Below, piece after piece: positions 1 through 64,000 of a DNA stretch of 64,000 nucleotides (within the stretch, counting starts at the first letter, position 1; each line of letters opens with the position of its first letter). This DNA comes from a virus (taxonomy: Duplodnaviria; Caudoviricetes). The stretch is taken from IMG/VR virus record IMGVR_UViG_3300024252_000005. One strand, given 5' to 3'. Under the pieces are notes generated by a model. The model did not search any database. It had not been told where the DNA came from and saw only the letters and a list, made by a program, of their open reading frames with translations. The position numbers and the translations under genes are program-made.

Positions 1-282
1 AGAAATTATTTCAATTTAGATAGTAATAAAAATATATTAGAAAACAATGATTTTTACAAGAAATTTTTAATTGAAGTAGATAAAGATATTGCGAGTACTG
101 AGATGATTAAGTGCTTGTTGCCTAGTGTATTTTACGATATTCACAATATCAAGATAAATAGAGATGACTTTAAAATAAATGACAGTGAAGAAGTAATTGA
201 ATATAGATATGGAAGTAACGTTTTAGAAGATGAAAATGTTGACAAATGCTTTACGTATTATGTAGGTGTAAGGATTTTATAA
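1..282 (+). CDS. Partial CDS (C-terminal 93 aa, truncated by window edge), hypothetical
   Basis: Frame 1 is open from base 1 (RNYFNLDSNK...YVGVRIL) to TAA at 280-282, directly abutting the TTG of the next ORF. Confidence 0.7.
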   Translation, partial: RNYFNLDSNKNILENNDFYKKFLIEVDKDIASTEMIKCLLPSVFYDIHNIKINRDDFKINDSEEVIEYRYGSNVLEDENVDKCFTYYVGVRIL

Positions 283-1908
283 TTGAATATTGATACTATA
301 AAAGATTTAGTTTTTTCATTGTCTTACGGCAAAAAAAGAAATCAAGAAGCAAATTTTTCATTTATATATAATCTATATAATGAAAATGAAACTCAAATTC
401 CTGATGAGTTTATAATGAATACCAATAACGTATCTAAAAATAAATTTATTAGAATAGAGCTTGAAAATACTGTAGAGGTTTTAGATAGTGAAGATTTTTC
501 TGAAGTTGAACAATTAAGATTTATAGACGAGTTGACAGATCGTGATTTATATGAATCAGAGCGTGAACTTTTTAATAAAATTGATAATTTAATACCTACA
601 AGAAGGAGTCTAGTAGTAGACTATAAGTTTAATGAAATAAAAAATTATTTTAAAATTAACAAAAAATCTGATGCTGATATTGAAAAAGATACAATTTCAA
701 GGATTAATAGATCGAACAACTTATCTATTCTACCTGTTAATCAATATATTGAAAAATTTGAAAGAAAAGAACTTGTTGAAAATTTCAACTACAATAATAT
801 CACTGCTTATGAAGATATTGTTACTAGTGAAAAAATAATAGAAGCTAGAAACAGTAAAGATAACTTTATATCAAAGTTCGAATCAGGAAGCATTTTTCCT
901 GGTTTAATTCCTTTATCTACAAGTATTAATACAGGTGATCCAAATTTATATGCTAGATTGAATGCTGTATATTGTGGAAGATATTTGGAAAAATTTGCTT
1001 TAGAAGAAAATGGAAAATATAAATTTTTATGTTCTAGGTTTTTTATAAATGCACCTCCACATAATATTGACAACTCAATTGAAGATGAAGCAATAAAATA
1101 TGGAAAAACATACAGATATGTTCATTACAATGTTTATCTATATACAGCAGTTGATCCTAGTGATAGATTTGTATTAAACCATTATTTGCTATGTGACTAT
1201 CCCTATTTAAGCAACGATATCATATGTAAGGAATTTAATATTCCACCTGCGCCTGTAGCACTTAAAGCTTCTTATAATAAAAATAGTAAAAAAATGATGT
1301 TAAGATGGCAATCTCCTACTAATTACGAAGGAGATGTTAAAGGATATCAGATACTTAAAAGGTCTAGTTTAGACGAGCCATTCAAGTTAGTTAAGCAACT
1401 AGAAGGTCATTTACCTACAGATTTATATGATTTCGTAGAAAGCGTTAGAAATTCTGACAAGATAAAAACTCCTGGAAAAGTTGTTACTTCTTATCATGAA
1501 GAAACTTTTGATGTTAATAAGATGTCAATATATGCTATAAGATCAATAGATGCACATGGTATGATATCTAGCTATGGAGAACAAATAGGTGTATATTATG
1601 ACATGCTAAGAGATAAACTTATAACTAGTTTAGTTGGAAGATCAGGTGCTGATGTACTATATCCTAATAGCACAGTACTAAATAAATCTTTATTTTTTGA
1701 AAATCTAATAGATATTGTTGATAATTTACCTTTAGCTGAACAGCCTAAAAAAATAACGCTTTATGTTACTCCTGATTTCTCATGTATCACTACGAAAAAT
1801 GAAGAAGAAAAAATTATAAATGATGGTGATGAGTATCAATTTACTTTTATGAACTTAAATGACAACATTTATAGAAGTGATAAATTTACAATAAACAATT
1901 TTGGTTAA
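283..1908 (+). CDS. Hypothetical virion/baseplate-region protein with a fibronectin type III-like domain
   Basis: 541-aa ORF with TTG start (true start uncertain). PPAPVALKASYN...MMLRWQSP...VKGYQILKR...YAIRSIDAHG matches the FnIII pattern. Confidence 0.55.
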   Translation: MNIDTIKDLVFSLSYGKKRNQEANFSFIYNLYNENETQIPDEFIMNTNNVSKNKFIRIELENTVEVLDSEDFSEVEQLRFIDELTDRDLYESERELFNKIDNLIPTRRSLVVDYKFNEIKNYFKINKKSDADIEKDTISRINRSNNLSILPVNQYIEKFERKELVENFNYNNITAYEDIVTSEKIIEARNSKDNFISKFESGSIFPGLIPLSTSINTGDPNLYARLNAVYCGRYLEKFALEENGKYKFLCSRFFINAPPHNIDNSIEDEAIKYGKTYRYVHYNVYLYTAVDPSDRFVLNHYLLCDYPYLSNDIICKEFNIPPAPVALKASYNKNSKKMMLRWQSPTNYEGDVKGYQILKRSSLDEPFKLVKQLEGHLPTDLYDFVESVRNSDKIKTPGKVVTSYHEETFDVNKMSIYAIRSIDAHGMISSYGEQIGVYYDMLRDKLITSLVGRSGADVLYPNSTVLNKSLFFENLIDIVDNLPLAEQPKKITLYVTPDFSCITTKNEEEKIINDGDEYQFTFMNLNDNIYRSDKFTINNFG

Positions 1909-1921
1909 TATTATTTAATAT

Positions 1922-1934
1922 ATATTTATAAATA
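1922..1934 (+). promoter_or_regulatory. Candidate late promoter (ATATTTATA overlapping TATAAATA)
   Basis: ATATTTATA at 1922-1930 overlaps an exact T4 late-promoter octamer TATAAATA at 1927-1934. An AAGGAG SD and the ATG at 1953 follow. Confidence 0.4.
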
Positions 1935-1952
1935 AAAGAAGGAGATTGACAT

Positions 1953-2702
1953 ATGGGATTTTTAAATCACGCGACAAACAATGTTATAATTGATGCTGTT
2001 TTAACTGACAAGGGTAGAGAGTTGTTGTCTAGAAATGATGGCTCATTTAAAATATCTAGATTTAGACTTTCAGATGACGAGGTTGACTACTCTGTAATAG
2101 AGCAGTATGGTATACCTTTAGGCAAAGAAAAGATTGAAAAAAATACACCTATATTTGAAGCATTAACATCTGAGAATTTAGCATTAAAATATCCATTAAT
2201 TACTTTAGACAATAATACGCAAGTTGTCTATGCTTATCCTGAGATTGTGCTAGATGGTACAACTTTGCCAATAAGCATTACAACACATTCAGAATCTCAA
2301 CCTAATAAAAAGGTTGCTATTGTTAACATTAAAACATCAATTAATCAAGATGTTGACTTTAATCTTAATAAATCAAGACTTGTAGATGAGTTTTTTAAAG
2401 TTAAAGTTTTTAACAAGCTTCTTAAAGTAACAAACGCAGATTCTGTTGATAATATAGTTAATAGTAGTGATATTACTACATTCAATGTTCTTGCAAAATC
2501 TAGAGAGTCTACAAGAGAATTCAGGGGTCAATCTGTAGCAAAAATTGAAGTTATTGCTGCTGGTATTACAAATGACAGTAGTTATAGATATTATTCTCTG
2601 GCAAGTGATAGAACTACTATTAAAACACAAATACAAATCATAGGAAATAGAACTAATTCTTCATTGATAGTCCCTATTACTATAACTAGTCAACAACTTT
2701 AA
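1953..2702 (+). CDS. Conserved phage baseplate/tail-collar-related protein
   Basis: 249 aa with AGGAG SD. N-terminal IIDAVLTDKGRELLSRNDGSFKISRFRLSDDEVDY resembles the start of tail-collar fibre (DUF3751-like) proteins. Confidence 0.5.
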   Translation: MGFLNHATNNVIIDAVLTDKGRELLSRNDGSFKISRFRLSDDEVDYSVIEQYGIPLGKEKIEKNTPIFEALTSENLALKYPLITLDNNTQVVYAYPEIVLDGTTLPISITTHSESQPNKKVAIVNIKTSINQDVDFNLNKSRLVDEFFKVKVFNKLLKVTNADSVDNIVNSSDITTFNVLAKSRESTREFRGQSVAKIEVIAAGITNDSSYRYYSLASDRTTIKTQIQIIGNRTNSSLIVPITITSQQL

Positions 2703-2716
2703 AAAGAGAGATAAGA

Positions 2717-3934
2717 ATGACAGAACTGACTAATACGTTTTTTAAAATTAATGATGCAGATATTATTAGAAAAACATCACAAGTAAAACAACTAGTAGAT
2801 ATCTTGCAAGTAGATGTTGCCAGTGTCGATGACGATGATGCACCAAGTAGCAGTAATAATACTAAAACAAGAAAGAAATATGAAGTATTTGTATCAGGAA
2901 CTGGCGCAAATGCAGTAACTAGCTCTCTTTTTCAAACAATATTTGATCAAGATTATACGACACAAACGTCAAACGAGTTGTTTGATATAGCAATAGGATG
3001 TTATGATGGAAGTAAACTAGTTTCTGATGCATCTACTGGAACTGACAGTAGTGGTAAAAGGCTTTTTCCTAACACTGTTCTTATGATGAGAGAGAAAATC
3101 AATATTTATAAGCAATATGCACAGACTTTACTTGGAGATTCTAGTAGTTTCTTTACATCACCATATGAATCAACAGTTTCTTCAGGCGATAATCCTCCAG
3201 AAAGAATTGACGAAGCAATATTTCTAAACGTTAAGCGACTTTTTGCAAGAGACAGTATTGTAAAAGAGCAATTTACAATGAAGTTATATAAAAACCCAGG
3301 GGCGGGTACAAATATTGGAACTCCAGCAGATTCAGCAAGCTCAATAACTATAACAGACTCAGGTGCTAGCACAAGTTTAAGAGTAACAAGTCAAGCTGGT
3401 AGCATTGGGACATTAGTAGAAGGTGCAAATAATGTAGGATTAATATTTTATGAAAAAGGCATTGTAGTATTAGATGCAAAAAAAGTATTTAACGGAACTG
3501 TCAACGTAAAAGGCAACATACCAACAGTTAGTGGCGGCAATGATACAGCTTTTGATGACAAGCTTTTTCCAAACTTATGGGCTACTGGTTCTATTGATAC
3601 TATTGTTGATCATATATGTAATACAAGATTCGGCAGAACGACAAGCACAGCTATGGGTTTTTTAAATCAAACAAACATTAACTCTTCTATTTACGTTTGT
3701 AGAGTTGCTCCGAGTCAAGCAAACTATTCTAGAAATCCAACTTATACAAATTCTGACGGTACTATTAGAGTTATTGATGGTTTAGATAATAGAGGTGCTG
3801 ATCCTTTCTCTTATATTACTACGATAGGGTTGTATGATACTAGCAACAACTTGCTTGCAGTTGCTAAAACATCAAGGCCTATTGAAAAAAATCCAGAAGT
3901 TGACCTTTCGATTAGCGTGAGAATAGACTACTAA
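2717..3934 (+). CDS. Baseplate/tail-fibre-associated structural protein
   Basis: 405 aa, Ser/Thr/Gly-rich. C-terminal YITTIGLYDTSNNLLAVAKTSRPIEK...SVRIDY motif is typical of tail-collar-type proteins. Confidence 0.5.
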   Translation: MTELTNTFFKINDADIIRKTSQVKQLVDILQVDVASVDDDDAPSSSNNTKTRKKYEVFVSGTGANAVTSSLFQTIFDQDYTTQTSNELFDIAIGCYDGSKLVSDASTGTDSSGKRLFPNTVLMMREKINIYKQYAQTLLGDSSSFFTSPYESTVSSGDNPPERIDEAIFLNVKRLFARDSIVKEQFTMKLYKNPGAGTNIGTPADSASSITITDSGASTSLRVTSQAGSIGTLVEGANNVGLIFYEKGIVVLDAKKVFNGTVNVKGNIPTVSGGNDTAFDDKLFPNLWATGSIDTIVDHICNTRFGRTTSTAMGFLNQTNINSSIYVCRVAPSQANYSRNPTYTNSDGTIRVIDGLDNRGADPFSYITTIGLYDTSNNLLAVAKTSRPIEKNPEVDLSISVRIDY

Positions 3935-3935
3935 C

Positions 3936-6900
3936 ATGACAATTAATATTATTGATAAAAAAATGATAGTTCAAAATAAAATTGAACTTCACCCTTCAAT
4001 AAACTACGTTTCAGCATCTTCAGATTGCAATTTTTTAGACAGACTTGAAATAACTCAAGCTGGAACGTATGGGTTTATAAATTCTACAAATACAGATATA
4101 AAAGAGTATAAAGAATATACTGTAGGTAGTGATGCACATGACATCACTAGACAAAGACAGTATAATGTTAGTGATGCTTTCGTAAGAGATACTTCAGTTA
4201 GTTTATTAACAAAAATAACAAATTTGAAAAGTAATATATTAGCGCTAGAATCAGAGCTTAAAACTAAATTAGTTCCTGAAACTAGTAGAAATAATAATTT
4301 TATTACTAGTTTTTGTGTTGACAAGGGTGTTCAATTTAATACAGCAGGAAAACACCAGTTTGAAGTAGAAAGAATTGAAAAAGAATACTTGATAGATAGT
4401 CAAAGCTATAGAAAAAAGCTTTCTGTGCTTAATCTGTATGAATTCTATAGAGAAAACATAGAACATAATAGTTTTCATGATCTAAGCTGGGGATTTAAAA
4501 ACTACAACTCTTTAAACTTTTTCAATATATATGAAAATATTAATAGTAAATTTTCTAATAGTATAACGCATAAAAATTGTCTAATATATCCTAATCTGCT
4601 TAGTCAATCAAAACAAACTTACGACTTTACAGATGCAAAAGATTTTTCAATTAGTTTTTATATTAATCCAAAAAGAAAAAATAAAGATGCTTTTCATTAT
4701 AATCCGGGTTGTATAATTAATATCCCGGGTATAGTTTCTGTATATATTGTTAAAGGTACAAGTGTAGATGAAAAAGGTCTAACTGATAAGTTTAGAATTT
4801 TAACTCAGACAGGAGAAAAAACTTATGAAGCTTTATTTAATACAGTTGAATCAAGTAGTTTTGATTTTACTGACGAAAGTGAACAAAGCGCAGGATTAAA
4901 CTATTTAAGTAAAGATAATATTCTTTCTCATAATAATTGGCATCATGTTGCGCTTGCCTTTAGAAAAAATACAGTAAATAATTCTACAACTTGTTATTTT
5001 GAAATATTTGTAGATGGTGTTCTTATTTCTACACTTAGTGAGCAAGATAATGTTTTTCTGCAGCAATCAAATAACAGCTTTATAACAATTGGTAATAAGA
5101 TACTAGTAGAAAAAGCAGACATTAGTGACTTTGTTCTCAATGCATTTTCCAAAGACTTGACTAATGCAGACGATAACCTTGGTCCTTATGTTAAAAAACA
5201 TATACTTTTTGGTAATCAGATTGATTCTGTTTTAAACGGAGTGAGTGATCCAAGCAAAACATATGATTTTAAAAACAATTTAAACGATAGTAATTCTAGT
5301 TATATTAATGAAAATACTAGTATGGCATTAAATGCAGAAATTTGTGATATTAGATTGTACAAGCAATCTTTGGACGCTGAAAAAGTTTTAAATATTACAA
5401 AAAAAGGTATTAATAGTATTGATTATGAAAAAGATGAATACGATCTTATTTTTTACTTGCCTGTATATTTTAAGTCACAAAATGTCAAAAGACAGGGTCT
5501 TGTTAACTTAAATGCACCGTATAGAAAAACAATAGACAATGATATATCAGTACCTGTTGATGAATACCTCGAAGGTAAATATATATATAACAACGTTGAT
5601 CAAAACGTTGATGAAAATAATTTCAAAATAAAAACAGAAAATATATCTTATAATTCTGCAACTAATCCTTTCTTTTTTACATTTACAGGCGGTACAGAAG
5701 TATCAGCTGAGCATTTTACTAGAGAATTTGTTTTTAATACTCAACCCAATATAGTTATTGGTGGCAATATAAAAGAAGATTCTTATCAAAATTGCTTTTT
5801 AAGTAAAGCTTCTTTTGTTTTAGATAATGCAGATTTTAATAATAAAATAAAAGAAGGCAAAACAGCTGATACTTTTTTGCTCGATATATATAACGAAGCT
5901 TCAATAGATAATACAATAACTATAAATAGTCTTAAAACAAATGCTGATATAGATCATCAAGTAGATACTATTATTTACAAAAATTATATGATTTTACCAA
6001 GCGACAATGGTCTTCAAGAGCAGTTTTATAATAACGATGTTTTTAAGTATAATTTAGAAAGTGATTATCTAGATATACATAAAAATGATGTTGGAGAGAT
6101 AAATTATGACTTTGTTTCTCTAAACAACATAAAAAAAGATTTTAATTTAAAAAGCTCAATTAGTGCTAGGCTTTTAACAATACCAGAATATTACAATAGA
6201 GATGAACTGACGCCTTTAGAAGAAAGAAGAGAGTTTTATATAACTAATAGCAATGTTTCTTTTATTAATGAAAAGAGATTCAATGAGTTCCCAGATAAAC
6301 TGAAAAATATATCTTTGAATAACTATCATAGTGAATTTAATCTATCATTTGTTGATAATGTTGTTTCGTCTAATATTAGCGCATGGAGAAAATCTGAGCT
6401 ATCTCTTGCTAGCAAATTAGATTTAAATGAATCAGGCGACTTCTATAAAACATTTTCTAATCCTGCACAAAGAAGTTATTATTCTAGCCATGACAATACA
6501 ATATCACAATTGGAAAATTATGATCAAAAATTAATTGGTCAAGAAAGTTCAATTATTTACTGGAAAGCATATAGTCCTTTATGGCAACTTGAGGAAGATT
6601 ATAATGAAAACTCTAGTACTATTTTCTGTATTTCTACACAAATTTTCAATAACAAAATTAAAAAAGAGACTTTTACTATTAAGGATGTTGATCTGCCACT
6701 ATCTTCTGGAGTAAGTTTATTTTTTAAAGATAGTAGCTTAGGCACAATGTATAGATGTGATAGTTTAACAAAGAGCGCTGAATGGAATACCTCAGGACAT
6801 GTTCTATATAACGAAGGTATTTGTACATTATTACATCCTAGTCTTTATAATTTTGGTTTGACAAACTTTAAAATTGAAGCAAAGTCTCATGCTTCATTAA

Positions 6901-7142
6901 ATGTTTTTGAATTAAACTTGCCTGCTCATGCTGGAGAAACTAATTTATCTAAAAACAAGTCATATATTGAAGATTTAAGAATAGATAACTCTGCATTTAA
7001 CTCTGACGAAGATTTTGTTTATATTACAGATATAGACATTCACGATGAAAACTTAAATGTTGTAGCAAAAGCTAAATTAGCTCAGCCATTTCCTAAGAAG
7101 AACAGTGATAATGTGCTATTTAGAGTTAAAATGGATTTTTAA
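3936..7142 (+). CDS. Large virion protein with a LamG/concanavalin A-like domain and a tail-collar-type C-terminus
   Basis: 1068 aa. FSISFYINP...NNWHHVALAF...IFVDG...ITIG...EICDIRLY is a LamG pattern. C-terminal YITDIDIHDENLNVVAKAKLAQPFPK...RVKMDF parallels the end of 2717..3934. Confidence 0.55.
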   Translation: MTINIIDKKMIVQNKIELHPSINYVSASSDCNFLDRLEITQAGTYGFINSTNTDIKEYKEYTVGSDAHDITRQRQYNVSDAFVRDTSVSLLTKITNLKSNILALESELKTKLVPETSRNNNFITSFCVDKGVQFNTAGKHQFEVERIEKEYLIDSQSYRKKLSVLNLYEFYRENIEHNSFHDLSWGFKNYNSLNFFNIYENINSKFSNSITHKNCLIYPNLLSQSKQTYDFTDAKDFSISFYINPKRKNKDAFHYNPGCIINIPGIVSVYIVKGTSVDEKGLTDKFRILTQTGEKTYEALFNTVESSSFDFTDESEQSAGLNYLSKDNILSHNNWHHVALAFRKNTVNNSTTCYFEIFVDGVLISTLSEQDNVFLQQSNNSFITIGNKILVEKADISDFVLNAFSKDLTNADDNLGPYVKKHILFGNQIDSVLNGVSDPSKTYDFKNNLNDSNSSYINENTSMALNAEICDIRLYKQSLDAEKVLNITKKGINSIDYEKDEYDLIFYLPVYFKSQNVKRQGLVNLNAPYRKTIDNDISVPVDEYLEGKYIYNNVDQNVDENNFKIKTENISYNSATNPFFFTFTGGTEVSAEHFTREFVFNTQPNIVIGGNIKEDSYQNCFLSKASFVLDNADFNNKIKEGKTADTFLLDIYNEASIDNTITINSLKTNADIDHQVDTIIYKNYMILPSDNGLQEQFYNNDVFKYNLESDYLDIHKNDVGEINYDFVSLNNIKKDFNLKSSISARLLTIPEYYNRDELTPLEERREFYITNSNVSFINEKRFNEFPDKLKNISLNNYHSEFNLSFVDNVVSSNISAWRKSELSLASKLDLNESGDFYKTFSNPAQRSYYSSHDNTISQLENYDQKLIGQESSIIYWKAYSPLWQLEEDYNENSSTIFCISTQIFNNKIKKETFTIKDVDLPLSSGVSLFFKDSSLGTMYRCDSLTKSAEWNTSGHVLYNEGICTLLHPSLYNFGLTNFKIEAKSHASLNVFELNLPAHAGETNLSKNKSYIEDLRIDNSAFNSDEDFVYITDIDIHDENLNVVAKAKLAQPFPKKNSDNVLFRVKMDF

Positions 7143-7145
7143 TTA

Positions 7146-7724
7146 ATGCAAGAAATAAGTTACATAGGTTTAGATATATCTACTTCAATAATAGGTATTT
7201 GTTTTTTAGATAGTAATAGTGATTTAGTTTTATTAGATAATATTAATTTAAAAAAGACTAAATCTATGTTTAGTAAATCTGAAATTGTTAAGAATAGATT
7301 AATAGAATATAAAAATAGTCTTAAGTTTACAAAAAATATTAAAATATCTATAGAAGCGGCATTCCAATCTTTCAGCGCTGGATTCTCTTCAGCAAAGACT
7401 CTTTCTCAGTTAAATAGATTTAATGGTATTGTATCTTACTTAGTATATGATGTATTTAGTATTGAACCCTTATATATTAATGTTAACAGCGCAAGAAAAA
7501 ATTTACAAATAAAAATTGACAGAAAGTCAAAAAATTCTACAAAAGAACAAGTATTTGAATGGGCAAGAAATAACTTAAATAGTGAATTTAATTGGCCAGA
7601 AAAAATATTAAAAAGTGGTCCTAATAAAGGTCGTGTAAAATTTGATGAATCTTGTTATGATATGTCTGACGCATTTGTAATATGTAAGGCATTAATTTTC
7701 AATGAAGAATCCAACAATAAATGA
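7146..7724 (+). CDS. RuvC-like Holliday junction resolvase
   Basis: RNase H-fold acidic residues in YIGLDISTS, ISIEAAF and YDMSDAFVI; 192 aa. Confidence 0.8.
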   Translation: MQEISYIGLDISTSIIGICFLDSNSDLVLLDNINLKKTKSMFSKSEIVKNRLIEYKNSLKFTKNIKISIEAAFQSFSAGFSSAKTLSQLNRFNGIVSYLVYDVFSIEPLYINVNSARKNLQIKIDRKSKNSTKEQVFEWARNNLNSEFNWPEKILKSGPNKGRVKFDESCYDMSDAFVICKALIFNEESNNK

Positions 7725-8697
7725 TAAATTATACTTTCTAGAGAGTTTCTTAAAAACTAATCTTTCTAATGATGGTCTTAATGTATCTATATGGTGTCCT
7801 TTTTGTAGACATAGTAATAAAAATAAGTTAAAGCTAGCCGTACACTTAGAAAAAAACTTCTATCACTGTTGGTTATGCGACAAAAAAGGCTCTAATATAC
7901 CTTTTTTAATATCCAAGATATCTAAAACAAAATCATGTGAATCTGAAAAGTATTTTAAAAAGTACACTAAGAAAACTTTCGATTTAGGCTTAGATATAAA
8001 TAGTCTTTTTGGAGACTATGTTATCGAAGAAGATGACATTGATATAGTTGAAATACCAAAAGGCTTTAAAGTTTTAGCAAATGCCTATAACGAAATAGAT
8101 CCAGATATTAGAGATGTTTTTAGATATGCTATAAAAAGAGGCGCTAATAAACATAAGTTCTGGATGTTAAGACTAGGCTATTCTAATGATAAAGATTTTA
8201 GAAGATCATTGATTTTACCATCTTTAGATGAAAAAGGAAGTATAAATTTCTATACAGCTAGGAAAATAGATGCAGACAGCAGTAATCCTTTCAAATATAA
8301 TAATGCTAATATTAAAAAGAAGAACGTAATATTTAATGAGCTTAACATAGACTGGACTATACCTTTAACTATAGTAGAAGGTCCATTGGATCTACTTAAG
8401 ACTAATGACAACTCTACTTGTTTACTAGGGTCTTCTTTGACTAAAGACATGAAATTGTTTAAAAAAATAGTTGAAAATAAAACTCCAGTTTATCTTGCAC
8501 TTGACAGTGATGTTTATTATAAGACGCTAAGAATTGCTGATCTTTTATATGAGTATGATATAGAAACATTTATAGTAGACACAAGATCTGCAGATGATGT
8601 AGGTGACATGAGAATAGATCAATTTGAAGAATTATTAGAAAAAGCTAAACTGTACGAAAAAGAAGATACATTGCTATCTAAGATATCGAGCTTGTAA
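7702..8697 (+). CDS. DNA primase (Zn-binding domain plus TOPRIM)
   Basis: CPFC...HCWLC zinc-binding domain; TOPRIM motifs IVEGPLD, LALDSD and DDVGD. Confidence 0.85.
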   Translation: MKNPTINDKLYFLESFLKTNLSNDGLNVSIWCPFCRHSNKNKLKLAVHLEKNFYHCWLCDKKGSNIPFLISKISKTKSCESEKYFKKYTKKTFDLGLDINSLFGDYVIEEDDIDIVEIPKGFKVLANAYNEIDPDIRDVFRYAIKRGANKHKFWMLRLGYSNDKDFRRSLILPSLDEKGSINFYTARKIDADSSNPFKYNNANIKKKNVIFNELNIDWTIPLTIVEGPLDLLKTNDNSTCLLGSSLTKDMKLFKKIVENKTPVYLALDSDVYYKTLRIADLLYEYDIETFIVDTRSADDVGDMRIDQFEELLEKAKLYEKEDTLLSKISSL

Positions 8698-8705
8698 AGG
8701 AAACT

Positions 8706-11700
8706 ATGTCAATAAAAATAGCACACATTTCAGACATTCATTGGAGAAGCTTAAAAAGACATGATGAGTATAAAAATATATTCGTCAAATGTTTAAATAA
8801 GCTAACAAACCTAAAGCCTGACGTTATTTATATAGGAGGAGATATTGTACATTCAAAAACACAAGGTATATCTCCTGAAATTATTGAAAATTTAACTTGG
8901 AGCTTTAACGAACTATCAAAAATAGCACCACTTCATATAATATTGGGTAATCATGATGGTTTAATACTCAATACTGATAGACAAGATGCTATAACACCTA
9001 TAATTAATGCTATAGATAATAAAAATATATTTCTTTATAAAAAAAGTGGTGTATATTCTACTGGTATTAAAGGATATGATTGGTGTGTTTTTTCCTGTTT
9101 TGATCAGGAGAACTGGAATAAAGTAAAGCCTTCTGAAGAAAATATTAATATTGCATGTTTTCATGGTGCTGTTACAGGATCAAAGACAGATATTGATTGG
9201 GAGCTAGAAGGAGAAGTAAAACTAGGTATGTTTGATGGATATGATTTTGGTCTATTTGGAGACATACACAAATTTCAGTACTTAGACAAAGATAAGCGCG
9301 TAGCTTACCCAGGATCTTTAATACAGCAAAACTATGGTGAAGATATCAAAAAGGGCTTTTTGTTCTGGGATATTAACAATAGATATGATTTTAAGTCGAA
9401 ACTAATTACAATAACCAATCCACATCCATTTGTAACAGTAGAATGGCAAGGAAACGTTGAAGAAACAATAGCTTTCTGCGCTAAAGTAAAAAAAGAAGCT
9501 AGATTTAGAATAAAATCAGAATCAAGTATTTCTCAGGCTGAAATAAAACTTTTACACTACTACTTGAAACATGAAAAAAATGCTAAAGAAATAGTATACC
9601 AAAATATACAAAGCAAGAGTTTAGAAAAAACTAGCATATCAGAAGATAGAAGTAATATACTAAATATTAGAAACAAATCTGATAGGGGAAGCTTGCTCAA
9701 ATCTTTATATAAAGATATAGATGATCTAGCTTTTGAAAAACTTGATAGTATATTTATTGAAAATTTAGACAAAATACCGGAAAACTTGTCTTCAACAGAA
9801 GGTCAGCGTTGGTCTATTAATAACATGGAGTTTAGCAATACTTTTTCTTATGGTAAAAGTAACTTTATTAATTTTAATAATCTTAATGGAGTCATAGGAA
9901 TCTTTGGGAACAATAGGTCTGGTAAATCTTCAATACCAGGGACTCTAATGTACAATTTATTCAACACCTCTGACAGAGGTGCTATTAAAAATTTAGATAT
10001 AGTAAATATTAGAAAAGGAAACTGTAAGTCTAGAGTTAATTTAAGCATAGGATCTGAAAACTATGACATTATAAGAGAGACAATTAAGAAATCTTCTAAG
10101 AAAGGTGTAGTTTCGGCAACAACTTCTCTATCACTAAAAAGAAACAATATTAATTCTGAAGAGATTAATGAAACAGAAGAACAGCGACGTGAAACAGAAA
10201 AAGTTCTAAGAAAACTAATAGGTACTTCTGAAGATTTTCTATATACAAGTTTTGCTTCGCAAGGAGAAATTAATACTTTTATTAAAGAAAAATCCAGTGC
10301 AAGAAAATCAATATTATCAAAATTTTTAAGCTTGGAGATATATGAAGAAATATATAAAAATTCAAGAGAAGATTACATTGTTTTAAAGAGTAAGCTGAAA
10401 AGTCTAAAGGAAGAAAACTGGAATGTCACAATTTCAGATCTTAATAAAAAAATTGAAGATATTGATTATAAAGAAATAAAAAATCAAGAAAAAATTTCTA
10501 TTGCAAGACAGCTAGAAGTCAATCTAAGAGTTCAATTAAGAGACCTAGAAAAAGATATTAAGAAACACCCATCAGGATATACTATAGATACAGCTAACAA
10601 AGAGCTTAATTTTTCAAATAACGCTAAAGTTAGAGAAGAAAACTTTATAAAAGATCTAGAGCGTGACATATCAGACTCAAAAGAAAAAATAAGAAAAATC
10701 GAGTTATTTAAAGAAAACTACTCTATCGAATCTCTTGAATCAGAAAAAGAAAAGCTAGATAGTTTATCTAAAAATATTACTTTTTTCAAACAAGAGAGGA
10801 ATTCTCTTACAAGAGAAAAAAATAATAGCTGTAATGAAATAAAAATTTTAGATCAAGTGCCTTGCGGAGACAAATATCAAACTTGTAAATTTATAAGCAA
10901 AGCACACAAAGCTCAATCAGAGCTTCCTGATTTAACTAAAAGCATAAAAGAAGTTGAAAGTTCAATATATGAAATCAAAGGCGCGATTGAAAGATTAGAA
11001 AAAGAAAACATCAAAGAAAACATCAAAAAGTATAATAATATTCTAAATAAAGAATACAAGCTTAAGATTGACTTAGACGGCTATAAAGAAAAAATATCTG
11101 CAAAAAAAGAAAAAATAAATTCTATTAATGAAAAAATAGAAAAGCTATCTGTTTTATCTTTAGAATTGGCTTCTTACAACGATGATAGTATTATTGAAAA
11201 AACAGAAAAGCTAAAACAGGATCTAAACAGAGTACAAGAAGATATATCTACAAATGAATCTCTTTCTAGAAAAAGTCAACATGAAACATTTCAGGCTAAA
11301 GCTGACATAAAAGAAACTATCAATGAGAAAGAAGAGTATCATAAAGTAATAGATAAATTTAAGTTATATGACATGTTTTCTTTTGCTGTTTCTAAAAAAG
11401 GTATACCAACATTACTAATAAATTCTTATTTACCCAAGATAAACAATGAGATTAATAATATTTTAAGTGGAGTAACTTCTTTTAAAATAGAAATAGCTGA
11501 TGACACAAATAATAATAATTTAAATGTTTATATTGACTATGGTGATTCAAAAAGAATTATTGAATGTGGCAGTGGAATGGAAAAAATGATGGCTTCTATA
11601 GCAATTAGAGTAGCGCTAATAAACATTTCTTATTTGCCAAAGTCAGATATTTTTATAATAGATGAGGGTTTTGGGGCTCTAGATGAATCAAACATAGAAG

Positions 11701-11843
11701 CATGTGGTAGACTACTAAAAAGTTTAAAAAGATATTTTAAGACTATACTAATAATTTCTCATGTAGATTCAATTAAAGATATCGTTGATAAGAATATTGA
11801 AATAATAATTAAAGGACAAGATTCATATGTCGAATATAAATGA
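8706..11843 (+). CDS. Fused Mre11/SbcD nuclease - Rad50/SbcC ATPase (T4 gp47-gp46-like in one chain)
   Basis: Metallophosphoesterase motifs HISDIH, GGD, GNHD, FHG and GDIH. Then Walker A GNNRSGKS, Q-loop SQG, a long coiled coil, signature SGME, Walker B/D-loop IIDEGFGALD and H-loop IISH, all in one 1045-aa frame. Confidence 0.9.
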   Translation: MSIKIAHISDIHWRSLKRHDEYKNIFVKCLNKLTNLKPDVIYIGGDIVHSKTQGISPEIIENLTWSFNELSKIAPLHIILGNHDGLILNTDRQDAITPIINAIDNKNIFLYKKSGVYSTGIKGYDWCVFSCFDQENWNKVKPSEENINIACFHGAVTGSKTDIDWELEGEVKLGMFDGYDFGLFGDIHKFQYLDKDKRVAYPGSLIQQNYGEDIKKGFLFWDINNRYDFKSKLITITNPHPFVTVEWQGNVEETIAFCAKVKKEARFRIKSESSISQAEIKLLHYYLKHEKNAKEIVYQNIQSKSLEKTSISEDRSNILNIRNKSDRGSLLKSLYKDIDDLAFEKLDSIFIENLDKIPENLSSTEGQRWSINNMEFSNTFSYGKSNFINFNNLNGVIGIFGNNRSGKSSIPGTLMYNLFNTSDRGAIKNLDIVNIRKGNCKSRVNLSIGSENYDIIRETIKKSSKKGVVSATTSLSLKRNNINSEEINETEEQRRETEKVLRKLIGTSEDFLYTSFASQGEINTFIKEKSSARKSILSKFLSLEIYEEIYKNSREDYIVLKSKLKSLKEENWNVTISDLNKKIEDIDYKEIKNQEKISIARQLEVNLRVQLRDLEKDIKKHPSGYTIDTANKELNFSNNAKVREENFIKDLERDISDSKEKIRKIELFKENYSIESLESEKEKLDSLSKNITFFKQERNSLTREKNNSCNEIKILDQVPCGDKYQTCKFISKAHKAQSELPDLTKSIKEVESSIYEIKGAIERLEKENIKENIKKYNNILNKEYKLKIDLDGYKEKISAKKEKINSINEKIEKLSVLSLELASYNDDSIIEKTEKLKQDLNRVQEDISTNESLSRKSQHETFQAKADIKETINEKEEYHKVIDKFKLYDMFSFAVSKKGIPTLLINSYLPKINNEINNILSGVTSFKIEIADDTNNNNLNVYIDYGDSKRIIECGSGMEKMMASIAIRVALINISYLPKSDIFIIDEGFGALDESNIEACGRLLKSLKRYFKTILIISHVDSIKDIVDKNIEIIIKGQDSYVEYK

Positions 11844-12087
11844 AGCAAAGTGGTATGAAATTGACAAAGATTTAGAAGAAGCTTTTGTCAATGGCATTAG
11901 ATTCGTAAGGCCTAAAAATGACATTACATTAAGCTTAGATTGTCCAGTTTGTAAAAACTTGATATGCACAATAGAAGATGTAGAAATGATGAAAAAAGAA
12001 GGAGTATGTGAAGATTGCTATACAACTTATTACTATAATAATAAAGAAAAATGGGAAAAAGGTTGGAGACCAGAGATAATTAAATAA
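11827..12087 (+). CDS. Small 4-Cys zinc-finger protein
   Basis: 86 aa; CPVC...CEDC. Confidence 0.6.
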   Translation: MSNINEAKWYEIDKDLEEAFVNGIRFVRPKNDITLSLDCPVCKNLICTIEDVEMMKKEGVCEDCYTTYYYNNKEKWEKGWRPEIIK

Positions 12088-12109
12088 ATAAATTATAAAG
12101 GAAAGTCAA

Positions 12110-12484
12110 ATGGAATACGATTTAATAGCTATGATTGGAAATTGTATAGATAATGTCTATAACAATACATGTGAAGATGGATCTAGAAGAACTGTCGCTA
12201 GACTTTTAAACGATAATTGCATGTCTATTGAGTACAGAACTATTTTGAACGTAGCTAGAGAAGAAGATTTGCATATTCAAATGCAGCATATGAAAAAAGA
12301 AACAAACGATATGATTTCTTCAAGGCTCAAGACAATAAAAGCTGAATTTAAAAAATCTGCAGGTAGAGCTTTAATAACAAAAAAGACAGATGAAACTGAT
12401 TCTGTAGAGACTTTAACAGTTAGTCCATATAGCCCTCATAGAAAAATGAAATATTGCTGTAAGTATACATACGAAGTAAAATAA
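12110..12484 (+). CDS. Hypothetical protein upstream of TerL
   Basis: 124-aa ORF with AAGGAAAG SD; its stop is 1 nt before the terL start. Confidence 0.6.
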   Translation: MEYDLIAMIGNCIDNVYNNTCEDGSRRTVARLLNDNCMSIEYRTILNVAREEDLHIQMQHMKKETNDMISSRLKTIKAEFKKSAGRALITKKTDETDSVETLTVSPYSPHRKMKYCCKYTYEVK

Positions 12485-12485
12485 G

Positions 12486-14108
12486 ATGAAGTCTAGAAAC
12501 GGTCAAATTAGCGAAATCATAAAATGCGGAAAAGATCCCGTATATTTTATGAACAAGTATTTAAAGATACAACATCCAATGCGTGGGCTAATATCTTTCA
12601 ATACATTCCCCTTTCAGGATGACTGTGTTTCTAGTTTTAATGATCATAGATTTAATATAATACTTAAATCTCGCCAACTTGGCCTATCAACATTAGTTGC
12701 TGCTTATGCAGTATGGCAAGCTGCTTTTTACAAAGAAAAAAATATATTAATAATTGCAACAAAGCTAGCAGTCGCGCAAAACTTTATTAGAAAAGTAAAG
12801 ACTTATATAAAAAGTATGCCAAAATGGCTACTTGTTCCAATTATAACTGCTAATAATAAGCAACAAGTAGAATTTTCAAATGGTTCACAAATTAAAGCTG
12901 TACCCACATCAGAAGATGCTGGCCGCTCTGAAGCACTGTCATTGCTAATAGTAGATGAGGCAGCTTTTGTAAGAAACTTTGATGAATTATGGATGGGTCT
13001 TTATCCTACGTTATCTACTGGTGGTAGAGCAATATTGTTATCAACTCCCAATGGTGTAGGTGGTCAATATCATGAAATTTATACAAAAGCTGCAAGAAAA
13101 GAAAACGCGTTTAATCCTATAAAGCTAATGTGGGACGTCCACCCTGAAAGAGGTGATGAATGGTTTCAGAGAGAGACCAAAAATATGTCGCAAAAACAAG
13201 TCTCACAAGAGCTTTTATGCGACTTTGCTTCGTCTGGTGATACATTTCTATCAAGTGATATTATTGAAAAAATAAGAATAATGTCAAAATCACCAATGGA
13301 AAAGAGCGGTCCTGGAAATAACGTTTGGTATTGGGAATATCCGATTGAGGGCATAAGCTACGTTCTTTCAGCTGATATTGCAAGAGGCGATAGTGGTGAC
13401 TACTCAACATTTCATGTTATAAACACTAAAGACTTATCAGTTGCTTCAGAGTTTAAAGGCAAGATTCCTCCAGACCAATTTGCTTCTGTTGTGTATGACA
13501 TAGCTAAGAGATTTAACAATGCAATAGTTTGTCCTGAGAACAATGCTTATGGATATACAATGTTAGTGAAGCTAGGTGACCTTGGCTATAAAAATATATA
13601 TTTTGCTTCTGAAAGGGAAAAGTACAGATATATTTATGGTGAAGGCAATAATATAGGAAAGGCTGGATTTAATACTAACAAAGAGTCTAGAGAGAAAATA
13701 TTAGCTAACTTTGAAGAATGTCTAAGAAATGGAAAAGTAAAAAGTTATTCAAATAGACTTTACTCTGAGTTAAAGACATTTATATGGAATGGTAAAAAAA
13801 TAACTGCAATGAAAGGTTATAATGATGACTTGATAATGTCTTTAGCAATAGGTAGCTGGCTAGCATGTAACAATTCAGAAACTTATAACGTTCTACAGAT
13901 TCAACAAGCAGATGCTTTATTAAAAGGCATGGAAGTTAACAATACAAAAATAGATAATACAATACAAAATAAGAATTTTTATCAAAATAAACATAATAGT
14001 GTCAATCCGTTTATACCCGTGTATATGCCAGACAGTAGTTTTAGTGGTAAAAAAGAGATATCTCCCAAAAATCCTTTAGGTGATTTATCTTGGTTGATTG
14101 GAAAGTAA
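12486..14108 (+). CDS. terL: Terminase large subunit (T4 gp17-like)
   Basis: Walker A KSRQLGLST, Walker B LLIVDEAAF, motif III STPNG, and nuclease motifs ADIARG, PENN and NDDLIMSLA. Confidence 0.93.
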   Translation: MKSRNGQISEIIKCGKDPVYFMNKYLKIQHPMRGLISFNTFPFQDDCVSSFNDHRFNIILKSRQLGLSTLVAAYAVWQAAFYKEKNILIIATKLAVAQNFIRKVKTYIKSMPKWLLVPIITANNKQQVEFSNGSQIKAVPTSEDAGRSEALSLLIVDEAAFVRNFDELWMGLYPTLSTGGRAILLSTPNGVGGQYHEIYTKAARKENAFNPIKLMWDVHPERGDEWFQRETKNMSQKQVSQELLCDFASSGDTFLSSDIIEKIRIMSKSPMEKSGPGNNVWYWEYPIEGISYVLSADIARGDSGDYSTFHVINTKDLSVASEFKGKIPPDQFASVVYDIAKRFNNAIVCPENNAYGYTMLVKLGDLGYKNIYFASEREKYRYIYGEGNNIGKAGFNTNKESREKILANFEECLRNGKVKSYSNRLYSELKTFIWNGKKITAMKGYNDDLIMSLAIGSWLACNNSETYNVLQIQQADALLKGMEVNNTKIDNTIQNKNFYQNKHNSVNPFIPVYMPDSSFSGKKEISPKNPLGDLSWLIGK

Positions 14109-14111
14109 ATA

Positions 14112-17100
14112 ATGGCTAAAGAAAATAATAATCTATTTAAAAAGCTAACAGATCTATTTAGATCTGGTCCTGTTGTAAAAAGAAAAATAAAAAACATAAA
14201 GAATATGTCTCACTCAAAGTCTTCGCTTGAAGTCTTTAAGAAGGCACATAGCGATGTTTACAATAGCACGCTCAGCGCTTACGGTTCTTACGATAGAATG
14301 GCAAGATATTCAGATTTCTCAGAAATGGAAGCTTGTATTGCTGGTGATACATTAATTGCAACACCGAACGGTTATACAGAAATACAAGAGCTATCCAAAC
14401 AATACGGTCCAGACGAGGCTTTTATTGTTTATTCTTATGATCATGAAAAAAAGCAAATTGTTCCTGCATTAGGCAAACAAGCCAGACATACAGTTACAGA
14501 AATGTCATATAAGATTACATTTGATTCTGGTAAGACGCTTATTGCAACACCTGATCATCGTGTAATGAGAAGAGATGGCACTTATTGTGAAGTCCAACAT
14601 CTAAAAGTAGGCGATTCAATGATGCCTTTTTATAGAAAAGCTTTGTTCGATAAAGATAAAGACAGTGGCAAGGGTTATCAGTGGATCTATACTATGAACA
14701 AAGCAGATTCAACGCTTAATAACGGATGGATATCAGAGCATAGAGTTATTGCAGAGTGGGTTGCTAATAGAAAGATAAAGAATAGCGAACATGTTCATCA
14801 TAGAAACTTTATTAGAAATGATAATAGACCTGAAAATCTTCAAATTATGGATGCTAAAGAACATTTAGCATATCATGCAAACATTCTTAATGGTAAAAAG
14901 TGGGATTACAAAGAAAACTCATCATGGATAGAAAATTTTAAAAAGAATCATTCTAAGTTTATGAAAGAAAACAATCCTGCTGAACGTAAAGATGTTACAT
15001 TTGCTAAGATTTTACAAGTTTGTGATCGCGATGGATATAACTGGTCACATTTACAAAGAGTTTTTGATTGTTCATCAACAGTAATTACAAATAGATTGAG
15101 AGATGCTGGATTTAGTAATTTTACTTATTTTGCCAAAGCATACGATCCTAATTGGAAAAACAACGGGTGGAATAATAAAGGTAATAAAAATCCTAGGTAT
15201 GATAAAACGCTAACATATCAAAAAATATGTGATGCTTTCAAAGAAGGGATTACATGCAAAGACTTGGCTACTGCTTTGAATACAACATCTTCCAAGATAA
15301 ACAGTAGAATTAAAAACGAAGGATACAAAAACTTTACGGAGTTTAAAAAGTCATTTGGAAATCATAAGGTTGTAAGTGTCGAGCCATATAAAACTATAGA
15401 TCTTTATGACTTAACTGTTGACGGATATAAAAACTATGCAACAGACTCTATTCTTGTCCACAACACTCCTGAAATAAGTTCAGCACTTGACATATACTCA
15501 GAAGAATGTGTTTCGCCTGATGTCGAAGGACAAGTCTTACACATATATTCTGAAAACAGAATGATAAAGAAGATTCTTAACGAACTTTTTTATGATACTC
15601 TAAACATAGACTTCAATCTTGCAATGTGGGTTCGTAATCTATGTAAATATGGTGACTTTTTTCTTTTTAATGATATCCATCCAGAATTTGGTGTTATTAA
15701 TACATTTCCTATACCAATAGCAGAAATTGAAAGAGAAGAAGGATTTGACCCAGATGACCCAGGTGCTGTAAGGTTCAGGTGGGTAACTCAAGGCAACAGA
15801 GTACTAGAAAACTGGCAAATATCACACTTTAGACTTTTAGGTAACGATGCTTTCTTGCCTTACGGATCATCTGTATTAGAAGGTGCAAGAAGAGTATGGC
15901 GTCAATTAATTCTTATTGAAGACGCAATGCTTGTTTATCGAGTAATTAGATCTCCTGAAAGACGTGTATTTTACATAGATGTAGGTAATATTCCTCCAGA
16001 GAACATTGCAGACTACTTAGAGCAAGCACAGACTTCTCTAAAGAGAAATGCTGTAATAAACAAAAATACTGGTGAAGTAGACTTAAGATACAACCCACTT
16101 TCAGTAGACGAAGATTATTTCTTGCCTGTTCGTGGAGGTGATACTGGTACTAGAATTGATACTCTAGCAGGCGGTTCAAATACAACAGCTATTGAAGACG
16201 TTGAGTATATCCAAAAGAAGCTTTTTGCTGCTCTAAAGATTCCTAAGGCATATCTTGGCTATGATGAAGATATCGGTGCCAAAGCAACTCTTGCTCAAGA
16301 AGATATAAGATTTAGTAGGACAATACAAAGAATTCAAAAAACAATTGTTTCTGAACTTAACAAGCTAGCAATGATTCATTTGTATACACATGGGTACACA
16401 GAAGAGAACCTGCTTGAATTTGATTTAAAGCTTAGTAATCCATCGAGCATCGCGCAACAACAAAAACTGGAGTTAATTAGGACAAAGTTTGAAATAGCTG
16501 GCCAGGCTCCTGAAGGCTTTGTTGATAAAGAGTGGATAAGAAAGCATATTATTGATCTTAATGATGACGAAATAACTAGAATTGAAAAGGGAAGAGAAAA
16601 AGACAAGATAAGAGATATGCAGCTTGAAGCTGTGCAAATTCCTGAAACAGATCAGCTTTCATTCGGAGATGAAAATATTGGTGGTGATGAAGGTGGTGGT
16701 GATGGAGGTGGTGGTGATATGTTTGGGGGTGGTGGTGAAGAATCAAGTGGAGGAGGCGATGATGCAGGAGGATTAGGAGATCTATTCTCAGGAGAAATCA
16801 AATCTGGCAAGTTAATGTCTGAAGATGAGTTATCTCAATATGATGAGTTAATAGACGAAGAAGAAGTAAAGAAAGACTATAACGGCAACCCAATAAAAGC
16901 TTCAAATTCTAGCAAGTCAAATTCTCTTTTTACTGCAGGAGATTTAAATCCAGTTGTAACAGTATCAGGCGCGCAAGCAACAGGTATTCATAGAACGCAT
17001 GCAGGTACTTCTACTTTAGGGAAAAATCAATCAATTGTAACTTCTAAAGATTTGATGGACAGTATAATGCCTCAGAGTCCAGTAATTAAAAACTTTATTG

Positions 17101-17258
17101 ATAAACAGTTAAATTATAGAATGAGTAAAGACTTGGAAGACATGTCAAATAAGCTAAATATAGGCTTTAGTAAAAATAAAGTTTTATCTGAAGGAAATGA
17201 CGAAGATTACGATATACTTATAGACGATGATATTTTTGATGGAGAAAGTGTGGACTAA
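14112..17258 (+). CDS. Portal protein (T4 gp20-like) containing an intein
   Basis: Exteins rejoin as RYSDFSEMEA-TPEISSALDIYSEE. Downstream WVRNLCKYGDFF, EDAMLVYRVIRSPERRVFYIDVGN and EDYFLPVRGG are gp20-family motifs. The gene follows terL. Confidence 0.9.
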   Translation: MAKENNNLFKKLTDLFRSGPVVKRKIKNIKNMSHSKSSLEVFKKAHSDVYNSTLSAYGSYDRMARYSDFSEMEACIAGDTLIATPNGYTEIQELSKQYGPDEAFIVYSYDHEKKQIVPALGKQARHTVTEMSYKITFDSGKTLIATPDHRVMRRDGTYCEVQHLKVGDSMMPFYRKALFDKDKDSGKGYQWIYTMNKADSTLNNGWISEHRVIAEWVANRKIKNSEHVHHRNFIRNDNRPENLQIMDAKEHLAYHANILNGKKWDYKENSSWIENFKKNHSKFMKENNPAERKDVTFAKILQVCDRDGYNWSHLQRVFDCSSTVITNRLRDAGFSNFTYFAKAYDPNWKNNGWNNKGNKNPRYDKTLTYQKICDAFKEGITCKDLATALNTTSSKINSRIKNEGYKNFTEFKKSFGNHKVVSVEPYKTIDLYDLTVDGYKNYATDSILVHNTPEISSALDIYSEECVSPDVEGQVLHIYSENRMIKKILNELFYDTLNIDFNLAMWVRNLCKYGDFFLFNDIHPEFGVINTFPIPIAEIEREEGFDPDDPGAVRFRWVTQGNRVLENWQISHFRLLGNDAFLPYGSSVLEGARRVWRQLILIEDAMLVYRVIRSPERRVFYIDVGNIPPENIADYLEQAQTSLKRNAVINKNTGEVDLRYNPLSVDEDYFLPVRGGDTGTRIDTLAGGSNTTAIEDVEYIQKKLFAALKIPKAYLGYDEDIGAKATLAQEDIRFSRTIQRIQKTIVSELNKLAMIHLYTHGYTEENLLEFDLKLSNPSSIAQQQKLELIRTKFEIAGQAPEGFVDKEWIRKHIIDLNDDEITRIEKGREKDKIRDMQLEAVQIPETDQLSFGDENIGGDEGGGDGGGGDMFGGGGEESSGGGDDAGGLGDLFSGEIKSGKLMSEDELSQYDELIDEEEVKKDYNGNPIKASNSSKSNSLFTAGDLNPVVTVSGAQATGIHRTHAGTSTLGKNQSIVTSKDLMDSIMPQSPVIKNFIDKQLNYRMSKDLEDMSNKLNIGFSKNKVLSEGNDEDYDILIDDDIFDGESVD
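14334..15464 (+). mobile_element. Intein (377 aa) with HNH homing endonuclease
   Basis: Block A CIAGDTLIATPNG (TGT at 14334), block B TLIATPDHRVM, block F LYDLTVDGYKNY, block G LVHN followed by +1 Thr (ACT at 15465). Central EHRVIAE...HVHHRNFIRNDNRPENL is an HNH motif. Confidence 0.92.
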
Positions 17259-18085
17259 TGCCGAGATCACATAATAAAAAAAGAAATGTTGGTATAATTT
17301 ATGAGCAAATTATCAACTTTGTTTGTGGAAGATTATTAGAAGAAGATAAAAAGTCTGCTGAAAGCGCTGTTAGTATTATTAAGTCTCATTTTAGGCCTAG
17401 CTCACAGCTATATAAAGAGTATAAATTATTTAAAGCTTTAGCAACTACTCATAATGTAAACGACCAATTAGCTTCTTCTATTATAAACGAAGCAAAAAAA
17501 GCATGTAATAAAATGTTTAACAGCGAAAGCTTAGAAAAAGAGAAATCTTCACTTATAAGAGATCTTAACTATGCTTTCGGAAAAGGTGTTATTTTTGAGG
17601 AGAAAGTTAGCAACTATAGAACTTATGCAACAATTCAGACTTTGTTAAATGAGTGGAGAAATAATAGTAACAACTTTGATAAAACAACAGAATATGAAAT
17701 TAAACTTCATAGTAGTTTAACAAAAAAAGAAGTTTTAAAAGAAAGAAAGATGCCAATTAGTGTTGATCCTTTAACATATAATATAATGAAAGATAAGTTT
17801 AATAAAAAGTATATGACTCAATTAAATGAATCTCAGAAAGATATTGTTGGCTCTTTTATTAACGACGAAGAGCAAGTAATTGTAGAGAAATATACTAAAT
17901 TAAAAGAATCTTGCATGAAAGTTTTAAATAATTACATTAATCGTTGCAATAATTCTATTCTAGTTGAAAAGAACAATAAGATTCGCTCAAAGTTAGTTTC
18001 TTTAGATGAAAATGATTTATCAAAAGAAAATCTTCAAAAGTTTTTAATTGTGTCAAAATTAAAAGAAGAGATATTAGGAGAATAA
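17258..18085 (+). CDS. Conserved head-module protein between portal and protease
   Basis: 275 aa, helical; TAATG overlap with the portal stop; N-terminal HNKKRNVGIIYEQI. Confidence 0.6.
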   Translation: MPRSHNKKRNVGIIYEQIINFVCGRLLEEDKKSAESAVSIIKSHFRPSSQLYKEYKLFKALATTHNVNDQLASSIINEAKKACNKMFNSESLEKEKSSLIRDLNYAFGKGVIFEEKVSNYRTYATIQTLLNEWRNNSNNFDKTTEYEIKLHSSLTKKEVLKERKMPISVDPLTYNIMKDKFNKKYMTQLNESQKDIVGSFINDEEQVIVEKYTKLKESCMKVLNNYINRCNNSILVEKNNKIRSKLVSLDENDLSKENLQKFLIVSKLKEEILGE

Positions 18086-18086
18086 A

Positions 18087-18689
18087 ATGGGTGCACCTAG
18101 GTTAATTACAGAATGGGTAAACTTCCAGTATGACCCCCAAATAATAAAAGAGCAAAAGACAGCAGGAAGTCCTTTAATAATGAAGGGCATTTTGCAAAAA
18201 GCTGAAACTCTTAATCAGAATGGCAGAGTTTACCCTAAGACTATTTTGGAAAGAGAGATAAGAAATTATCAAAAGTTTATTCAAGAGAATAGAGCATTAG
18301 GTGAGTTAGATCACCCAGATTCTTCTGTTGTTGAGCTTAAAAATGCTTCTCACAATATAAAAGAAGCGTACATGGAAGGTAATATAGTTTATGGGACTGT
18401 TGAGATCTTAAATACGCCTAGTGGAAAGATTTTGCAGTCATTAGTTGAGAGTGGAGTAACATTAGGTATATCGTCTCGAGGTGTAGGTAGTACAAAGACA
18501 GAGGGAAATATGCAAATTGTGCAAGACGATTTTCAACTTATTTGTTGGGATTTTGTAAGTGAGCCTTCGACTCCTGGAGCATTTATGATGAGAGAAGGAA
18601 AAGAGGTATCATCTCAGTTTATTAATAAAGTTTTTAACAAAACAGACAGAATAGATAGAATATTTAACGATATATTGGAGTGGAAATAA
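18087..18689 (+). CDS. Prohead core protease (T4 gp21-like)
   Basis: GILQKAETLNQNGRVYP, GELDHP, GISSRGVGS and WDFVSEPSTPGA. Confidence 0.9.
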   Translation: MGAPRLITEWVNFQYDPQIIKEQKTAGSPLIMKGILQKAETLNQNGRVYPKTILEREIRNYQKFIQENRALGELDHPDSSVVELKNASHNIKEAYMEGNIVYGTVEILNTPSGKILQSLVESGVTLGISSRGVGSTKTEGNMQIVQDDFQLICWDFVSEPSTPGAFMMREGKEVSSQFINKVFNKTDRIDRIFNDILEWK

Positions 18690-19075
18690 TGGCTGATAAT
18701 GATCATAATACAAGATGGCCCGCGCCAAGCGTGACAAGTGTACCTGAGTATCAATTAAGCGGATTACCTTATTGCGAAACAAAGACTGTAAATAGCGCTA
18801 AATCTAGTTTTACGTTTCCTAGAGTTACAAGGTGGATAACAGTTTCTTCTACGGTTGCAGTAGACATATATTTTACAGCAGCTGGAAATGGCGATCCTCT
18901 AAATGATCAATATTATACAGTACCTGCTAATACACATACTCTAAGGCTAGAATTAAGATGCGCAAAACTATATGTAAAAACCACTGCAGATGGCAGTGTA
19001 AGTGTTGCTGCAGGATTAACGCATATTGACAAATCGAAAACTGTGCCTGAAGCTATGTTAGATTGGATTGAGTAA
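18680..19075 (+). CDS. Hypothetical, probable virion protein
   Basis: 131-aa beta-rich ORF overlapping the protease end; ATG at 18689 is the more likely start. Confidence 0.55.
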   Translation: MEIMADNDHNTRWPAPSVTSVPEYQLSGLPYCETKTVNSAKSSFTFPRVTRWITVSSTVAVDIYFTAAGNGDPLNDQYYTVPANTHTLRLELRCAKLYVKTTADGSVSVAAGLTHIDKSKTVPEAMLDWIE

Positions 19076-19077
19076 TA

Positions 19078-19506
19078 ATGGCAAAAGTAAGCAGAAGTAT
19101 GCTTAAGGGCATTGTAAAAGAGTGCCTTGTTGAGCTTTTAGCAGAAGGTTTATCTGGTGGCGACACAAGAGAGTTAAACGAAAGCATGGGAAATAGTATT
19201 CCTACTTTTAAAAACTCTGTTAAGCGTACACAAAAGCAGGCAGCTAAAAAAGTTGTTAATGAAAGCTTTGAAGAAAACACAAGAAAAGTTATATCAAATG
19301 TAACAAGTGATCCAGTGATGGCATCTTTATTAGAAGACACAGCAAATACAACGTTGCAAGAGCAAAATAGTGCAGATTCATCTAATAGGTTTGCGGCGAA
19401 GGCAACTGACTCTTATAGTCGCGCTGTTGATAGTAGTGATCCTGTTGAGTTATTTGGTGAAGCTTCAAATAATTGGGCAGCATTAGCTTTTTCAGGTAAT
19501 AAATAA
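19078..19506 (+). CDS. Putative prohead core/internal protein
   Basis: 142 aa; N-terminal amphipathic LKGIVKECLVELLAE; located in the head module. Confidence 0.55.
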   Translation: MAKVSRSMLKGIVKECLVELLAEGLSGGDTRELNESMGNSIPTFKNSVKRTQKQAAKKVVNESFEENTRKVISNVTSDPVMASLLEDTANTTLQEQNSADSSNRFAAKATDSYSRAVDSSDPVELFGEASNNWAALAFSGNK

Positions 19507-19585
19507 AGAAAATAATAAAAATAATGTTTTTAGACATAGTTAGAAATATATTGATTAAACAAGAAACAATTTATGGAGTTTACTT

Positions 19586-19876
19586 ATGTCTAGAAATAGA
19601 GAAAGAATGGTTGAAGTTACACCTTCTACAATTAGAAGACTAGTTAGAGAAGAGCGCGCTCGCTTAAATGAGACCTTAGAGCTCAAAGCTCGTCATCCAT
19701 CAGATGTTGCCAAAAAGACACGTGAAGTTGATGCAACTGCTTATGCAGATACATTAGCAAAGTGTATGGACTATTATCAGATGGCAAAGCTTAAAGAGTC
19801 AAAAATGGTAGAAGAATTAAAAAGACTTCAGGAAGTTAAAAGAGAGCTCAAGAAGAGAATACTTAAAGGTATCTAA
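19586..19876 (+). CDS. Putative prohead core/internal protein
   Basis: 96 aa with GGAG SD; VTPSTIRRLVREERARLNE leader and a C-terminal coiled coil. Confidence 0.6.
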   Translation: MSRNRERMVEVTPSTIRRLVREERARLNETLELKARHPSDVAKKTREVDATAYADTLAKCMDYYQMAKLKESKMVEELKRLQEVKRELKKRILKGI

Positions 19877-19910
19877 TCTTTTTTAATTATAAACAGAAAA
19901 GGAGCATCAC

Positions 19911-20504
19911 ATGGCAGGTTATAATGGCTTAGGACAAGGCGTTTTTACAAATGCAACAACTTTTAATGATCAAATTGGAAGACAAAGAGACAAATACAGC
20001 GCTAAAAACCGCGCAAGAAACGTAGACGAAAATTTAGGTGTTTCTAGAGATACATCAGCTTTATTTCCAAGTTTTGTTGCTCAAGATATATATGACAGAA
20101 GCGTAGAAGAATTTCAAGGTTTAGACTTTTTAGCTGCAGGAGGTAACCCGGACTTTGGGCCTACTGGTGTCAAGCTAGATAATGATGGAACACCTATGTT
20201 TACAAATGTTAATTTACAAATCGATCAGCCTAATAAAAAGGGTCCTAACTTAATAGCACCTGATATTAATAACTTGACTGCACCTACAGCTGAACAAGAA
20301 ACATCTAGCTTTACTAATAGAGGTTTTGGCTGGAAAGATGGTAGAAATGAGTCTGGTACAGAAACTGCTAGAATTGGTGAATATTTTAGCAAGCACTATA
20401 ACGCTACGGGTATTGACCAAAGTATTACTAGACCTAAGTTCGGTGAAGCAAAAGATCCGGGTACACCAGCAAATCCTGATGCAATAAACTACGATCAGCC
20501 TTAA
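19911..20504 (+). CDS. Hypothetical head-module protein
   Basis: 197 aa with AAGGAG SD; Gly/Asn/Pro-rich. Confidence 0.6.
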   Translation: MAGYNGLGQGVFTNATTFNDQIGRQRDKYSAKNRARNVDENLGVSRDTSALFPSFVAQDIYDRSVEEFQGLDFLAAGGNPDFGPTGVKLDNDGTPMFTNVNLQIDQPNKKGPNLIAPDINNLTAPTAEQETSSFTNRGFGWKDGRNESGTETARIGEYFSKHYNATGIDQSITRPKFGEAKDPGTPANPDAINYDQP

Positions 20505-20521
20505 TATAGAGTTTAGCTAAC

Positions 20522-21436
20522 ATGCCAAATGCACCTTATTATAATGGTAATACAAATCCTAATGCAAAGGGCGGTGCATTTGGTTATGATGGAAGAACTG
20601 GGTTAGGAATTGGTTCTCTAACAAAAGGTCCTGCTAGTGGTTTAGGTAGCAATTGGAATATGGGTGATGCTCTTAGCTCACCTAAAGGCCAGTGGGACGA
20701 TACAGAAGAAGACTATGCTGAAAAACAATTTAGGATTACTTCTAAGACAACAGTTAGAGAATTAGCAGCATTTGCTGGTTTATTAGATGAAGAAGACTAC
20801 GATGAGCTTGAAGCAGACATTGAAGGAAAAGCACATTCATCTTTTCATAGAGGTGCTGTAGATAGCTTATCTCATAGAGGAACATCTATAGGTTATATGG
20901 GTGGTATAGGATCTGATATGTCTGCTGTTATCGGTTTATCAGCAGGGAAAAGACTTGATGGTAAGGTTATGTCAGAAAAAAGAATTAAACAGTATATAAA
21001 ACAAGTTCTTTTAAATGAATTTCAAATGAGTGGAAGAATTGCTAGTATGTCTTCACCCAAAGCAAAGAATACTGGGGGAAAAAGAAGAAGTGATCCGCTT
21101 AATATAGATAATACTTCTGCTTCAACAAATACATCTGATGCAGCACCTTTAGGTCACTTGCCAACTTCAAGATCTGCTGTTAACCATAGTGGTTATACAA
21201 ATAAAGCTTTGACACCTGATAATCTAGAGCCTTACGTTAAACAAGGCAAAGCAACAACAGATGGTGGTGAAACAACAGGTGTTGAAAATAGAGATTTACA
21301 ATACAGTATATCAGCTGCAATGTTTAATATTGGTGTCAAATCAACTGGAGAAGATTTAGAAGATTCTCTAGAAGACGAGCATATCGATCAGAGAAATGTT
21401 GATTTGCATAATACAAATTATTATGTTAATTTCTAA
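20522..21436 (+). CDS. Hypothetical head-module protein
   Basis: 304 aa; internal RIKQYIKQVLLNE segment; low-complexity Gly/Ser/Thr. Confidence 0.6.
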   Translation: MPNAPYYNGNTNPNAKGGAFGYDGRTGLGIGSLTKGPASGLGSNWNMGDALSSPKGQWDDTEEDYAEKQFRITSKTTVRELAAFAGLLDEEDYDELEADIEGKAHSSFHRGAVDSLSHRGTSIGYMGGIGSDMSAVIGLSAGKRLDGKVMSEKRIKQYIKQVLLNEFQMSGRIASMSSPKAKNTGGKRRSDPLNIDNTSASTNTSDAAPLGHLPTSRSAVNHSGYTNKALTPDNLEPYVKQGKATTDGGETTGVENRDLQYSISAAMFNIGVKSTGEDLEDSLEDEHIDQRNVDLHNTNYYVNF

Positions 21437-21491
21437 AAAGCGCTTGTTATTAATATATAGTTAATATAAGAAATTAATTTGTGAGAGTTAT

Positions 21492-22967
21492 ATGAGTAAT
21501 AATTTATACATGGAAGCCATTGAAGCTGCAGAACAACTTAAGTTAGCTGCTGAAGATAAGGCTAAACAACAGATCATAGAATCTATGACACCTCATATCA
21601 AAGCACTTGTTGAGAAGAAGCTTATGTCTGAGTCTGATCAAGATGAGATAACTGATGAGATAACTGACGAAGACACAGATGAGTGTGGAATGATGGCTGG
21701 TCAAGAAGAGATTGTTGATGAAGTAACTTTAGATGAAGATTCAAGAAGGATCTTATCTAAGTTTATTAATAGCAATGCTCAAAGATCAGCTTTACAAGAA
21801 AAAATAGAAGAGCTTCGTGAAGGCTTACGAACTCTAAGAAAAGCTATGTTATTGTCAGAAAATGTTAAAAATTCTTCATCTACAAAGAGAAGAATTAATC
21901 TTCTTTACAAAAATATTATAAAAGAAGCAGTAAATATTAAAAGAAGCAGTATAATTAAAAATGATAAAAGCTTATTAAAAGAATATTTTAAATTAATTAA
22001 GGAGTTAGAAAATATGTCAAGACGACGCTCAAAAAGAAGTAACTATGTAAATGAGTCTCTCGAAGATCTTCTAGAAATGAACCTCTTCGAAGCTGATGAA
22101 GACGATGAAGCTGATGAATCAGAAGAAGAAGTTGAAGCTGATGAAGAAGAAGTAGAGTTTGAAATGCCAGAAGACTTAGACGAAGCACCTGCAGGAGACG
22201 TTTCAGCAGAGACAACTGTAGAAGAGCTAGCAATGATGGCAGGACTCATGGGCGGCTCAGATGAAGTTGCTGAACTCGACCTTGAAGTAGATGAAGACCT
22301 CGAGCCTGAGATGGAAGAAGAAGGCATCTTCGAGATGGATGAAATGGATCAAGAAGTTGAGGGAGATATGTATGAGTCTAGACGTCGTGACAGAGTATTA
22401 GAAATTGATGAAAACATGCTTAGAAGAGAGATTGGTAGAATGAAGGCAATTCGCGAGGGTGAAGCTAAAGATATGGCATCACACTTTGGCGGAGGTTCAT
22501 TAGAAGGTGAAGCATTTGTTGATGGCGTTGAGCTCAACAAGTTGCACGAGATGAGAACTAAAGCTGCAAAGGTTGTGCGCATGAATCGCCAGCTATCAAG
22601 CAAGCTTTCTCAGTACAAAAAGGCACTTCGTGGAATGAAGGGTCAACTTTCGGAGATGAATCTTTTCAATGCGAAGCTTCTTTATGCTAACAAGCTCATG
22701 CAGAACAGAGACCTTTCAATGAAGCAGCAGCGACACATTGTTGAGTCACTTGATGAAGCAAAGACCTTAGGTGAGGCAAAGATTCTTTTCGAGAGCCTTT
22801 CTAAGTCACTTGTAAGCGGTCGTAGAACCCGTAAGGGTGGAAACCTTTCAGAAGGTGCTTTGAGAAGACCAGCTGGTTCTTCTTCAAGACCAGTTCGCAG
22901 TGCACAGCCACTTACCGAATCTGTAGCACTTGATCGTTGGGCAACACTCGCTGGGATCAAGAAGTAA
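21492..22967 (+). CDS. Prohead scaffolding/core protein (T4 gp22-like)
   Basis: Acidic coiled-coil protein immediately before the MCP; many L-x-E sites; C-terminal NAKLLYANKL...ESLDEAKTLGEAKILFESL...DRWATLAGI. Confidence 0.75.
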   Translation: MSNNLYMEAIEAAEQLKLAAEDKAKQQIIESMTPHIKALVEKKLMSESDQDEITDEITDEDTDECGMMAGQEEIVDEVTLDEDSRRILSKFINSNAQRSALQEKIEELREGLRTLRKAMLLSENVKNSSSTKRRINLLYKNIIKEAVNIKRSSIIKNDKSLLKEYFKLIKELENMSRRRSKRSNYVNESLEDLLEMNLFEADEDDEADESEEEVEADEEEVEFEMPEDLDEAPAGDVSAETTVEELAMMAGLMGGSDEVAELDLEVDEDLEPEMEEEGIFEMDEMDQEVEGDMYESRRRDRVLEIDENMLRREIGRMKAIREGEAKDMASHFGGGSLEGEAFVDGVELNKLHEMRTKAAKVVRMNRQLSSKLSQYKKALRGMKGQLSEMNLFNAKLLYANKLMQNRDLSMKQQRHIVESLDEAKTLGEAKILFESLSKSLVSGRRTRKGGNLSEGALRRPAGSSSRPVRSAQPLTESVALDRWATLAGIKK

Positions 22968-23014
22968 GAATTTTTAACACGTTTTAATTAAATTATAAAG
23001 GAATAAAAAAACAT

Positions 23015-24994
23015 ATGAGTTTTACACTTAAAACATTAACAGAAGGTATTAGAGACCGCCACGTGGGCCAGCAGAACAAGCGCCTCGTTGAGAAATGGTC
23101 TCGCACAGGTCTCCTTAGAGGCATGGAAGATGTAAACCGTGAGAACATGGCAACAATGCTTGAGAACCAGGCAGCTCAGGTTCTTCGCGAGAGCAACCTA
23201 ATGAGCAGCGGTGATGTTGGTGGTTTCACAAACATTGCTTTCCCAATCGTTCGTCGTGTTTTTGGTGGTCTTATTGCTAACGAGCTCGTCTCAATCCAGC
23301 CAATGAGCCTCCCAAGCGGTCTCCTTTTCTACCTCGATTATACATACGGTAGTGATGGCAATGGCTATAACTCTGGCGAGTCTGTTTATGGTGGACCAGC
23401 TGGAAAAGCAATTCAAGGCGGCGCTGATGCTACTGGTGGTCAATATGACCTAGTAGGTACCAGTTTTTCTCGAGTACGAATTAAGGCAAAAGACACAAGT
23501 GGTGCAGCTGAGCAAACATTGCCAGTTGATGCGTCAGCACGTCCTAACATTGCCGCGCTAGACGCAAATGAGTTGCATCTTCTTACTACTGAGCTTGGTG
23601 CATCAAACGCAGAAACAGATTCAGCTCTTTCTAGCACAAAATCTTTAAAAGTTACAAGCAGCCACGACTTATCATTAATACAGCATGATCCACAAATTAT
23701 TGACAGAATTAATGCTGGTTCTAATTATATTGCTTTACTTGTTCACCCTAACCTAACTGATACTGATGCACTTGATACTTTGGCGACTAAGCTCGACCCA
23801 GAGTATTTTAGAGAGATTTCTCTGGTAGGCACTTCAGGTACTGATGATAAAGATGTCGGCGATCAATTAGTAGTTCCACCTGATGCAGTACAATCATCAG
23901 CCCACGTTGCGGGTGGCGGTTCAGGTACAAAAGAAGTTGCTTTTAATGTAAAACGTCTGAATCAAATTGGTTCTTACACAAATAACGTCTTTACACCTGA
24001 TCCTTTGGTTGATGTTACCAGCGCAAGTGCAAGAATTTTATTTATTGTAGAAAAAGCAGTAGCTGCAGCAACAGCCCCTGTTAATCTATCAAATATAAAA
24101 ATGTCTTACGTTGAAGTTGACACAGTTGGATTTGCAGGTGGTGAAGCTACTGGAAGTCCTTCATTTGAGAGTAACATGAAACCAGCTGGAGACGAAATTT
24201 CTCCAGTAATCCCAGAGATTGACATCAAGATTGAGTCGATTCCTGTAACTGCACAAACACGTAAGTTACGTGCACGTTGGAGTCCTGAGCTTGCGCAAGA
24301 CCTTAATGCATACCACTCAATGGATGCTGAGGTTGAGCTTACTCAGATTCTTTCTGAGCAAATTGCTCTTGAGATTGACCGTGAGATTCTTGGTGATCTT
24401 CTTAACGGCGCAAAAGGCGCAAACTTCTTCTGGAGTCGTTCACCTGGCAAGTTCGTTAACAAGCGTACTGGTGCAGAGATTGCTCGTACATCATCTCTTA
24501 ACCCTGGGCCAGCTTTCACTGGTACAGTTCGTGAGTGGTATGAGACTCTTACTGAGACAGTTATCGATGTTGCTAACGAGATCCACAGAAAGACACTTCG
24601 TGGTTCTGCGAACTTCATCGTAGTTTCTCCTGACGTTGCAACTATTCTTGAGGCATCTGTACTTTACCGCCCAAGCTATAGCCTTGACGGTGACGGACAG
24701 GTTGGTGCACCATTCACAATGGGTGCAGAGAAGGTTGGTACTCTTTCTAATCGCTTTACCGTTTACAAAGACCCATACTTCCCACGCAACAAGATCCTTG
24801 TTGGTTATAAGGGCGGCTCTTACCTCGAGACTGGCTTCGTATATGCTCCATATGTACCACTCATCGTTACTCCTACAATCTTCCAGCCAGAGGATTTCAC
24901 CCCACGTAAGGGTGTTATGACTCGTTATGGTAAGAAGATGGTACGTGCTGACTTCTATGGTACTGTGACTTGTCTCGACATGAACATCATCTAA
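23015..24994 (+). CDS. Major capsid protein (T4 gp23-like, HK97 fold) with a large insertion domain
   Basis: LVEKWSRTGLL, FPIVRRVFGGLIANELVSIQPMSLPSGLLFYLD, TRKLRARWSPELAQDLNAYH, EIDREI and YAPYVPL...PRKGVMTRYG. Confidence 0.95.
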   Translation: MSFTLKTLTEGIRDRHVGQQNKRLVEKWSRTGLLRGMEDVNRENMATMLENQAAQVLRESNLMSSGDVGGFTNIAFPIVRRVFGGLIANELVSIQPMSLPSGLLFYLDYTYGSDGNGYNSGESVYGGPAGKAIQGGADATGGQYDLVGTSFSRVRIKAKDTSGAAEQTLPVDASARPNIAALDANELHLLTTELGASNAETDSALSSTKSLKVTSSHDLSLIQHDPQIIDRINAGSNYIALLVHPNLTDTDALDTLATKLDPEYFREISLVGTSGTDDKDVGDQLVVPPDAVQSSAHVAGGGSGTKEVAFNVKRLNQIGSYTNNVFTPDPLVDVTSASARILFIVEKAVAAATAPVNLSNIKMSYVEVDTVGFAGGEATGSPSFESNMKPAGDEISPVIPEIDIKIESIPVTAQTRKLRARWSPELAQDLNAYHSMDAEVELTQILSEQIALEIDREILGDLLNGAKGANFFWSRSPGKFVNKRTGAEIARTSSLNPGPAFTGTVREWYETLTETVIDVANEIHRKTLRGSANFIVVSPDVATILEASVLYRPSYSLDGDGQVGAPFTMGAEKVGTLSNRFTVYKDPYFPRNKILVGYKGGSYLETGFVYAPYVPLIVTPTIFQPEDFTPRKGVMTRYGKKMVRADFYGTVTCLDMNII

Positions 24995-25046
24995 TTTAAT
25001 TAGACGTTCTTAACAGTCGATATCCTTTCTGGATAAGCTTTCAATT

Positions 25047-25070
25047 AAACCGTCGCAAGGCGGTTTTTTT
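25047..25070 (+). terminator. Rho-independent terminator after the MCP gene
   Basis: AAACCGTC-GCAA-GGCGGTTT: 8-bp stem with one G-U pair and a GNRA loop, running into a T7 tract (25064-25070). Confidence 0.85.
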
Positions 25071-25135
25071 GTATAATAAAAAAAACATTTGAAGCATATA
25101 ATTATTATGTATACACCTCGTAAAGGCATAATAAC

Positions 25136-26518
25136 ATGAAATGTATTATATGTGGATTTGAAGGAACTGGTAAAAAGCTTAGTAATCATTTGCAAAAAGA
25201 GCATAAGATTAGTAGTAAAGACTATACATTAAAGTTTCTATATAAAAACTATAACGGTTGCTTGAATTGCGGCAAAGAAACAAGATACGTCGCATTTACT
25301 TTTAAAAAGTATTGCAAGGATTGTGCTAAACTAGGGATGAAAGAAGGTGGATGTAAAGGTGGTAAAGCTGAAGCATGGAACAAAGGAAAGACAAAGGAAA
25401 CTGACAATAGAATAAAAGGCTTATTAGGTAAAGACAATCCTTTTTGGGGAAAAAGTCATTCTGAAGAAGTTAAGAATAGAATAAGTATGACGAAAAGACT
25501 GGGCGGTATTGATATACTAGAAAGAGTCATGAAAAGAAATGATGCTTTTGAGATATTAACACCTTTAGACAAATATTTCAGTAGACAGCGTCAATATCTA
25601 GACTTTAAATGTAAAAAATGCGACTTTGTATGCAAAAAGACTTTGCAAGCGTTTGAAAGAGGTTCATTATGTCCAAAATGTTATCCTATATCTAAAAGCA
25701 AAGCAGAGCTAGAAGTATATGTTTATGTTAAGAGCTTAGGATTTAACGACGCTGTAAGCGGTGATAGAAACATAATAAAACCTAAGGAAATAGATATAAG
25801 TTTAAAACAGAGTAATTTTGGTATTGAATTTAATGGTCTATATTGGCATAGCGAAGTTATTGATAGGACAACAAAGAATGATCTATTAAACAAGACATTG
25901 CTATGTAAAGAAGTAAACATGAAGTTGATGCACATATTTTCAGACGAATGGGAATTCAAAAGGGATATATGTAAAAGTATGATAAAGAATAGATTAGGCT
26001 TGTCAAATAAAATATGGGCAAGAAAATGTAAAGTTGTTAATCTAGATAAAAAGCAATTTGATAGTTTTATGAATGATAATCATATCAGCGGAAGTGTTAA
26101 TAGTAGTGTTAGACTTGGTTTGATTTATAATGAAGAAATCGTAAGTGTTATAGGATTTAGAAAGCCAAGACAAAAAAAGTGGACTGGTTATTGGGAAATA
26201 AGTAGATTTGCAAACAAGTTAGATTATTCTGTAGTAGGAGGTTTAAGTAAGTTAATTAAAAACTTTTTAAAGAATGAGAGTAACAAGAAAATAATGACTT
26301 ATGCTGATAGAAGATTTGGAGAAGGTTTAGGATATGAAAAGGTTGGGTTTAAGAGTTTTGGTGATAGTGGAATAGATTACTGGTATTCAGATGGAATAAA
26401 TAGATATGATCGATTTACTGTTAAGTCTGACGATAAAATGTCAGAAAAAGAGAAAGCAGCAGAAATGGGTTTATATAAAGTTTGGGGATGCGGAAGCAAT
26501 ATATGGACTATTAATTAA
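25136..26518 (+). CDS. Free-standing homing-endonuclease-like protein (Zn fingers, NUMOD3-like motif, PD-(D/E)XK/Vsr-like nuclease, C-terminal GNAT/Mom-like domain)
   Basis: C2H2 CIIC...HLQKEH; CLNC..CKDC; NPFWGKSHSEEVKNRIS; CKKC..CPKC; EIDISL...GIEFNGLYWHSE; C-terminal NHISG...EISRF...GGLSKL...TYADRRFGEGLGYEKVGF. Confidence 0.75.
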   Translation: MKCIICGFEGTGKKLSNHLQKEHKISSKDYTLKFLYKNYNGCLNCGKETRYVAFTFKKYCKDCAKLGMKEGGCKGGKAEAWNKGKTKETDNRIKGLLGKDNPFWGKSHSEEVKNRISMTKRLGGIDILERVMKRNDAFEILTPLDKYFSRQRQYLDFKCKKCDFVCKKTLQAFERGSLCPKCYPISKSKAELEVYVYVKSLGFNDAVSGDRNIIKPKEIDISLKQSNFGIEFNGLYWHSEVIDRTTKNDLLNKTLLCKEVNMKLMHIFSDEWEFKRDICKSMIKNRLGLSNKIWARKCKVVNLDKKQFDSFMNDNHISGSVNSSVRLGLIYNEEIVSVIGFRKPRQKKWTGYWEISRFANKLDYSVVGGLSKLIKNFLKNESNKKIMTYADRRFGEGLGYEKVGFKSFGDSGIDYWYSDGINRYDRFTVKSDDKMSEKEKAAEMGLYKVWGCGSNIWTIN

Positions 26519-26587
26519 TTAATAATAAAGTAGAGATATATGTAGTTTAGCTATATATTTATATTATAAAACCGCAAAGGAATTAAC

Positions 26588-26980
26588 ATGTATAATAGGA
26601 AAAGTACAAGTGACGTCATCTCTATCTGGAGAGATTATTTAAATGGCAGCAGCGAAAACAAAAGAAGAATAAATGAGGCACCTGAAGACTATTATAGTCC
26701 TGGAGCTGAAGATGTAGACTTTTTCGACGATGAATATGCTCCTAATGAATTTGATCCAGACAATACATCAATAGCAAAAGACCGATCAGAATGTTTAGAA
26801 GCAATAATATCAGATTTAGCTTCTTGTAATCCAAAATGGGAGCAAGACAGAGTTGATGCATTGATTGCTATTCTTGAAGATGAAAACAAAGTATCAGATG
26901 AAGAATTATGCATGATAGCTTATAGTGATCCTGTAGATGATGACTATAATCCTGGCGGGTATGAGTCTGACGACGTATAA
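26588..26980 (+). CDS. Acidic hypothetical protein, candidate internal head protein
   Basis: 130 aa with AAGGA SD and ATATTTATA at 26555; leader ISIWRDYLN...RRINE, then Asp/Glu-rich. Confidence 0.65.
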   Translation: MYNRKSTSDVISIWRDYLNGSSENKRRINEAPEDYYSPGAEDVDFFDDEYAPNEFDPDNTSIAKDRSECLEAIISDLASCNPKWEQDRVDALIAILEDENKVSDEELCMIAYSDPVDDDYNPGGYESDDV

Positions 26981-26991
26981 AGAGTTTTATA

Positions 26992-27249
26992 ATGAAAAGT
27001 GACTTAAAACTAATAATGGAAAATTGGAGAAGATTTCTTAAAGAAGATTCTGAAATCTACAGCGACGAAGGTCATGATGATTTCATCGATCCTAGGCATT
27101 ATGATCCTGAGTATGGTGAACCTGAGGGTGTAACTCCAGTAGACCCAGATCTTACTAGTGCACAAGGTGATGAAGATGTCTCGATTGAATATGATAGAGA
27201 TGACAGCATTGATCTTGATGATAGCTTTGAAGATGAAGATTATCGATAA
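26992..27249 (+). CDS. Small acidic protein, candidate internal head protein
   Basis: 85 aa; MKSDLKLIMENWRRFLKE followed by a highly acidic remainder. Confidence 0.65.
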   Translation: MKSDLKLIMENWRRFLKEDSEIYSDEGHDDFIDPRHYDPEYGEPEGVTPVDPDLTSAQGDEDVSIEYDRDDSIDLDDSFEDEDYR

Positions 27250-27629
27250 TGAAAAAGCCTTTATTTTTCGAAAATAGTAAAGTTCCTAAGATATTAAGTA
27301 AGTTATCGCCTATTGAGATATGGGCAATTACATTAGGGCCTCTTGTTTTTTGTGCTGGCGAGATGTCTGAAGAAACAAAAAGACATGAGACGATACATTT
27401 TATGCAATATAAAGAAACTTTCTTTATTGGTTTTATGCTTATATATGTTTTTGATTTTTTATGGGCAGCAATAGCAAAAAAGAAAGGTTTCACGCGTGAG
27501 TCTTATTTATCAATTAGATTTGAGCAAGAAGCTTGGGAATGTGGCAAGCAAGAAGTTTATCTAGAAAAGAGGGAAAAGTTTGCTTGGAAAAAATATCCGC
27601 TAGGGGGTGTAGAAAATGAAAAACCTTAA
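27249..27629 (+). CDS. Small HExxH zinc-metallopeptidase-like protein
   Basis: AITLGPLVF...RHETIHFMQYKE...YLSIRFEQEAW; hydrophobic helix after the HExxH motif. Confidence 0.6.
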   Translation: MKKPLFFENSKVPKILSKLSPIEIWAITLGPLVFCAGEMSEETKRHETIHFMQYKETFFIGFMLIYVFDFLWAAIAKKKGFTRESYLSIRFEQEAWECGKQEVYLEKREKFAWKKYPLGGVENEKP

Positions 27630-27912
27630 AGAATTTATAAAAGAATCAATAGAAGATATGTTAACTTTTAAAGGAGGCATATCATCAGATACTAGCGGTC
27701 ATGTTGATGTAATTGAAAAAGATAGAGTAAAAGCATTAGAGATACTTGCATGCAAACAATTGTTTCCAAATTTAAAAACTAACTCTTTATCATACAAGTA
27801 TCATAAAGTAAGCTCGAAATATCCTGAAGGTGTTATAGTTTCATGTAGTAATTCAAATAAAAAGTACTTAGTAGCTCATCATGGACATATTGTAGACCTT
27901 AATAGGAGATGA
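27616..27912 (+). CDS. Hypothetical protein with a T4-CTS-like N-terminus
   Basis: 98 aa; starts MKNLKEFIKE. Confidence 0.6.
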   Translation: MKNLKEFIKESIEDMLTFKGGISSDTSGHVDVIEKDRVKALEILACKQLFPNLKTNSLSYKYHKVSSKYPEGVIVSCSNSNKKYLVAHHGHIVDLNRR

Positions 27913-27913
27913 A

Positions 27914-28444
27914 ATGCCAAGTTTTTTAAGTCAATCTAATCAAAACAAAAAAAAGTCCAACAAAGTAAATACTGCACCTAGCAGATCTGAAAGATTAGCT
28001 GCTAAAGAGTTAGACATTGATTTGGCTGATAATTGGAATGCTTACTCAAAAGAAGCAAGATTGCATATATACGTTTCAGATATGAAAGAGATGGTCAGAT
28101 TTTATAATAAAATTCTTGAATTTCCTGTCGTTAGATATTGGAGATCAGCAGGTGGTGATGGAACAATGTTGGATATTGGAGGAAATATTATAGAGCTTTT
28201 TTCAAAAAACAAGAAAAACTATGGAAACAAAAACTTTTACGGAAATGTTTCAATGTCAGTTAGAGTTAGAGATGTTCATAAATTATATGAAAAGTTTTCT
28301 AAGAAAAATATTACAATTGGCAAACTTGTTGATAATAGCTGGGGTGATTCTTCTTTTGAAGTACTAGATCCCGAAGGAAATAGAATTGCATTTTTTAGTC
28401 CTAGCACATCAAAAAGCAAATACTATAAAGTAAAGAGAAGTTAA
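27914..28444 (+). CDS. VOC (glyoxalase/bleomycin-resistance) family protein
   Basis: LHIYVSDMKEMVRFYNKILEF...SVRVRDVHKLYEK...SWGDSSFEVLDPEGNRIAF; basic N-terminal extension of about 45 aa. Confidence 0.8.
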   Translation: MPSFLSQSNQNKKKSNKVNTAPSRSERLAAKELDIDLADNWNAYSKEARLHIYVSDMKEMVRFYNKILEFPVVRYWRSAGGDGTMLDIGGNIIELFSKNKKNYGNKNFYGNVSMSVRVRDVHKLYEKFSKKNITIGKLVDNSWGDSSFEVLDPEGNRIAFFSPSTSKSKYYKVKRS

Positions 28445-28445
28445 A

Positions 28446-29561
28446 ATGAACAAGCTTAATGACTATATTAAGCTTTGTCTTGAGACAAGAGCTTATATGT
28501 ATCCCCCTAAAAGAATAGATGCTAAGCTTCAAAATAAACTGTCACCGAAATTAGCAAATGACAAAACTAATCTTTTGCCTGAAGAAGTTGTAAAAGATAT
28601 AGGCGATAAATGGGGTGAAGACTTTGTAATAAGTTTTGTAAGAAGCTATAAAGGAAAAGTTCCTTCTATTGAGATAAATCCTCACGCAAGATTTGCTACA
28701 CCTCATGGAATATATTCGTATTTGCTAACAAGAGAAAACTTGACTGATTTATTTCTTAAGGGTAATTTAGAAGGTGTAGATTTTGCTATGGATAGACCTT
28801 ATTTTCATATTATGAAGATAACAACACAGAACAAAGCATATATTATGCCAGATGGTACTTCTAATATCTATAGTAATAATGATAAACGTGAGTTTATGCA
28901 TGATGTTCAAGAAATGGTAAGGACATCATTAATGTCTCAAGTTGCTAGCAGAAGAGCACCTGATAGGAAGATTAATGAAAAAAACTATACATCAACTTTG
29001 TATAGCGCAGGATATTCTTCTTCTAGAGTAGCAAGAGCAATACATAAAGCATATGATGCTGTTTGCTTAAAAGCGCCTGAAGAAAGCAAAGTTGATTTAA
29101 ACAAGTTTACAGAGAATGCTGCTATATTCTTGGATTTTCTTATAGACAGAAAAGCGAAAAGTACTGTGGAAAAGAAAAGAAGCTATCATAAAGATTATAA
29201 ATCATCTAAAGCAATATTAGATAAAAATACTGGGTATTTATTTTTAAAACTATATAGAATAGCAGATATATTATCTTATATGACACCTAGCCCTAAGCAA
29301 GGATCGGGCAGACATAATGATCCATCTAGACTTTCTTTATTACTTAGAAGTGTCAATATAGAAGCAATAATTGACAAAGGATTTGGATTGCTACACCATC
29401 TTCAGCCAACTCAAGCTGTTGCAATAAATTACGGCGGTGGTGACAAGAAATCCCAATTTAGTTCAATTGAAAACTTAGGTACATATAAAAATATATTCAA
29501 ATATTGTACAGCTGAAGAACTTGAAACTTTATTTGTAGAACACGCAGACTATTTACATTAA
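28446..29561 (+). CDS. Hypothetical 371-aa protein, candidate packaged effector
   Basis: Leader MNKLNDYIKLCLE; conserved-looking core ISFV...IEINPHARFATPHGIYSY; no family recognised. Confidence 0.6.
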   Translation: MNKLNDYIKLCLETRAYMYPPKRIDAKLQNKLSPKLANDKTNLLPEEVVKDIGDKWGEDFVISFVRSYKGKVPSIEINPHARFATPHGIYSYLLTRENLTDLFLKGNLEGVDFAMDRPYFHIMKITTQNKAYIMPDGTSNIYSNNDKREFMHDVQEMVRTSLMSQVASRRAPDRKINEKNYTSTLYSAGYSSSRVARAIHKAYDAVCLKAPEESKVDLNKFTENAAIFLDFLIDRKAKSTVEKKRSYHKDYKSSKAILDKNTGYLFLKLYRIADILSYMTPSPKQGSGRHNDPSRLSLLLRSVNIEAIIDKGFGLLHHLQPTQAVAINYGGGDKKSQFSSIENLGTYKNIFKYCTAEELETLFVEHADYLH

Positions 29562-29566
29562 ACATA

Positions 29567-29968
29567 ATGTGGTATATCTACGTTGTTGTATGTTTTGACA
29601 ATTCATTGTATTGTGGTATAACTACAAATCTAGAAAGAAGATTAAAACAGCACAATGGTGAGATCAAAGGAGGCGCTAAGTATACTAGAGGTAGAAGGCC
29701 TTGTCAATTTGTATATACTAAAAAGGCAGCCAATAGATCAGCTGCCTCTAAAGAAGAATGTAAATTCAAAAAGTTAAGCAGGAAAAATAAACTAATATTC
29801 CTACTTAAAAATAATTATGAGCCCATATCAGGTGAAGGTGCGTCTTCAGAAGATTCTTCGCCGGCGGGTACAGGCATATCATCGCAATCTTCACCTTCTT
29901 CAAGTAATTCTGGTTCGCAAGCAGGATCTGTCTCTGGTTGTGGTTCATCACATCCTTCTCCAGCTTGA
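29567..29968 (+). CDS. GIY-YIG nuclease (UPF0213/SLX1-like) with an antisense-overlap C-terminal tail
   Basis: WYIYVVVC...LYCGITTNLERRLKQHNG...GGAKYTRGRRP...ASKEE. The last ~50 codons run antisense to 29815..30294. Confidence 0.8.
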   Translation: MWYIYVVVCFDNSLYCGITTNLERRLKQHNGEIKGGAKYTRGRRPCQFVYTKKAANRSAASKEECKFKKLSRKNKLIFLLKNNYEPISGEGASSEDSSPAGTGISSQSSPSSSNSGSQAGSVSGCGSSHPSPA

Positions 29969-30294
29969 AACTCAGGTGAACAATCTTCAATTTGATCGCC
30001 GGCAACAACTTCACCTGCTGGAAGAACTAAGTCTCCTGCAACTTCTGGCTCATCGCCAGCAGATACCAAATCTCCTGCTACAATTGGCTCTTCACCTGCA
30101 TCAGAAGTTCCTGAAGCAGATTCTTCGCCAGCAGCCTCACCTGCTGATTCTCCTGCCATGGTCTCTCCAGCTTGTACTCCAGAGTCGCTAGCTTGGGGAG
30201 GTTCGTCTACATCTTCATCAGACTCGCAACCAGAACTGAACAAAGACGTGAATACAATTAAAATTGCTAACAAAAAAGATCTAATCTTTAACAT
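29815..30294 (-). CDS. Acidic low-complexity lipoprotein (the only well-supported minus-strand gene)
   Basis: AGGAG SD on the minus strand (30302-30306). Basic N-terminus, hydrophobic core and lipobox-like FSSG-C; AGE/AGD repeats; three further Cys near the C-terminus. Confidence 0.75.
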   Translation of the reverse strand: MLKIRSFLLAILIVFTSLFSSGCESDEDVDEPPQASDSGVQAGETMAGESAGEAAGEESASGTSDAGEEPIVAGDLVSAGDEPEVAGDLVLPAGEVVAGDQIEDCSPEFQAGEGCDEPQPETDPACEPELLEEGEDCDDMPVPAGEESSEDAPSPDMGS

Positions 30295-30313
30295 ATAATT
30301 ACTCCTAGTAATG

Positions 30314-30396
30314 ATTATTAATAAAAAAATTTTATTAATAAAAAAATATTATTAATAAAAAAATATTATAATAAAAAAATATTATAATAAAAAAAT
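30314..30396. repeat. Five tandem copies of a 16-17-bp pure-AT unit, ATTAT(T)AATAAAAAAAT
   Basis: Copies at 30314-30330, 30331-30347 (starts TTT), 30348-30364, 30365-30380 and 30381-30396, in the divergent intergenic region. Confidence 0.9.
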
Positions 30397-30433
30397 ATTG
30401 AAATTATAATTAATTTATGTAAGGAGTAATTAT

Positions 30434-30790
30434 ATGTCAATAGAAGAAAAATTAAAAGAATTGTCAAAATATGCGGAGATGCATATAACACAACTAATAG
30501 CTTCAGCAATACTTTCGTTTATTTGCGGATTTATTTTGCAAAAGTCTATAACAGATCCGTGTATAAGGTCAGTAGTATGTGAGGAAATAATAGACGATAG
30601 AGACAAACTTTCAGATCAATTAGATCAAGAAAGACAGAATTGTTTAGATGAGAAAAAAGATATGGGTAAATCTTTAAGAGATAAATTGAATGAAGAATGT
30701 ACTAAAAGTATAGAAGAAGCAACAAAAGATTGTGAATTTTCTGAACGTCATCACTGTAGAATATGTAAAGCAAGAGGTGTATGTAAATGA
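30434..30790 (+). CDS. Membrane-anchored coiled-coil, Cys-rich protein (i-spanin-like candidate)
   Basis: AAGGAG SD; TM segment LIASAILSFICGFIL, a coiled coil, and multiple Cys including C-terminal CRIC...C. Confidence 0.5.
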   Translation: MSIEEKLKELSKYAEMHITQLIASAILSFICGFILQKSITDPCIRSVVCEEIIDDRDKLSDQLDQERQNCLDEKKDMGKSLRDKLNEECTKSIEEATKDCEFSERHHCRICKARGVCK

Positions 30791-31311
30791 AAAGAGCTAT
30801 TTTATTTTTGTTTTGTATTATTTTTAATATTTCTATTGCAAATGGGCAAAAAGTAAATATACCTTCAATGACAGAGACGATATTAACAACAACAGAAGTT
30901 GAAGATGAAGGCGATTTTGTTTCTCAGCATGAAGATATAAAGTTGACGCTTGGGACCTTAGAATTTCCTGCGAAGTTTCTATATAAAGAAGAGTTAGCTC
31001 CTCATCAAGGTTATTTAATTAAGTTTAAAGATTTCATTAGAGTAGAAAAGCTTTTTAAAAATATGAATAAAGGTTGTGATATTCTATACGACGAGTTATT
31101 GAAAGAATGCAAAAGAGGCTTAACTCAATGTCAAGATGATTGCAATGAAAGAGTTAAAAAGCTGCTGGAAGAAAAAGATAGCTTAAAGATTAGTTTAGAA
31201 TTGCAAATCAAGAAAACTGAAAGTGAAGTGACCAATAAATATATATGGACTTCAGCAGGCTTAGTAGTAGGAGCCGGCGTAGGAATTTTAATAAACGAAT
31301 TGTCAAAATAG
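30787..31311 (+). CDS. Secreted/membrane coiled-coil protein with a C-terminal TM segment
   Basis: Signal peptide MKRAILFLFCIIFNISIANG; coiled coil with Cys; C-terminal WTSAGLVVGAGVGILI; ATGA overlap with the previous gene. Confidence 0.55.
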   Translation: MKRAILFLFCIIFNISIANGQKVNIPSMTETILTTTEVEDEGDFVSQHEDIKLTLGTLEFPAKFLYKEELAPHQGYLIKFKDFIRVEKLFKNMNKGCDILYDELLKECKRGLTQCQDDCNERVKKLLEEKDSLKISLELQIKKTESEVTNKYIWTSAGLVVGAGVGILINELSK

Positions 31312-31365
31312 TTCGTATGCTTAGACTTAAAAATAATAATTAGATTTAGTAGGAAAGGATTTACA

Positions 31366-31632
31366 ATGGAACCAAATCTTGTGTTATCAATAGGAACAAT
31401 CATGTCAGTCATAGGACTATTTTATTCTTGGCATAAAGACTCAAAGGCCAATGCTCGAGAAGTTGCGCAGCTTACTGCAAGAGTAGATTCTTTAGAAGCT
31501 AGAGCAAAGCAAACAGATGAAGTATTACAAGAGTTATTAAGAGCTACACAAGATATTAAGGTTGCATTAGCTAGAATAGACACAAAGTTGACTAGCTTAG
31601 AGCAGGAATTTAATAGAAGTTTGCAAAATTAA
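31366..31632 (+). CDS. Single-TM coiled-coil protein, holin/XhlA-like candidate
   Basis: 88 aa; N-terminal TM LVLSIGTIMSVIGLFYSW followed by a heptad coiled coil; AAGGA SD. Confidence 0.45.
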   Translation: MEPNLVLSIGTIMSVIGLFYSWHKDSKANAREVAQLTARVDSLEARAKQTDEVLQELLRATQDIKVALARIDTKLTSLEQEFNRSLQN

Positions 31633-31670
31633 GTAATATATAATATTATAGTTATACAAGGAGACTAAAT

Positions 31671-31916
31671 ATGAAGTTGACATCAAAAATGCTAAGAAGA
31701 ATGATTAATGAAGAAATGAATAGAGAGCGATCTATTAAACGTCGACGACGCAGACTTGCTGAAAGCGCTGATCGACCTGTACGTGTAACGCCTCAGTATA
31801 TTAATCGTCTTATTAGAGAAGAGTATGCAGCATTTCAAAAGAAGCAAAGATTAGCTGAATCTCGCCGTAGAAGAGTTGCAAATGCAAGTCGTAGAAGAGC
31901 TTTGTCTAGATATTAA
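31671..31916 (+). CDS. Small Arg-rich protein with an internal duplication, candidate DNA-condensing internal protein
   Basis: 81 aa with AAGGAG SD; KLTSKMLRRMINEE...RRLAES repeats as RVTPQYINRLIREE...QRLAES. Confidence 0.65.
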   Translation: MKLTSKMLRRMINEEMNRERSIKRRRRRLAESADRPVRVTPQYINRLIREEYAAFQKKQRLAESRRRRVANASRRRALSRY

Positions 31917-32011
31917 TTTTTTAAAAAAAGTTATAAAAATATAAGTTAATGCATATATTATTAATCGCATTCGATATCGCATATTAATAAATTATTTCGA
32001 AAGGATTAAAG

Positions 32012-32341
32012 ATGCAATTAGCACCAGAACAAGTTCAATCAATTAATGTTTTACTTTCCGCAGTACAGGTAGCACAGCGTCGTGGCGCTTTTTCTTTGCA
32101 AGATGCACATACATTGCAAGAGGCAATTGATGCTTTGGTACCGCGTGAGGAGCAAGAGAGACAAGCAGCTGCATCACAGGCTGCCGACGCAGAGGGTGGT
32201 GAAGGCGAATCAGCAGTGAGTATGCCTGAGGGTGTAGAGGTAGATGTAGCTGATGGAGATGAAGATTGCTGTGATGATGAAGAATGTGACAGTGATGATG
32301 ATTGTGAGCCGGCTGCAGATTCTGAGCAAGATTTAGTTTAG
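32012..32341 (+). CDS. Small phage protein with an acidic C-terminal tail
   Basis: 109 aa; LLSAVQVAQRRGAFSLQDA helix followed by an Asp/Glu/Cys-rich tail; AAGGA SD. Confidence 0.65.
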   Translation: MQLAPEQVQSINVLLSAVQVAQRRGAFSLQDAHTLQEAIDALVPREEQERQAAASQAADAEGGEGESAVSMPEGVEVDVADGDEDCCDDEECDSDDDCEPAADSEQDLV

Positions 32342-32356
32342 GTAGCGTTAGTATAT

Positions 32357-32374
32357 AAAATATTCGAATATTTT
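32357..32374. promoter_or_regulatory. Perfect 18-bp palindrome, possible operator
   Basis: AAAATATTCGAATATTTT is its own reverse complement. Confidence 0.4.
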
Positions 32375-32375
32375 T

Positions 32376-32402
32376 GGGCGCGTTGTGAAAATGCGCCTTT
32401 TT
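32376..32402 (+). terminator. Rho-independent terminator after 32012..32341
   Basis: GGGCGCGTT-GTGAA-AATGCGCCT: 9-bp stem with G-U pairs, followed by a T run. Confidence 0.65.
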
Positions 32403-32414
32403 AGTAATATATAG

Positions 32415-32498
32415 TTTTAGGCCCGTTGCGAACATAACAGCTGACCCCGCCAGTGCATCGGAATCATGCGGACAAGTTTATCCTAAAAGGAGGAAGTT
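32415..32498 (+). ncRNA. Candidate structured 5' leader RNA (unassigned)
   Basis: 33 of 54 nt in 32420-32473 are G/C, inside an AT-rich genome. TTTTAGG (32415-21) pairs with CCTAAAA (32482-88), which overlaps the AAGGAGG SD. Inner helices GTTG/TAAC and GCAT/ATGC. Confidence 0.4.
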
Positions 32499-32750
32499 AT
32501 GGCAGAAGAAAAGAAAGCTGCACCAAAGCAGAAAAAGAAAGCTGCAGTCTCAAAAAAAGAGGCACCAAAACCAGCGGCTGAAAAAACAGTGTCTAGTAAT
32601 AAACTTAAAGTTGGTACTTTAGTTATTACAAATAGAGAAAAAGAATGTAAAGTACTGGAAGTAGTTAGTGACAATCTTTTTTTGCTTAAAAGAACAGATG
32701 ACACAGGTAAATTATATAGCTTAACCAAAGATCAATTCAATATTAAATAA
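32499..32750 (+). CDS. Small protein with a Lys/Ala-rich N-terminus and an SH3/KOW-like barrel
   Basis: 83 aa with AAGGAGG SD; KKAAPKQKKKAAVSKKEAPKPAAEK followed by LKVGTLVIT...CKVLEVV...FLLKR...LYSL. Confidence 0.6.
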   Translation: MAEEKKAAPKQKKKAAVSKKEAPKPAAEKTVSSNKLKVGTLVITNREKECKVLEVVSDNLFLLKRTDDTGKLYSLTKDQFNIK

Positions 32751-32762
32751 TAAGGAGAAAAA

Positions 32763-33269
32763 ATGCCAAAAGTAATAGTAACAGATTCAAAAGGTCTATA
32801 TCAAGAGACAGGTTCAGGTGTTGATATTCAAAGCACATGTACAATTAGAGCAGCAAAAATACAAAATGTAAATACAGCAAAAAACCTAACTGCAGCTGAT
32901 TGTGGAACAATAATTTTAGGTGCTGCAATAGGCACAGCTCAGGCCGCCGATACAGGATTTAATGTAAATTTGCCGGCTCCAGCAGCAGGTTTAAGTTTTC
33001 ATTTTATTCTTAGACCACCTTCGATAGCAGATAATGCTAATGCAGCAATTACAGTTACAACAACTTCAGACGGAACTACAGCTGCAAACTTAGCTGTGGG
33101 TATGGTTACTGTAAATGAAGTACCAACAAACGTTGTAGGTGTTGTAGACGTTTTAACTTTTGTCCATAACGCAGCAACTTGTGGAGACAATGCAAAATTT
33201 ATTTCTGACGGAACGAACTGGTTCGTTCAGGCAACGGGAGATGCTGCTGGATCTGTTACATTAGCTTAA
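32763..33269 (+). CDS. Probable virion structural protein (beta-rich, Ala/Thr-rich)
   Basis: 168 aa with AAGGAG SD; LTAADCGTIIL...VNLPAPAAGLSFHFI and a terminal FISDGTNWFV, as in phage fibre/decoration modules. Confidence 0.55.
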   Translation: MPKVIVTDSKGLYQETGSGVDIQSTCTIRAAKIQNVNTAKNLTAADCGTIILGAAIGTAQAADTGFNVNLPAPAAGLSFHFILRPPSIADNANAAITVTTTSDGTTAANLAVGMVTVNEVPTNVVGVVDVLTFVHNAATCGDNAKFISDGTNWFVQATGDAAGSVTLA

Positions 33270-33310
33270 TCGTAATAGATTTGATAATAAAAAGTTTCTA
33301 ACGACATTTT

Positions 33311-33351
33311 AAACCTCTGACAGTAACACAAAAAGTATTGCAGAGGTTTTT
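33311..33351 (+). terminator. Rho-independent terminator
   Basis: AAACCTCTG (33311-19) pairs with CAGAGGTTT (33341-49), extended by CAGTA/TATTG after a 1-nt bulge; ends in a T run. Confidence 0.65.
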
Positions 33352-33425
33352 GAGTATATAGAGATTGATAATTTAATTATTTTATAAGTGCTTTTATATT
33401 TATAGACTAAATATAAGAGGATTTT

Positions 33426-34805
33426 ATGAGAAAAGATAGGTTATTAGAGAGTTATATAAGATCTTATCTGATTAAAGAGTCAATAAGCTCTGATGATCAT
33501 GATGACATAGAAGACGCTGTTAGTAGACTTAAAAGAGCACTTTCAAGCAGAGGCATGTCTTTAGAATCTTTAAACTTCACTTCAGAAATGATATGTAATG
33601 TAAGAGATCGAAAACCCGTTAAAGATCTAGGCCAAATCAAAAGAGACAAGCCAGAATCTTGGGAGTTAAGGGATGACAGAGAAGAATCAAAGTCATATGC
33701 AGATATACTCGCTAATAAAAAAGAATTAAATGTCGGACTTGGCTTTAATCCTTTCAATGCTTTAAGTTCAAAGAACAGCTATTACGTAGAAAGAATAGAA
33801 GAGTTTATAAATATATTAGACACTTTTGATAGAAACTTAATGGTAAAAAATAGATCAAATAACATGTCTAATTTTTTGAAAAACGTACTTTTGTTTAAAG
33901 AAGCAGTTGAAGAAGCTGGATTAAAAGTTTTAGGTGCTGGTATATTTAGGATTGCTTTGATCGACCCGTCAAATAAAAGCGTTGTATTAAAGATAGGATT
34001 ATCAGAAAAAGGAAGAAAAGATTGCAAAACTGAGATTGAGCATTCTATGGGAAGGGGTAAAGGAAGAAGACAGCATACAAAGAATTTCCCCACAATATAT
34101 CATTACGACAAAGAAGACTTTTCTTGGTATGCTATTGAAAAAGTTTTATTTATTGATGACGATACTTTTAATAATCCTCCACCTGATTTCTTTACAGATA
34201 TTAAAAGTCAATTTAGAACAACATTTAAATTCTTTAAAAAACTAAAAGCTTCTCTTCCAGCAAATTCAGCACAAAACATTCAGCTAATTGATATATTTGA
34301 AAAGTATATTTCATCTATGTTTAAGTTTGGCAAAGGTGAAATTGATCAAGCACATAAAGAATATGATGAAGAAATAAGCAAACAAAGGAATGGTAAGCTT
34401 GCAAACTTTATTAAAGATTTTATTGAAAAGATTAAAACTATTATTTTTGGTGTAAACTTAAGCAACAAAAAATCAAAATTTAAAGTACCTGAGCAAGAAG
34501 TATATAATAACTTATTTAAGAATCATATGCTGAAATTTGTAGAAAACTTCGCACATGCAGCTACAGAAAACATGTCAAAGCAAAAGAAGATACAAGTATT
34601 TATAAAAATATTAAACAAGTTAGACACAATGTCACAAAGTGAGTTTAATAAGATATCAGGTGAGCTATATAATCTTTTTGATCATGCAATAGTTGCAAAC
34701 TTAAAAGATATTCACTTAGGGAATGTAGGATTTAAAAAAGTCTTAGATGACGAAACTTATGAAGAAAAATGGAAGTTAATTTTCACTGATATTGACTCTA
34801 ATTAA
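33426..34805 (+). CDS. Protein kinase-like (PKL fold) protein with a putative capsid-targeting leader
   Basis: Gly loop VLGAGIFRIA, beta3 Lys VVLKIG, alphaC Glu KTEIE, hinge FPTIY...WYAIEKV, catalytic loop DIHLGNVG and Mg-binding FTDID; leader LESYIRSYLIKE. Confidence 0.75.
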   Translation: MRKDRLLESYIRSYLIKESISSDDHDDIEDAVSRLKRALSSRGMSLESLNFTSEMICNVRDRKPVKDLGQIKRDKPESWELRDDREESKSYADILANKKELNVGLGFNPFNALSSKNSYYVERIEEFINILDTFDRNLMVKNRSNNMSNFLKNVLLFKEAVEEAGLKVLGAGIFRIALIDPSNKSVVLKIGLSEKGRKDCKTEIEHSMGRGKGRRQHTKNFPTIYHYDKEDFSWYAIEKVLFIDDDTFNNPPPDFFTDIKSQFRTTFKFFKKLKASLPANSAQNIQLIDIFEKYISSMFKFGKGEIDQAHKEYDEEISKQRNGKLANFIKDFIEKIKTIIFGVNLSNKKSKFKVPEQEVYNNLFKNHMLKFVENFAHAATENMSKQKKIQVFIKILNKLDTMSQSEFNKISGELYNLFDHAIVANLKDIHLGNVGFKKVLDDETYEEKWKLIFTDIDSN

Positions 34806-34862
34806 GTTTTTTATTATACAAACCTATAATTACTAATAATAGAATAGTTATAGGAGTTTTTT

Positions 34863-36389
34863 ATGTCAACGTTTGCATTAACAACAAAGGCAACACCTTT
34901 TGGAGTTTATGATAATGATTCTCATTTTCAAGAAGACGCAGATGGTGTCGTACTATATGTTAAGAGAAGACTTGGCGACGACGTTCTATCTGTTGAGCTA
35001 ACAAATAAACAAATATGGGCAAACTTTGAAGAGTCTGCTCTTGAATTCTCAAAACAAATTAATGCTCACCAAGCTGAGTCTTATATGTCAAATATCCTCG
35101 GCTTGAACGCAGGACCAAATGTCACATTTAAGAAAAATGACTTTGGACATTACTACTGGCTAGATACAGCACATAAAGAAGACGATAGGATTCATGATGC
35201 TGCAAGCAACTTAGACGATAGAAAAAACGTTCAAGTACTTTTAGTACAAAACCCTTCAGATCCTAGATTTAGGTTGCAAAATAAAAAAGGTAAGTATAAG
35301 ACAATAGGACCTGATGATAGTCTTACTATAGCTATTACAAGAAATATTGAAGCTCATACAGATACAGCAACTACAGTATCACCTATAGAAGATAAAAAAG
35401 TTGGCCCTAATGGCCAAGAACAGAAGTTTCCAAGAGAAACTTTGGAGTACTTGTTAAGAAGAGCAGAACCTTATGCATCTGAAGCATTTGTTGGCGGCGT
35501 TAGCAACTCTTTAAGAGGTTATATACCTTTAACACAAGACAAGCAAGATTACAACATATACGAAGATATGATAATTCCCGATGGCACAAATGAGCTAACG
35601 TTATCTTCTTTTAACGGAGACCCAGCACAAAAATCTTTATTTAATCCAGTCTATAAGGATAAGTTGTTACCTACAGCTACAGCAACAAAAATAAAAGTTA
35701 ATGAAGTTTTTCACTTTTCACCCCAAGCAGCTTATCGTTTCTTTGACACTACATCAGCTATCAACTATTTGAACAATCAGTTTTCTTTTGAGTCGTTTAC
35801 ACCAGAAACAGTTTTCTATGTGTTACCTGTCTTTGAAGACTTATTAAGGGCAGGCCAGCTAGATATATCTAATAGAGTAAGAAGAAGTAATTACAGCTAT
35901 AGGATTCAAGGACAAGAGATTAGAATATACCCACGTCCAACTCAGTCAAACCCTATGAACTTATTCGTCAAGTTTTCTTTTCCTTCAGATCCTTTTAAGC
36001 CAAACTTACCTTACGATGATGATTCAATTGAAGGCGTTTCAAACTTATCAAATGTGCCTTTTGATAATGTTTCTTATAGCGGTATAAATCAAATGTCAAG
36101 ACAATGGATAAGGCAATATACTTTAGCGTTATGCAAAGAGACACTTGGTCTTATTAGATCAAAGTTTAGTTCAGTGCCTATTCCAGGAAGTGATGTACAA
36201 CTAAATGGATCTGATTTAATAAGTCAAGGTAGAGAAGACAGACAGAGATTAGCTGAATCGTTAGGCGAAACTTTAGACAAGTTAACATATCAAAAGTTAT
36301 TAGAGACAGATGCAGCTCAAAGTGAATCAATGATGAACATACTTAAGAGAGTACCTATTCCTAACGGAAGAGCAATAATTATAGGATAG
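34863..36389 (+). CDS. Neck/head-tail adaptor protein (T4 gp13-like)
   Basis: VLYVKRRLGDDVLSVELTNKQI...WIRQYTLALCKETLGLIRSKF...QLNGSDLISQG; contains an internal insertion of about 100 aa. Confidence 0.75.
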   Translation: MSTFALTTKATPFGVYDNDSHFQEDADGVVLYVKRRLGDDVLSVELTNKQIWANFEESALEFSKQINAHQAESYMSNILGLNAGPNVTFKKNDFGHYYWLDTAHKEDDRIHDAASNLDDRKNVQVLLVQNPSDPRFRLQNKKGKYKTIGPDDSLTIAITRNIEAHTDTATTVSPIEDKKVGPNGQEQKFPRETLEYLLRRAEPYASEAFVGGVSNSLRGYIPLTQDKQDYNIYEDMIIPDGTNELTLSSFNGDPAQKSLFNPVYKDKLLPTATATKIKVNEVFHFSPQAAYRFFDTTSAINYLNNQFSFESFTPETVFYVLPVFEDLLRAGQLDISNRVRRSNYSYRIQGQEIRIYPRPTQSNPMNLFVKFSFPSDPFKPNLPYDDDSIEGVSNLSNVPFDNVSYSGINQMSRQWIRQYTLALCKETLGLIRSKFSSVPIPGSDVQLNGSDLISQGREDRQRLAESLGETLDKLTYQKLLETDAAQSESMMNILKRVPIPNGRAIIIG

Positions 36390-36393
36390 TAAG

Positions 36394-37050
36394 ATGCCAA
36401 GATTATTTTTAGGTCAGAGAGAAGCAGATTTCTTTTCTGATATAACAAAAGAGATTATAAAAGATGTTGCTGGTCAAAAAATATATTACTATACTGTAAG
36501 AGAAGACCTGAGTGACATTCATGATGTTTATGAAGAATCACTTAATAAAATATTCAATCCACCTGTTGAAATAGAGAGTCTTGTTGAATGGCAACCTTCT
36601 GAAGTAAAGACAACTCAGTTTGGTCATGAGCAAATAAAAACAATCAGTGCATTTGTTCATAATAGAGACTTGATTGATAGAGGTATCAATATAAGACAAG
36701 GTGATTATATCTCTTATGGAGAATACTTTTTTGAAATAACTTCAGTTATCTATGATAAGCTAGCTTATGGTCAAGTTGAAAGAGTTGTCTCGGTTAAGTT
36801 GATGGCTAAGCAAACTCGTGAAGAGCATATTAAAAAGAAAGCTCTTGGTCCTACTTCTGAGTCTTACATTAATGACGATGCTATTCAAACAACATTTGAA
36901 CAGCAAAGAGGAACAACAGCATCTGATAAACGTCAATTAGTCGAAGATGGAGTTTTAGATGCACCTATAAGTGGACCAAAAAAAGTTGCTCCTGATGGAA
37001 CAAAAAAGAGTGTTAATGATATGGGTTTTTCTTTCTATGGAGATGAATAA
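36394..37050 (+). CDS. Neck/head-closure protein (T4 gp14-like)
   Basis: Follows the gp13-like gene; IHDVYEES...FNPPVEIESLVEW...IRQGDYISYGEYFFEI. Confidence 0.65.
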   Translation: MPRLFLGQREADFFSDITKEIIKDVAGQKIYYYTVREDLSDIHDVYEESLNKIFNPPVEIESLVEWQPSEVKTTQFGHEQIKTISAFVHNRDLIDRGINIRQGDYISYGEYFFEITSVIYDKLAYGQVERVVSVKLMAKQTREEHIKKKALGPTSESYINDDAIQTTFEQQRGTTASDKRQLVEDGVLDAPISGPKKVAPDGTKKSVNDMGFSFYGDE

Positions 37051-37052
37051 AA

Positions 37053-38273
37053 ATGGCAACAAGATTTGACAAACTAAAAGAAGATAACAACTCAATAGTT
37101 TCAGGCTATGAAGGTAATACGCATCCAGAAGATTATACAATTCCTTCTTGCGGTTTAGAAGATCTAGATTATGCTATATTCAATCTTTTCAATTCACAGA
37201 TACCTTTGTATTATGATCATCATGGTGAACAAAAAAAGGTCCCAGTTATATTTGCAACAGGTGAAAGATTTGCAATTCTAAGAAGAAATAAACCTTTAAC
37301 AGACAAAAAAGGTGCACTTATTCTTCCACTTATATCTATTACAAGAAGTGGTTTAGACAACGTACCACAAAAAGGAATTGCAAACAACCAAATGTTTCCT
37401 GAAGTAATGACAAGGAGAATATCAAGAGATAACACAGAATGGCGACAGTTAAACAACTTCGAAGGGTTCGAACATATAACACATACTGTCAAAAAAAATC
37501 AAACAGACTTCAATCTAAAACCTCAATTAGAAAACAATATATACGAAACAATTGAGATTCCGCCGGTTAAATATTTTGGTGCGACATATGAAATATCTGT
37601 TTGGTCTTCTTTTACGCAGCAGATGAACAATATTATAACGACAATAATGAGCGCATATACAATTAATCCCGGCCAGCAATTTAGAGTTGAAAGTAAATCA
37701 GGATATTGGTTTCCTGCATTTATTGAGTCTTCATTCAATCAAGATGCAAACTATCAGGACTTTACAGATGCTGAAAGGTATATAAAGTATAATATGACAA
37801 TGACAGCAACCGGTTATATTTTGGCACCTAACATTATGAATGGAAAAGTTGCTTTAAAGTCAATGATATCAGCACCTACGCTTTCTTTTGAGACTCTAGT
37901 AGATGACTTAGATGCATTTCCAACTGTTGGCGGGATTCCTGTAAATGACCCTAATGCTAGGATACTTGATGATTTGAGACATGAAGGAGATACTAATATA
38001 GCACAAAGAGTAGGAGCTGATCCTATTAGTTCTTTAGAGAGTCTACATAGCGGAGACAAATCAGGAGCATTTATAACAGGCGAATCTGACTTATTGCCTT
38101 ATGATGTTGTTGGTGAAAGAAGTAGTAGAGCAACAAAGAAGAGAAAAGTTTTGATTAAAGATAAAAACGGTGAAACTGTAACAATTAAAGCTGATGTTAT
38201 ATCTAATGGAGAAACAATTTACGATCAAAAGTATGCTGAAAAAGTATTTAATATTTCAAATAGAGATAAATAA
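37053..38273 (+). CDS. Tail terminator/completion protein (T4 gp15-like)
   Basis: Position between neck and sheath genes; KVPVIFATGERF...LILPLISITR...YEISVWS. Confidence 0.6.
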   Translation: MATRFDKLKEDNNSIVSGYEGNTHPEDYTIPSCGLEDLDYAIFNLFNSQIPLYYDHHGEQKKVPVIFATGERFAILRRNKPLTDKKGALILPLISITRSGLDNVPQKGIANNQMFPEVMTRRISRDNTEWRQLNNFEGFEHITHTVKKNQTDFNLKPQLENNIYETIEIPPVKYFGATYEISVWSSFTQQMNNIITTIMSAYTINPGQQFRVESKSGYWFPAFIESSFNQDANYQDFTDAERYIKYNMTMTATGYILAPNIMNGKVALKSMISAPTLSFETLVDDLDAFPTVGGIPVNDPNARILDDLRHEGDTNIAQRVGADPISSLESLHSGDKSGAFITGESDLLPYDVVGERSSRATKKRKVLIKDKNGETVTIKADVISNGETIYDQKYAEKVFNISNRDK

Positions 38274-38340
38274 TAGATAAATAGATAATATCATGTATAA
38301 TTAGATAATGTAAAAGATTTTAGATATTAGGAGTACTAGT

Positions 38341-41300
38341 ATGGCAGAGCAGACATTTAAGTCTCCAGGCTTTTTTGAACGTGAAATAGAAGTAATTAAA
38401 AGACCTATAGTAAGAAATAATAGTGTACCAGTTGGATTAGTTGGACCGTCTGTAAGAGGCCCTGCTTTTGTGCCCACTACAGTATACTCAAGAGAAGAAT
38501 TTATTAGAATATTTGGAGCACCTAGCAGAAGATTGCTAAGTGGACACGCAGCAGCAGAATTTTTTAGAAACGACGGCAAAGCATTAACATTTTGTAGGAC
38601 ACTAGGATCAGGAGTTTTCAACTCATCAACAGATAAATCAGCAGGTGCTGGATTTAAACTAACTCATACTTATAATAATAACACTGATGCAGAACCAGCT
38701 TTTGGCGCAGTAAGATTTATTGCAGCTCAACACACAGTAGTTAATCCAGAGTTTTTAAGTCTTGGTATTTTTAACGACAATGATTCACATACAACAACTG
38801 CTGATTTATTAGGAGGTGTCTTAGACAGTGATGCATCAAATGATAGCACACATCCTCTAGAAGGCATTGGCGAAGGCGGAGGTACTGCTGATTTTACTGT
38901 TGAACTAGTAAGAGCAATGATTTTTACTCATAAAGATTATACAACTACAGTTACAGCTAATGGCTCCGGTAATGATCATGTTGCTGCTTCAAGCTCTAAG
39001 TTTACTATATATCTAATAGAAACAGGTAACATTGGGAGCCCTGCAACTATTAGCTATGAAGTTTCTTTGGATCCAGAAGCTTCTGACTATATTGCGAACG
39101 TTTTAAATACAGATCCTCTTTCATTTGACGATAAAAAGCATATGTTATATGCACATTTCCCAGTTGACGCCGCAGTTGCTTCTGTTGGGTCAGGTAATGT
39201 TGCAGTTCTTCAAGGAGACAGTACAAATGCACCAAAGTTTGGTAATTTTTCAAGTAGATTTGTAGCACCTAAAACTCCTAAGTTTATTTCTCAGCCATTT
39301 GGCAAAAAAGAGTATGATCTATTTCACTTTGAGTCACTTGATGATGGAGCTTATGCAAATGAAAATTATAAGATATCAATATCTAATTTAAATGCAAGCA
39401 CAGATCCAACAAATGATTTTGGCACATTTACAGTTACAATAAGAGATTTAAAAGACACTGATGAGTCTCCTATAGTTTATGAGTCATTTACTCAGTGCTC
39501 TTTAGATCCAAATGCTACAAACTTTATTGCAAGAGTTATTGGCGATCAAAAGGTATTCTATAACTTAGATACAACTAATCTTGATGAAAGAAGACTTGTT
39601 AGAGAAGGATCGTTTAGGAACGTTTCAACAAGAGCAAGAGTTGTAATGAGTGACGATGTACTAAAGGGTGAAGTACCAGATACAGCTCTTCCTTTTGGTT
39701 ATAGAGGAGTTCCTGCGTTATTACTAAACACCGGTGGAACAGACAATAGAACAGCTAATACATTATTTACTAAAGGAAGAGCTGTTGATACCCCACATTT
39801 AGATCATTCTGTTTTACCACCTCTTCCTTATAGATTCAAGATAACAAAGGGAGACATTAGAGATGGCTCTTCATATAATCAAACATTTACAGGCGAAGCA
39901 TCAGCTTTAGAAGCTGTAAGTTTTGATTTACACTGGGGACTAATGCCTACAAGAGTTAAAGACATAAATAATCCAAATAGTGGCACAGTTTTCAATGAAT
40001 TATTATCTAACTACACTAAGTTCTTAGGAGCTGATGGTGATGTTGTAAAGACAGGCGCAATTGCTGACTCTCATAATAATAACAAGTTTAGTTTGGCAAA
40101 GGTTGCTTTAAACAAAACATCGCTTTCAGATATTACTGGAACAATAAACGATATATTTAAAAATGCTGTATACATAAGAAATGCAGATGTTGATAAAAGT
40201 ACAATATATGATTCTTCAAAGCACACTATAAAGATGGCTGCAGGAAGTGATAATTTAGCTTCTGAATTAGAAAGCGTAACATTAACAAAGTTATTATCTG
40301 AAGATGTTGTTAAGTTTAATAAATATAGTTTAGTTGCAAAGTTTACAGCACCTTTCTATGGTGGCTTTGACGGGTTAAACATTTTAGACAGTGACTCATA
40401 CTTCATGACAGACAAAGCTGCTTCTACAGAAACAGGAGTTGGAAAAGCAACAGCATCAGGATTTCCAAGTGGTTTAGCTGGAACAACTAACGCAGTAATG
40501 CAAGGTTCAGAAGATGCTAATAACGTTATTGCTTCTTATAAGAATGCTATAAGATTAATGACAGATGATTTAGTTGTTAATCATAATGTTCTTGTTGTTC
40601 CTAACGTTAGAGATCCTTTCGTAACAGACTTTGCAAAGCGAAGAGTAGAAGAATACGGTAAAGCGCTTTATGTAATGGACCTTCAGCAGTTTGATTCTGC
40701 TTCTACAAGAATATTTGTTAATGAAAGAGGTATTGCTTCAGGAAGAGCAGATGTTGATACAACTTCATCAAAGTTTGATACTCGTGAGGTTAATTCATCA
40801 TATGTAGCATCTTATTTCCCAGACGTAATGGTTCAGGATAGTGGAGATGATGATACAGCTGCAGAAAACAGTAGAAGATCAATCAGGGTTCCTTCTTCAA
40901 TTGTAGCTCTTGGTGCATTGGCAAAAACTGATGAGGTTTCGCAGCCCTGGTTTGCTCCTGCTGGATTTACAAGAGGAGCTCTAAATACAATTACGTCTTT
41001 GGATGTAAGATTAAACGCAGAGGATCGTGATACACTTTATGAGGCTCGAATTAATCCTATTGCAAACTTCCCTAACAAGCAATTTGTTATCTTTGGTCAG
41101 AAGACATCACAGTTAGCAAGAACTGCTTTGGATCGTGTCAACGTAAGAAGGCTCGTTTTGGAAGTGAAGCGTAGAATTGAAATTATTGCACAAGGTCTAT
41201 TGTTTGAGCAAAACAACAAGACAACAAGAGATAACTTTATTGCAAATTCTTCAGGTTCATTAGCAACAATTCAGTTAGAGCAAGGAATTGAAGACTTTAG

Positions 41301-41445
41301 AGTTATTATGGATGAAACAAATAATAACGACGAAGATGTTGACAACAACAGATTGAATGGTAAGATTATTATTGTTCCAACTCGAGCAATCGAATTTATT
41401 GCAATTGATTTTGTAATTACTAATGCAGGTGTTGAATTTCCCTGA
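38341..41445 (+). CDS. Tail sheath protein 1 (gp18-like)
   Basis: SPGFFEREI, GPAFVP, PWFAPAGFTRG, FGQKT, DRVNVRRL, LFEQN, PTRAIEFIAIDF. Confidence 0.9.
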   Translation: MAEQTFKSPGFFEREIEVIKRPIVRNNSVPVGLVGPSVRGPAFVPTTVYSREEFIRIFGAPSRRLLSGHAAAEFFRNDGKALTFCRTLGSGVFNSSTDKSAGAGFKLTHTYNNNTDAEPAFGAVRFIAAQHTVVNPEFLSLGIFNDNDSHTTTADLLGGVLDSDASNDSTHPLEGIGEGGGTADFTVELVRAMIFTHKDYTTTVTANGSGNDHVAASSSKFTIYLIETGNIGSPATISYEVSLDPEASDYIANVLNTDPLSFDDKKHMLYAHFPVDAAVASVGSGNVAVLQGDSTNAPKFGNFSSRFVAPKTPKFISQPFGKKEYDLFHFESLDDGAYANENYKISISNLNASTDPTNDFGTFTVTIRDLKDTDESPIVYESFTQCSLDPNATNFIARVIGDQKVFYNLDTTNLDERRLVREGSFRNVSTRARVVMSDDVLKGEVPDTALPFGYRGVPALLLNTGGTDNRTANTLFTKGRAVDTPHLDHSVLPPLPYRFKITKGDIRDGSSYNQTFTGEASALEAVSFDLHWGLMPTRVKDINNPNSGTVFNELLSNYTKFLGADGDVVKTGAIADSHNNNKFSLAKVALNKTSLSDITGTINDIFKNAVYIRNADVDKSTIYDSSKHTIKMAAGSDNLASELESVTLTKLLSEDVVKFNKYSLVAKFTAPFYGGFDGLNILDSDSYFMTDKAASTETGVGKATASGFPSGLAGTTNAVMQGSEDANNVIASYKNAIRLMTDDLVVNHNVLVVPNVRDPFVTDFAKRRVEEYGKALYVMDLQQFDSASTRIFVNERGIASGRADVDTTSSKFDTREVNSSYVASYFPDVMVQDSGDDDTAAENSRRSIRVPSSIVALGALAKTDEVSQPWFAPAGFTRGALNTITSLDVRLNAEDRDTLYEARINPIANFPNKQFVIFGQKTSQLARTALDRVNVRRLVLEVKRRIEIIAQGLLFEQNNKTTRDNFIANSSGSLATIQLEQGIEDFRVIMDETNNNDEDVDNNRLNGKIIIVPTRAIEFIAIDFVITNAGVEFP

Positions 41446-41485
41446 TATATAGATATAAAGATTAAATTAACAGGAGAATATAGAT

Positions 41486-44400
41486 ATGGCTGGACAAGGC
41501 TCAGCAAGAGTAACTCTCAGAGAAATAGATTTATCACAAGTAAGAGATCCGGAGCAATTGCCTCAAGGAGTACCAGCTGCTGTTGTTGGGCCTGCTAAAA
41601 GAGGTCCTGCTTTTGTCCCCAAGACATTTGCAACAATTCAGCAGTTTGAAGAGACTTTTGGCTCACTAAGACAAGTTGATCGTGAAAGCAACGCAAATAG
41701 ATTTGGTCCTTTAGCACTTAATGAGTGGATGAGAAATGCGCAAGCAGGAACTTTTCTTCGCGTTTTAGGTGTTGGTAGTGGAACAGGTCAAAAAGATTCT
41801 TCAGGACGCGTAGCAGGAGCTGGCTTTGTTGTTGGTGACAAGGTATCACATGATGCTAGCAATGATTTGCAAAATAACCCGCATGCAGCAATTGCTAATA
41901 CAGATGTTGTTGGTGCAACAAAAGCAGGAAGAACACATTTTCTTGGCTGTTTTATGAAAGATGAAGCAGGTAGCACATTTTTGCAAGATGCAGGAATTCA
42001 AACAGGAGGAGCTGCAGCTACTTTGGTTATTGAACTAGGTGCTCAACCTATAGTTGGTGATACAATTAAGCTCGATGGCGTTGATACAACCGGTGATCTT
42101 AATGGTGACGTCACTTTTACTTTTGGAGGTGAAGGAGGTCAATCTGCAATAGGCGCTAATGTTGTTGCAACACTTCAAAACTTAAAGAATAAAATTGAAG
42201 CAGACGCACAATTAGGAAATGCAGGAGCCCATCAAATTAAAGTAACAGCTGTTGAAGACGTAAACAGTAATAATGCATTAGCTAGAGTAACACTAGAGTC
42301 AGCATTTCCAAATGTTTTAAATAAAACAAATGACTGTGTTGCAAAGTTTAATATAAATCCAGCAGGAGAAGGTAATGACTTACTGGTAAAAGTTGGTGAT
42401 AAAACAGCTTCTGTGACTGGTGCTACTTTTAATTACGGACAAGAAGGTGGTAGTGGAGCAAAATGCGTAATCACAATTACAGATGTTCCTGCTAATAATT
42501 CAAGTTTAGAGCTTAAATCGTTAGACAACGACAATCTTGGAGGACTAACATCAGCTACTGTAGTTTATGCATTTAAAAGTGCATCTGTTACTGACGCTGA
42601 TCAAACTTCAGGTGAAACCGGAAGATACTCTTCTAATGAAACTAACTCTGTTTTTGTTGATGCTAGCGGAACTAAAGAACAAGCACTAGCAAATTTAAAA
42701 GCAGCTTTAGATAGAGCAGTTTCAAATCACACAGGAAAATATACAACATCTATTTCTGACGATGGACTTTCTTTAACAGTAATACAAAAACAAAAAGGAA
42801 AAGCTGGCCGTGCCGATCACTCTGGTAGCGCAAATGTTTCACTAACCAATCAAGTCTCTAACTTGCAAATAAGCGTAGGATCAGATGCAACTGATAGAAC
42901 TTCGGGAGATGCAACTGCAGAATTTGGAACAGGAAGAACTTCAGGTTTTTTCTTTGGCGGAGATAATGCAGGTTCTACATCGTTTACAATGACACTTACA
43001 GGTCAGCCTAATGATAATGATCATATAAAAATTAGAGCACTTGATAATAATCATTCAAGTCTTACTAATGAAAATTTTGTCTTTGAATCTGTTACAAATG
43101 CAAGTGGTAGAGTTAACGGTCAAAAGACGGGTAATCCAGGAGCTGCTCTTGCCTTTAATGGATCAGATCCAAATAATCACTTCATAACAGTTATAATAGG
43201 CGATGACTTACAAGAAACTTTGTATAATTTTAAAAATGCTCTTAAGCATTCTAATACAGTTAATACAAAAACTGACGTTACAGCTTTAGTAGATGATAAT
43301 AGTAACAGTATAAAGATAACATTAAATTTTGGAAATGGTAAACTGCAAAGTGTCCTTAAAAACGTAGTAGATATAGCTGATACAGCTACTTTTACAAATC
43401 CAGCTGGTGATACACTTACAGGCAACTTTGGTCCTAAAACAGTTAACTTCACAGGCGGTGGAGGTGCAGCAGCACCAGTTGTTAGAGGCATTCTTATGTC
43501 GCCACAAGGTGTCGTTCCAACAATAGACGTTACCGATGATACTTTTAACGGGACAGACGGAGGAGGCTTTGCAGAGTTAACTCATCTAAGGGTTACAGCA
43601 GCAAGTGGTGCAAATATCAAGAGCTTTGGATCAACTCAAGGAACTCATTTAATGGGTTATGAGCTTGGTAAAGTTGACATATCAAGTGATCAATCTTTTA
43701 CGTTGCTTCTTAACGGTTTTAGCAATACAGATGAACCTGCACAACTATCATGCTCTTTTAATCCTGAAAGTGTTAACTACTTCGCAAAAGTGTTAAATAC
43801 AGATCCAGAAAAAATTGAAGAAAGAGGTCACTATCTTTATTCACATTGGGATATTGATCCTGCAGTAGCTAAAGTAAATGTTTCTGGCGTACTATCAGCG
43901 GCAGGAACAACAACAACTGAAGAAAACGCAGCTTTCTGCTTGCACTCAACAGGAGCAAGAGCAACTGAAGCAGCTAACTCTCCTGCATTTGAAAAGTTTG
44001 ATACAAGATTTAGAACTGCTAGATCTCCATGGATTACTTCACAAAAATCTTTAGATCAAAAGTTATTTAGACTTTACTCTTTAGATGATGGTGCTGTTGG
44101 CAACGATAGATTTAGAATTTTAATATCTAACATTAGAGCAGGTGCAACATTAGAAGACTACGGTTTCTTTGACTTAACTTTAGAAGATTTCTATAGTGAT
44201 CCAGTAAGTGGAGAAGCTTTAGTAGCTTGGAAAAATTTAACACTTGATCCTGATAGCAGAAACTTTATTGGTAGAGTTATTGGCGATAAACACATGTATT
44301 ATGACTTCGATAGAGATCTAAGTAGACAAAGACTTGTTGAAGAAGGTATGTTTGAAGTTAGAAACAAATATGTAAGAGTAGAATTATCAGATGCAGTTAA

Positions 44401-45925
44401 ATCTGCTGACGTTCCTAAGTCTACTTTGCCTTGCGGATTCTCAGACTATACAGCATTAAACCTAAGAGCAAAAACTGGGTTGTTCGATGAATCAGGAACA
44501 GTTCAACTAGCTGGAACTACTTTTGACTCAATGCATGTAACACCTTTACCCCTAGTAAAGAATATAACAAGATCTATTTCTTCAACAGTAAAAGAAGCAT
44601 CTGACGCGTTGGCTTGGGGTGTTAAGTTTGCAAAGAAGAAGTCAGCAGCTGATCATAATGAATTAGGTGAAATAAGATTTAATCCTAGTATTAAGTCTTG
44701 GACGTCTTACATACCTGACTTAGGTTCTGATGCTGGTGGAAAGTTTGCGCTGTCTTCAACAGAAAAGTTTTCTTTAGAAAATATTGTTTTAACAAGCGTT
44801 TCAAACTATAGTGCTTTAGACTGGTCAACATCAGAGTATGCTAGAAAAGGTTCTTTGGGCGGCAAGAGCAATATTGTTTTAAGCGAAGCAGCTAAAGTTG
44901 GTAGAAACGTTAGATATCTTAAGTTCCGTTGCTTAATGCAAGGTGGATTTGATGGTGTTAACATCTTTAATAAAGATAAAGCAGCAATGAATTCAGCAGC
45001 AGCATTTAGAGAAGCAAACGAAGAGTCAACTGGCTTATTCACAGGACCAACAGTTGAGACTTTCAAGAGAGCAATCGATGTTTTATCTGACAAGAGTGCT
45101 ACAGAGTTCCAGTTGCTAGCAATTCCAGATATGCGTGAGCCACTTGTTACTGACTATGCAATTACAGCTTGTGAAAGCAGATTTGATGCAATGTTAGTTA
45201 TGGATATACAGGAAATAGAAGAGGGTAACGAAGTCATCCTTGATTCTGCAATAAAACCACACGTAGGAAATATTATAACTAAGTTTGATGCTAGAAATCT
45301 TGACACATCATTTGCTGCAGCATACTTTCCTGATGTTTTGACAAGAAGACCATCGAATGGTTCGCCATTACAGGTCCCACCATCAGTTTGCATGTTAGGC
45401 GTTATGAGTCAAAATGATACATTGGCTGATCCTTGGTTTGCTCCAGCAGGTCTTACAAGAGGTAGATTAAATGCAGTTAACTCAAAAGTTCAGATGAACA
45501 GAGATGTTTTGAACGATCTTTATGATGCTGATATCAATCCTATCTATGAGCCAGCTGGCAGAGCAGGAGAAGTTTATGCATTTGGACAGAAGACACTACT
45601 TCAAAATCAGTCAGCGCTTGATAGAGTTAATGTAAGAAGACTTTTGATTAACATTCGTAGAAGAGTTAAGGCAATTGCTAATACATTGTTATTTGAGCCA
45701 AATAGAGCATCAACGTTGGCAAGATTTAGTTCACTAGTTGAACCAATCATGGCAGATGTGCAGGCTAGACAAGGTGTTGAGAGATATAAAGTCCAAATTG
45801 ATACTTCTACAACAACACAAAATGACGTTGAAAACAACACGATTAGAGGAAAGATTTACTTGCAGCCTACCAAGTCTGTAGAGTTTATTTCTTTAGACTT
45901 TGTTGTAACAAACTCAATTGATTAA
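41486..45925 (+). CDS. Tail sheath protein 2 with a ~490-aa triple-repeat insertion
   Basis: GPAFVP, PWFAPAGLTRG, FGQKT, DRVNVRRL, LFEPN, PTKSVEFISLDF; 1479 aa. Confidence 0.9.
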   Translation: MAGQGSARVTLREIDLSQVRDPEQLPQGVPAAVVGPAKRGPAFVPKTFATIQQFEETFGSLRQVDRESNANRFGPLALNEWMRNAQAGTFLRVLGVGSGTGQKDSSGRVAGAGFVVGDKVSHDASNDLQNNPHAAIANTDVVGATKAGRTHFLGCFMKDEAGSTFLQDAGIQTGGAAATLVIELGAQPIVGDTIKLDGVDTTGDLNGDVTFTFGGEGGQSAIGANVVATLQNLKNKIEADAQLGNAGAHQIKVTAVEDVNSNNALARVTLESAFPNVLNKTNDCVAKFNINPAGEGNDLLVKVGDKTASVTGATFNYGQEGGSGAKCVITITDVPANNSSLELKSLDNDNLGGLTSATVVYAFKSASVTDADQTSGETGRYSSNETNSVFVDASGTKEQALANLKAALDRAVSNHTGKYTTSISDDGLSLTVIQKQKGKAGRADHSGSANVSLTNQVSNLQISVGSDATDRTSGDATAEFGTGRTSGFFFGGDNAGSTSFTMTLTGQPNDNDHIKIRALDNNHSSLTNENFVFESVTNASGRVNGQKTGNPGAALAFNGSDPNNHFITVIIGDDLQETLYNFKNALKHSNTVNTKTDVTALVDDNSNSIKITLNFGNGKLQSVLKNVVDIADTATFTNPAGDTLTGNFGPKTVNFTGGGGAAAPVVRGILMSPQGVVPTIDVTDDTFNGTDGGGFAELTHLRVTAASGANIKSFGSTQGTHLMGYELGKVDISSDQSFTLLLNGFSNTDEPAQLSCSFNPESVNYFAKVLNTDPEKIEERGHYLYSHWDIDPAVAKVNVSGVLSAAGTTTTEENAAFCLHSTGARATEAANSPAFEKFDTRFRTARSPWITSQKSLDQKLFRLYSLDDGAVGNDRFRILISNIRAGATLEDYGFFDLTLEDFYSDPVSGEALVAWKNLTLDPDSRNFIGRVIGDKHMYYDFDRDLSRQRLVEEGMFEVRNKYVRVELSDAVKSADVPKSTLPCGFSDYTALNLRAKTGLFDESGTVQLAGTTFDSMHVTPLPLVKNITRSISSTVKEASDALAWGVKFAKKKSAADHNELGEIRFNPSIKSWTSYIPDLGSDAGGKFALSSTEKFSLENIVLTSVSNYSALDWSTSEYARKGSLGGKSNIVLSEAAKVGRNVRYLKFRCLMQGGFDGVNIFNKDKAAMNSAAAFREANEESTGLFTGPTVETFKRAIDVLSDKSATEFQLLAIPDMREPLVTDYAITACESRFDAMLVMDIQEIEEGNEVILDSAIKPHVGNIITKFDARNLDTSFAAAYFPDVLTRRPSNGSPLQVPPSVCMLGVMSQNDTLADPWFAPAGLTRGRLNAVNSKVQMNRDVLNDLYDADINPIYEPAGRAGEVYAFGQKTLLQNQSALDRVNVRRLLINIRRRVKAIANTLLFEPNRASTLARFSSLVEPIMADVQARQGVERYKVQIDTSTTTQNDVENNTIRGKIYLQPTKSVEFISLDFVVTNSID

Positions 45926-45962
45926 TATATAGATATATAAAGAATTTTAGGAGATAAAAGAA

Positions 45963-46451
45963 ATGGCAGAGACACTTTCAGTCACGGAAATGATTCCAAA
46001 TAAGTTTGAGCCAAAAAGAAAGAATCGATGGATCTTTGCGATTGAAGGTATCGATGCCTTTCTTATTAAGTCAGCAGCTCGTCCACAATACTCAACAAAC
46101 GAGACAACTATTAACTTTATGAATAGTACTCGTTATCTTGCAGGAAAGACAACATTTCAAAATATCAGTGTTGTACTTTATGATCCAATCGCACCTAGTG
46201 GTTCACAACAAGTTATGGAATGGATTCGTACACACTTTGAGTCTGTAAGTGGTCGTAGTGGATATGCAGATTTCTATAAGAGAGATTGCCAGCTTAAAAT
46301 GCTTGATCCTGTAGGTACTGTTGTTGAATTATGGGATATTAAGGGCGCATATCTTGCAAGTGCAAACTTTGGAGATGTTAGCTACGATGATGACGGAGCA
46401 ATGGAAATCACAATGGATCTTAGATTCGACAACTGTGTATTGCAATACTAA
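45963..46451 (+). CDS. Tail tube protein (gp19-like)
   Basis: 162 aa after the sheath genes; FEPKRKNRWIF...YLAGKTTFQNISVVLYDPI...YKRDCQLKMLDPVG...WDIKGAY...LRFD. Confidence 0.88.
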   Translation: MAETLSVTEMIPNKFEPKRKNRWIFAIEGIDAFLIKSAARPQYSTNETTINFMNSTRYLAGKTTFQNISVVLYDPIAPSGSQQVMEWIRTHFESVSGRSGYADFYKRDCQLKMLDPVGTVVELWDIKGAYLASANFGDVSYDDDGAMEITMDLRFDNCVLQY

Positions 46452-46473
46452 TCATTTAGCAAGTTAACTTTAT

Positions 46474-46519
46474 ACCTCTTAGAGTTATGCAGATTAATCC
46501 CTGTTTTGCTTTAAGAGGT
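46474..46519 (+). terminator. Long hairpin after the tail tube gene (terminator or processing site)
   Basis: ACCTCTTA (46474-81) pairs with TAAGAGGT (46512-19), extended by GAGT/GCTT and an inner GCAG/CTGT; U-tract weak. Confidence 0.45.
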
Positions 46520-46563
46520 TGTTAGTATTTATATATTAAATTAATTTTAAAAGAAAACAGAAC

Positions 46564-46576
46564 CTACTTATAAATA
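46564..46576 (+). promoter_or_regulatory. Candidate late promoter (TATAAATA)
   Basis: Exact TATAAATA at 46569-46576, 28 nt before the ATG at 46604. Confidence 0.4.
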
Positions 46577-46603
46577 CTATTATAAGATAAAAACAGGTTT
46601 AAT

Positions 46604-49600
46604 ATGTCACAATTTAGAAATGATGAAAATATTGATGCTAATCAAAGCTCTTCAAGAGAATTTAAAGAAGAAAATGAAATTTCTTTAACTGATGATACTT
46701 TAGGGCTTATTGGGACATCTTTAAAAGGACCAGCATTTGTTCCTCATACTTTTCAAGAATTTGGAAAGAGTGATGATGTTTTAAACACATACGAAAATGT
46801 ATTTGGATCACCACTTGATATGGATCATCCTGATCTATCACCACTTTCAGCGCAAGAGTGGTTTAATCAGGGAGGAGAGCAATTAGCATTTACAAGAGTT
46901 TTAGGGATTGGAAAAACAGGCATACCGAATAATGAAGGAATTGTTGAAGGTAGCGGATTTATTGTAGGTGGTAATGTTGTAAGTGGAAGTATTAACGAAG
47001 GATATTCTGAATATAATAAGTTTGCTACTGCTGGAGGTAGTAATGGAAAGACTAACTTTATAGGTGGTCATTATAAAAATAAGCAGTATACAGGAATTGA
47101 AAATGGTGTTACAAAAATTGCACCTTTTAATGATTATCTAGAACAAATAGGAGAAAGTCAAAGCTCAGTATCTTTAATAACTGACGTTTTGTTTTGTCCA
47201 CAAGGAACAAAAATTCTTTTACAAAAAGACAACACACAAAATGGACTTCAAAGTTTAGTTAGACTAAGAGAAAATATAGTTTTACAAAGTTTTAGCGATG
47301 CAACTCTATCGTTTAATACAAATATACAATATCCTTACTTGTTTATAAAAGGTCTTGGCAACAAAGACTTTAATGTATTGAAAGATTACAAAAGAATAAG
47401 ATATGTTAAAAAAAGAGAGTTTAGAGAATCATATATAAATAACGACTTAAGTTACTTTTTAGATAAAGGTAACTTAAGATACGCAAATTTTAGCTTAAAC
47501 TTTTTAGATAATTTATCTTTTGAAAGTAATAAAAATTTTATTTTTAACGGTAGTTCTAACTCAATAAGTTATGAAGATTTTCAAAGTTCTTATAAAAGCG
47601 CGTCTACTAGCTGGATAGTTTCTCAGCCTACAAATAGAGAAAATATTTCTGACAATAGAGTTAATATGCATAATAATTGTGTTAAGTTATTTAAATTTCA
47701 TGCAATTGATGATGGAGAAATTAGTAATAGATACAGAATAAGAATTACACCAAAAAAGTTAGGTAATGTAAAAACAGAAGATTGGTCAATTTTTGACGTT
47801 GCAGTTTGGGAATACAATAAAAAAGAAAATACTTTTATAGATCTATTTAAATTTACAGATCTAAATTTAGATCCAGATAGTGAAAGCTATATTGGTCTTG
47901 TATTTGGAACACAAAAAACTTACTTTGATTTTAACGAAAATGAAGTAATAACTTCAGGAAGATACAAACAAACAAATAATCATTTAATAGTTGAAATAAA
48001 CGAAAAAATAGAGTTTAAAGACGTAAAATCATACGAATTAATGCCTTCTGGTTTTATGCCGTATCCTAGAATAAATACTTCTGGCATTACTAATCCTGAA
48101 AATTACAATGTTTTACAAAAGCCTGTTGATTATGTTTGGAATATATTAATTGGAAAAGAAGATAAACTAATAAAAGAAAAATATTGGGGTGTGCTTTTTG
48201 ATAATATCAGTACAGAACAAATAGACAAAACAATACTTAATAATGTTTATAAATTTAAATTAATAAAAAAAGAAAAAAGTAATAATTTTAGAAACTATTA
48301 CTGGTATACAAAGTATTTTCAAGATAACTATTTAGTTAAGTCAAAGAACGTTTGGGTTAGAGACTTAGAAGATAATGATAGTGACTTAACTAATTCATTT
48401 TTCCATTTAGAAAAAATAATGTATATTCCTGCAGAAGAAGATGATCCAGTTCAAAAAAACTGGGAAATTGCAATGTATAGAAGAGATGGTAAAAAAATAA
48501 GTGATATTACTTCTTTAAGTAGTCTAAAAATTCAATACAAGTATGTTAATATTGATGAATTGTTAAAGTCTGATGATGAAAACAATTCTATACATTCAGA
48601 ATATTTATCATTTGACTTTTTTACATGTGGTGGCTTTGATGGAGTTAATATATTAGATAATGATAAAAGGCTAATGAGTCAAACAGCATTAGTAAAAGAG
48701 TTAGAAGACGAAAATCAAAATGGTCAAATTGAAGGACCAACATATTTTACTTACAAAAAAGCACACGATATAATGGTTGATGACGCCAATTCAGAGTTTG
48801 ACATATTGTCTATACCCACTATAGGCCATCATTATTTAAATAAGAAAATATCTACTGAAGCAAATAAAAAAGGTCGATATCTAACAGTATTAAACTCTCC
48901 AGAATATAGTAATCATGTAGACAATACAGGTATTAACAACATACCAACTTCTGCGGGTATTATAAAAGATTATAATCACTTTTACATAGAACCTGGAGAA
49001 AGTGATGTAAATGAAAGATTTAAAACAAAACCTAATATTGGCAAGTATATAGATTCTGGTACTATGACTTCTTTAGATAGTATTAAAAATAATTATTATG
49101 ATAATAGATATACGTTAAATGTTTTAAATACATCAGAAGGTTTTTTAGATAACGAGCTTTATGAAGATAAAAGATTTGTTGTTATGCCTGCGTTTATAGC
49201 AATTAAATCTTTTGCTAGTGGTATTGCTAGTGGACCAGTTGACAATGTTAATTCTTTTAATGATTCTTTAATAGAGGTAAAGAGAGTTATTAATAATTCG
49301 TTGAATTCTCCTGATACAGATGAGTATAGTAAGTTAATTAAATTTAGTCTGAAATCTGAAACAAATGCTAACTTTGTAGTTTCAAAAAGCATCTTTAATG
49401 ATTCTAATATTATAAAGTTAAATTCAGGAAATACATCTTTAATAACAAGAAATAGTTTATCTAGATTTGCACATAATACAAGAATAATCTTAAATATAAA
49501 AAAGAACATAAAGTATATGATATTTCAGAATGACTTGCTGTTTAATAATAATGCAAAAGTAAATAATATAAATACTTTATTAAATTTTAGACTGAATACT

Positions 49601-49843
49601 TTACTTCAATCATATGTAGATCTTGGTATTATACGAGACTTTTTTGTTAAATTAAATACAGGAACATCTAACAAAGAAAAAGAAGATTATCTAGATTATA
49701 TTCTTAGAAGTAGAATTGGAATATCTTTGTTTGGCAAGCTAGATAATAATATTATAGCACTTTCTTTAGATGAAATAATAAATTCTACTCAAAATAATTT
49801 AACAGAAATATCATCAATAGATATAATGATACCATCTATATAG
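46604..49843 (+). CDS. Tail sheath-like protein 3 (divergent)
   Basis: GLIGTSLKGPAFVP, FTRVLGIG, FHAIDDG, LNLDPDS and GGFDGVNI are shared with sheaths 1 and 2; the C-terminal PWFAPAG and RVNVRRL motifs are degenerate. Confidence 0.75.
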   Translation: MSQFRNDENIDANQSSSREFKEENEISLTDDTLGLIGTSLKGPAFVPHTFQEFGKSDDVLNTYENVFGSPLDMDHPDLSPLSAQEWFNQGGEQLAFTRVLGIGKTGIPNNEGIVEGSGFIVGGNVVSGSINEGYSEYNKFATAGGSNGKTNFIGGHYKNKQYTGIENGVTKIAPFNDYLEQIGESQSSVSLITDVLFCPQGTKILLQKDNTQNGLQSLVRLRENIVLQSFSDATLSFNTNIQYPYLFIKGLGNKDFNVLKDYKRIRYVKKREFRESYINNDLSYFLDKGNLRYANFSLNFLDNLSFESNKNFIFNGSSNSISYEDFQSSYKSASTSWIVSQPTNRENISDNRVNMHNNCVKLFKFHAIDDGEISNRYRIRITPKKLGNVKTEDWSIFDVAVWEYNKKENTFIDLFKFTDLNLDPDSESYIGLVFGTQKTYFDFNENEVITSGRYKQTNNHLIVEINEKIEFKDVKSYELMPSGFMPYPRINTSGITNPENYNVLQKPVDYVWNILIGKEDKLIKEKYWGVLFDNISTEQIDKTILNNVYKFKLIKKEKSNNFRNYYWYTKYFQDNYLVKSKNVWVRDLEDNDSDLTNSFFHLEKIMYIPAEEDDPVQKNWEIAMYRRDGKKISDITSLSSLKIQYKYVNIDELLKSDDENNSIHSEYLSFDFFTCGGFDGVNILDNDKRLMSQTALVKELEDENQNGQIEGPTYFTYKKAHDIMVDDANSEFDILSIPTIGHHYLNKKISTEANKKGRYLTVLNSPEYSNHVDNTGINNIPTSAGIIKDYNHFYIEPGESDVNERFKTKPNIGKYIDSGTMTSLDSIKNNYYDNRYTLNVLNTSEGFLDNELYEDKRFVVMPAFIAIKSFASGIASGPVDNVNSFNDSLIEVKRVINNSLNSPDTDEYSKLIKFSLKSETNANFVVSKSIFNDSNIIKLNSGNTSLITRNSLSRFAHNTRIILNIKKNIKYMIFQNDLLFNNNAKVNNINTLLNFRLNTLLQSYVDLGIIRDFFVKLNTGTSNKEKEDYLDYILRSRIGISLFGKLDNNIIALSLDEIINSTQNNLTEISSIDIMIPSI

Positions 49844-49865
49844 AATAAAAACGGAGTGTATATAC

Positions 49866-50708
49866 ATGAATAATTTAGATCAGCCTATTAATCCTGCTGA
49901 AATTAAAGATTCTGGTCCGATTCAAAAGTCAAATGTTGCAAAAGATGATTTTGGGTTAGAGATTGCTGTTGAAAGCGTGCCATTACCTTCTTTGGGAATG
50001 ATTTATCCTGCAGATAGTCCTCTTCATGGTCAAGAAACATTGCAGATTAGACCAATGACAGCAAGAGAAGAAGACATTTTAACTTCTCGTGCTTACATCA
50101 AGGATGGGACTGTTATTTCAAAGCTTATTGATTCTTGTCTTGTTGATAAGAGGATTAACTCTGAAGATCTTATCTCAGGAGATCGAACAGCGCTAATGGT
50201 TGCTTTGAGAATTACTGGATATGGTGCTGATTATAACATTGAAGTTTCTTGCCCAGAATGTGGTGCAACAAACAAGACAGAGTTTGATCTTTCGCAGCTA
50301 CCTATTAAACGTCTAGAAGTTGAGCCTGTAGAAATTGGCGAGAATTTATTTGAAGTAGTTTTACCTGTGACAAAGAAAAGTGTTAGAGTTAAGTTTTTAA
50401 CTGGTCATGATGAAAAAGAGATGATGATCATCAACGAAAGAAAGAAAAAGAAAGGCTTGAGTACAGATACAGGTATCACAGATAGACTTACTAGATGTAT
50501 TGAGTCTGTTGACAGCATTACAAACAAGAATAAGATTTCTTTCTTTGTCAAGAATATGCCTGTTAGAGATTCTTTAGCTCTTAGAAAGTTCTTAGATAAT
50601 CAAGAGCCTGGTGTTGTTATGAAGGGTGATCTTAGATGTAACAGCTGCTTTGAAGAAAGTGAGGTAGACCTACCAATTGGTCCTTCGTTTTTTTGGCCTG
50701 AGACCTGA
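49866..50708 (+). CDS. Baseplate hub assembly/tail assembly chaperone (T4 gp26-like)
   Basis: LPSLGMIYP...IRPMTAREEDILTS; CPEC and CNSC pairs; ends PSFFWPET; lies upstream of the tape measure gene. Confidence 0.75.
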   Translation: MNNLDQPINPAEIKDSGPIQKSNVAKDDFGLEIAVESVPLPSLGMIYPADSPLHGQETLQIRPMTAREEDILTSRAYIKDGTVISKLIDSCLVDKRINSEDLISGDRTALMVALRITGYGADYNIEVSCPECGATNKTEFDLSQLPIKRLEVEPVEIGENLFEVVLPVTKKSVRVKFLTGHDEKEMMIINERKKKKGLSTDTGITDRLTRCIESVDSITNKNKISFFVKNMPVRDSLALRKFLDNQEPGVVMKGDLRCNSCFEESEVDLPIGPSFFWPET

Positions 50709-50928
50709 AGATAAAGACATAATCTTAGAGTATATTTATGCATTAATTAGACATTTAGGCTTTACTTATTATGATGCTTATAATTTGCCTGTTTGGAAAA
50801 GAACGTGGTTTATAAACAAATATATCGCTGAAATGAAAGAGAGAAATGAAAAGAGGCAGAGGTCAAATGCGCCTCCACCTAAAAATAATGCAAATACTAC
50901 AGCAAGAAGACTTTTTAATAGGAAGTAA
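50677..50928 (+). CDS. Second chaperone frame (gp51/GT-like), probably reached by frameshift
   Basis: +1-frame ORF FFGLRPEDKDIILEYIYALIRHLGFTYYDAYNLPVWKRTWFI; only a TTG start with no SD; overlaps the previous gene at a T7 run. Confidence 0.6.
   Translation: MVLRFFGLRPEDKDIILEYIYALIRHLGFTYYDAYNLPVWKRTWFINKYIAEMKERNEKRQRSNAPPPKNNANTTARRLFNRK
50688..50694 (+). other. Putative ribosomal frameshift site (U7)
   Basis: TCG TTT TTT TGG in the upstream frame versus CGT TTT TTT GGC in the +1 frame; Phe-Phe in both. Confidence 0.55.
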
Positions 50929-50976
50929 GCCAATAATTATATATTTATTAATGATTTCTTACTGTAGGAGCTTAAT

Positions 50977-53900
50977 GTGGAAAATAGACAAGTAGAATTA
51001 CTTAGCAATATTGTTAATTTGCTTAAAGAAGGTAATCAACAAAACACAAGAGGCGGCAGATCTGTCGGCAGCTTTAGTGCTGATGATCTTGTAAAAGTCA
51101 GTGAAGCAATAAGTAAAATACCTAAAGCTGTAGACGAAACAAATAAAAAGCTTGGTGAAGTACCTAATGTAATTAGAAACGCTTCTCAAATGATGAGTGA
51201 CTATGGTAAAGCTGTAGGAGGAATAGCAGTTTCAGCACAGCAGATCGACAAGTTTTCTGGAGGTTTATTAGGCAAACTATTCGATGCTACGGGAATGAAA
51301 AAAATATCTGGAAAGTTTTTAGATATAACGAAAAATATAAGATCATGGGGCTCTGCATTTAAAAATGCAGATGATGGAGCAAAAAGACTTCTAATCTCAA
51401 TTGACGGGATGACATCACTAGTTGGGGGCATGTTTAAAACAATTGGTAGCATTGTAGGTTCAGCTGTAAAGGGAGTTGTTGCAATAGGCACAGGAATAAC
51501 AAAGTTTATTGTAGGATCATTGTCTTCTGTTTTAACAACTGCAACAAAAATATCAAAGTTTTTAGTTACTTTACCTGTAGGTATTGCTAATAGAGCAGCA
51601 GAGATGGGTAATAAATTAAGACAAGAATTAGTTGAAGTTATTGGACAAGCAGCTGAAGACACAAAAGAGTACTTTGACTTAATGTCAAACGGCGGCAAGT
51701 CAATGACACAATTGAGAGGAATTGCAGAAGGGTCTTTGCTTTCTTTCCAGAGTGTCAACAGTACAATGACAAAGCTTTTCGGATTTGGCGCGCAAGGTGC
51801 TGCAAACATGATTAGAGAGCTGTCACAAGGCATAAATAATATGGGTATATATGCCGATGTATTTGCTGATTCTACGACAAAGTCTGCTACGTCTATAGAG
51901 TTTTTTACAAGAATGACAAAAGGCATGGGGATGGCTGCAGATGATATTGCATATGTTATGAGAGATGCAGTAAAAAATGGCGAGCACTATTACGTTACAA
52001 TGACAAGAATGAAAGAAGCATCTGACGCTGCAAGTTATGAGTTTGGCGTGAATAGAAAACTTTTGTCAAAGAACTTCTTTCAATTAAGAAAAGATATCAC
52101 AAACTTTGGACACCTTTCAGAAATTGAGCTTATGAAAGTAGCTGCTCGAGCAACACAAATGGGTGTTGAAATGAAAGATCTTGCAGGTGTATTTAATAAG
52201 TTCGGTACATTTGAAGATGCAGCTAATAGTGCTGCTTTGCTTTCTCAAACATTTGGAATGAATATTGACGCATTGCAGCTTATTAGAGCTGAAGATCCTA
52301 TGGAAATAGTTGAAATGTTTAGACAGTCAATGCTTGCAACAGGCAGGTCTTTTGAAGATTTAAACAGGCATGAAAAATCATTGATGGCTTCTCATACAGG
52401 AATGTCTGTAGAAGCTCTCAAGACAACTATGAACTATAGAACACTTGGCAAGTCTTTCGAAGACATAAAAAAGATAATGAATGATCAAAAGCCTGAAGAG
52501 CGCCAGATAAGAGCAATGAAAGATATGTCTTCGTCAATGAAAGAGCAATTAAAGATCATGCAAAAGAAAGACTTCTTTACAGCATTTCTTGATGGTTTGA
52601 CAAATACAATAATGTACGCAGGCAAGCTCGGCAAGACAATGAGAAAAGTTAGCAAAAATATGCAAAGCTTTTATGAAGAAGGTCTAAGAATTAAAAAAGA
52701 AGATTTAAATAAAATCCTAGAGCCTTTTGACGAAGTATTAAATAAAATAAATGATGCATTTAGCGTTGATAGTCTAAGATTGTTAAAAATGCAAGTTGTT
52801 GAAAACGTAAAACTTTTCGTACAAGATATAATGGACCCACAACTATGCTTAACAGGAGCTAGCTGGTTTGACATACAGCGAAAATGGGATAATAAAATTA
52901 GTGGCTTGTTTAGCTTGCAAAGGTTGTTAGATGATCAAGGATTCATTGGTAAACTTGTTAAAGCATCTGGCCAAATGATTCAATACATAATTAGAGCTAT
53001 AGCTCTAGCTGGCCCTGGAATTGTTAAAGGTTTAGGCAATGCTTTTGAAGGAGTAGTCAATTGGCTTACGTCAGGAAAAATAAGTGAAGCAGTAAATATT
53101 GATACTTTTGCTCAGTTTTTAGGTATGAGTACAAAAGATTGTAATCAATTGTTAGAAAGACTTAAAGCTTCTTTTAACTCAATAAAAGACTATTTGTTTG
53201 GGCCAGAAGAAAAAATGGCATATGAAAAAGGCTTTGGGTCTATGATTGATAATTCTTTAACGCTTTTTCCTACGAAAATACAAAAAGTAGCAAGAAAAAA
53301 AGGACTTTTTGAAAGATTAGGAGATAAGTTTAAAGAAGTATTTAAGATCAAAGAAGGCGATGGAATATTTTCAAGTTTGTTTGATAGCTTAACAAAAAAA
53401 ATAAAAGAACTTTCAGAAAACAAAAAAATACGTGATTCTCTTGAAAATATAGGAGAGCATATTATGAAAGGCATGTCAAAAGCTTCAAAATCAATTGGAA
53501 AAATGGTTGACGCAATAATGACATCAGCTAAGTCTTGGTTAGAAAAAAACGGTTATATAACTAGATCAAAAACAAAGCTGACAAAGGAGGAAGCTGAAAG
53601 AGCTAATGTAAGTAAAGGTACAAGCCTGAGCAGAACTCAAAGCCCTACAACGGGAGAAAATCTTTTAAATAAAGCCCGAAAAGCTAGAAGTGGAAATGTT
53701 GGAGCAGTTATAAACAGTGATCAAAAACCAAACACAGATCCTCGAGATATTTTAGGATTTTCTAGCAGTAGTGCCATGGTAGATTCTGCTTATAAAGGTG
53801 GCACTCTCCTTACAAACAACGCTTTTAAAGGAGGCACAAAGGCTGCAGCGACAACTCTTGGCAAGTTTAAAAATGCAGCAAAAGCAGCTGGAAAAGCTGT

Positions 53901-54741
53901 TCCTCTTTTAAATGTTGGCGTTGAGGCTTATCTAGGAAATGCAAATTATCAGTCTGCTGTAAACTTAATTGATCATTTCGTATCAGAAGGCGCGATCACT
54001 GAAGCCCAAGGTCTAGCTATTCTTGATGAAGCTTTGAGTGATCAAACTACAAATTCTGCTTGGTCAGCGTCAGCTTCAACCATAGCCGGCATTGCTGGTA
54101 CAGCTCTCGGTGCAGGTTTCTTTTCAGCTTTAACTGGTCCAATAGCTGCAATGGCTGGTGACTATTTAGCTAGTGAGACAGCAGCTTTTTTTGGCTCACC
54201 TCAAGCCGATGAATCTGCATTTTTAGGTCTTAAAGATATAATGAAAAATAGCGAGGTCTTTAAAAACATGATGAGTCAACTTAAAAGATCACAAGGAGTT
54301 CCAGCTTTAAACGAAGGGTTAAATGAAGTGTTAGGAGAAAATCAAACATCAATGTCGTGGGTTGCTCTCCAAAACAGTAATATGAGTGACGATGATTTTA
54401 AATATCAGTATAATACCAATGCTAAAGCATATATGAGAAATACAACTCTTAATGATCTAGCCTCTTACGGCGGTGATAGTGGAAAGTTAGACAGAGAAGA
54501 TGTTGTAGCACTAATTGAGAGAGTAAAAGAAGACAATAAGGATGCTAAGGAAGTTATGAAAAGTTTGAAAAATTTTCTTGAAGCAGGTAGTGGTGATCCT
54601 CAAGTTATCGTAACAGTTGATGGTTATGCTTTAACTTCACATATAACAACGTTGCAAAGACGTCAAGCTCAAGATCCTTCAAATAACACTGGAACTGATT
54701 CTAGGTATGGTTCAAGAAATCTAGGTGCTGAAACACGATAA
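50977..54741 (+). CDS. Tape measure protein
   Basis: 1254 aa, long helical Ala/Gly/Ser/Lys-rich; GTG start with AGGAG SD; follows the chaperone pair. Confidence 0.8.
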   Translation: MENRQVELLSNIVNLLKEGNQQNTRGGRSVGSFSADDLVKVSEAISKIPKAVDETNKKLGEVPNVIRNASQMMSDYGKAVGGIAVSAQQIDKFSGGLLGKLFDATGMKKISGKFLDITKNIRSWGSAFKNADDGAKRLLISIDGMTSLVGGMFKTIGSIVGSAVKGVVAIGTGITKFIVGSLSSVLTTATKISKFLVTLPVGIANRAAEMGNKLRQELVEVIGQAAEDTKEYFDLMSNGGKSMTQLRGIAEGSLLSFQSVNSTMTKLFGFGAQGAANMIRELSQGINNMGIYADVFADSTTKSATSIEFFTRMTKGMGMAADDIAYVMRDAVKNGEHYYVTMTRMKEASDAASYEFGVNRKLLSKNFFQLRKDITNFGHLSEIELMKVAARATQMGVEMKDLAGVFNKFGTFEDAANSAALLSQTFGMNIDALQLIRAEDPMEIVEMFRQSMLATGRSFEDLNRHEKSLMASHTGMSVEALKTTMNYRTLGKSFEDIKKIMNDQKPEERQIRAMKDMSSSMKEQLKIMQKKDFFTAFLDGLTNTIMYAGKLGKTMRKVSKNMQSFYEEGLRIKKEDLNKILEPFDEVLNKINDAFSVDSLRLLKMQVVENVKLFVQDIMDPQLCLTGASWFDIQRKWDNKISGLFSLQRLLDDQGFIGKLVKASGQMIQYIIRAIALAGPGIVKGLGNAFEGVVNWLTSGKISEAVNIDTFAQFLGMSTKDCNQLLERLKASFNSIKDYLFGPEEKMAYEKGFGSMIDNSLTLFPTKIQKVARKKGLFERLGDKFKEVFKIKEGDGIFSSLFDSLTKKIKELSENKKIRDSLENIGEHIMKGMSKASKSIGKMVDAIMTSAKSWLEKNGYITRSKTKLTKEEAERANVSKGTSLSRTQSPTTGENLLNKARKARSGNVGAVINSDQKPNTDPRDILGFSSSSAMVDSAYKGGTLLTNNAFKGGTKAAATTLGKFKNAAKAAGKAVPLLNVGVEAYLGNANYQSAVNLIDHFVSEGAITEAQGLAILDEALSDQTTNSAWSASASTIAGIAGTALGAGFFSALTGPIAAMAGDYLASETAAFFGSPQADESAFLGLKDIMKNSEVFKNMMSQLKRSQGVPALNEGLNEVLGENQTSMSWVALQNSNMSDDDFKYQYNTNAKAYMRNTTLNDLASYGGDSGKLDREDVVALIERVKEDNKDAKEVMKSLKNFLEAGSGDPQVIVTVDGYALTSHITTLQRRQAQDPSNNTGTDSRYGSRNLGAETR

Positions 54742-54750
54742 GAGATTGAT

Positions 54751-54999
54751 ATGTATAAAGTTGATGTAAGACAAAAAATAGATGAAATGAGATTACCAGA
54801 ATTGATTGCGCAAGCACTTTCTAAAAAACTTGATAAACCATATGAGGAGATATTAAAGTTAATGCAGGAGAGGCTTGATAAAAAAATTGATGAAGTTGAA
54901 AACAATTTATCAGCTGTAGGTAAGGCAAAAGATATAAGTATAGATAATCCGAAAGATCTCGATGATTTCTTAAAAGATAAAAAAGTTATTAAAGGATAA
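54751..54999 (+). CDS. Small helical hypothetical protein
   Basis: 82-aa ORF filling the gap between the tape measure gene and 55006. Confidence 0.55.
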   Translation: MYKVDVRQKIDEMRLPELIAQALSKKLDKPYEEILKLMQERLDKKIDEVENNLSAVGKAKDISIDNPKDLDDFLKDKKVIKG

Positions 55000-55005
55000 T
55001 AGAAA

Positions 55006-57561
55006 ATGCCAAAGTATATTCTCAACACAAAGGGTAAAATTGTTGAAAGAGATAGTCCTGATTCTGAAAGGGATGCTACAGAGTTAGCAGGAGAATATAC
55101 AGGTAAAGCTGGCTCATATTATGAAGATAAAATTGGTGGTGTTTTATCTAATGTTAATTTGCCATTCACTACATCTGCTGCTAGTCTTCTAAATTCAGGT
55201 AATGATGAAAAAAAACATACAATAGGAAGTGTTACACCTAGTTTTACTAATTTACCAAATGGTGAAAATGATATATTTCCAGAGAGAAAAGATAATAACT
55301 TTTTGATTAATCCATCTTTTGGTGCTGATAAGCCTGTAAAATTTCATAAAAACTTTAATGATTACTTAAATAGCGAAGATCCTCCTAAACTTAGCTCTCA
55401 TAGCTCTATATTCGCAGATGAGCTTGAAATGATAGCAGGACTTGAATTTAATAGTTTTGGAGTAACTGACTTTTCTAGACTTCTGTTTGTCTTTGATTAT
55501 ATTTTTGAAGCAATAGCTTATATTGCTGTTATAGAAGGTATATTAGCTACAGAAAAATTAATTGTAGGTAGTGATGGCAAAACAACAAACGATGTCATGG
55601 AAGACTATCAAATGGAACTAGGTAATTATGGTCCTGTAAGTTATAATGTGCTTTCTAGATTCATATATGATGTTCTTCAATATCCCAAAGACAAGAGAAG
55701 TACAGGAATAGATGAAAGAATAGGAGCTTTTATTGTTGGTTTATCATTCTATGTAAATTCTGACCCAAAGTTTTTTATGAAAAAGTTCGGATCAGAATTG
55801 CACAAAAAAGAATCAAAAGAAAAAAGGCAACTAGCAAGTGGTATAAAATATCTGCCCATAATATCAGAAATTGCTTATTATTTTATAGAAAGTATTTCAA
55901 CATTATCTAAAATAGGTCAAAATAGACTTTTTATGTTGATTAGAAGATTTCATCAAAAAGCAGACTGGCATAAAAATGTTTTATATAAAGCAAAGTCAAA
56001 GAGTCCAGAAAACTTTGTTGATAAGTTTATTGTTGAGTTAAACTACTATTATGTAAAGTTTATTATAGAGAGAATGAATATAGGCCTAAAGTTAAAAAAC
56101 TACTATAAACATTTAGATGGTAACACAAAAAAATTTAATAGATCAGCAAGGCTTAAAGATAGCTCTAATGGTTTAAATATTTTAAAGTACGATAGGAGTA
56201 GTAAAACTTTAAAAATAGAAGATTTTGTCTCTAATAATAATCATATAAAAAACAAAAATGAAACAAGACAAAGTATGTCAAACTCAGCTCTACCTCAAGC
56301 TTTCATTTTACCTGATTCTTTTATACGAAGTATGGGTGTAAAAGAAAGCACAGATGGAAATGTAAAGTTGTTCTCAAAAGCATTTGCTGAAGAGCATGTG
56401 AGTTCATATTTTATTAATACTAGTAAAAGTCAAGAAAGACTTTCACCGCAAGTAGTTGCTGAGATGGAAGAATACTACGAAAAAGAAATGATGCCATTCT
56501 ACTTTCAGGATTTAAGAACAAATGAAATTATTGGGTTTCATGCCTTTATTGACTCTATAACAGATAACTTTAACCCTAATTACAACCCTACAAAGGGATT
56601 TGGTAGAATTGATGCAGTTCAGCATTATATTGATACAACAAGAAACGTTAATGTTACGTTTACATTAGCAGCTATGTCCAAAGAAGATCATGATTTAATG
56701 TGGTATCAAATAAATAAAATTGTATCTATGTGTTATCCACAATGGTCAGAAGGATTTAAAAAGAAAACAAAAGATGGCGAAAAAGTAACAGAAGATCAAT
56801 TTGGTAAAGTTTTTCCTTTTACTCAAGTTCCTACAGCTTCACCTTTAATAAGAATGAGAATAGGTGACGTGATAAAGTCAAACTATACAAAGCATGCAAT
56901 TGAAAAACTTCACGGCAGCGGTAACAAAGAATATATTCCAGAAGATCGAATGGGAAAAGCAATTGTTGATCAAAAAGCTACTGAATATTATCTTTTGCCA
57001 GGTGAGTATAAGAGATTTGATGCTAATACTTTTCATATAGTAAAAGAGTTGCTATTTTTAGATCCAATTCTTTTTAGAATAGAACATCAAGGCAATGAAA
57101 AGTTTTCTACAATAGATTTTGGGCAAGATGGTAAAGTTGAAGTTGATAATAAAAGCATAGTAGAGTATATAAAACCAGTCTTTGTAAAACAAGTTTACAA
57201 AGAGAAAGACTATCAAAAATACACAAAAGCCTTTAAAGATTATACAAAAGCTTATGATAAAGCTGACAATGTAAATAATCCTGTAACAGCTGCGTATGAG
57301 ACAACATTAGGAAAGGGTTTGGCTGGCTTTATAACAATGTTGGATGTTAATTATAATGATCAATTATGGGAAACAGAAGTTGTAGGGTCAAAAGCGCCTA
57401 AGCTTGTTAAGCTAACTATTAACTTTGCACCTATACACGACATACCACCTGGGCTTGATGCAGATGGATCAATGAGAGCTCCTGTTTATAATACTGGACG
57501 CATTATTAACACAATGTATGGTGATGTATATGATAAAAAAGAAGTTAAAAACAGAGACTAA
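55006..57561 (+). CDS. Baseplate/tail-tube initiator-like protein (gp48/gp54-like C-terminal half)
   Basis: PFYFQDLR...FHAFIDSITDNF...GFGRIDAVQHYIDTTRNVNVTF...SPLIRMRIGD...GFITMLDVNY...PKLVKLTINFAPIHD; position after the tape measure gene. Confidence 0.6.
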   Translation: MPKYILNTKGKIVERDSPDSERDATELAGEYTGKAGSYYEDKIGGVLSNVNLPFTTSAASLLNSGNDEKKHTIGSVTPSFTNLPNGENDIFPERKDNNFLINPSFGADKPVKFHKNFNDYLNSEDPPKLSSHSSIFADELEMIAGLEFNSFGVTDFSRLLFVFDYIFEAIAYIAVIEGILATEKLIVGSDGKTTNDVMEDYQMELGNYGPVSYNVLSRFIYDVLQYPKDKRSTGIDERIGAFIVGLSFYVNSDPKFFMKKFGSELHKKESKEKRQLASGIKYLPIISEIAYYFIESISTLSKIGQNRLFMLIRRFHQKADWHKNVLYKAKSKSPENFVDKFIVELNYYYVKFIIERMNIGLKLKNYYKHLDGNTKKFNRSARLKDSSNGLNILKYDRSSKTLKIEDFVSNNNHIKNKNETRQSMSNSALPQAFILPDSFIRSMGVKESTDGNVKLFSKAFAEEHVSSYFINTSKSQERLSPQVVAEMEEYYEKEMMPFYFQDLRTNEIIGFHAFIDSITDNFNPNYNPTKGFGRIDAVQHYIDTTRNVNVTFTLAAMSKEDHDLMWYQINKIVSMCYPQWSEGFKKKTKDGEKVTEDQFGKVFPFTQVPTASPLIRMRIGDVIKSNYTKHAIEKLHGSGNKEYIPEDRMGKAIVDQKATEYYLLPGEYKRFDANTFHIVKELLFLDPILFRIEHQGNEKFSTIDFGQDGKVEVDNKSIVEYIKPVFVKQVYKEKDYQKYTKAFKDYTKAYDKADNVNNPVTAAYETTLGKGLAGFITMLDVNYNDQLWETEVVGSKAPKLVKLTINFAPIHDIPPGLDADGSMRAPVYNTGRIINTMYGDVYDKKEVKNRD

Positions 57562-57572
57562 AGGAATAGCAA

Positions 57573-57854
57573 ATGCCTATTAGAAGATATGTTAGATCAA
57601 CAGGTGGAGAGTTAAGTATATCAAACGAGATATATAGAGCTGTTCAGAATAATACAATATCTTTCAAAACTCAAACAACAACATCGGGTGATAGACTAGA
57701 TCATATAGCATTTAAAGAATATAAAGATGCACAATATTGGTGGATTATTGCTGCAGCAAGTGGAATAGGTTGGTGGTTACAAGTACCTGAAGGTGTTGTT
57801 TTGAATATTCCTACAAATCTTGACCAAGTTGAAAATCTAAGTGAGAATCTATAA
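57573..57854 (+). CDS. LysM-like baseplate wedge protein (gp53-like)
   Basis: TSGDRLDHIAFKEYKDAQYWWIIAAASGI...VPEGVVLNIP. Confidence 0.8.
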   Translation: MPIRRYVRSTGGELSISNEIYRAVQNNTISFKTQTTTSGDRLDHIAFKEYKDAQYWWIIAAASGIGWWLQVPEGVVLNIPTNLDQVENLSENL

Positions 57855-60800
57855 TGACAACGGGCCCAGACAAATTAACAGCTTCAAAAGAAATTGATAA
57901 AATTAATTATGGCAGATCTTTTAATGTATTAGAAAATGCTAACGCTAGCGATTATTTGCAATCATTTTCTTACGAGGAAATTATTAAAAGAAATTTTAAT
58001 AAAAAAGACTCAGAGCTTAATCAAATGAGCAGAGATTCAAAAGACAAGTTTTTTGTCATGTTGTCAAATATATTCCAATCTGTAACAACAAAAGGATTTA
58101 CTACTTATGAAATTGTAGAATACATTAGTGATTCTATGAAAGAAATAAGTGGTAAAGATAAAATAATAATTAAAAGTGTCCTAAGCAATACATTGGCAGT
58201 TTTCCATAAAGATTACTCAACTGATCCTAATATAAACGATGAAGTAGCAAAATTAATACTTTACTCAAAAGGCTCAGAAGTACAAAATCAATTCGGTACT
58301 GCTAATGGTCAAAAAACAGATGATTATAATACATCAAAATTAATAAACTTTGATACTGATGACAAGACTAAGTCTAAAAAAACAGAAAAAGATAAAAGTA
58401 TTTTTTCAAAACTAAATACAGAGCATCAAAGCCCTAGGAAAGATGCTCCTTCACTTTCTGTTGTTATGTTGAATGATAGAAATTTAAGATGTGGCACAAG
58501 AAATGCTTTAGAAATATCTTCTTTTTTTAATTTAATTACAACATTAGAGTATGCTAAAGCTTATCCGTTTTTCAATGCAACATTTATCCTACCAAATCAA
58601 TCCAAGCAAGATGTAACAAATATATTTAAAACAGCTACACTAAATCAATTTATGTTTGGTTCAAGGAAAGAAGGCACTACTAGCAGCTATAAAGACTTTG
58701 AGGGTGCTATAGTAAAAGATGACGATAAAATAGGCGTAAATACAAATCTTTCAGTTTTCATGCATCCACAAACAATGGTTAATATGAATGAGAAGACTGG
58801 TCATAGAGATGTTTATAATTCTAAAGATAAGCGCCTTAGAATAACTTCTATTCATGACAAAACAAGGCCTTTTATGACGCTTAAAGACTTTACTATTGAT
58901 GTGTCCCCAACTAAAGGTCTAATGTCTTTTAAGACTGGTAAAATATCTTTAGTTTTGCACGATAGAACTAGAATGGCAGATATTGCGCCTTTTATTAAAC
59001 CAGATTTATTTGGTGCTTTTGGCGCTGAAATTGCAGTTGAATATGGCTGGATACACAATAGCGGACAAGAAAAAGACAAAAATGGTAACTTTATAAATCC
59101 TATTGGCGCTTTTTTAGATTCTTCTAGATGCATTGAAAAGTATATTATCGTAAACTCACAGTTTACAATTGAAAACAATGGTCAAGTAAACATAAATCTT
59201 TCAATAGCAATGAAAGGACCAGTTGATGTTAGACAGACAGAGATATTTTCTGATGCTGAAAAGCTTGTTCAAAAAAATAAATTTGATTCTGCTTACACAA
59301 GATATTCAGAATTAATTTTTGAATTAAAAAAAATAATTGGAGGTAGCGCTTCTCCTTTTAACTTTAATACAACAGTTAGCAATGCTAGCAACTTATTTCA
59401 GGGTAAAACTGTACAAAAGAGAAACGTTAAAAGTTTAAAAAGTGCTATTAGAAAAATCGATAGTGCTATATCAACTTTTAATAAATTTGCACTTTCTGAT
59501 GATAAACACATTATATCTTCGAAAAACGCAGCGATCCCTCCCGCCAAAATAAATGCAATGACACCTTATTTTAGCGGTATTACAATTTCAAGCAATGCAA
59601 CTTTTAATAATAATAATCAAATAGTAGTAGGTGAAAATGAAGCAGAAAGTGTATATTCTTTACTTTCTAGTATTAAAACACAAATTTCAAGAATTAGAAC
59701 GATTCTTAGAGGCTTTGTAATATCTATTGACAGCTTTGAAGAGAGAATTCAAAACTATACAAAGTCTTTAATTGGTGGCACAGAAAGTGAAATGTTTAAT
59801 GACAAAGTCTTTGCAAAAGATAATGAAGCTCTGTTACCAGCATCTTATAGTCATAAAAACTATATAACTCTTGGAACATTTATTTCTTCGTTAGTAGGCA
59901 CTCATATGGTATCTACAGAAAAATATGACGAAATACAGCTCATATTTCATACAGTTAATGAAAAATCTGGTTTAGCAGGAAAGAATAATTTAAACATTGC
60001 ATCATTACCTATAAAAAAAGATTTTCTTGAAGCTTTTTTAAGAAATCTTTTTGAAAAAAATGCTAGACTAACTCTTGAGTCACTCATAAGTCAAGTAATT
60101 ATTAATTTTGTTTTAACAAAAGACAACCCATATTATGGCTTGAGTGATATTTTTTCTAGAAAAGAATTTAACTCCCCCGTTAAAGAAAGTTCGCCAAAAA
60201 GAAAGAGAGCAGTTAAAGATACACCAGACGAAAGACTTAACAAGATATACTATGGCGATGACAAGGATTCATACGAAAAAAATCCACAGTTTATACCACC
60301 TTCAGTGCATTTGACATTTGATACTTTAACAAACCCAGACAACGATTCTTTTGAAAGAACTATATGTAGAATTACTGTATATGATAGAAATGATAATCCG
60401 TATCAAGAACTTTCAAATATATATAATAGTAATATAAAAAAAGACTTCAATAGGATAAATGCACTTTCTAGATTGATAAACAAACAAAAAAATATTGAAT
60501 CTAAAATAAAAGCTTATGAAAGCACAAGGCCTAGAACAAGAAGAGATAGAAGAAGTAAAAAGAAAAATCTAACAAAATTAAAAAAAGAATTAGCTAAACA
60601 TAACAAAGGATCAATAACAGATATACAAACAAAAGTTTTAGAGTTAACTGAAGGCCAAGATGCACTTTTTGAGCAAGTAACAGAAAATGGTGAAACTTTT
60701 TATAGATTTAGAGAAGGTGTACAATTTACTGATTTAAAAGAAAAGTATAAATATATAATACCTTCAGCTACGTTTGCAACACAGAATACTGCTCTTATTA

Positions 60801-62896
60801 GTGCATCTGTTGCGACAGTAAACGAAGCTAAGTTAAATACTGTTTATATAACAAGAGCTGATAGAAATAAAACATCTGAGTTAAACCAAAATGTGTTGGT
60901 TGATATGCCTTTGAGGATATTACCAGCCCAAGCAAGCGTCGAGATGTTTGGTTGTCCATGGGTTAACTTCGGTCAGTATATTTTTCTTGATTTTGAAACA
61001 GGCACAACAATTGACAATACGTATGCAGTTACAGGCATACAACATACAATAACTCCTGGCAAGTTTACAACACGTCTTTCGTTGAGTTATGGTGATGTAT
61101 ATGGAAAATATGAAGGATTTGCTGATACGTTTAGTCAAGCAATAAATAAGCTTCCGAAGACCCCTGATACTAAGCAAGAAAAAACAAAAAAAACGCAGGG
61201 CAAGAAGAAACAAAATGAGCCACAAATAGCAAAAATGTCTACAACAAAAATTTCAGATTTGGAAGATAAGACAACACAAATTACAGAAATGCCTACAACA
61301 CAAATTACAGAAATGCCTACAACACAAATTACAGATTTGGAAGATAAGTCAACACCACTTAGAAATATAACAGAAATACAAAAAATTAAATTAGCTAAAA
61401 AAAATAAGAAAGTTCGTACAATAACGCAAAATATTTTTGAATTTTCTATTGAAGACATTTTTAAAATAAATACTCCTGAAATTTTTGTTGATTTTTTAAG
61501 AATATTTAGTATCAGTCATGAAGGCAATGATATTTTAAATGCTAATGCTATTTTTAATTTTATAATAGGTGATAAGAATAAAAATAGCAAATTAATTAAT
61601 AAAATTATTAAAAACTATAATATATTAAATATTATAATTACTAAAGATAAAAATGCTAAAAATGTTTCATTTAAATCGAAGATCGTAAACAAAAAAAATA
61701 AAATAAGAACTTCTAATGCCAGATTTAATAGCAGACAACTTAAAGATAATTTTAAACAAATTTTAATTGACATTATCTGTCCTACAGATATTGCTGACTT
61801 TAGTATCACTTTAGATTTTGTTATTAATGCTATTAATAATGATTTTATAAAAAACAAAGTTAAACTTAATAATGAACGCAATTATTCTAGGCTTGAGAAA
61901 ATAGATGAAAAAGGTAGATTATTTAATAGCTATGATTCAAAAAATCATATAATTAAAGAAAAAATAAGAAAAACAGTATACGATGATCCTGAAAATAATT
62001 TGCAAGATGATGATTACTATAAGTACATGTTTTTAATAGTAGAAAAATATAAAAATTATGAAAATTTTTCAATTAAAACAAGAGACTTTAGTAGTATATT
62101 AAATATTAATTTAAACTACAAAGAATCTAGTAATTCTTTTATCTTTAGTTACAAGCTAAAACAAGACATAGATAATTTTGGAAAACTTTTTGTACCTAGA
62201 GATATTTCTAAATCTATTGAATTAAGCAAATTAATAAATGTCCCAAATTCTTTATATCTTAAAGAATTTATTCAAAAGAAAAAAGACAATAATTTTTTAA
62301 TTTTACTGAAAGATGAATCAGGTAAAAAATATTTTAAACTTTTTGATAAACAAGCAAAAGACACAAAATTCAATGAAAAAGAAATTTTTATTTCATATGC
62401 TAAAATGTATCATCTAATATATGAACAAAAGTTTAAAATGATTTATTCACAATTTGAAATTACAAAAAATCAAAAAGATATGCAAGTCTATCTTGAACAA
62501 AATTATATGCTAATACCAGAAAAACCTGTAGATTTAAAAGTTAAAGAATTATCTATATTCAATGTTAAAGGTTATAGCTTAAATTTAATTGAAATTAACA
62601 ATATTATGAAATTACAACAATCTAGTCGAATGGTAAGAAATATTATTGTAAGAAAATCTATAAATAAATATGAAGTAAATGCTGCGTGGAAAGCCATTTT
62701 TAGTTTAGGTGAAGAAATTACAACACTAGAAAACTTTTTTATAATCAAGATTAAAGAAGAAGATTTATCTGAAGTGATAAGTGCAATTGTATTAAAATTA
62801 TCAGATAGGATCTATAGAGAAAAATTTAAGCATATTTTAGCTGCTCTTACAACATACAGCGAAATAAAACTTGGCAAATCATATGTTTTAAATTAA
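57854..62896 (+). CDS. Baseplate hub protein (gp27/VgrG-like) with a long C-terminal extension
   Basis: Follows the LysM gene. IAVEYGW and ASVEMFGCPWVNFGQYIFLDFETGTTIDNTYAVTGIQHTITPGKFTTRLSL are hub C-terminal patterns; about 590 further residues have no recognisable family. Confidence 0.6.
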   Translation: MTTGPDKLTASKEIDKINYGRSFNVLENANASDYLQSFSYEEIIKRNFNKKDSELNQMSRDSKDKFFVMLSNIFQSVTTKGFTTYEIVEYISDSMKEISGKDKIIIKSVLSNTLAVFHKDYSTDPNINDEVAKLILYSKGSEVQNQFGTANGQKTDDYNTSKLINFDTDDKTKSKKTEKDKSIFSKLNTEHQSPRKDAPSLSVVMLNDRNLRCGTRNALEISSFFNLITTLEYAKAYPFFNATFILPNQSKQDVTNIFKTATLNQFMFGSRKEGTTSSYKDFEGAIVKDDDKIGVNTNLSVFMHPQTMVNMNEKTGHRDVYNSKDKRLRITSIHDKTRPFMTLKDFTIDVSPTKGLMSFKTGKISLVLHDRTRMADIAPFIKPDLFGAFGAEIAVEYGWIHNSGQEKDKNGNFINPIGAFLDSSRCIEKYIIVNSQFTIENNGQVNINLSIAMKGPVDVRQTEIFSDAEKLVQKNKFDSAYTRYSELIFELKKIIGGSASPFNFNTTVSNASNLFQGKTVQKRNVKSLKSAIRKIDSAISTFNKFALSDDKHIISSKNAAIPPAKINAMTPYFSGITISSNATFNNNNQIVVGENEAESVYSLLSSIKTQISRIRTILRGFVISIDSFEERIQNYTKSLIGGTESEMFNDKVFAKDNEALLPASYSHKNYITLGTFISSLVGTHMVSTEKYDEIQLIFHTVNEKSGLAGKNNLNIASLPIKKDFLEAFLRNLFEKNARLTLESLISQVIINFVLTKDNPYYGLSDIFSRKEFNSPVKESSPKRKRAVKDTPDERLNKIYYGDDKDSYEKNPQFIPPSVHLTFDTLTNPDNDSFERTICRITVYDRNDNPYQELSNIYNSNIKKDFNRINALSRLINKQKNIESKIKAYESTRPRTRRDRRSKKKNLTKLKKELAKHNKGSITDIQTKVLELTEGQDALFEQVTENGETFYRFREGVQFTDLKEKYKYIIPSATFATQNTALISASVATVNEAKLNTVYITRADRNKTSELNQNVLVDMPLRILPAQASVEMFGCPWVNFGQYIFLDFETGTTIDNTYAVTGIQHTITPGKFTTRLSLSYGDVYGKYEGFADTFSQAINKLPKTPDTKQEKTKKTQGKKKQNEPQIAKMSTTKISDLEDKTTQITEMPTTQITEMPTTQITDLEDKSTPLRNITEIQKIKLAKKNKKVRTITQNIFEFSIEDIFKINTPEIFVDFLRIFSISHEGNDILNANAIFNFIIGDKNKNSKLINKIIKNYNILNIIITKDKNAKNVSFKSKIVNKKNKIRTSNARFNSRQLKDNFKQILIDIICPTDIADFSITLDFVINAINNDFIKNKVKLNNERNYSRLEKIDEKGRLFNSYDSKNHIIKEKIRKTVYDDPENNLQDDDYYKYMFLIVEKYKNYENFSIKTRDFSSILNINLNYKESSNSFIFSYKLKQDIDNFGKLFVPRDISKSIELSKLINVPNSLYLKEFIQKKKDNNFLILLKDESGKKYFKLFDKQAKDTKFNEKEIFISYAKMYHLIYEQKFKMIYSQFEITKNQKDMQVYLEQNYMLIPEKPVDLKVKELSIFNVKGYSLNLIEINNIMKLQQSSRMVRNIIVRKSINKYEVNAAWKAIFSLGEEITTLENFFIIKIKEEDLSEVISAIVLKLSDRIYREKFKHILAALTTYSEIKLGKSYVLN
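61241..61348 (+). repeat. In-frame tandem repeat (30-24-24-30 nt) in the hub gene
   Basis: ACAACACAAATTACAGAAATGCCT occurs twice (61271-61318), flanked by two near-identical 30-mers ending GATTTGGAAGATAAG. Encodes TTKISDLEDK TTQITEMP TTQITEMP TTQITDLEDK. Confidence 0.9.
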
Positions 62897-62932
62897 ATGT
62901 AAATTTAAACTTTAAATTATAATATACGATAT

Positions 62933-64000
62933 ATGAATATTGATAATTTAAAGTTATATAAAATAAAAAGATTAGATAAGTATAAAAAATATACTCACTT
63001 TTTTAATTGCATATATGAAAGTTGTTTTGACTTATTAGAAACTTTACCTAAAAACGTAAAGTTAGAATATGAAGAAGATCTAATATGCTCAATAAATGAA
63101 GCAGAAAATTTAGATAAAGAATCAGACTATTTAAATAAGTTTAAAAGCTATAACTTTCTATTTGACAATTTAAATGCAGGAAAAATTAATGCTTTGACGT
63201 ACAAAGCTTTTCTAGAAGTAGAGCAAAATGAAACAATTAAAAGTATACTAAGAACGTTTAAACCTGTAGATTCGTATGCTAAAAAAGTATCTTATAATAG
63301 AGTTAGCAACGTATCAGGTCGGCTTGTTGTAAATAACGGGCCTAACATACTAACACTACCAAAAAGATGCAGATCTATTCTTGAGTCAAGATTTAAAAGT
63401 GGAAAAATAATGAGTGTTGACTTTAATGCGCTAGAGCCTAGGCTATGCTTAAAGTTAAACAATAAAGACACAGAAGGTGACATATATAATTTAATAAATA
63501 ACATGTTAGAGTATGATGATATTGATAGATCTGTTATTAAAAGAGCCATAATATCAGTTTTGTATGGCGCACATTATTCTTCTTTAAAAAATATATCTCC
63601 TGAGAAGGCAAAAGAAATATTTGATTGTATTAAAGAGATGTTCGGAGTTAATAATATACTTGAAATATCAAAAAACATAGATTCTCTTGGGTTTAGAAGA
63701 AACTATTTCGGTAGACCTTTATGGAATCTAGAAGAAGACAAAGAGCATATATTAATAAATAATTATATACAGTCATCAGCTGTAGATATTGCATTGACTT
63801 ATTTTACAGATCTGGTTAAAGAAGTAGATAATAATTTAGCTGTTCCTTTGTATATACTTCATGATGCTATTATATTCGATGTTTCAGATGAGTATTCAAA
63901 TAATTTTGTAAATATTATTAAAAATGGGTATAATAATGACAAACTTGGTAAATTTCCTCTAAAGATAGAAATATTTAATCATAATATTAGAGGAGAATAA
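62933..64000 (+). CDS. Short family-A DNA polymerase (polymerase domain only)
   Basis: SGRL...GPNILTLP, motif A VDFNALEPR, motif B RSVIKRAIISVLYGA, NNYIQSSAVD and motif C ILHDAIIFD; 355 aa ending in TAA at 63998-64000. Confidence 0.8.
   Translation: MNIDNLKLYKIKRLDKYKKYTHFFNCIYESCFDLLETLPKNVKLEYEEDLICSINEAENLDKESDYLNKFKSYNFLFDNLNAGKINALTYKAFLEVEQNETIKSILRTFKPVDSYAKKVSYNRVSNVSGRLVVNNGPNILTLPKRCRSILESRFKSGKIMSVDFNALEPRLCLKLNNKDTEGDIYNLINNMLEYDDIDRSVIKRAIISVLYGAHYSSLKNISPEKAKEIFDCIKEMFGVNNILEISKNIDSLGFRRNYFGRPLWNLEEDKEHILINNYIQSSAVDIALTYFTDLVKEVDNNLAVPLYILHDAIIFDVSDEYSNNFVNIIKNGYNNDKLGKFPLKIEIFNHNIRGE

What the first reader, a model, noticed from the sequence alone, without database searches (positions are those of the whole stretch)
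19078..33480. Shared capsid-targeting/protease-cleavage-like leader on about ten unrelated proteins: a candidate packaged-and-injected cargo system
Seen: unrelated ORFs begin with, or contain, a short amphipathic basic helix ending in [LI]-x-E. Examples are 19078 LKGIVKECLVELLAE, 19586 IRRLVREERARLNE, 20522 (internal) IKQYIKQVLLNE, 26588 WRDYLN...RRINE, 26992 LIMENWRRFLKE, 27616 MKNLKEFIKE, 28446 LNDYIKLCLE, 31671 LRRMINEE...RLAE (twice) and 33426 LESYIRSYLIKE. The MCP (LKTLTE) and scaffold carry similar sites. Established: T4 prohead protease gp21 cleaves after L/I-x-E, and T4 internal proteins carry a 10-residue capsid-targeting sequence (MKTYQEFIAE), which 27616 closely resembles. Inference: the phage uses a portable leader to load a variable cargo (acidic peptides, an Arg-rich peptide, a kinase, an unknown 371-aa protein) into the head for delivery at infection.
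Basis: partly seen in the sequence, partly recalled or inferred. Interest (0 to 1): 0.8.

Follow-up and report, generated by a model that had tools for sequence, protein, structure and literature searches.

The report
Capsid-loading leader tags on phage proteins
An uncultured marine T4-like phage puts short N-terminal helices ending at its head protease's cutting motif on about 18 otherwise unrelated proteins, probably to load them into the capsid as T4 does with its internal proteins; no cutting or packaging has been shown.

Summary
On the 153-kb contig, 18 genes start with a basic amphipathic helix, most ending in [L/I/V]-x-Glu. Eight of these genes are in the window, and a ninth motif lies inside the gene at 20522. 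Apart from one kinase-like pair, the proteins behind the leaders are unrelated.

There are at least two leader classes, not one.
- Type 1 reads M-[KR]-I-T-x3-L-[KR]-x-I-I-[KR]-E.
- Type 2 reads L-L-x-x-W-[RK]-x-F-L-x-E.

The phage has a T4 gp21-type protease that keeps the catalytic His and Ser. Its capsid protein has L-R-E|S where T4 gp23 and gp24 are cut.

In IMG/VR, one type-1 variant heads at least 199 distinct small ORFs whose bodies fall into 143 clusters. It is absent from true cellular genomes.

My reading is a T4-style capsid-targeting propeptide system with many variable cargo genes (confidence about 0.65). Cleavage, packaging and injection are untested. The concept is known from T-even phages, and this scan has reported similar cases, one of them in this genome.

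The parts
18087..18689 (+). Prohead protease, T4 gp21 family (Peptidase_S77). Presumed to cut the leaders.
   Evidence: Pfam PF03420, E 4.6e-29. Matches T4 gp21 structure 5JBL, E 1.4e-17. The catalytic His (ELDHP) and Ser (GISSRG) are kept.
17258..18085 (+). Conserved 275-aa head-module protein between portal and protease. It has an internal, lineage-invariant ATIQTLLNEWR motif that resembles the type-2 leader.
   Evidence: Alignment of 25 orthologues. The type-2 profile hits it only weakly, at 4.5 bits.
19078..19506 (+). Conserved small head-core protein. A type-1-like N-terminal helix (aa 1-23, MAKVSRSMLKGIVKECLVELLAE|G) is followed by a variable linker and a conserved C-terminal domain.
   Evidence: 42 distinct orthologues. 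The N-terminal 25 aa are nearly invariant, then conservation collapses. It is a top non-seed hit of the cargo-leader profile.
19586..19876 (+). Conserved 96-aa head-module protein with the type-1 motif after an 11-aa extension (VTPSTIRRLVREERARLNE|T).
   Evidence: 23 orthologues with KLTPxxLRKIVLEEK. The long form of the widespread leader has the same ...EEKARLxE ending.
20984..21019 (+). Internal leader-like helix IKQYIKQVLLNE inside the 304-aa head-module protein 20522-21436. A possible internal processing or targeting site.
   Evidence: Conserved at the same alignment position in all 5 orthologues.
21492..22967 (+). Acidic scaffold-like protein with two internal leader-like sites (aa 135-145 and 162-171). 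Preceded by the ATATATAG upstream element at 21453.
   Evidence: Position before the MCP; alignment of 38 orthologues; motif hits; upstream element. No Pfam or PHROG family matched.
23015..24994 (+). Major capsid protein, gp23 family. N-terminal LKTLTE|G, and AQVLRE|SN aligned with the T4 gp23 and gp24 maturation sites.
   Evidence: Pfam PF07068, E 1.6e-78. Alignment with T4 gp23 and gp24 taken from NC_000866.
26588..26980 (+). Type-2 leader (ISIWRDYLN...RRINE|A) on a very acidic 100-aa body (net charge -26). ATATGTAG element 50 nt upstream.
26992..27249 (+). Type-2 leader (MKSDLKLIMENWRRFLKE|D) on an acidic 67-aa body (net charge -24).
   Evidence: Relatives L066, L009 and L017 carry the same leader on other bodies.
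27616..27912 (+). Short 10-aa leader MKNLKEFIKE|S, the only one that resembles the T4 CTS MKTYQEFIAE in sequence (6 of 10 identical).
   Evidence: The T4 ipII and ipIII starts were read from the T4 record.
28446..29561 (+). 371-aa cargo protein with leader MNKLNDYIKLCLE|T. Its site is not canonical (P3 = Cys).
   Evidence: Homologues carry different leaders, including a type-2 one. In the AF2 model residues 1-13 have pLDDT below 50, while the body is mostly 85-97. Fold matches are weak.
31671..31916 (+). Arg-rich 81-aa protein made of two type-1 helices, each followed by RLAE|S. Cutting there would release short, very basic peptides.
   Evidence: Orthologues in L004, L005 and L066.
33426..34805 (+). 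Kinase-like 459-aa protein with leader MRKDRLLESYIRSYLIKE|S.
   Evidence: The leader is conserved in 20 homologues down to 29% identity. Invariant G170, G172, K189, E203, D428, H430, N433, D455. The model matches APH(2'') kinases, Foldseek E 3e-4 with low TM.
26538..26545 (+). One copy of the upstream element ATAT[AG]TAG, which leader genes share with the scaffold (21453), tail sheath (41445) and tail tube (45925) genes.
   Evidence: 19 copies on the coding strand against 2 on the other. Eight of them lie 37-92 nt before a start codon (seven within 50 nt). Sheath and tube were identified by PHROGs.

Best explanation
The leaders are capsid (prohead-core) targeting propeptides of the kind known from phage T4. 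A short basic amphipathic N-terminal helix gives a protein affinity for the assembling scaffold core, so the shell closes around it. The gp21-type protease then cuts after the Glu of [L/I/V]-x-E. This frees the body inside the head, from where it can leave with the DNA at infection.

The phage uses at least two helix classes. Type 1 is the same helix that heads two small head-core proteins conserved across the lineage (19078 and 19586). Cargo therefore probably enters by imitating a resident core component.

Shown here: the shared leaders, their strict N-terminal position, the unrelated bodies, the protease with its catalytic residues, the aligned MCP cut site, and leader swapping on homologous bodies.

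Inferred: binding to the core, cleavage, packaging and ejection.
For: 1. Gp21-family protease with His and Ser intact, and a gp23-family MCP.

2. The T4 gp23 site LTE|A and the gp24 site LRE|S align with AQVLRE|S, which is conserved in this lineage.

3. Eighteen genes on the contig carry leaders. 16 of 18 end in [LIVM]-x-E and 14 of 18 have S/T/A/G at P1'. The bodies are unrelated.

4. Codons differ between leaders while the peptide is kept.

5. A profile built from cargo leaders alone recovers the N-termini of the conserved head-module families 19078 and 19586. 33 of its 35 further hits are N-terminal.

6. Homologues of 28446 carry type-1-like, type-2 or short leaders, each ending in Glu.

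7. One type-1 variant heads at least 199 distinct ORFs in IMG/VR.
- Their bodies fall into 143 clusters.
- Glu is at residue 14 in 196 of 199.
- In the long form a second [LIVM]xE Glu sits at residue 21 or 22 in 102 of 145.
- Conservation collapses after that point.

8. 16 of 20 large contigs bearing the leader have Peptidase_S77, including 4 of 4 that are at least 90% complete.

9. In 596 Gb of prokaryote genomes the pattern occurs only in 8 stretches, all on marine MAG contigs. At least two of these look like mis-binned jumbo-phage contigs.

10. Leader genes share an upstream element with the scaffold, sheath and tube genes.

11. AF2 models of 28446 and 33426 show the leader as a low-confidence helix (pLDDT 40-52) ahead of a confidently folded body.

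12. T4 precedent: propeptides of 10-19 residues target the internal proteins to the core and are removed by gp21, and T-even internal proteins share only the CTS (PMC9026906 section 2.6; PMC3012670).
Against: - There is no direct evidence of cleavage, virion location or ejection, and no cultured relative or proteome.
- Apart from 27616, the leaders are not similar in sequence to the T4 CTS.
- In the 33426 family conservation runs on past the presumed cut (SIN..DH..IED), so there the boundary is not sharp.
- 28446 (C-L-E) and -54449 (T-I-E) lack a canonical P3.
- One leader gene (73272, HAD-like) lies among nucleotide-metabolism genes on the other strand and lacks the ATAT[AG]TAG element.
- The timing of the shared upstream element is unknown.
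- Type 2 resembles T4 gp23 and gp21 N-termini clearly in only one subfamity and not at profile level.
- Many of the N-terminal profile hits are orthologues, so the p-values overstate independence.
Confidence: 0.65

Rival explanations
1. The helix targets proteins to the prohead core, but only for assembly. The tagged proteins would be auxiliary scaffold or filler components (acidic or basic peptides, small core proteins) that are degraded and expelled like the scaffold, not delivered as effectors.
For: - The same helix heads conserved head-core families.
- Several bodies are short, extremely acidic or Arg-rich and lack a fold, like the acidic tail of T4 gp67.
- The scaffold itself has internal copies of the motif.
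Against: Some bodies are folded enzyme-like proteins: a kinase-like fold, a HAD domain and a well-folded 371-aa protein. The set is hypervariable between relatives, which suits arms-race cargo better than assembly parts.
Confidence: 0.15
2. The leader is a tag for something other than the capsid. It could be a recognition sequence for a modifying enzyme or chaperone, a translational control site, or a homology block that drives cassette shuffling.
For: - Two neighbouring genes outside the window share nearly identical promoter and leader DNA, then diverge.
- In this scan, a shared tag in phage RB43 was assigned to a radical-SAM enzyme rather than to the capsid (note e1-127136, not checked here).
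Against: - Most leaders differ in codon use while the peptide is kept.
- Conservation ends at the protease motif.
- The motif is shared with proteins encoded between the protease and scaffold genes.
- No other candidate partner enzyme was seen beside the arrays.
Confidence: 0.1
3. Chance. Lys/Glu/Ile/Leu-rich N-termini in a 32% GC genome would often look like amphipathic helices ending in [LI]xE.
For: A bare [LI]xE is expected in about a third of 35-residue stretches (my estimate from composition). An unbiased all-against-all comparison of N-termini was only slightly above controls.
Against: - N-terminal enrichment of 11-fold or more.
- 33 of 35 profile hits are N-terminal and none appear in reversed sequences.
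- The leaders are conserved in orthologues at 30-60% identity.
- 199 ORFs in other contigs carry the same leader.
Confidence: 0.03

Closest known systems
T4 / T-even internal proteins (IPI, IPII, IPIII and the polymorphic ip loci) and Alt, with the capsid targeting sequence processed by gp21
   Same: - N-terminal propeptide on otherwise unrelated proteins.
- Ends in [L/I]-x-Glu followed by a small residue.
- The phage has a gp21-family protease and a gp23-family MCP.
- Cargo genes are hypervariable between relatives.
- 27616 starts MKNLKEFIKE, against T4 MKTYQEFIAE.
- Literature: PMC9026906, PMC3012670.
   Different: - The leaders are mostly longer (13-30 aa against 10-19).
- They are basic, fall into at least two sequence classes, and are unrelated in sequence to the T4 CTS.
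- There are far more tagged genes: 18 on this contig and arrays of up to 10 in relatives, against a handful in T4.
- The same helix also heads conserved head-core proteins.
- Nothing has been tested experimentally.
Propeptide-bearing inner-body and ejection proteins of giant phages phiKZ, 201phi2-1 and SPN3US
   Same: Many head proteins are cut after Glu by a diverged gp21-like protease. Large phages with much internal protein (PMC9026906 section 3.2; PMC5694885; PMC10052503).
   Different: - Their motif is S/A-x-E, not L/I/V-x-E.
- Their propeptides are long and are not one short shared tag.
- The MCP and protease here are of the T4 type.
T4 prohead core proteins gp67 and gp68
   Same: Small proteins encoded next to the portal and protease genes. 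Gp67 has an acidic tail. They are processed core components. They are the likely functional counterparts of 19078, 19586, 17258 and 20522 (gene order).
   Different: No detectable sequence similarity: the profile scores of T4 gp67 are about 0 bits. Gene order also differs, since here most of these genes follow the protease.

Membership tests
T4-type capsid-targeting propeptide system (gp21-processed head cargo) | The phage encodes a gp21-family (Peptidase_S77) prohead protease with catalytic His and Ser | tested here: met
   PF03420, E 4.6e-29. Alignment to 5JBL shows ELDHP and GISSRG.
T4-type capsid-targeting propeptide system (gp21-processed head cargo) | A short leader at the extreme N-terminus of proteins that are otherwise unrelated | tested here: met
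   In IMG/VR, 199 ORFs with bodies in 143 clusters.
T4-type capsid-targeting propeptide system (gp21-processed head cargo) | The leader ends in [L/I]-x-Glu followed by a small residue | tested here: met
   16 of 18 leaders on the contig end in [LIVM]-x-E, and 14 of 18 have S/T/A/G at P1'. Glu is at residue 14 in 196 of 199 IMG/VR ORFs. Exceptions: 28446 (C-L-E) and -54449 (T-I-E).
T4-type capsid-targeting propeptide system (gp21-processed head cargo) | The protease uses the same L/I-x-E specificity on the major capsid protein | tested here: inconclusive
   LRE|S aligns with the T4 gp23 and gp24 maturation sites and is conserved. That these sites are cut is known for T4 only.
T4-type capsid-targeting propeptide system (gp21-processed head cargo) | Sequence similarity to the T4 CTS (MKTYQEFIAE) | tested here: not met
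   Only 27616 is similar (6 of 10 residues). Type-1 and type-2 leaders are not. Homology of the tag itself therefore cannot be claimed; the similarity is in how it works.
T4-type capsid-targeting propeptide system (gp21-processed head cargo) | Expression together with the head genes | tested here: inconclusive
   The scaffold, sheath and tube genes and five leader genes share the upstream element ATAT[AG]TAG. Timing was not measured.
T4-type capsid-targeting propeptide system (gp21-processed head cargo) | The mature protein is present in virions with the leader removed, and is ejected into the host | not testable with these tools
   No cultured relative in GenBank phages.
phiKZ-like processed inner-body / ejection proteins | Cleavage motif S/A-x-E | tested here: not met
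   P3 is L, I or V in most leaders.

The most novel reading that the evidence does not exclude
Capsid loading in this large marine lineage of T4-like jumbo phages works by mimicry of resident core proteins. Any protein that acquires the 14-22-residue N-terminal helix of the conserved small core proteins (19078 and 19586 families) would be co-assembled into the prohead and released by the protease. The Trp-containing type-2 helix may work the same way; its resemblance to the N-termini of the protease and the MCP delta domain is only a weak lead. This would give these phages an open, exchangeable repertoire of hundreds of injected effector families. The repertoire would include kinase-like enzymes, DNA-mimic-like acidic peptides and protamine-like basic peptides.
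Probability: 0.35. Interest if true: 0.75.

Novelty: new variant of a known kind. Interest (0 to 1): 0.6.

Why it matters
If the leaders are packaging tags, they mark which of the many unknown genes in abundant marine jumbo phages encode proteins delivered with the DNA. Such proteins act against host defences before any phage gene is expressed.

It would also show that T4's capsid-targeting principle is old and general among T4-like phages, used here at a much larger scale and with different tag sequences. It would provide short natural tags for loading foreign proteins into other phage capsids.

It makes a simple rule testable: conserved helix, then [L/I/V]-x-Glu, then a variable body.

Tried and rejected
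It found only the Trp subtype outside the window.
- An HMM built from six near-identical cluster leaders was too narrow and found only its own seeds.
- An unbiased all-against-all comparison of N-terminal 30-mers was only slightly above internal, C-terminal and shuffled controls. K/N-rich composition and paralogue families swamp it.
- Pfam and PHROGs gave nothing for most leader proteins.
- Complex prediction of the scaffold (A2) with the 19078 family (A3) returned "no answer", score 0.00. This is neither for nor against binding.
- tblastn of own leaders and of a consensus-leader protein against GenBank phages found nothing relevant.
- No paper in the library holds the leader strings.
- The idea that type-2 leaders copy the N-termini of the MCP delta domain and the protease (T4 gp23 AELLNKWKPLLEGE, T4 gp21 QLLIETW, own RLITEWVNF and RLVEKWSRTGLL) is kept as a lead only. 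The type-2 profile scores these at about 0 bits, and only one subfamily (L004, L005) is clearly similar to T4 gp23.
- The fold of 28446 remains unassigned. Its best PDB match is the cyanophage A4 pre-ejectosome chain 9k3a_B (Z 5.5, rmsd 6.4, 177 aligned). PARP-type ART domains score Z 3.1-3.5. All are too weak to assign a fold.
Full report
**What the window is.** The window is part of a 153,118-bp virus record (one search names it a virus record) with about 32% GC. Nearly all genes lie on one strand. The head module reads as follows:
- portal, with an intein-like insert (14112-17258)
- a 275-aa protein (17258)
- a Peptidase_S77 prohead protease (18087-18689; Pfam E 4.6e-29)
- five small or medium ORFs (18689, 19078, 19586, 19911, 20522)
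- an acidic scaffold-like protein (21492)
- a gp23-family major capsid protein (23015; E 1.6e-78)

The tail sheath (41486) and tail tube (45963) lie downstream. The nearest named capsid proteins are only 47-53% identical: an uncultured huge phage and the Flavobacterium phage immuto. About 600 IMG/VR stretches encode a relative, and the 80 loci kept are 56-80% identical. This is a distant, uncultured T4-like lineage. Complete relatives are about 280-293 kb, so the record is probably a fragment. Notes from this scan refer to positions beyond it.

A bare [LI]xE has no weight. The extended helix does. My own ORF call of the whole contig showed ten more genes with such leaders outside the window. 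Eight of them are adjacent, 54-60 kb upstream of the window, and start MRITExKLRxLIRxVIxE or a variant. Two more start with Trp-containing variants.

Further tests:
- The pattern h-[KRN]-x-h-h-[KRN]...[LIVMC]-x-E is 11 times more frequent per position in the first 25 residues than elsewhere. Four of its 12 internal hits lie in head-module proteins: 17258, 20522 and the scaffold twice.
- After the first 25 residues are removed, the 22 proteins compared (the leader-bearing proteins plus several head-module proteins) share nothing in BLASTP. The exception is 33426 with one cluster gene, E 5e-4; both are kinase-like.
- The leaders use different codons for the same residues, so selection acts on the peptide. 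Two neighbouring cluster genes share nearly identical promoter-plus-leader DNA, which points to a recent cassette duplication.

**Two classes, and a link to conserved head proteins.** In the 80 related loci the same leaders recur on other bodies.
- Type 1 is M-[KR]-[IL]-[TS]-x3-L-[KR]-x-[IL]-[IV]-x-E. Aromatic variants such as LRSFIRHVLQE are the form seen in 33426 and in the internal site of 20522; 28446 carries a looser version.
- Type 2 is [LI]-[LIM]-x-x-W-[RK]-x-[FY]-L-x-E.

- The 19078 family (42 distinct orthologues) has a nearly invariant LKxIVKECLVEILxEG start, then a variable linker and a conserved C-terminal domain.
- The 19586 family (23 sequences) has KLTPxxLRKIVLEEK.

A profile built only from variable-cargo type-1 leaders recovers exactly these two families as its main further hits, together with new cargo leaders. 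33 of 35 non-redundant hits of at least 6 bits begin within the first 20 residues, which make up 7% of positions. Reversed sequences give no hit. Many of these hits are orthologues, so the binomial p-value overstates independence.

The internal helix of 20522 is conserved in its five orthologues.

**Link to the protease.**
- The protease keeps the catalytic His and Ser of T4 gp21.
- I aligned the capsid protein with T4 gp23 and gp24 taken from the T4 record. The T4 maturation sites LTE|A and LRE|S fall on AQVLRE|S, which is conserved in the lineage. That T4 is cut there is established knowledge (PMC9026906, figure 3 legend).
- On the contig, 16 of 18 leaders end in [LIVM]-x-E, and 14 of 18 have S, T, A or G next.

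**How widespread the leader is.** It often forms arrays of up to 10 genes. It heads 199 distinct complete ORFs with a median length of 100 aa, whose bodies fall into 143 BLAST clusters, 109 of them singletons.

The residues beyond the searched pattern are informative:
- Residue 14 is Glu in 196 of 199.
- In the short form it is followed by Ala or Ser (42 of 54).
- In the long form ...EEKARLxE follows, with a second [LIVM]xE Glu at residue 21 or 22 in 102 of 145. About 20% would be expected by chance anywhere in that stretch.
- Conservation then collapses into Gly, Pro, Asp and Ser.

This is the profile expected of a removable propeptide, and the long form matches the 19586 family.

Two further points:
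- 16 of 20 large leader-bearing contigs hold Peptidase_S77, including all four that are at least 90% complete. The four without it are 4-50% complete.
- In 596 Gb of prokaryote genomes the pattern occurs in only eight stretches. All are on marine MAG contigs. At least two look like mis-binned jumbo phages: a 306-kb contig with 11 copies, and a contig of the same length as an IMG/VR virus record.

**Modularity.** Homologues of 28446 (34 proteins) carry several different leaders on the same body. Each ends in Glu before a small residue:
- MNKLxxYIxLYLE|T
- MLKEYIxLIVE|A
- MLENYIKQYIKLLSE|S
- MNIDLLKTFIKE|A
- in one case a type-2 leader, MESVKVLLETWRRYDQGLNE|S

The interval between the capsid and neck genes ranges from 0.7 to 9.9 kb in 39 related loci and often holds leader genes. 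This window has the largest interval. AF2 models of 28446 and 33426 show the leader as a helix of low confidence (pLDDT 40-52) ahead of a confident body.

**Expression.** The element ATAT[AG]TAG occurs 19 times on the coding strand and twice on the other. It lies 37-50 nt before the start of the scaffold, sheath and tube genes and of leader genes -59588, -58744, -57491 and 26588. Gene -60415 has a near match found by the matrix. This suggests co-regulation with structural genes. Timing was not measured.

**The cargo.**
- 26588, 26992 and -54449 have extremely acidic bodies (net charge -24 to -33).
- 31671 is two type-1 helices, each followed by RLAE|S, and would yield short Arg-rich peptides.
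- 33426 is kinase-like. It has an invariant Gly-rich loop, Lys, a D-x-H-x-x-N loop and TDID. Foldseek matches APH(2'') at E 3e-4, with low TM.
- 73272 has a HAD domain.
- 28446 is well folded but unassigned. Its weak matches are to a cyanophage pre-ejectosome chain and to PARP-type ART domains.

**Interpretation.** The best reading is a T4-style capsid-targeting propeptide system. In T4, propeptides of 10-19 residues give the internal proteins affinity for the core and are removed by gp21. T-even internal proteins share only this tag (PMC9026906 section 2.6; PMC3012670). Searches confirm that two genes in the T4 record start MKTYQEFIAE.

This case differs in several ways:
- The tags are unrelated in sequence to the T4 tag, except in 27616.
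- They are longer and basic, and come in at least two classes.
- They head far more genes.
- Type 1 is the N-terminal helix of conserved small head-core proteins, which suggests entry by mimicry.

The idea that type 2 copies the N-termini of the protease and the capsid delta domain is only a lead.

The rival readings are an assembly-only role, a tag for some other process, and chance. They are weighed in their own sections. Chance is excluded. The first two cannot be excluded without proteomics.

**Novelty and standing.** The principle is textbook for T-even phages, and reviews have suggested that it is an evolutionary route to varied cargo (PMC9026906). I found no paper that describes these leaders.

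This scan has reported the same kind of system before, both on other DNA and in this genome. It reported the upstream cluster (notes e1-5410820 and e1-5410811) and similar tags in other marine T4-like phages (e1-5376900, e1-3862018, e1-4036318, e1-5358537).

I therefore rate this a new variant of a known kind, of moderate to good interest. The open step is experimental.

Noticed in passing
window 14112-17258: The portal ORF is 1048 aa, against 640-680 aa in relatives. It contains CIAGDTLI...VHNT, which looks like an intein with an endonuclease-like insert.
   Followed up: no
window 27249-27629: This 126-aa protein has an HETIH (HExxH) motif and no Pfam hit. In relatives L004 and L066 it is conserved between a type-2-leader acidic gene and a glyoxalase/VOC gene (27914). 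It may be a small metalloprotease.
   Followed up: no
window 22935-22967 and 19465-19506: The scaffold C-terminus DRWATLAGIKK and the C-terminus of the 19078 family, NNWAALAFSGNK, share [DN]-x-W-A-x-L-A-[GF]. Both are conserved in the lineage. This may be a common shell-binding motif.
   Followed up: partly
window 25136-26518 and 29567-29968: NUMOD3-containing and GIY-YIG endonuclease-like genes sit in the variable island between the capsid and neck genes. That island ranges from 0.7 to 9.9 kb among 39 related loci.
   Followed up: partly
window 21453, 26538, 32407, 41445, 45925 and upstream cluster: A strand-specific upstream element ATAT[AG]TAG[AT]T lies 37-50 nt before the start codons of the scaffold, sheath and tube genes and several leader genes (92 nt before the start of 32499, from the copy at 32407). 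It is a candidate promoter of one temporal class.
   Followed up: partly
L207, L211, L212 (NHDW01000006.1) and L208, L210 (PBIO01000025.1): Contigs filed under bacterial MAGs (Methylococcaceae TMED69, 306 kb; Halobacteriovorax SP2999, 101 kb) carry arrays of the phage leader. They are probably mis-binned jumbo-phage contigs.
   Followed up: no
window 28446-29561: The best structural match of the 371-aa cargo model is an internal pre-ejectosome protein of cyanophage A4 (9k3a_B; Z 5.5, rmsd 6.4, 177 aligned). PARP-type ART domains score Z 3.1-3.5. These fit the theme but are too weak to use.
   Followed up: partly
window 29815-30294 (minus strand): A 159-aa ORF on the opposite strand has a lipoprotein-like start (MLKIRSFLLAILIVFTSLFSSGC) and an acidic body. 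It overlaps the low-complexity tail of the GIY-YIG ORF.
   Followed up: no

Follow-up and report, generated by a model that had tools for sequence, protein, structure and literature searches.

A conserved leader RNA with a predicted nested double pseudoknot at the start codon of a putative virion-protein operon in uncultured marine T4-like phages

The DNA analysed here, a window of 64 kb, is part of the 153-kb record of an uncultured virus with a GC content of 31.8%, in which one strand carries nearly all genes. T4-type virion genes are found on both sides of the leader described below (Table 1). Based on the capsid protein, the nearest cultured relative is the Flavobacterium phage immuto, with an identity of only 47%, and the leader element is absent from this phage, the nearest cultured capsid relative checked. 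Upstream, the leader is separated by an intrinsic terminator from the gene of a 109-aa acidic protein, the tail of which is Cys-rich and very acidic (DEDCCDDEECDSDDDCEP). The terminator comprises a 9-bp stem with 5 GC pairs and a T tail, and its stem is kept in the relatives by changes on both arms, e.g. GGTGCAC...GTGCACC.

Table 1. Positions of the genes and leader elements in the window; pairings are those of the fold deduced from the comparison of relatives
Feature	Position	Strand	Remark
gp23 capsid protein	23015-24994		T4-type virion gene
109-aa acidic protein gene	32012-32341		upstream of the leader and its terminator
Intrinsic terminator of the 32012-32341 gene	32376-32403	+	stem-loop 32376-32398 and T run
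TAATATATA box	32405-32413	+	late-promoter-like -10 element
P1, 5' strand CCGUUGC	32423-32429	+	pairs with 32455-32461
P2, 5' strand CAUAAC	32433-32438	+	pairs with 32496-32501
P3, 5' strand GCUG	32440-32443	+	pairs with 32451-32454
L3, 7-nt loop ACCCCGC	32444-32450	+	its last four bases, 32447-32450, pair with 32468-32471 in the pseudoknot stem
P3, 3' strand CAGU	32451-32454	+	
P1, 3' strand GCAUCGG	32455-32461	+	
Conserved linker AAUCAU	32462-32467	+	between P1 and pseudoknot strand
Pseudoknot stem, 3' strand GCGG	32468-32471	+	
Conserved single strand ACAAGUUUA	32472-32480	+	
P4 hairpin UCCU-AAA-AGGA	32481-32491	+	stem 32481-84/32488-91
P2, 3' strand GUUAUG	32496-32501	+	includes the AUG of the 32499 gene
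First gene, 83-aa basic protein	32499-32750	+	
Second gene, 168-aa MPxV..KGLxQ family protein	32763-33269	+	
gp13-like neck protein	34863-36389		T4-type virion gene
gp15	37053-38273		T4-type virion gene
Tail sheath genes	from 38341 onward		T4-type virion genes

Some further observations concern the surroundings of the leader. The gp23 homologue is long (659 aa), while the Pfam Gp23 match covers residues 390-649 only, and the next ORF (25136-26518, 460 aa) contains a NUMOD3 motif, which is known from DNA-binding proteins of the homing-endonuclease type. Just upstream of gp23, ORF 21492-22967 is headed by a TAATATATA box at 21451 and includes an acidic repeat with a 9-nt period at 22089-22324 (GAAGCTGATGAAGAC...). 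The repeat, the box and the place before gp23 indicate that this ORF likely encodes a scaffold- or prohead-core-type protein. Between the minus-strand ORF 29815-30294 and the plus-strand genes that follow it, a tandem array made up of A and T only (30309-30411) repeats every ~16-17 nt (TAATAAAAAAATATTAT...). This array could be a cluster of promoters, an element resembling an origin, or else a divergent regulatory region. Before the leader unit lie two small late ORFs (31366-31632 and 31671-31916), of which the 88-aa one showed weak spanin/holin-like PHROG matches, with a faint DUF2730 match in a relative, while the 81-aa one is Arg-rich. Further downstream, three large neighbouring ORFs (38341-41445, 41486-45925 and 46604-49843, with 1034, 1479 and 1079 aa) share DNA segments that recur ~4.5 kb apart (repeat families D4, D5, D9, D11 and D12), and the first of them matches tail-sheath families. 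The shared ~4.5-kb repeats suggest paralogous sheath-like genes with large inserts.

Two genes directly follow the leader. The first encodes an 83-aa protein, the basic tail of which is rich in Lys, Ala and Pro, while its small C-terminal part resembles a beta-barrel; no family could be assigned to the protein, and its homologues (76-100 aa) are encoded either directly after the leader or after fibre-like genes in the relatives. For the 168-aa protein, 69 homologues from marine metagenomes were found. Its AlphaFold model is a beta-sandwich (pLDDT 72.4) with a weak fold match to a phage capsid spike (9ny6_C, E 1e-4, TM 0.37) and further weak matches to tailspike N-terminal and T4 gp9/gp10 modules, so that it is probably a spike- or fibre-like virion protein. 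Its gene lies just upstream of the gp13-like neck gene, both in the window and in the relatives. No RNA-binding domain was recognised in either the 83-aa or the 168-aa protein.

Three kinds of gene were observed directly after the leader: a 76-100-aa basic protein starting with MAEE or MTEE, as in the window, a 132-168-aa Pro/Glu/Lys-rich protein starting with MAT(S/R/T), or a member of the MPxV..KGLxQ family itself. In many relatives the leader stands directly before a gene of the 32763 type or of a different small basic protein, with the 32499-like protein further downstream. Most contigs comprise one to three MP-family genes after the leader, followed by a small basic protein and then by the gp13-like neck gene. 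The constant companion of the leader is thus the gene of the 168-aa type and not that of the 32499 type. The leader always precedes MPxV..KGLxQ-type genes together with that of a small basic protein and, judged by the fold likeness of the 168-aa protein, appears to head a virion fibre- or spike-type module. Some homologues of the 168-aa gene carry merely a short AT-rich leader, from which it follows that the element is not obligatory. In five contigs (L028, L037, L039, L098 and L100), two tandem MP-family genes (~160 and ~310 aa) were found ~40-1500 nt downstream of the leader; they have the N-terminal motif MPSVEYT.KGLVQK in common while their C-terminal parts differ, pointing to a conserved peptide that anchors the protein in the virion and to distal domains that can be exchanged.

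The original prediction, made on the window alone, had pointed to a non-coding GC-rich island between the terminator and the AAGGAGG Shine-Dalgarno (SD) sequence of the 32499 gene, and this description turned out to be exact. The G+C count is 33 of 54 nt (about 61%) for 32420-32473. At least 60% GC over 54 nt is reached at only three places in the 64-kb window, the other two of which are coding, and 61% is reached by 0.06% of all 54-nt windows of the genome. Both BLAST and a covariance model found the leader in a single copy in its 153-kb genome, which rules out a repeat or mobile element. Folding of the single sequence gave no more stability than that of shuffled ones (MFE -16.7 kcal/mol, z = +1.21), the same holds true for the nested part of the conserved fold, and P2 and P4, taken singly, are weak helices (-3.5 and -2.2 kcal/mol). 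A search for tRNA and tmRNA found none.

Rfam was searched with the entire window, with stretches of 601 nt and 101 nt, and also with the L001 subtype (see below), both at gathering thresholds and at E ≤ 10, and nothing relevant was found, in agreement with the original prediction, which had not recognised the sequence as a known riboswitch. Weak matches to snoRNA-like (C/D-box) families at 32228-32332 were rejected as chance, originating from GAUGAUGA codon repeats in the acidic coding repeat of the 109-aa gene. The freshwater-2 model (RF02980, gathering threshold 49.9 bits) gave no match on the leader of the window; on the L001 subtype it reached 13 bits (E = 6.1) over the RBS part only, which is below the threshold.

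Homologues of the two downstream proteins were found in marine metagenomes only. In the contigs fetched via these homologues, the leader was nearly unchanged while its flanks had diverged. Exact-pattern scans with pieces of the core yielded 17 to 31 IMG/VR contigs and 75 metagenome contigs, so that the core is present on more than 100 marine phage or metagenome loci, many of the IMG/VR ones being duplicates of JGI loci. From these uncultured marine T4-like phage contigs, 66 distinct close variants of the leader were obtained, and a scan with a one-base variant gave two diverged subtypes (L001-like and L138/L153-like). As the relatives were gathered by exact matches to the conserved core, the sample is biased toward conserved copies. 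Compared to the following coding sequence (65-83% identity) and the upstream DNA (69-73%), the leader showed an identity of 95-99%.

Outside of this group the element appears to be missing. Neither the leader nor the 168-aa protein nor the L001 versions gave a match in 50,697 cultured-phage records (INPHARED), and among ~185,000 prokaryotic species genomes (one per species) the leader was absent save for two chance matches to the core, one in a Tropicimonas genome and one in an Acidobacteriaceae MAG, both in DNA of 60% GC and without leader context. Scans for additional variants of the pseudoknot stem (GAGG, GGGG) returned four chance matches only. For a very diverged copy, L002, no relatives were found, and this copy is regarded as suggestive only. 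One ENA metagenome contig, L025, has a remnant of a Nextera adapter (…AGATGTGTATAAGAGACAG) fused to the leader at positions 1-51; this is an assembly artefact, and its 5' flank was left out of the promoter counts.

The alignment of the 66 sequences supports one common set of helices by compensatory changes. Altogether, 98.3% of the cells in paired columns are paired and 7 of the 19 pairs change on both sides, a degree of covariation which none of 500 shuffles reached. Controls with slid partners showed 31-43% pairing with zero or one pair changed on both sides. P1, P3, the pseudoknot stem and P2 also hold in the 58 distinct elements of the three subtypes, as parsed by regular expressions, and RNAalifold returned P1, P3 and P4 independently. 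Conservation and covariation upstream of homologues, named as a test by the original prediction, were hence both found.

P1 is paired in 98.4% of its cells, with changes on both sides in three of its seven pairs; the copy in the window has a single U.U mismatch (32426/32458). In the 58 elements, 16 different combinations of its strands occur, e.g. CUAGUGC/GCACUAG, CCAAUGC/GCAUUGG, CCCUAGC/GCUAGGG and CCGGCAC/GUGUCGG, as well as CCGAUGC/GCAUCGG and CCGGUAC/GUAUCGG. P3 is paired throughout (100%), its pair 32440:32454 being G.U, G-C, A-U or U-A, and it is represented by GGCG/CGCU and GGCG/CGUC in the diverged subtypes. The stem between the loop L3 and its downstream partner was found as CCGC/GCGG in 44, as CCAC/GUGG in 13 and as UCGC/GCGA in one of the 58 elements, and it was never unpaired. 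P2 forms 6 of 6 pairs in all 66 variants, with a compensatory change of UAUAAC with GUUAUA in four of them and CAUAAU (G.U) in one. In subtypes B and C it reads CAUAA/UUAUG and GCAUAA/UUAUGC (the pairing in subtype C was checked by eye), that is, the register is shifted and the AUG is still paired. P4 covers the first half of the SD (AAGGAGG, 32487-32493) and is present in both the MFE fold and the RNAalifold result. In 11-12 distinct rows it changes from UCCU/AGGA to UCAC/GUGA, which alters both sides of two pairs. P4 occurs in the window-like subtype only and is absent in B and C. Many of the paired columns are invariant, so that P2 shows two kinds of change and the pseudoknot stem three.

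The unpaired parts are also very strongly conserved: the linker reads AATCAT in 48 and AATCTT in 10 elements, and ACAAGU, within the single strand 32472-32480, is common to all three subtypes. G.U pairs are frequent at two positions, which indicates that selection acts on the RNA of the + strand. A site acting at the level of DNA was ruled out, G.U pairs being tolerated on the + strand only. The same applies to a coding or uORF reading, as CAGCGC variants no longer have the GUG at 32453, 10 variants carry UUG in place of the AUG at 32466, and indels of 1-2 nt in J1/2 and in the loop of P4 break any frame. Three additional pairings were considered and rejected. For the 5' GG (32420-21) with the CC of L3 (32445-46), subtype B offers no support, having AAGC with an unchanged L3. 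Both GUUUAU (32476-81) as a decoy partner for CAUAAC and the extension of P4 given by RNAalifold (AAGUUU with GGAAGUU) involve almost only invariant bases, show no compensatory changes and are absent in subtypes B and C. Judged by the comparison of relatives, P1, P3, the pairing of the loop to its 3' partner, P2 and P4 together constitute a nested double pseudoknot, and the GC-rich stretch is a strongly conserved folded RNA.

This fold is not the one originally proposed. That proposal comprised an outer helix (TTTTAGG/CCTAAAA) closing on the SD, a CCGC/GCGG pairing as the alternative to two inner hairpins, and binding of the RNA by the 32499 protein. All four complementarities named there are present in the sequence of the window, and a small basic 32499-like protein is encoded in the module of most relatives. 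Only the pairing of CCGC (32447-50) with GCGG (32468-71) is conserved and covaries, and it turned out to be the pseudoknot stem of the conserved fold instead of an alternative to it. The outer helix is fully paired in only 10 of the 66 variants, and the flank of the SD is closed by the local 4-bp hairpin P4 instead. The GTTG/TAAC hairpin has one pair unpaired in 45 of 46 distinct rows and the GCAT/ATGC hairpin in 16 of 46, neither with covariation, and the latter would require 32455-58, which belong to the covarying P1. Furthermore, the gene after the leader is often not of the 32499 type. The comparative data have already refuted the three helices, and we give the proposal as a whole practically no credence. 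Its more general part, a cis-acting leader for 32499/32763, stands in so far as the region is conserved, structured, covarying and uncatalogued.

The box upstream of the leader offers an indication of where its transcript might begin. On the gene strand of the genome, TAATATATA occurs in nine copies, the majority of which are followed by a start codon at a short distance. Five copies lie in the window, four of which have ~29-33 nt from the box to the ATG, while the copy of the leader has 85 nt. The box is present in 54 of the 66 leader variants, and a spacer of 5 nt between the box and a conserved (A/C)GG is kept in 61 of 65. The late promoter of T4 is TATAAATA. By analogy, transcription likely starts at about 32419 (the A of AGGCC), and this predicted start is exactly where the sequence conservation begins. 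The leader would then be unusually long (85 nt from box to ATG compared to ~30 nt), with the knot directly at its 5' end. A start at this point would also remove most of the 5' strand of the outer helix, as the original prediction had itself cautioned for a start near 32420.

From these findings we infer, with moderate confidence, that a late phage mRNA has this stretch as its 5' untranslated leader (~32419-32498, together with the AUG), and that the leader would exert a knot-based translational control of a virion-protein operon via a trans-acting factor. P1 and P3 would form a bent hairpin, the 7-nt loop of which pairs by its 3' half with the GCGG ten bases downstream of P3. The bulged strand CAUAAC would pair with GUUAUG and thereby lock the start codon in P2, while P4 would mask half of the SD in the window-like subtype. 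With the AUG in P2 and half of the SD in P4, the folded state should hinder binding of the 30S subunit; in the proposed mechanism it blocks it. As in autogenous operators, the structure of the leader includes the initiation codon (P2) and half of the SD (P4). The yield of the operon would be set by the stability of the knot, and this in turn by the trans-acting factor; the weakness of P2 and P4 alone is as expected for helices that need the remainder of the knot, or a factor bound to it, to be stable. Since the regulated genes are structural, a protein would be a more likely effector than a small molecule, for instance an unassembled product of the module or an RNA-binding protein of phage or host. 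Precedents for translational control of this kind are the S4 alpha-operon pseudoknot, the T4 gene 32 leader and the autoregulation of the P22 scaffolding protein. Altogether, it is assumed that the leader probably controls the amount of virion protein made.

Other explanations can be set against this control by a trans-acting factor. If the knot were the aptamer of a riboswitch, a small molecule or ion of the infected cell would stabilise P2 upon binding and turn translation off (or on). Conserved covarying helices are indeed joined to a platform at the RBS and start codon that overlaps both the AUG and the SD, the unpaired nucleotides in L3, AAUCAU and ACAAGU are very strongly conserved alongside these helices, and pseudoknotted translational riboswitches of similar size exist (SAM-II, SAM-V and preQ1-II). 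However, the same conservation of loops is found in compact tertiary folds and protein-binding sites, no riboswitch of Rfam matches, and the genes encode virion proteins instead of metabolic or transport functions; an operon of structural genes offers no hint to a metabolite, and the context points to no ligand. Such a riboswitch is thus considered quite improbable. A structure without any switch, on the other hand, would guard the late mRNA from 5'-end-dependent decay by its 5'-terminal knot and fix a low or standby-dependent initiation. 5'-terminal structures stabilise bacterial and T4 mRNAs, the fold starts 4 nt from the predicted 5' end, and the subtypes have no conserved alternative 'on' pairing in common, the GUUUAU decoy and the extension of P4 being limited to the window-like subtype and never covarying. 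For this purpose a weak SD or a simple hairpin at the 5' end would suffice, and the other TAATATATA-headed genes of the window manage with ~30 nt between box and ATG. An 80-nt knot that is kept near letter-for-letter over diverged phages, with the AUG in a helix, is more than stabilisation needs, and a purely constitutive role is therefore judged unlikely.

A different possibility arises from the order of the strands. The sequence P1-P2-P3-L3-P3'-P1'-(L3 partner)-P4-P2' corresponds to the nested double pseudoknot of HDV-like ribozymes, P1-P2-P3-L3-P3'-P1'-P1.1-(P4)-J4/2-P2', and minimal HDV-like ribozymes, including P4-less forms and the phage 'theta' form, occur in phages (PMC10879173). A self-cleaving ribozyme of this type would cut just 5' of P1 (near 32422/32423) and leave an mRNA with a 5'-OH, its processing being coupled to the release or masking of the start codon. 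The 7-bp P1 and the 7-nt C-rich L3 would fit, the L3 of HDV being UCCUCGC, and an invariant C (32473) follows the partner of L3 in GGACAAG, possibly as a non-canonical stand-in for the catalytic C. In HDV-like ribozymes, a G at +1 forms a G.U wobble at the foot of P1 by the cleavage site. Here, the first pair is C32423-G32461 in 57 of the 58 elements (G.G in one), and C32422 and A32462, which lie just outside it, are unable to pair. Instead of an adjacent 2-bp P1.1, the partner of L3 is a 4-bp stem with the 3' half of L3, 6 nt after P1', and the two nucleotides after P1' are AA, which gives no P1.1 of the HDV type. While a catalytic cytosine at the first position of J4/2 is a criterion for HDV-like ribozymes (PMC10879173), the junction between P4 and P2' reads GGAA, GAAA, GUAA or similar in the variants and never starts with C. 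The apparent diverged copy L002, parsed by hand, is devoid of any C in that region. No HDV-type Rfam family matched the 101-nt and 118-nt stretches of two subtypes at E ≤ 10, and cleavage would remove only ~4 nt from a transcript starting at 32419. A canonical ribozyme of this kind is accordingly rated as very unlikely. Unlikely, too, is that the knot represents a new functional class of RNA on the HDV fold, either as a ribozyme with a non-canonical active site (C32473, with a C-G pair at the cleavage site) or as a derivative of the ribozyme fold that senses a ligand or protein and acts as a translational switch. If this were true, abundant uncultured marine T4-like phages would time or dose a virion fibre or spike protein with it.

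The element is absent from Rfam 15 and from the cultured phages in INPHARED, yet widespread in uncultured marine myoviruses, and it is more conserved than the proteins encoded after it. The cases of translational control known from T4 are gp32, gp43 and RegA; to our knowledge, the textbook picture of this phage does not include an elaborate RNA fold that controls the translation of late structural genes. A description of the element was not found in the literature searched; it may be contained, under an anonymous number, in a survey of over 10,000 phage motifs (PMC10690425). The use of a double pseudoknot of HDV type at the start codon of an mRNA raises the question of whether a ribozyme fold was recruited for regulation or a new catalytic variant is present. 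With 83 nt, the element is short enough to be studied directly by biochemical and structural methods, and it could serve as a compact part for translational control.

Compared to known systems, the leader combines features of several RNAs. With SAM-II, SAM-V and preQ1-II it shares a similar size, a pseudoknot at or abutting the RBS and strongly conserved unpaired bases; these riboswitches are, however, single H-type pseudoknots, whereas the phage leader is predicted to be a nested double one, without metabolic context and without an Rfam match. A likeness to the leader of the E. coli alpha-operon (rpsM; RF00140) consists in a nested pseudoknot in the 5' leader which draws in the initiation region. 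In the alpha-operon, the folded state, stabilised by S4, blocks productive initiation. There is no similarity in sequence or model between the two; the alpha-operon encodes ribosomal proteins and its leader is bound by the ribosomal protein S4, whereas the phage leader precedes an operon of putative virion proteins.

The pseudoknot of gene 32 in T4, T2 and RB69 is likewise situated at the 5' end of an mRNA of T4-type phages, upstream of the RBS, and linked to translational control. Unlike the phage leader, it is a simple H-type pseudoknot that nucleates the binding of gp32 on an unstructured A/U-rich tract, whereas the double pseudoknot described here would itself pair with the AUG and precedes a late virion gene, not that of an ssDNA-binding protein. 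The T4 gene 32 element shares with the leader the lack of an Rfam model (PMC10690425). The closest match in shape is offered by the HDV-like ribozymes, which are found in phages as well; in them, too, the C-rich loop of 7 nt above a short P3 pairs with a segment 3' of P1, and the 3' strand of P2 lies at the far 3' end. The phage leader is shaped like the HDV fold and is not assigned to the HDV-like ribozymes, since it lacks three of their defining features; in contrast to them, it would make its P2 with the start codon of the mRNA.
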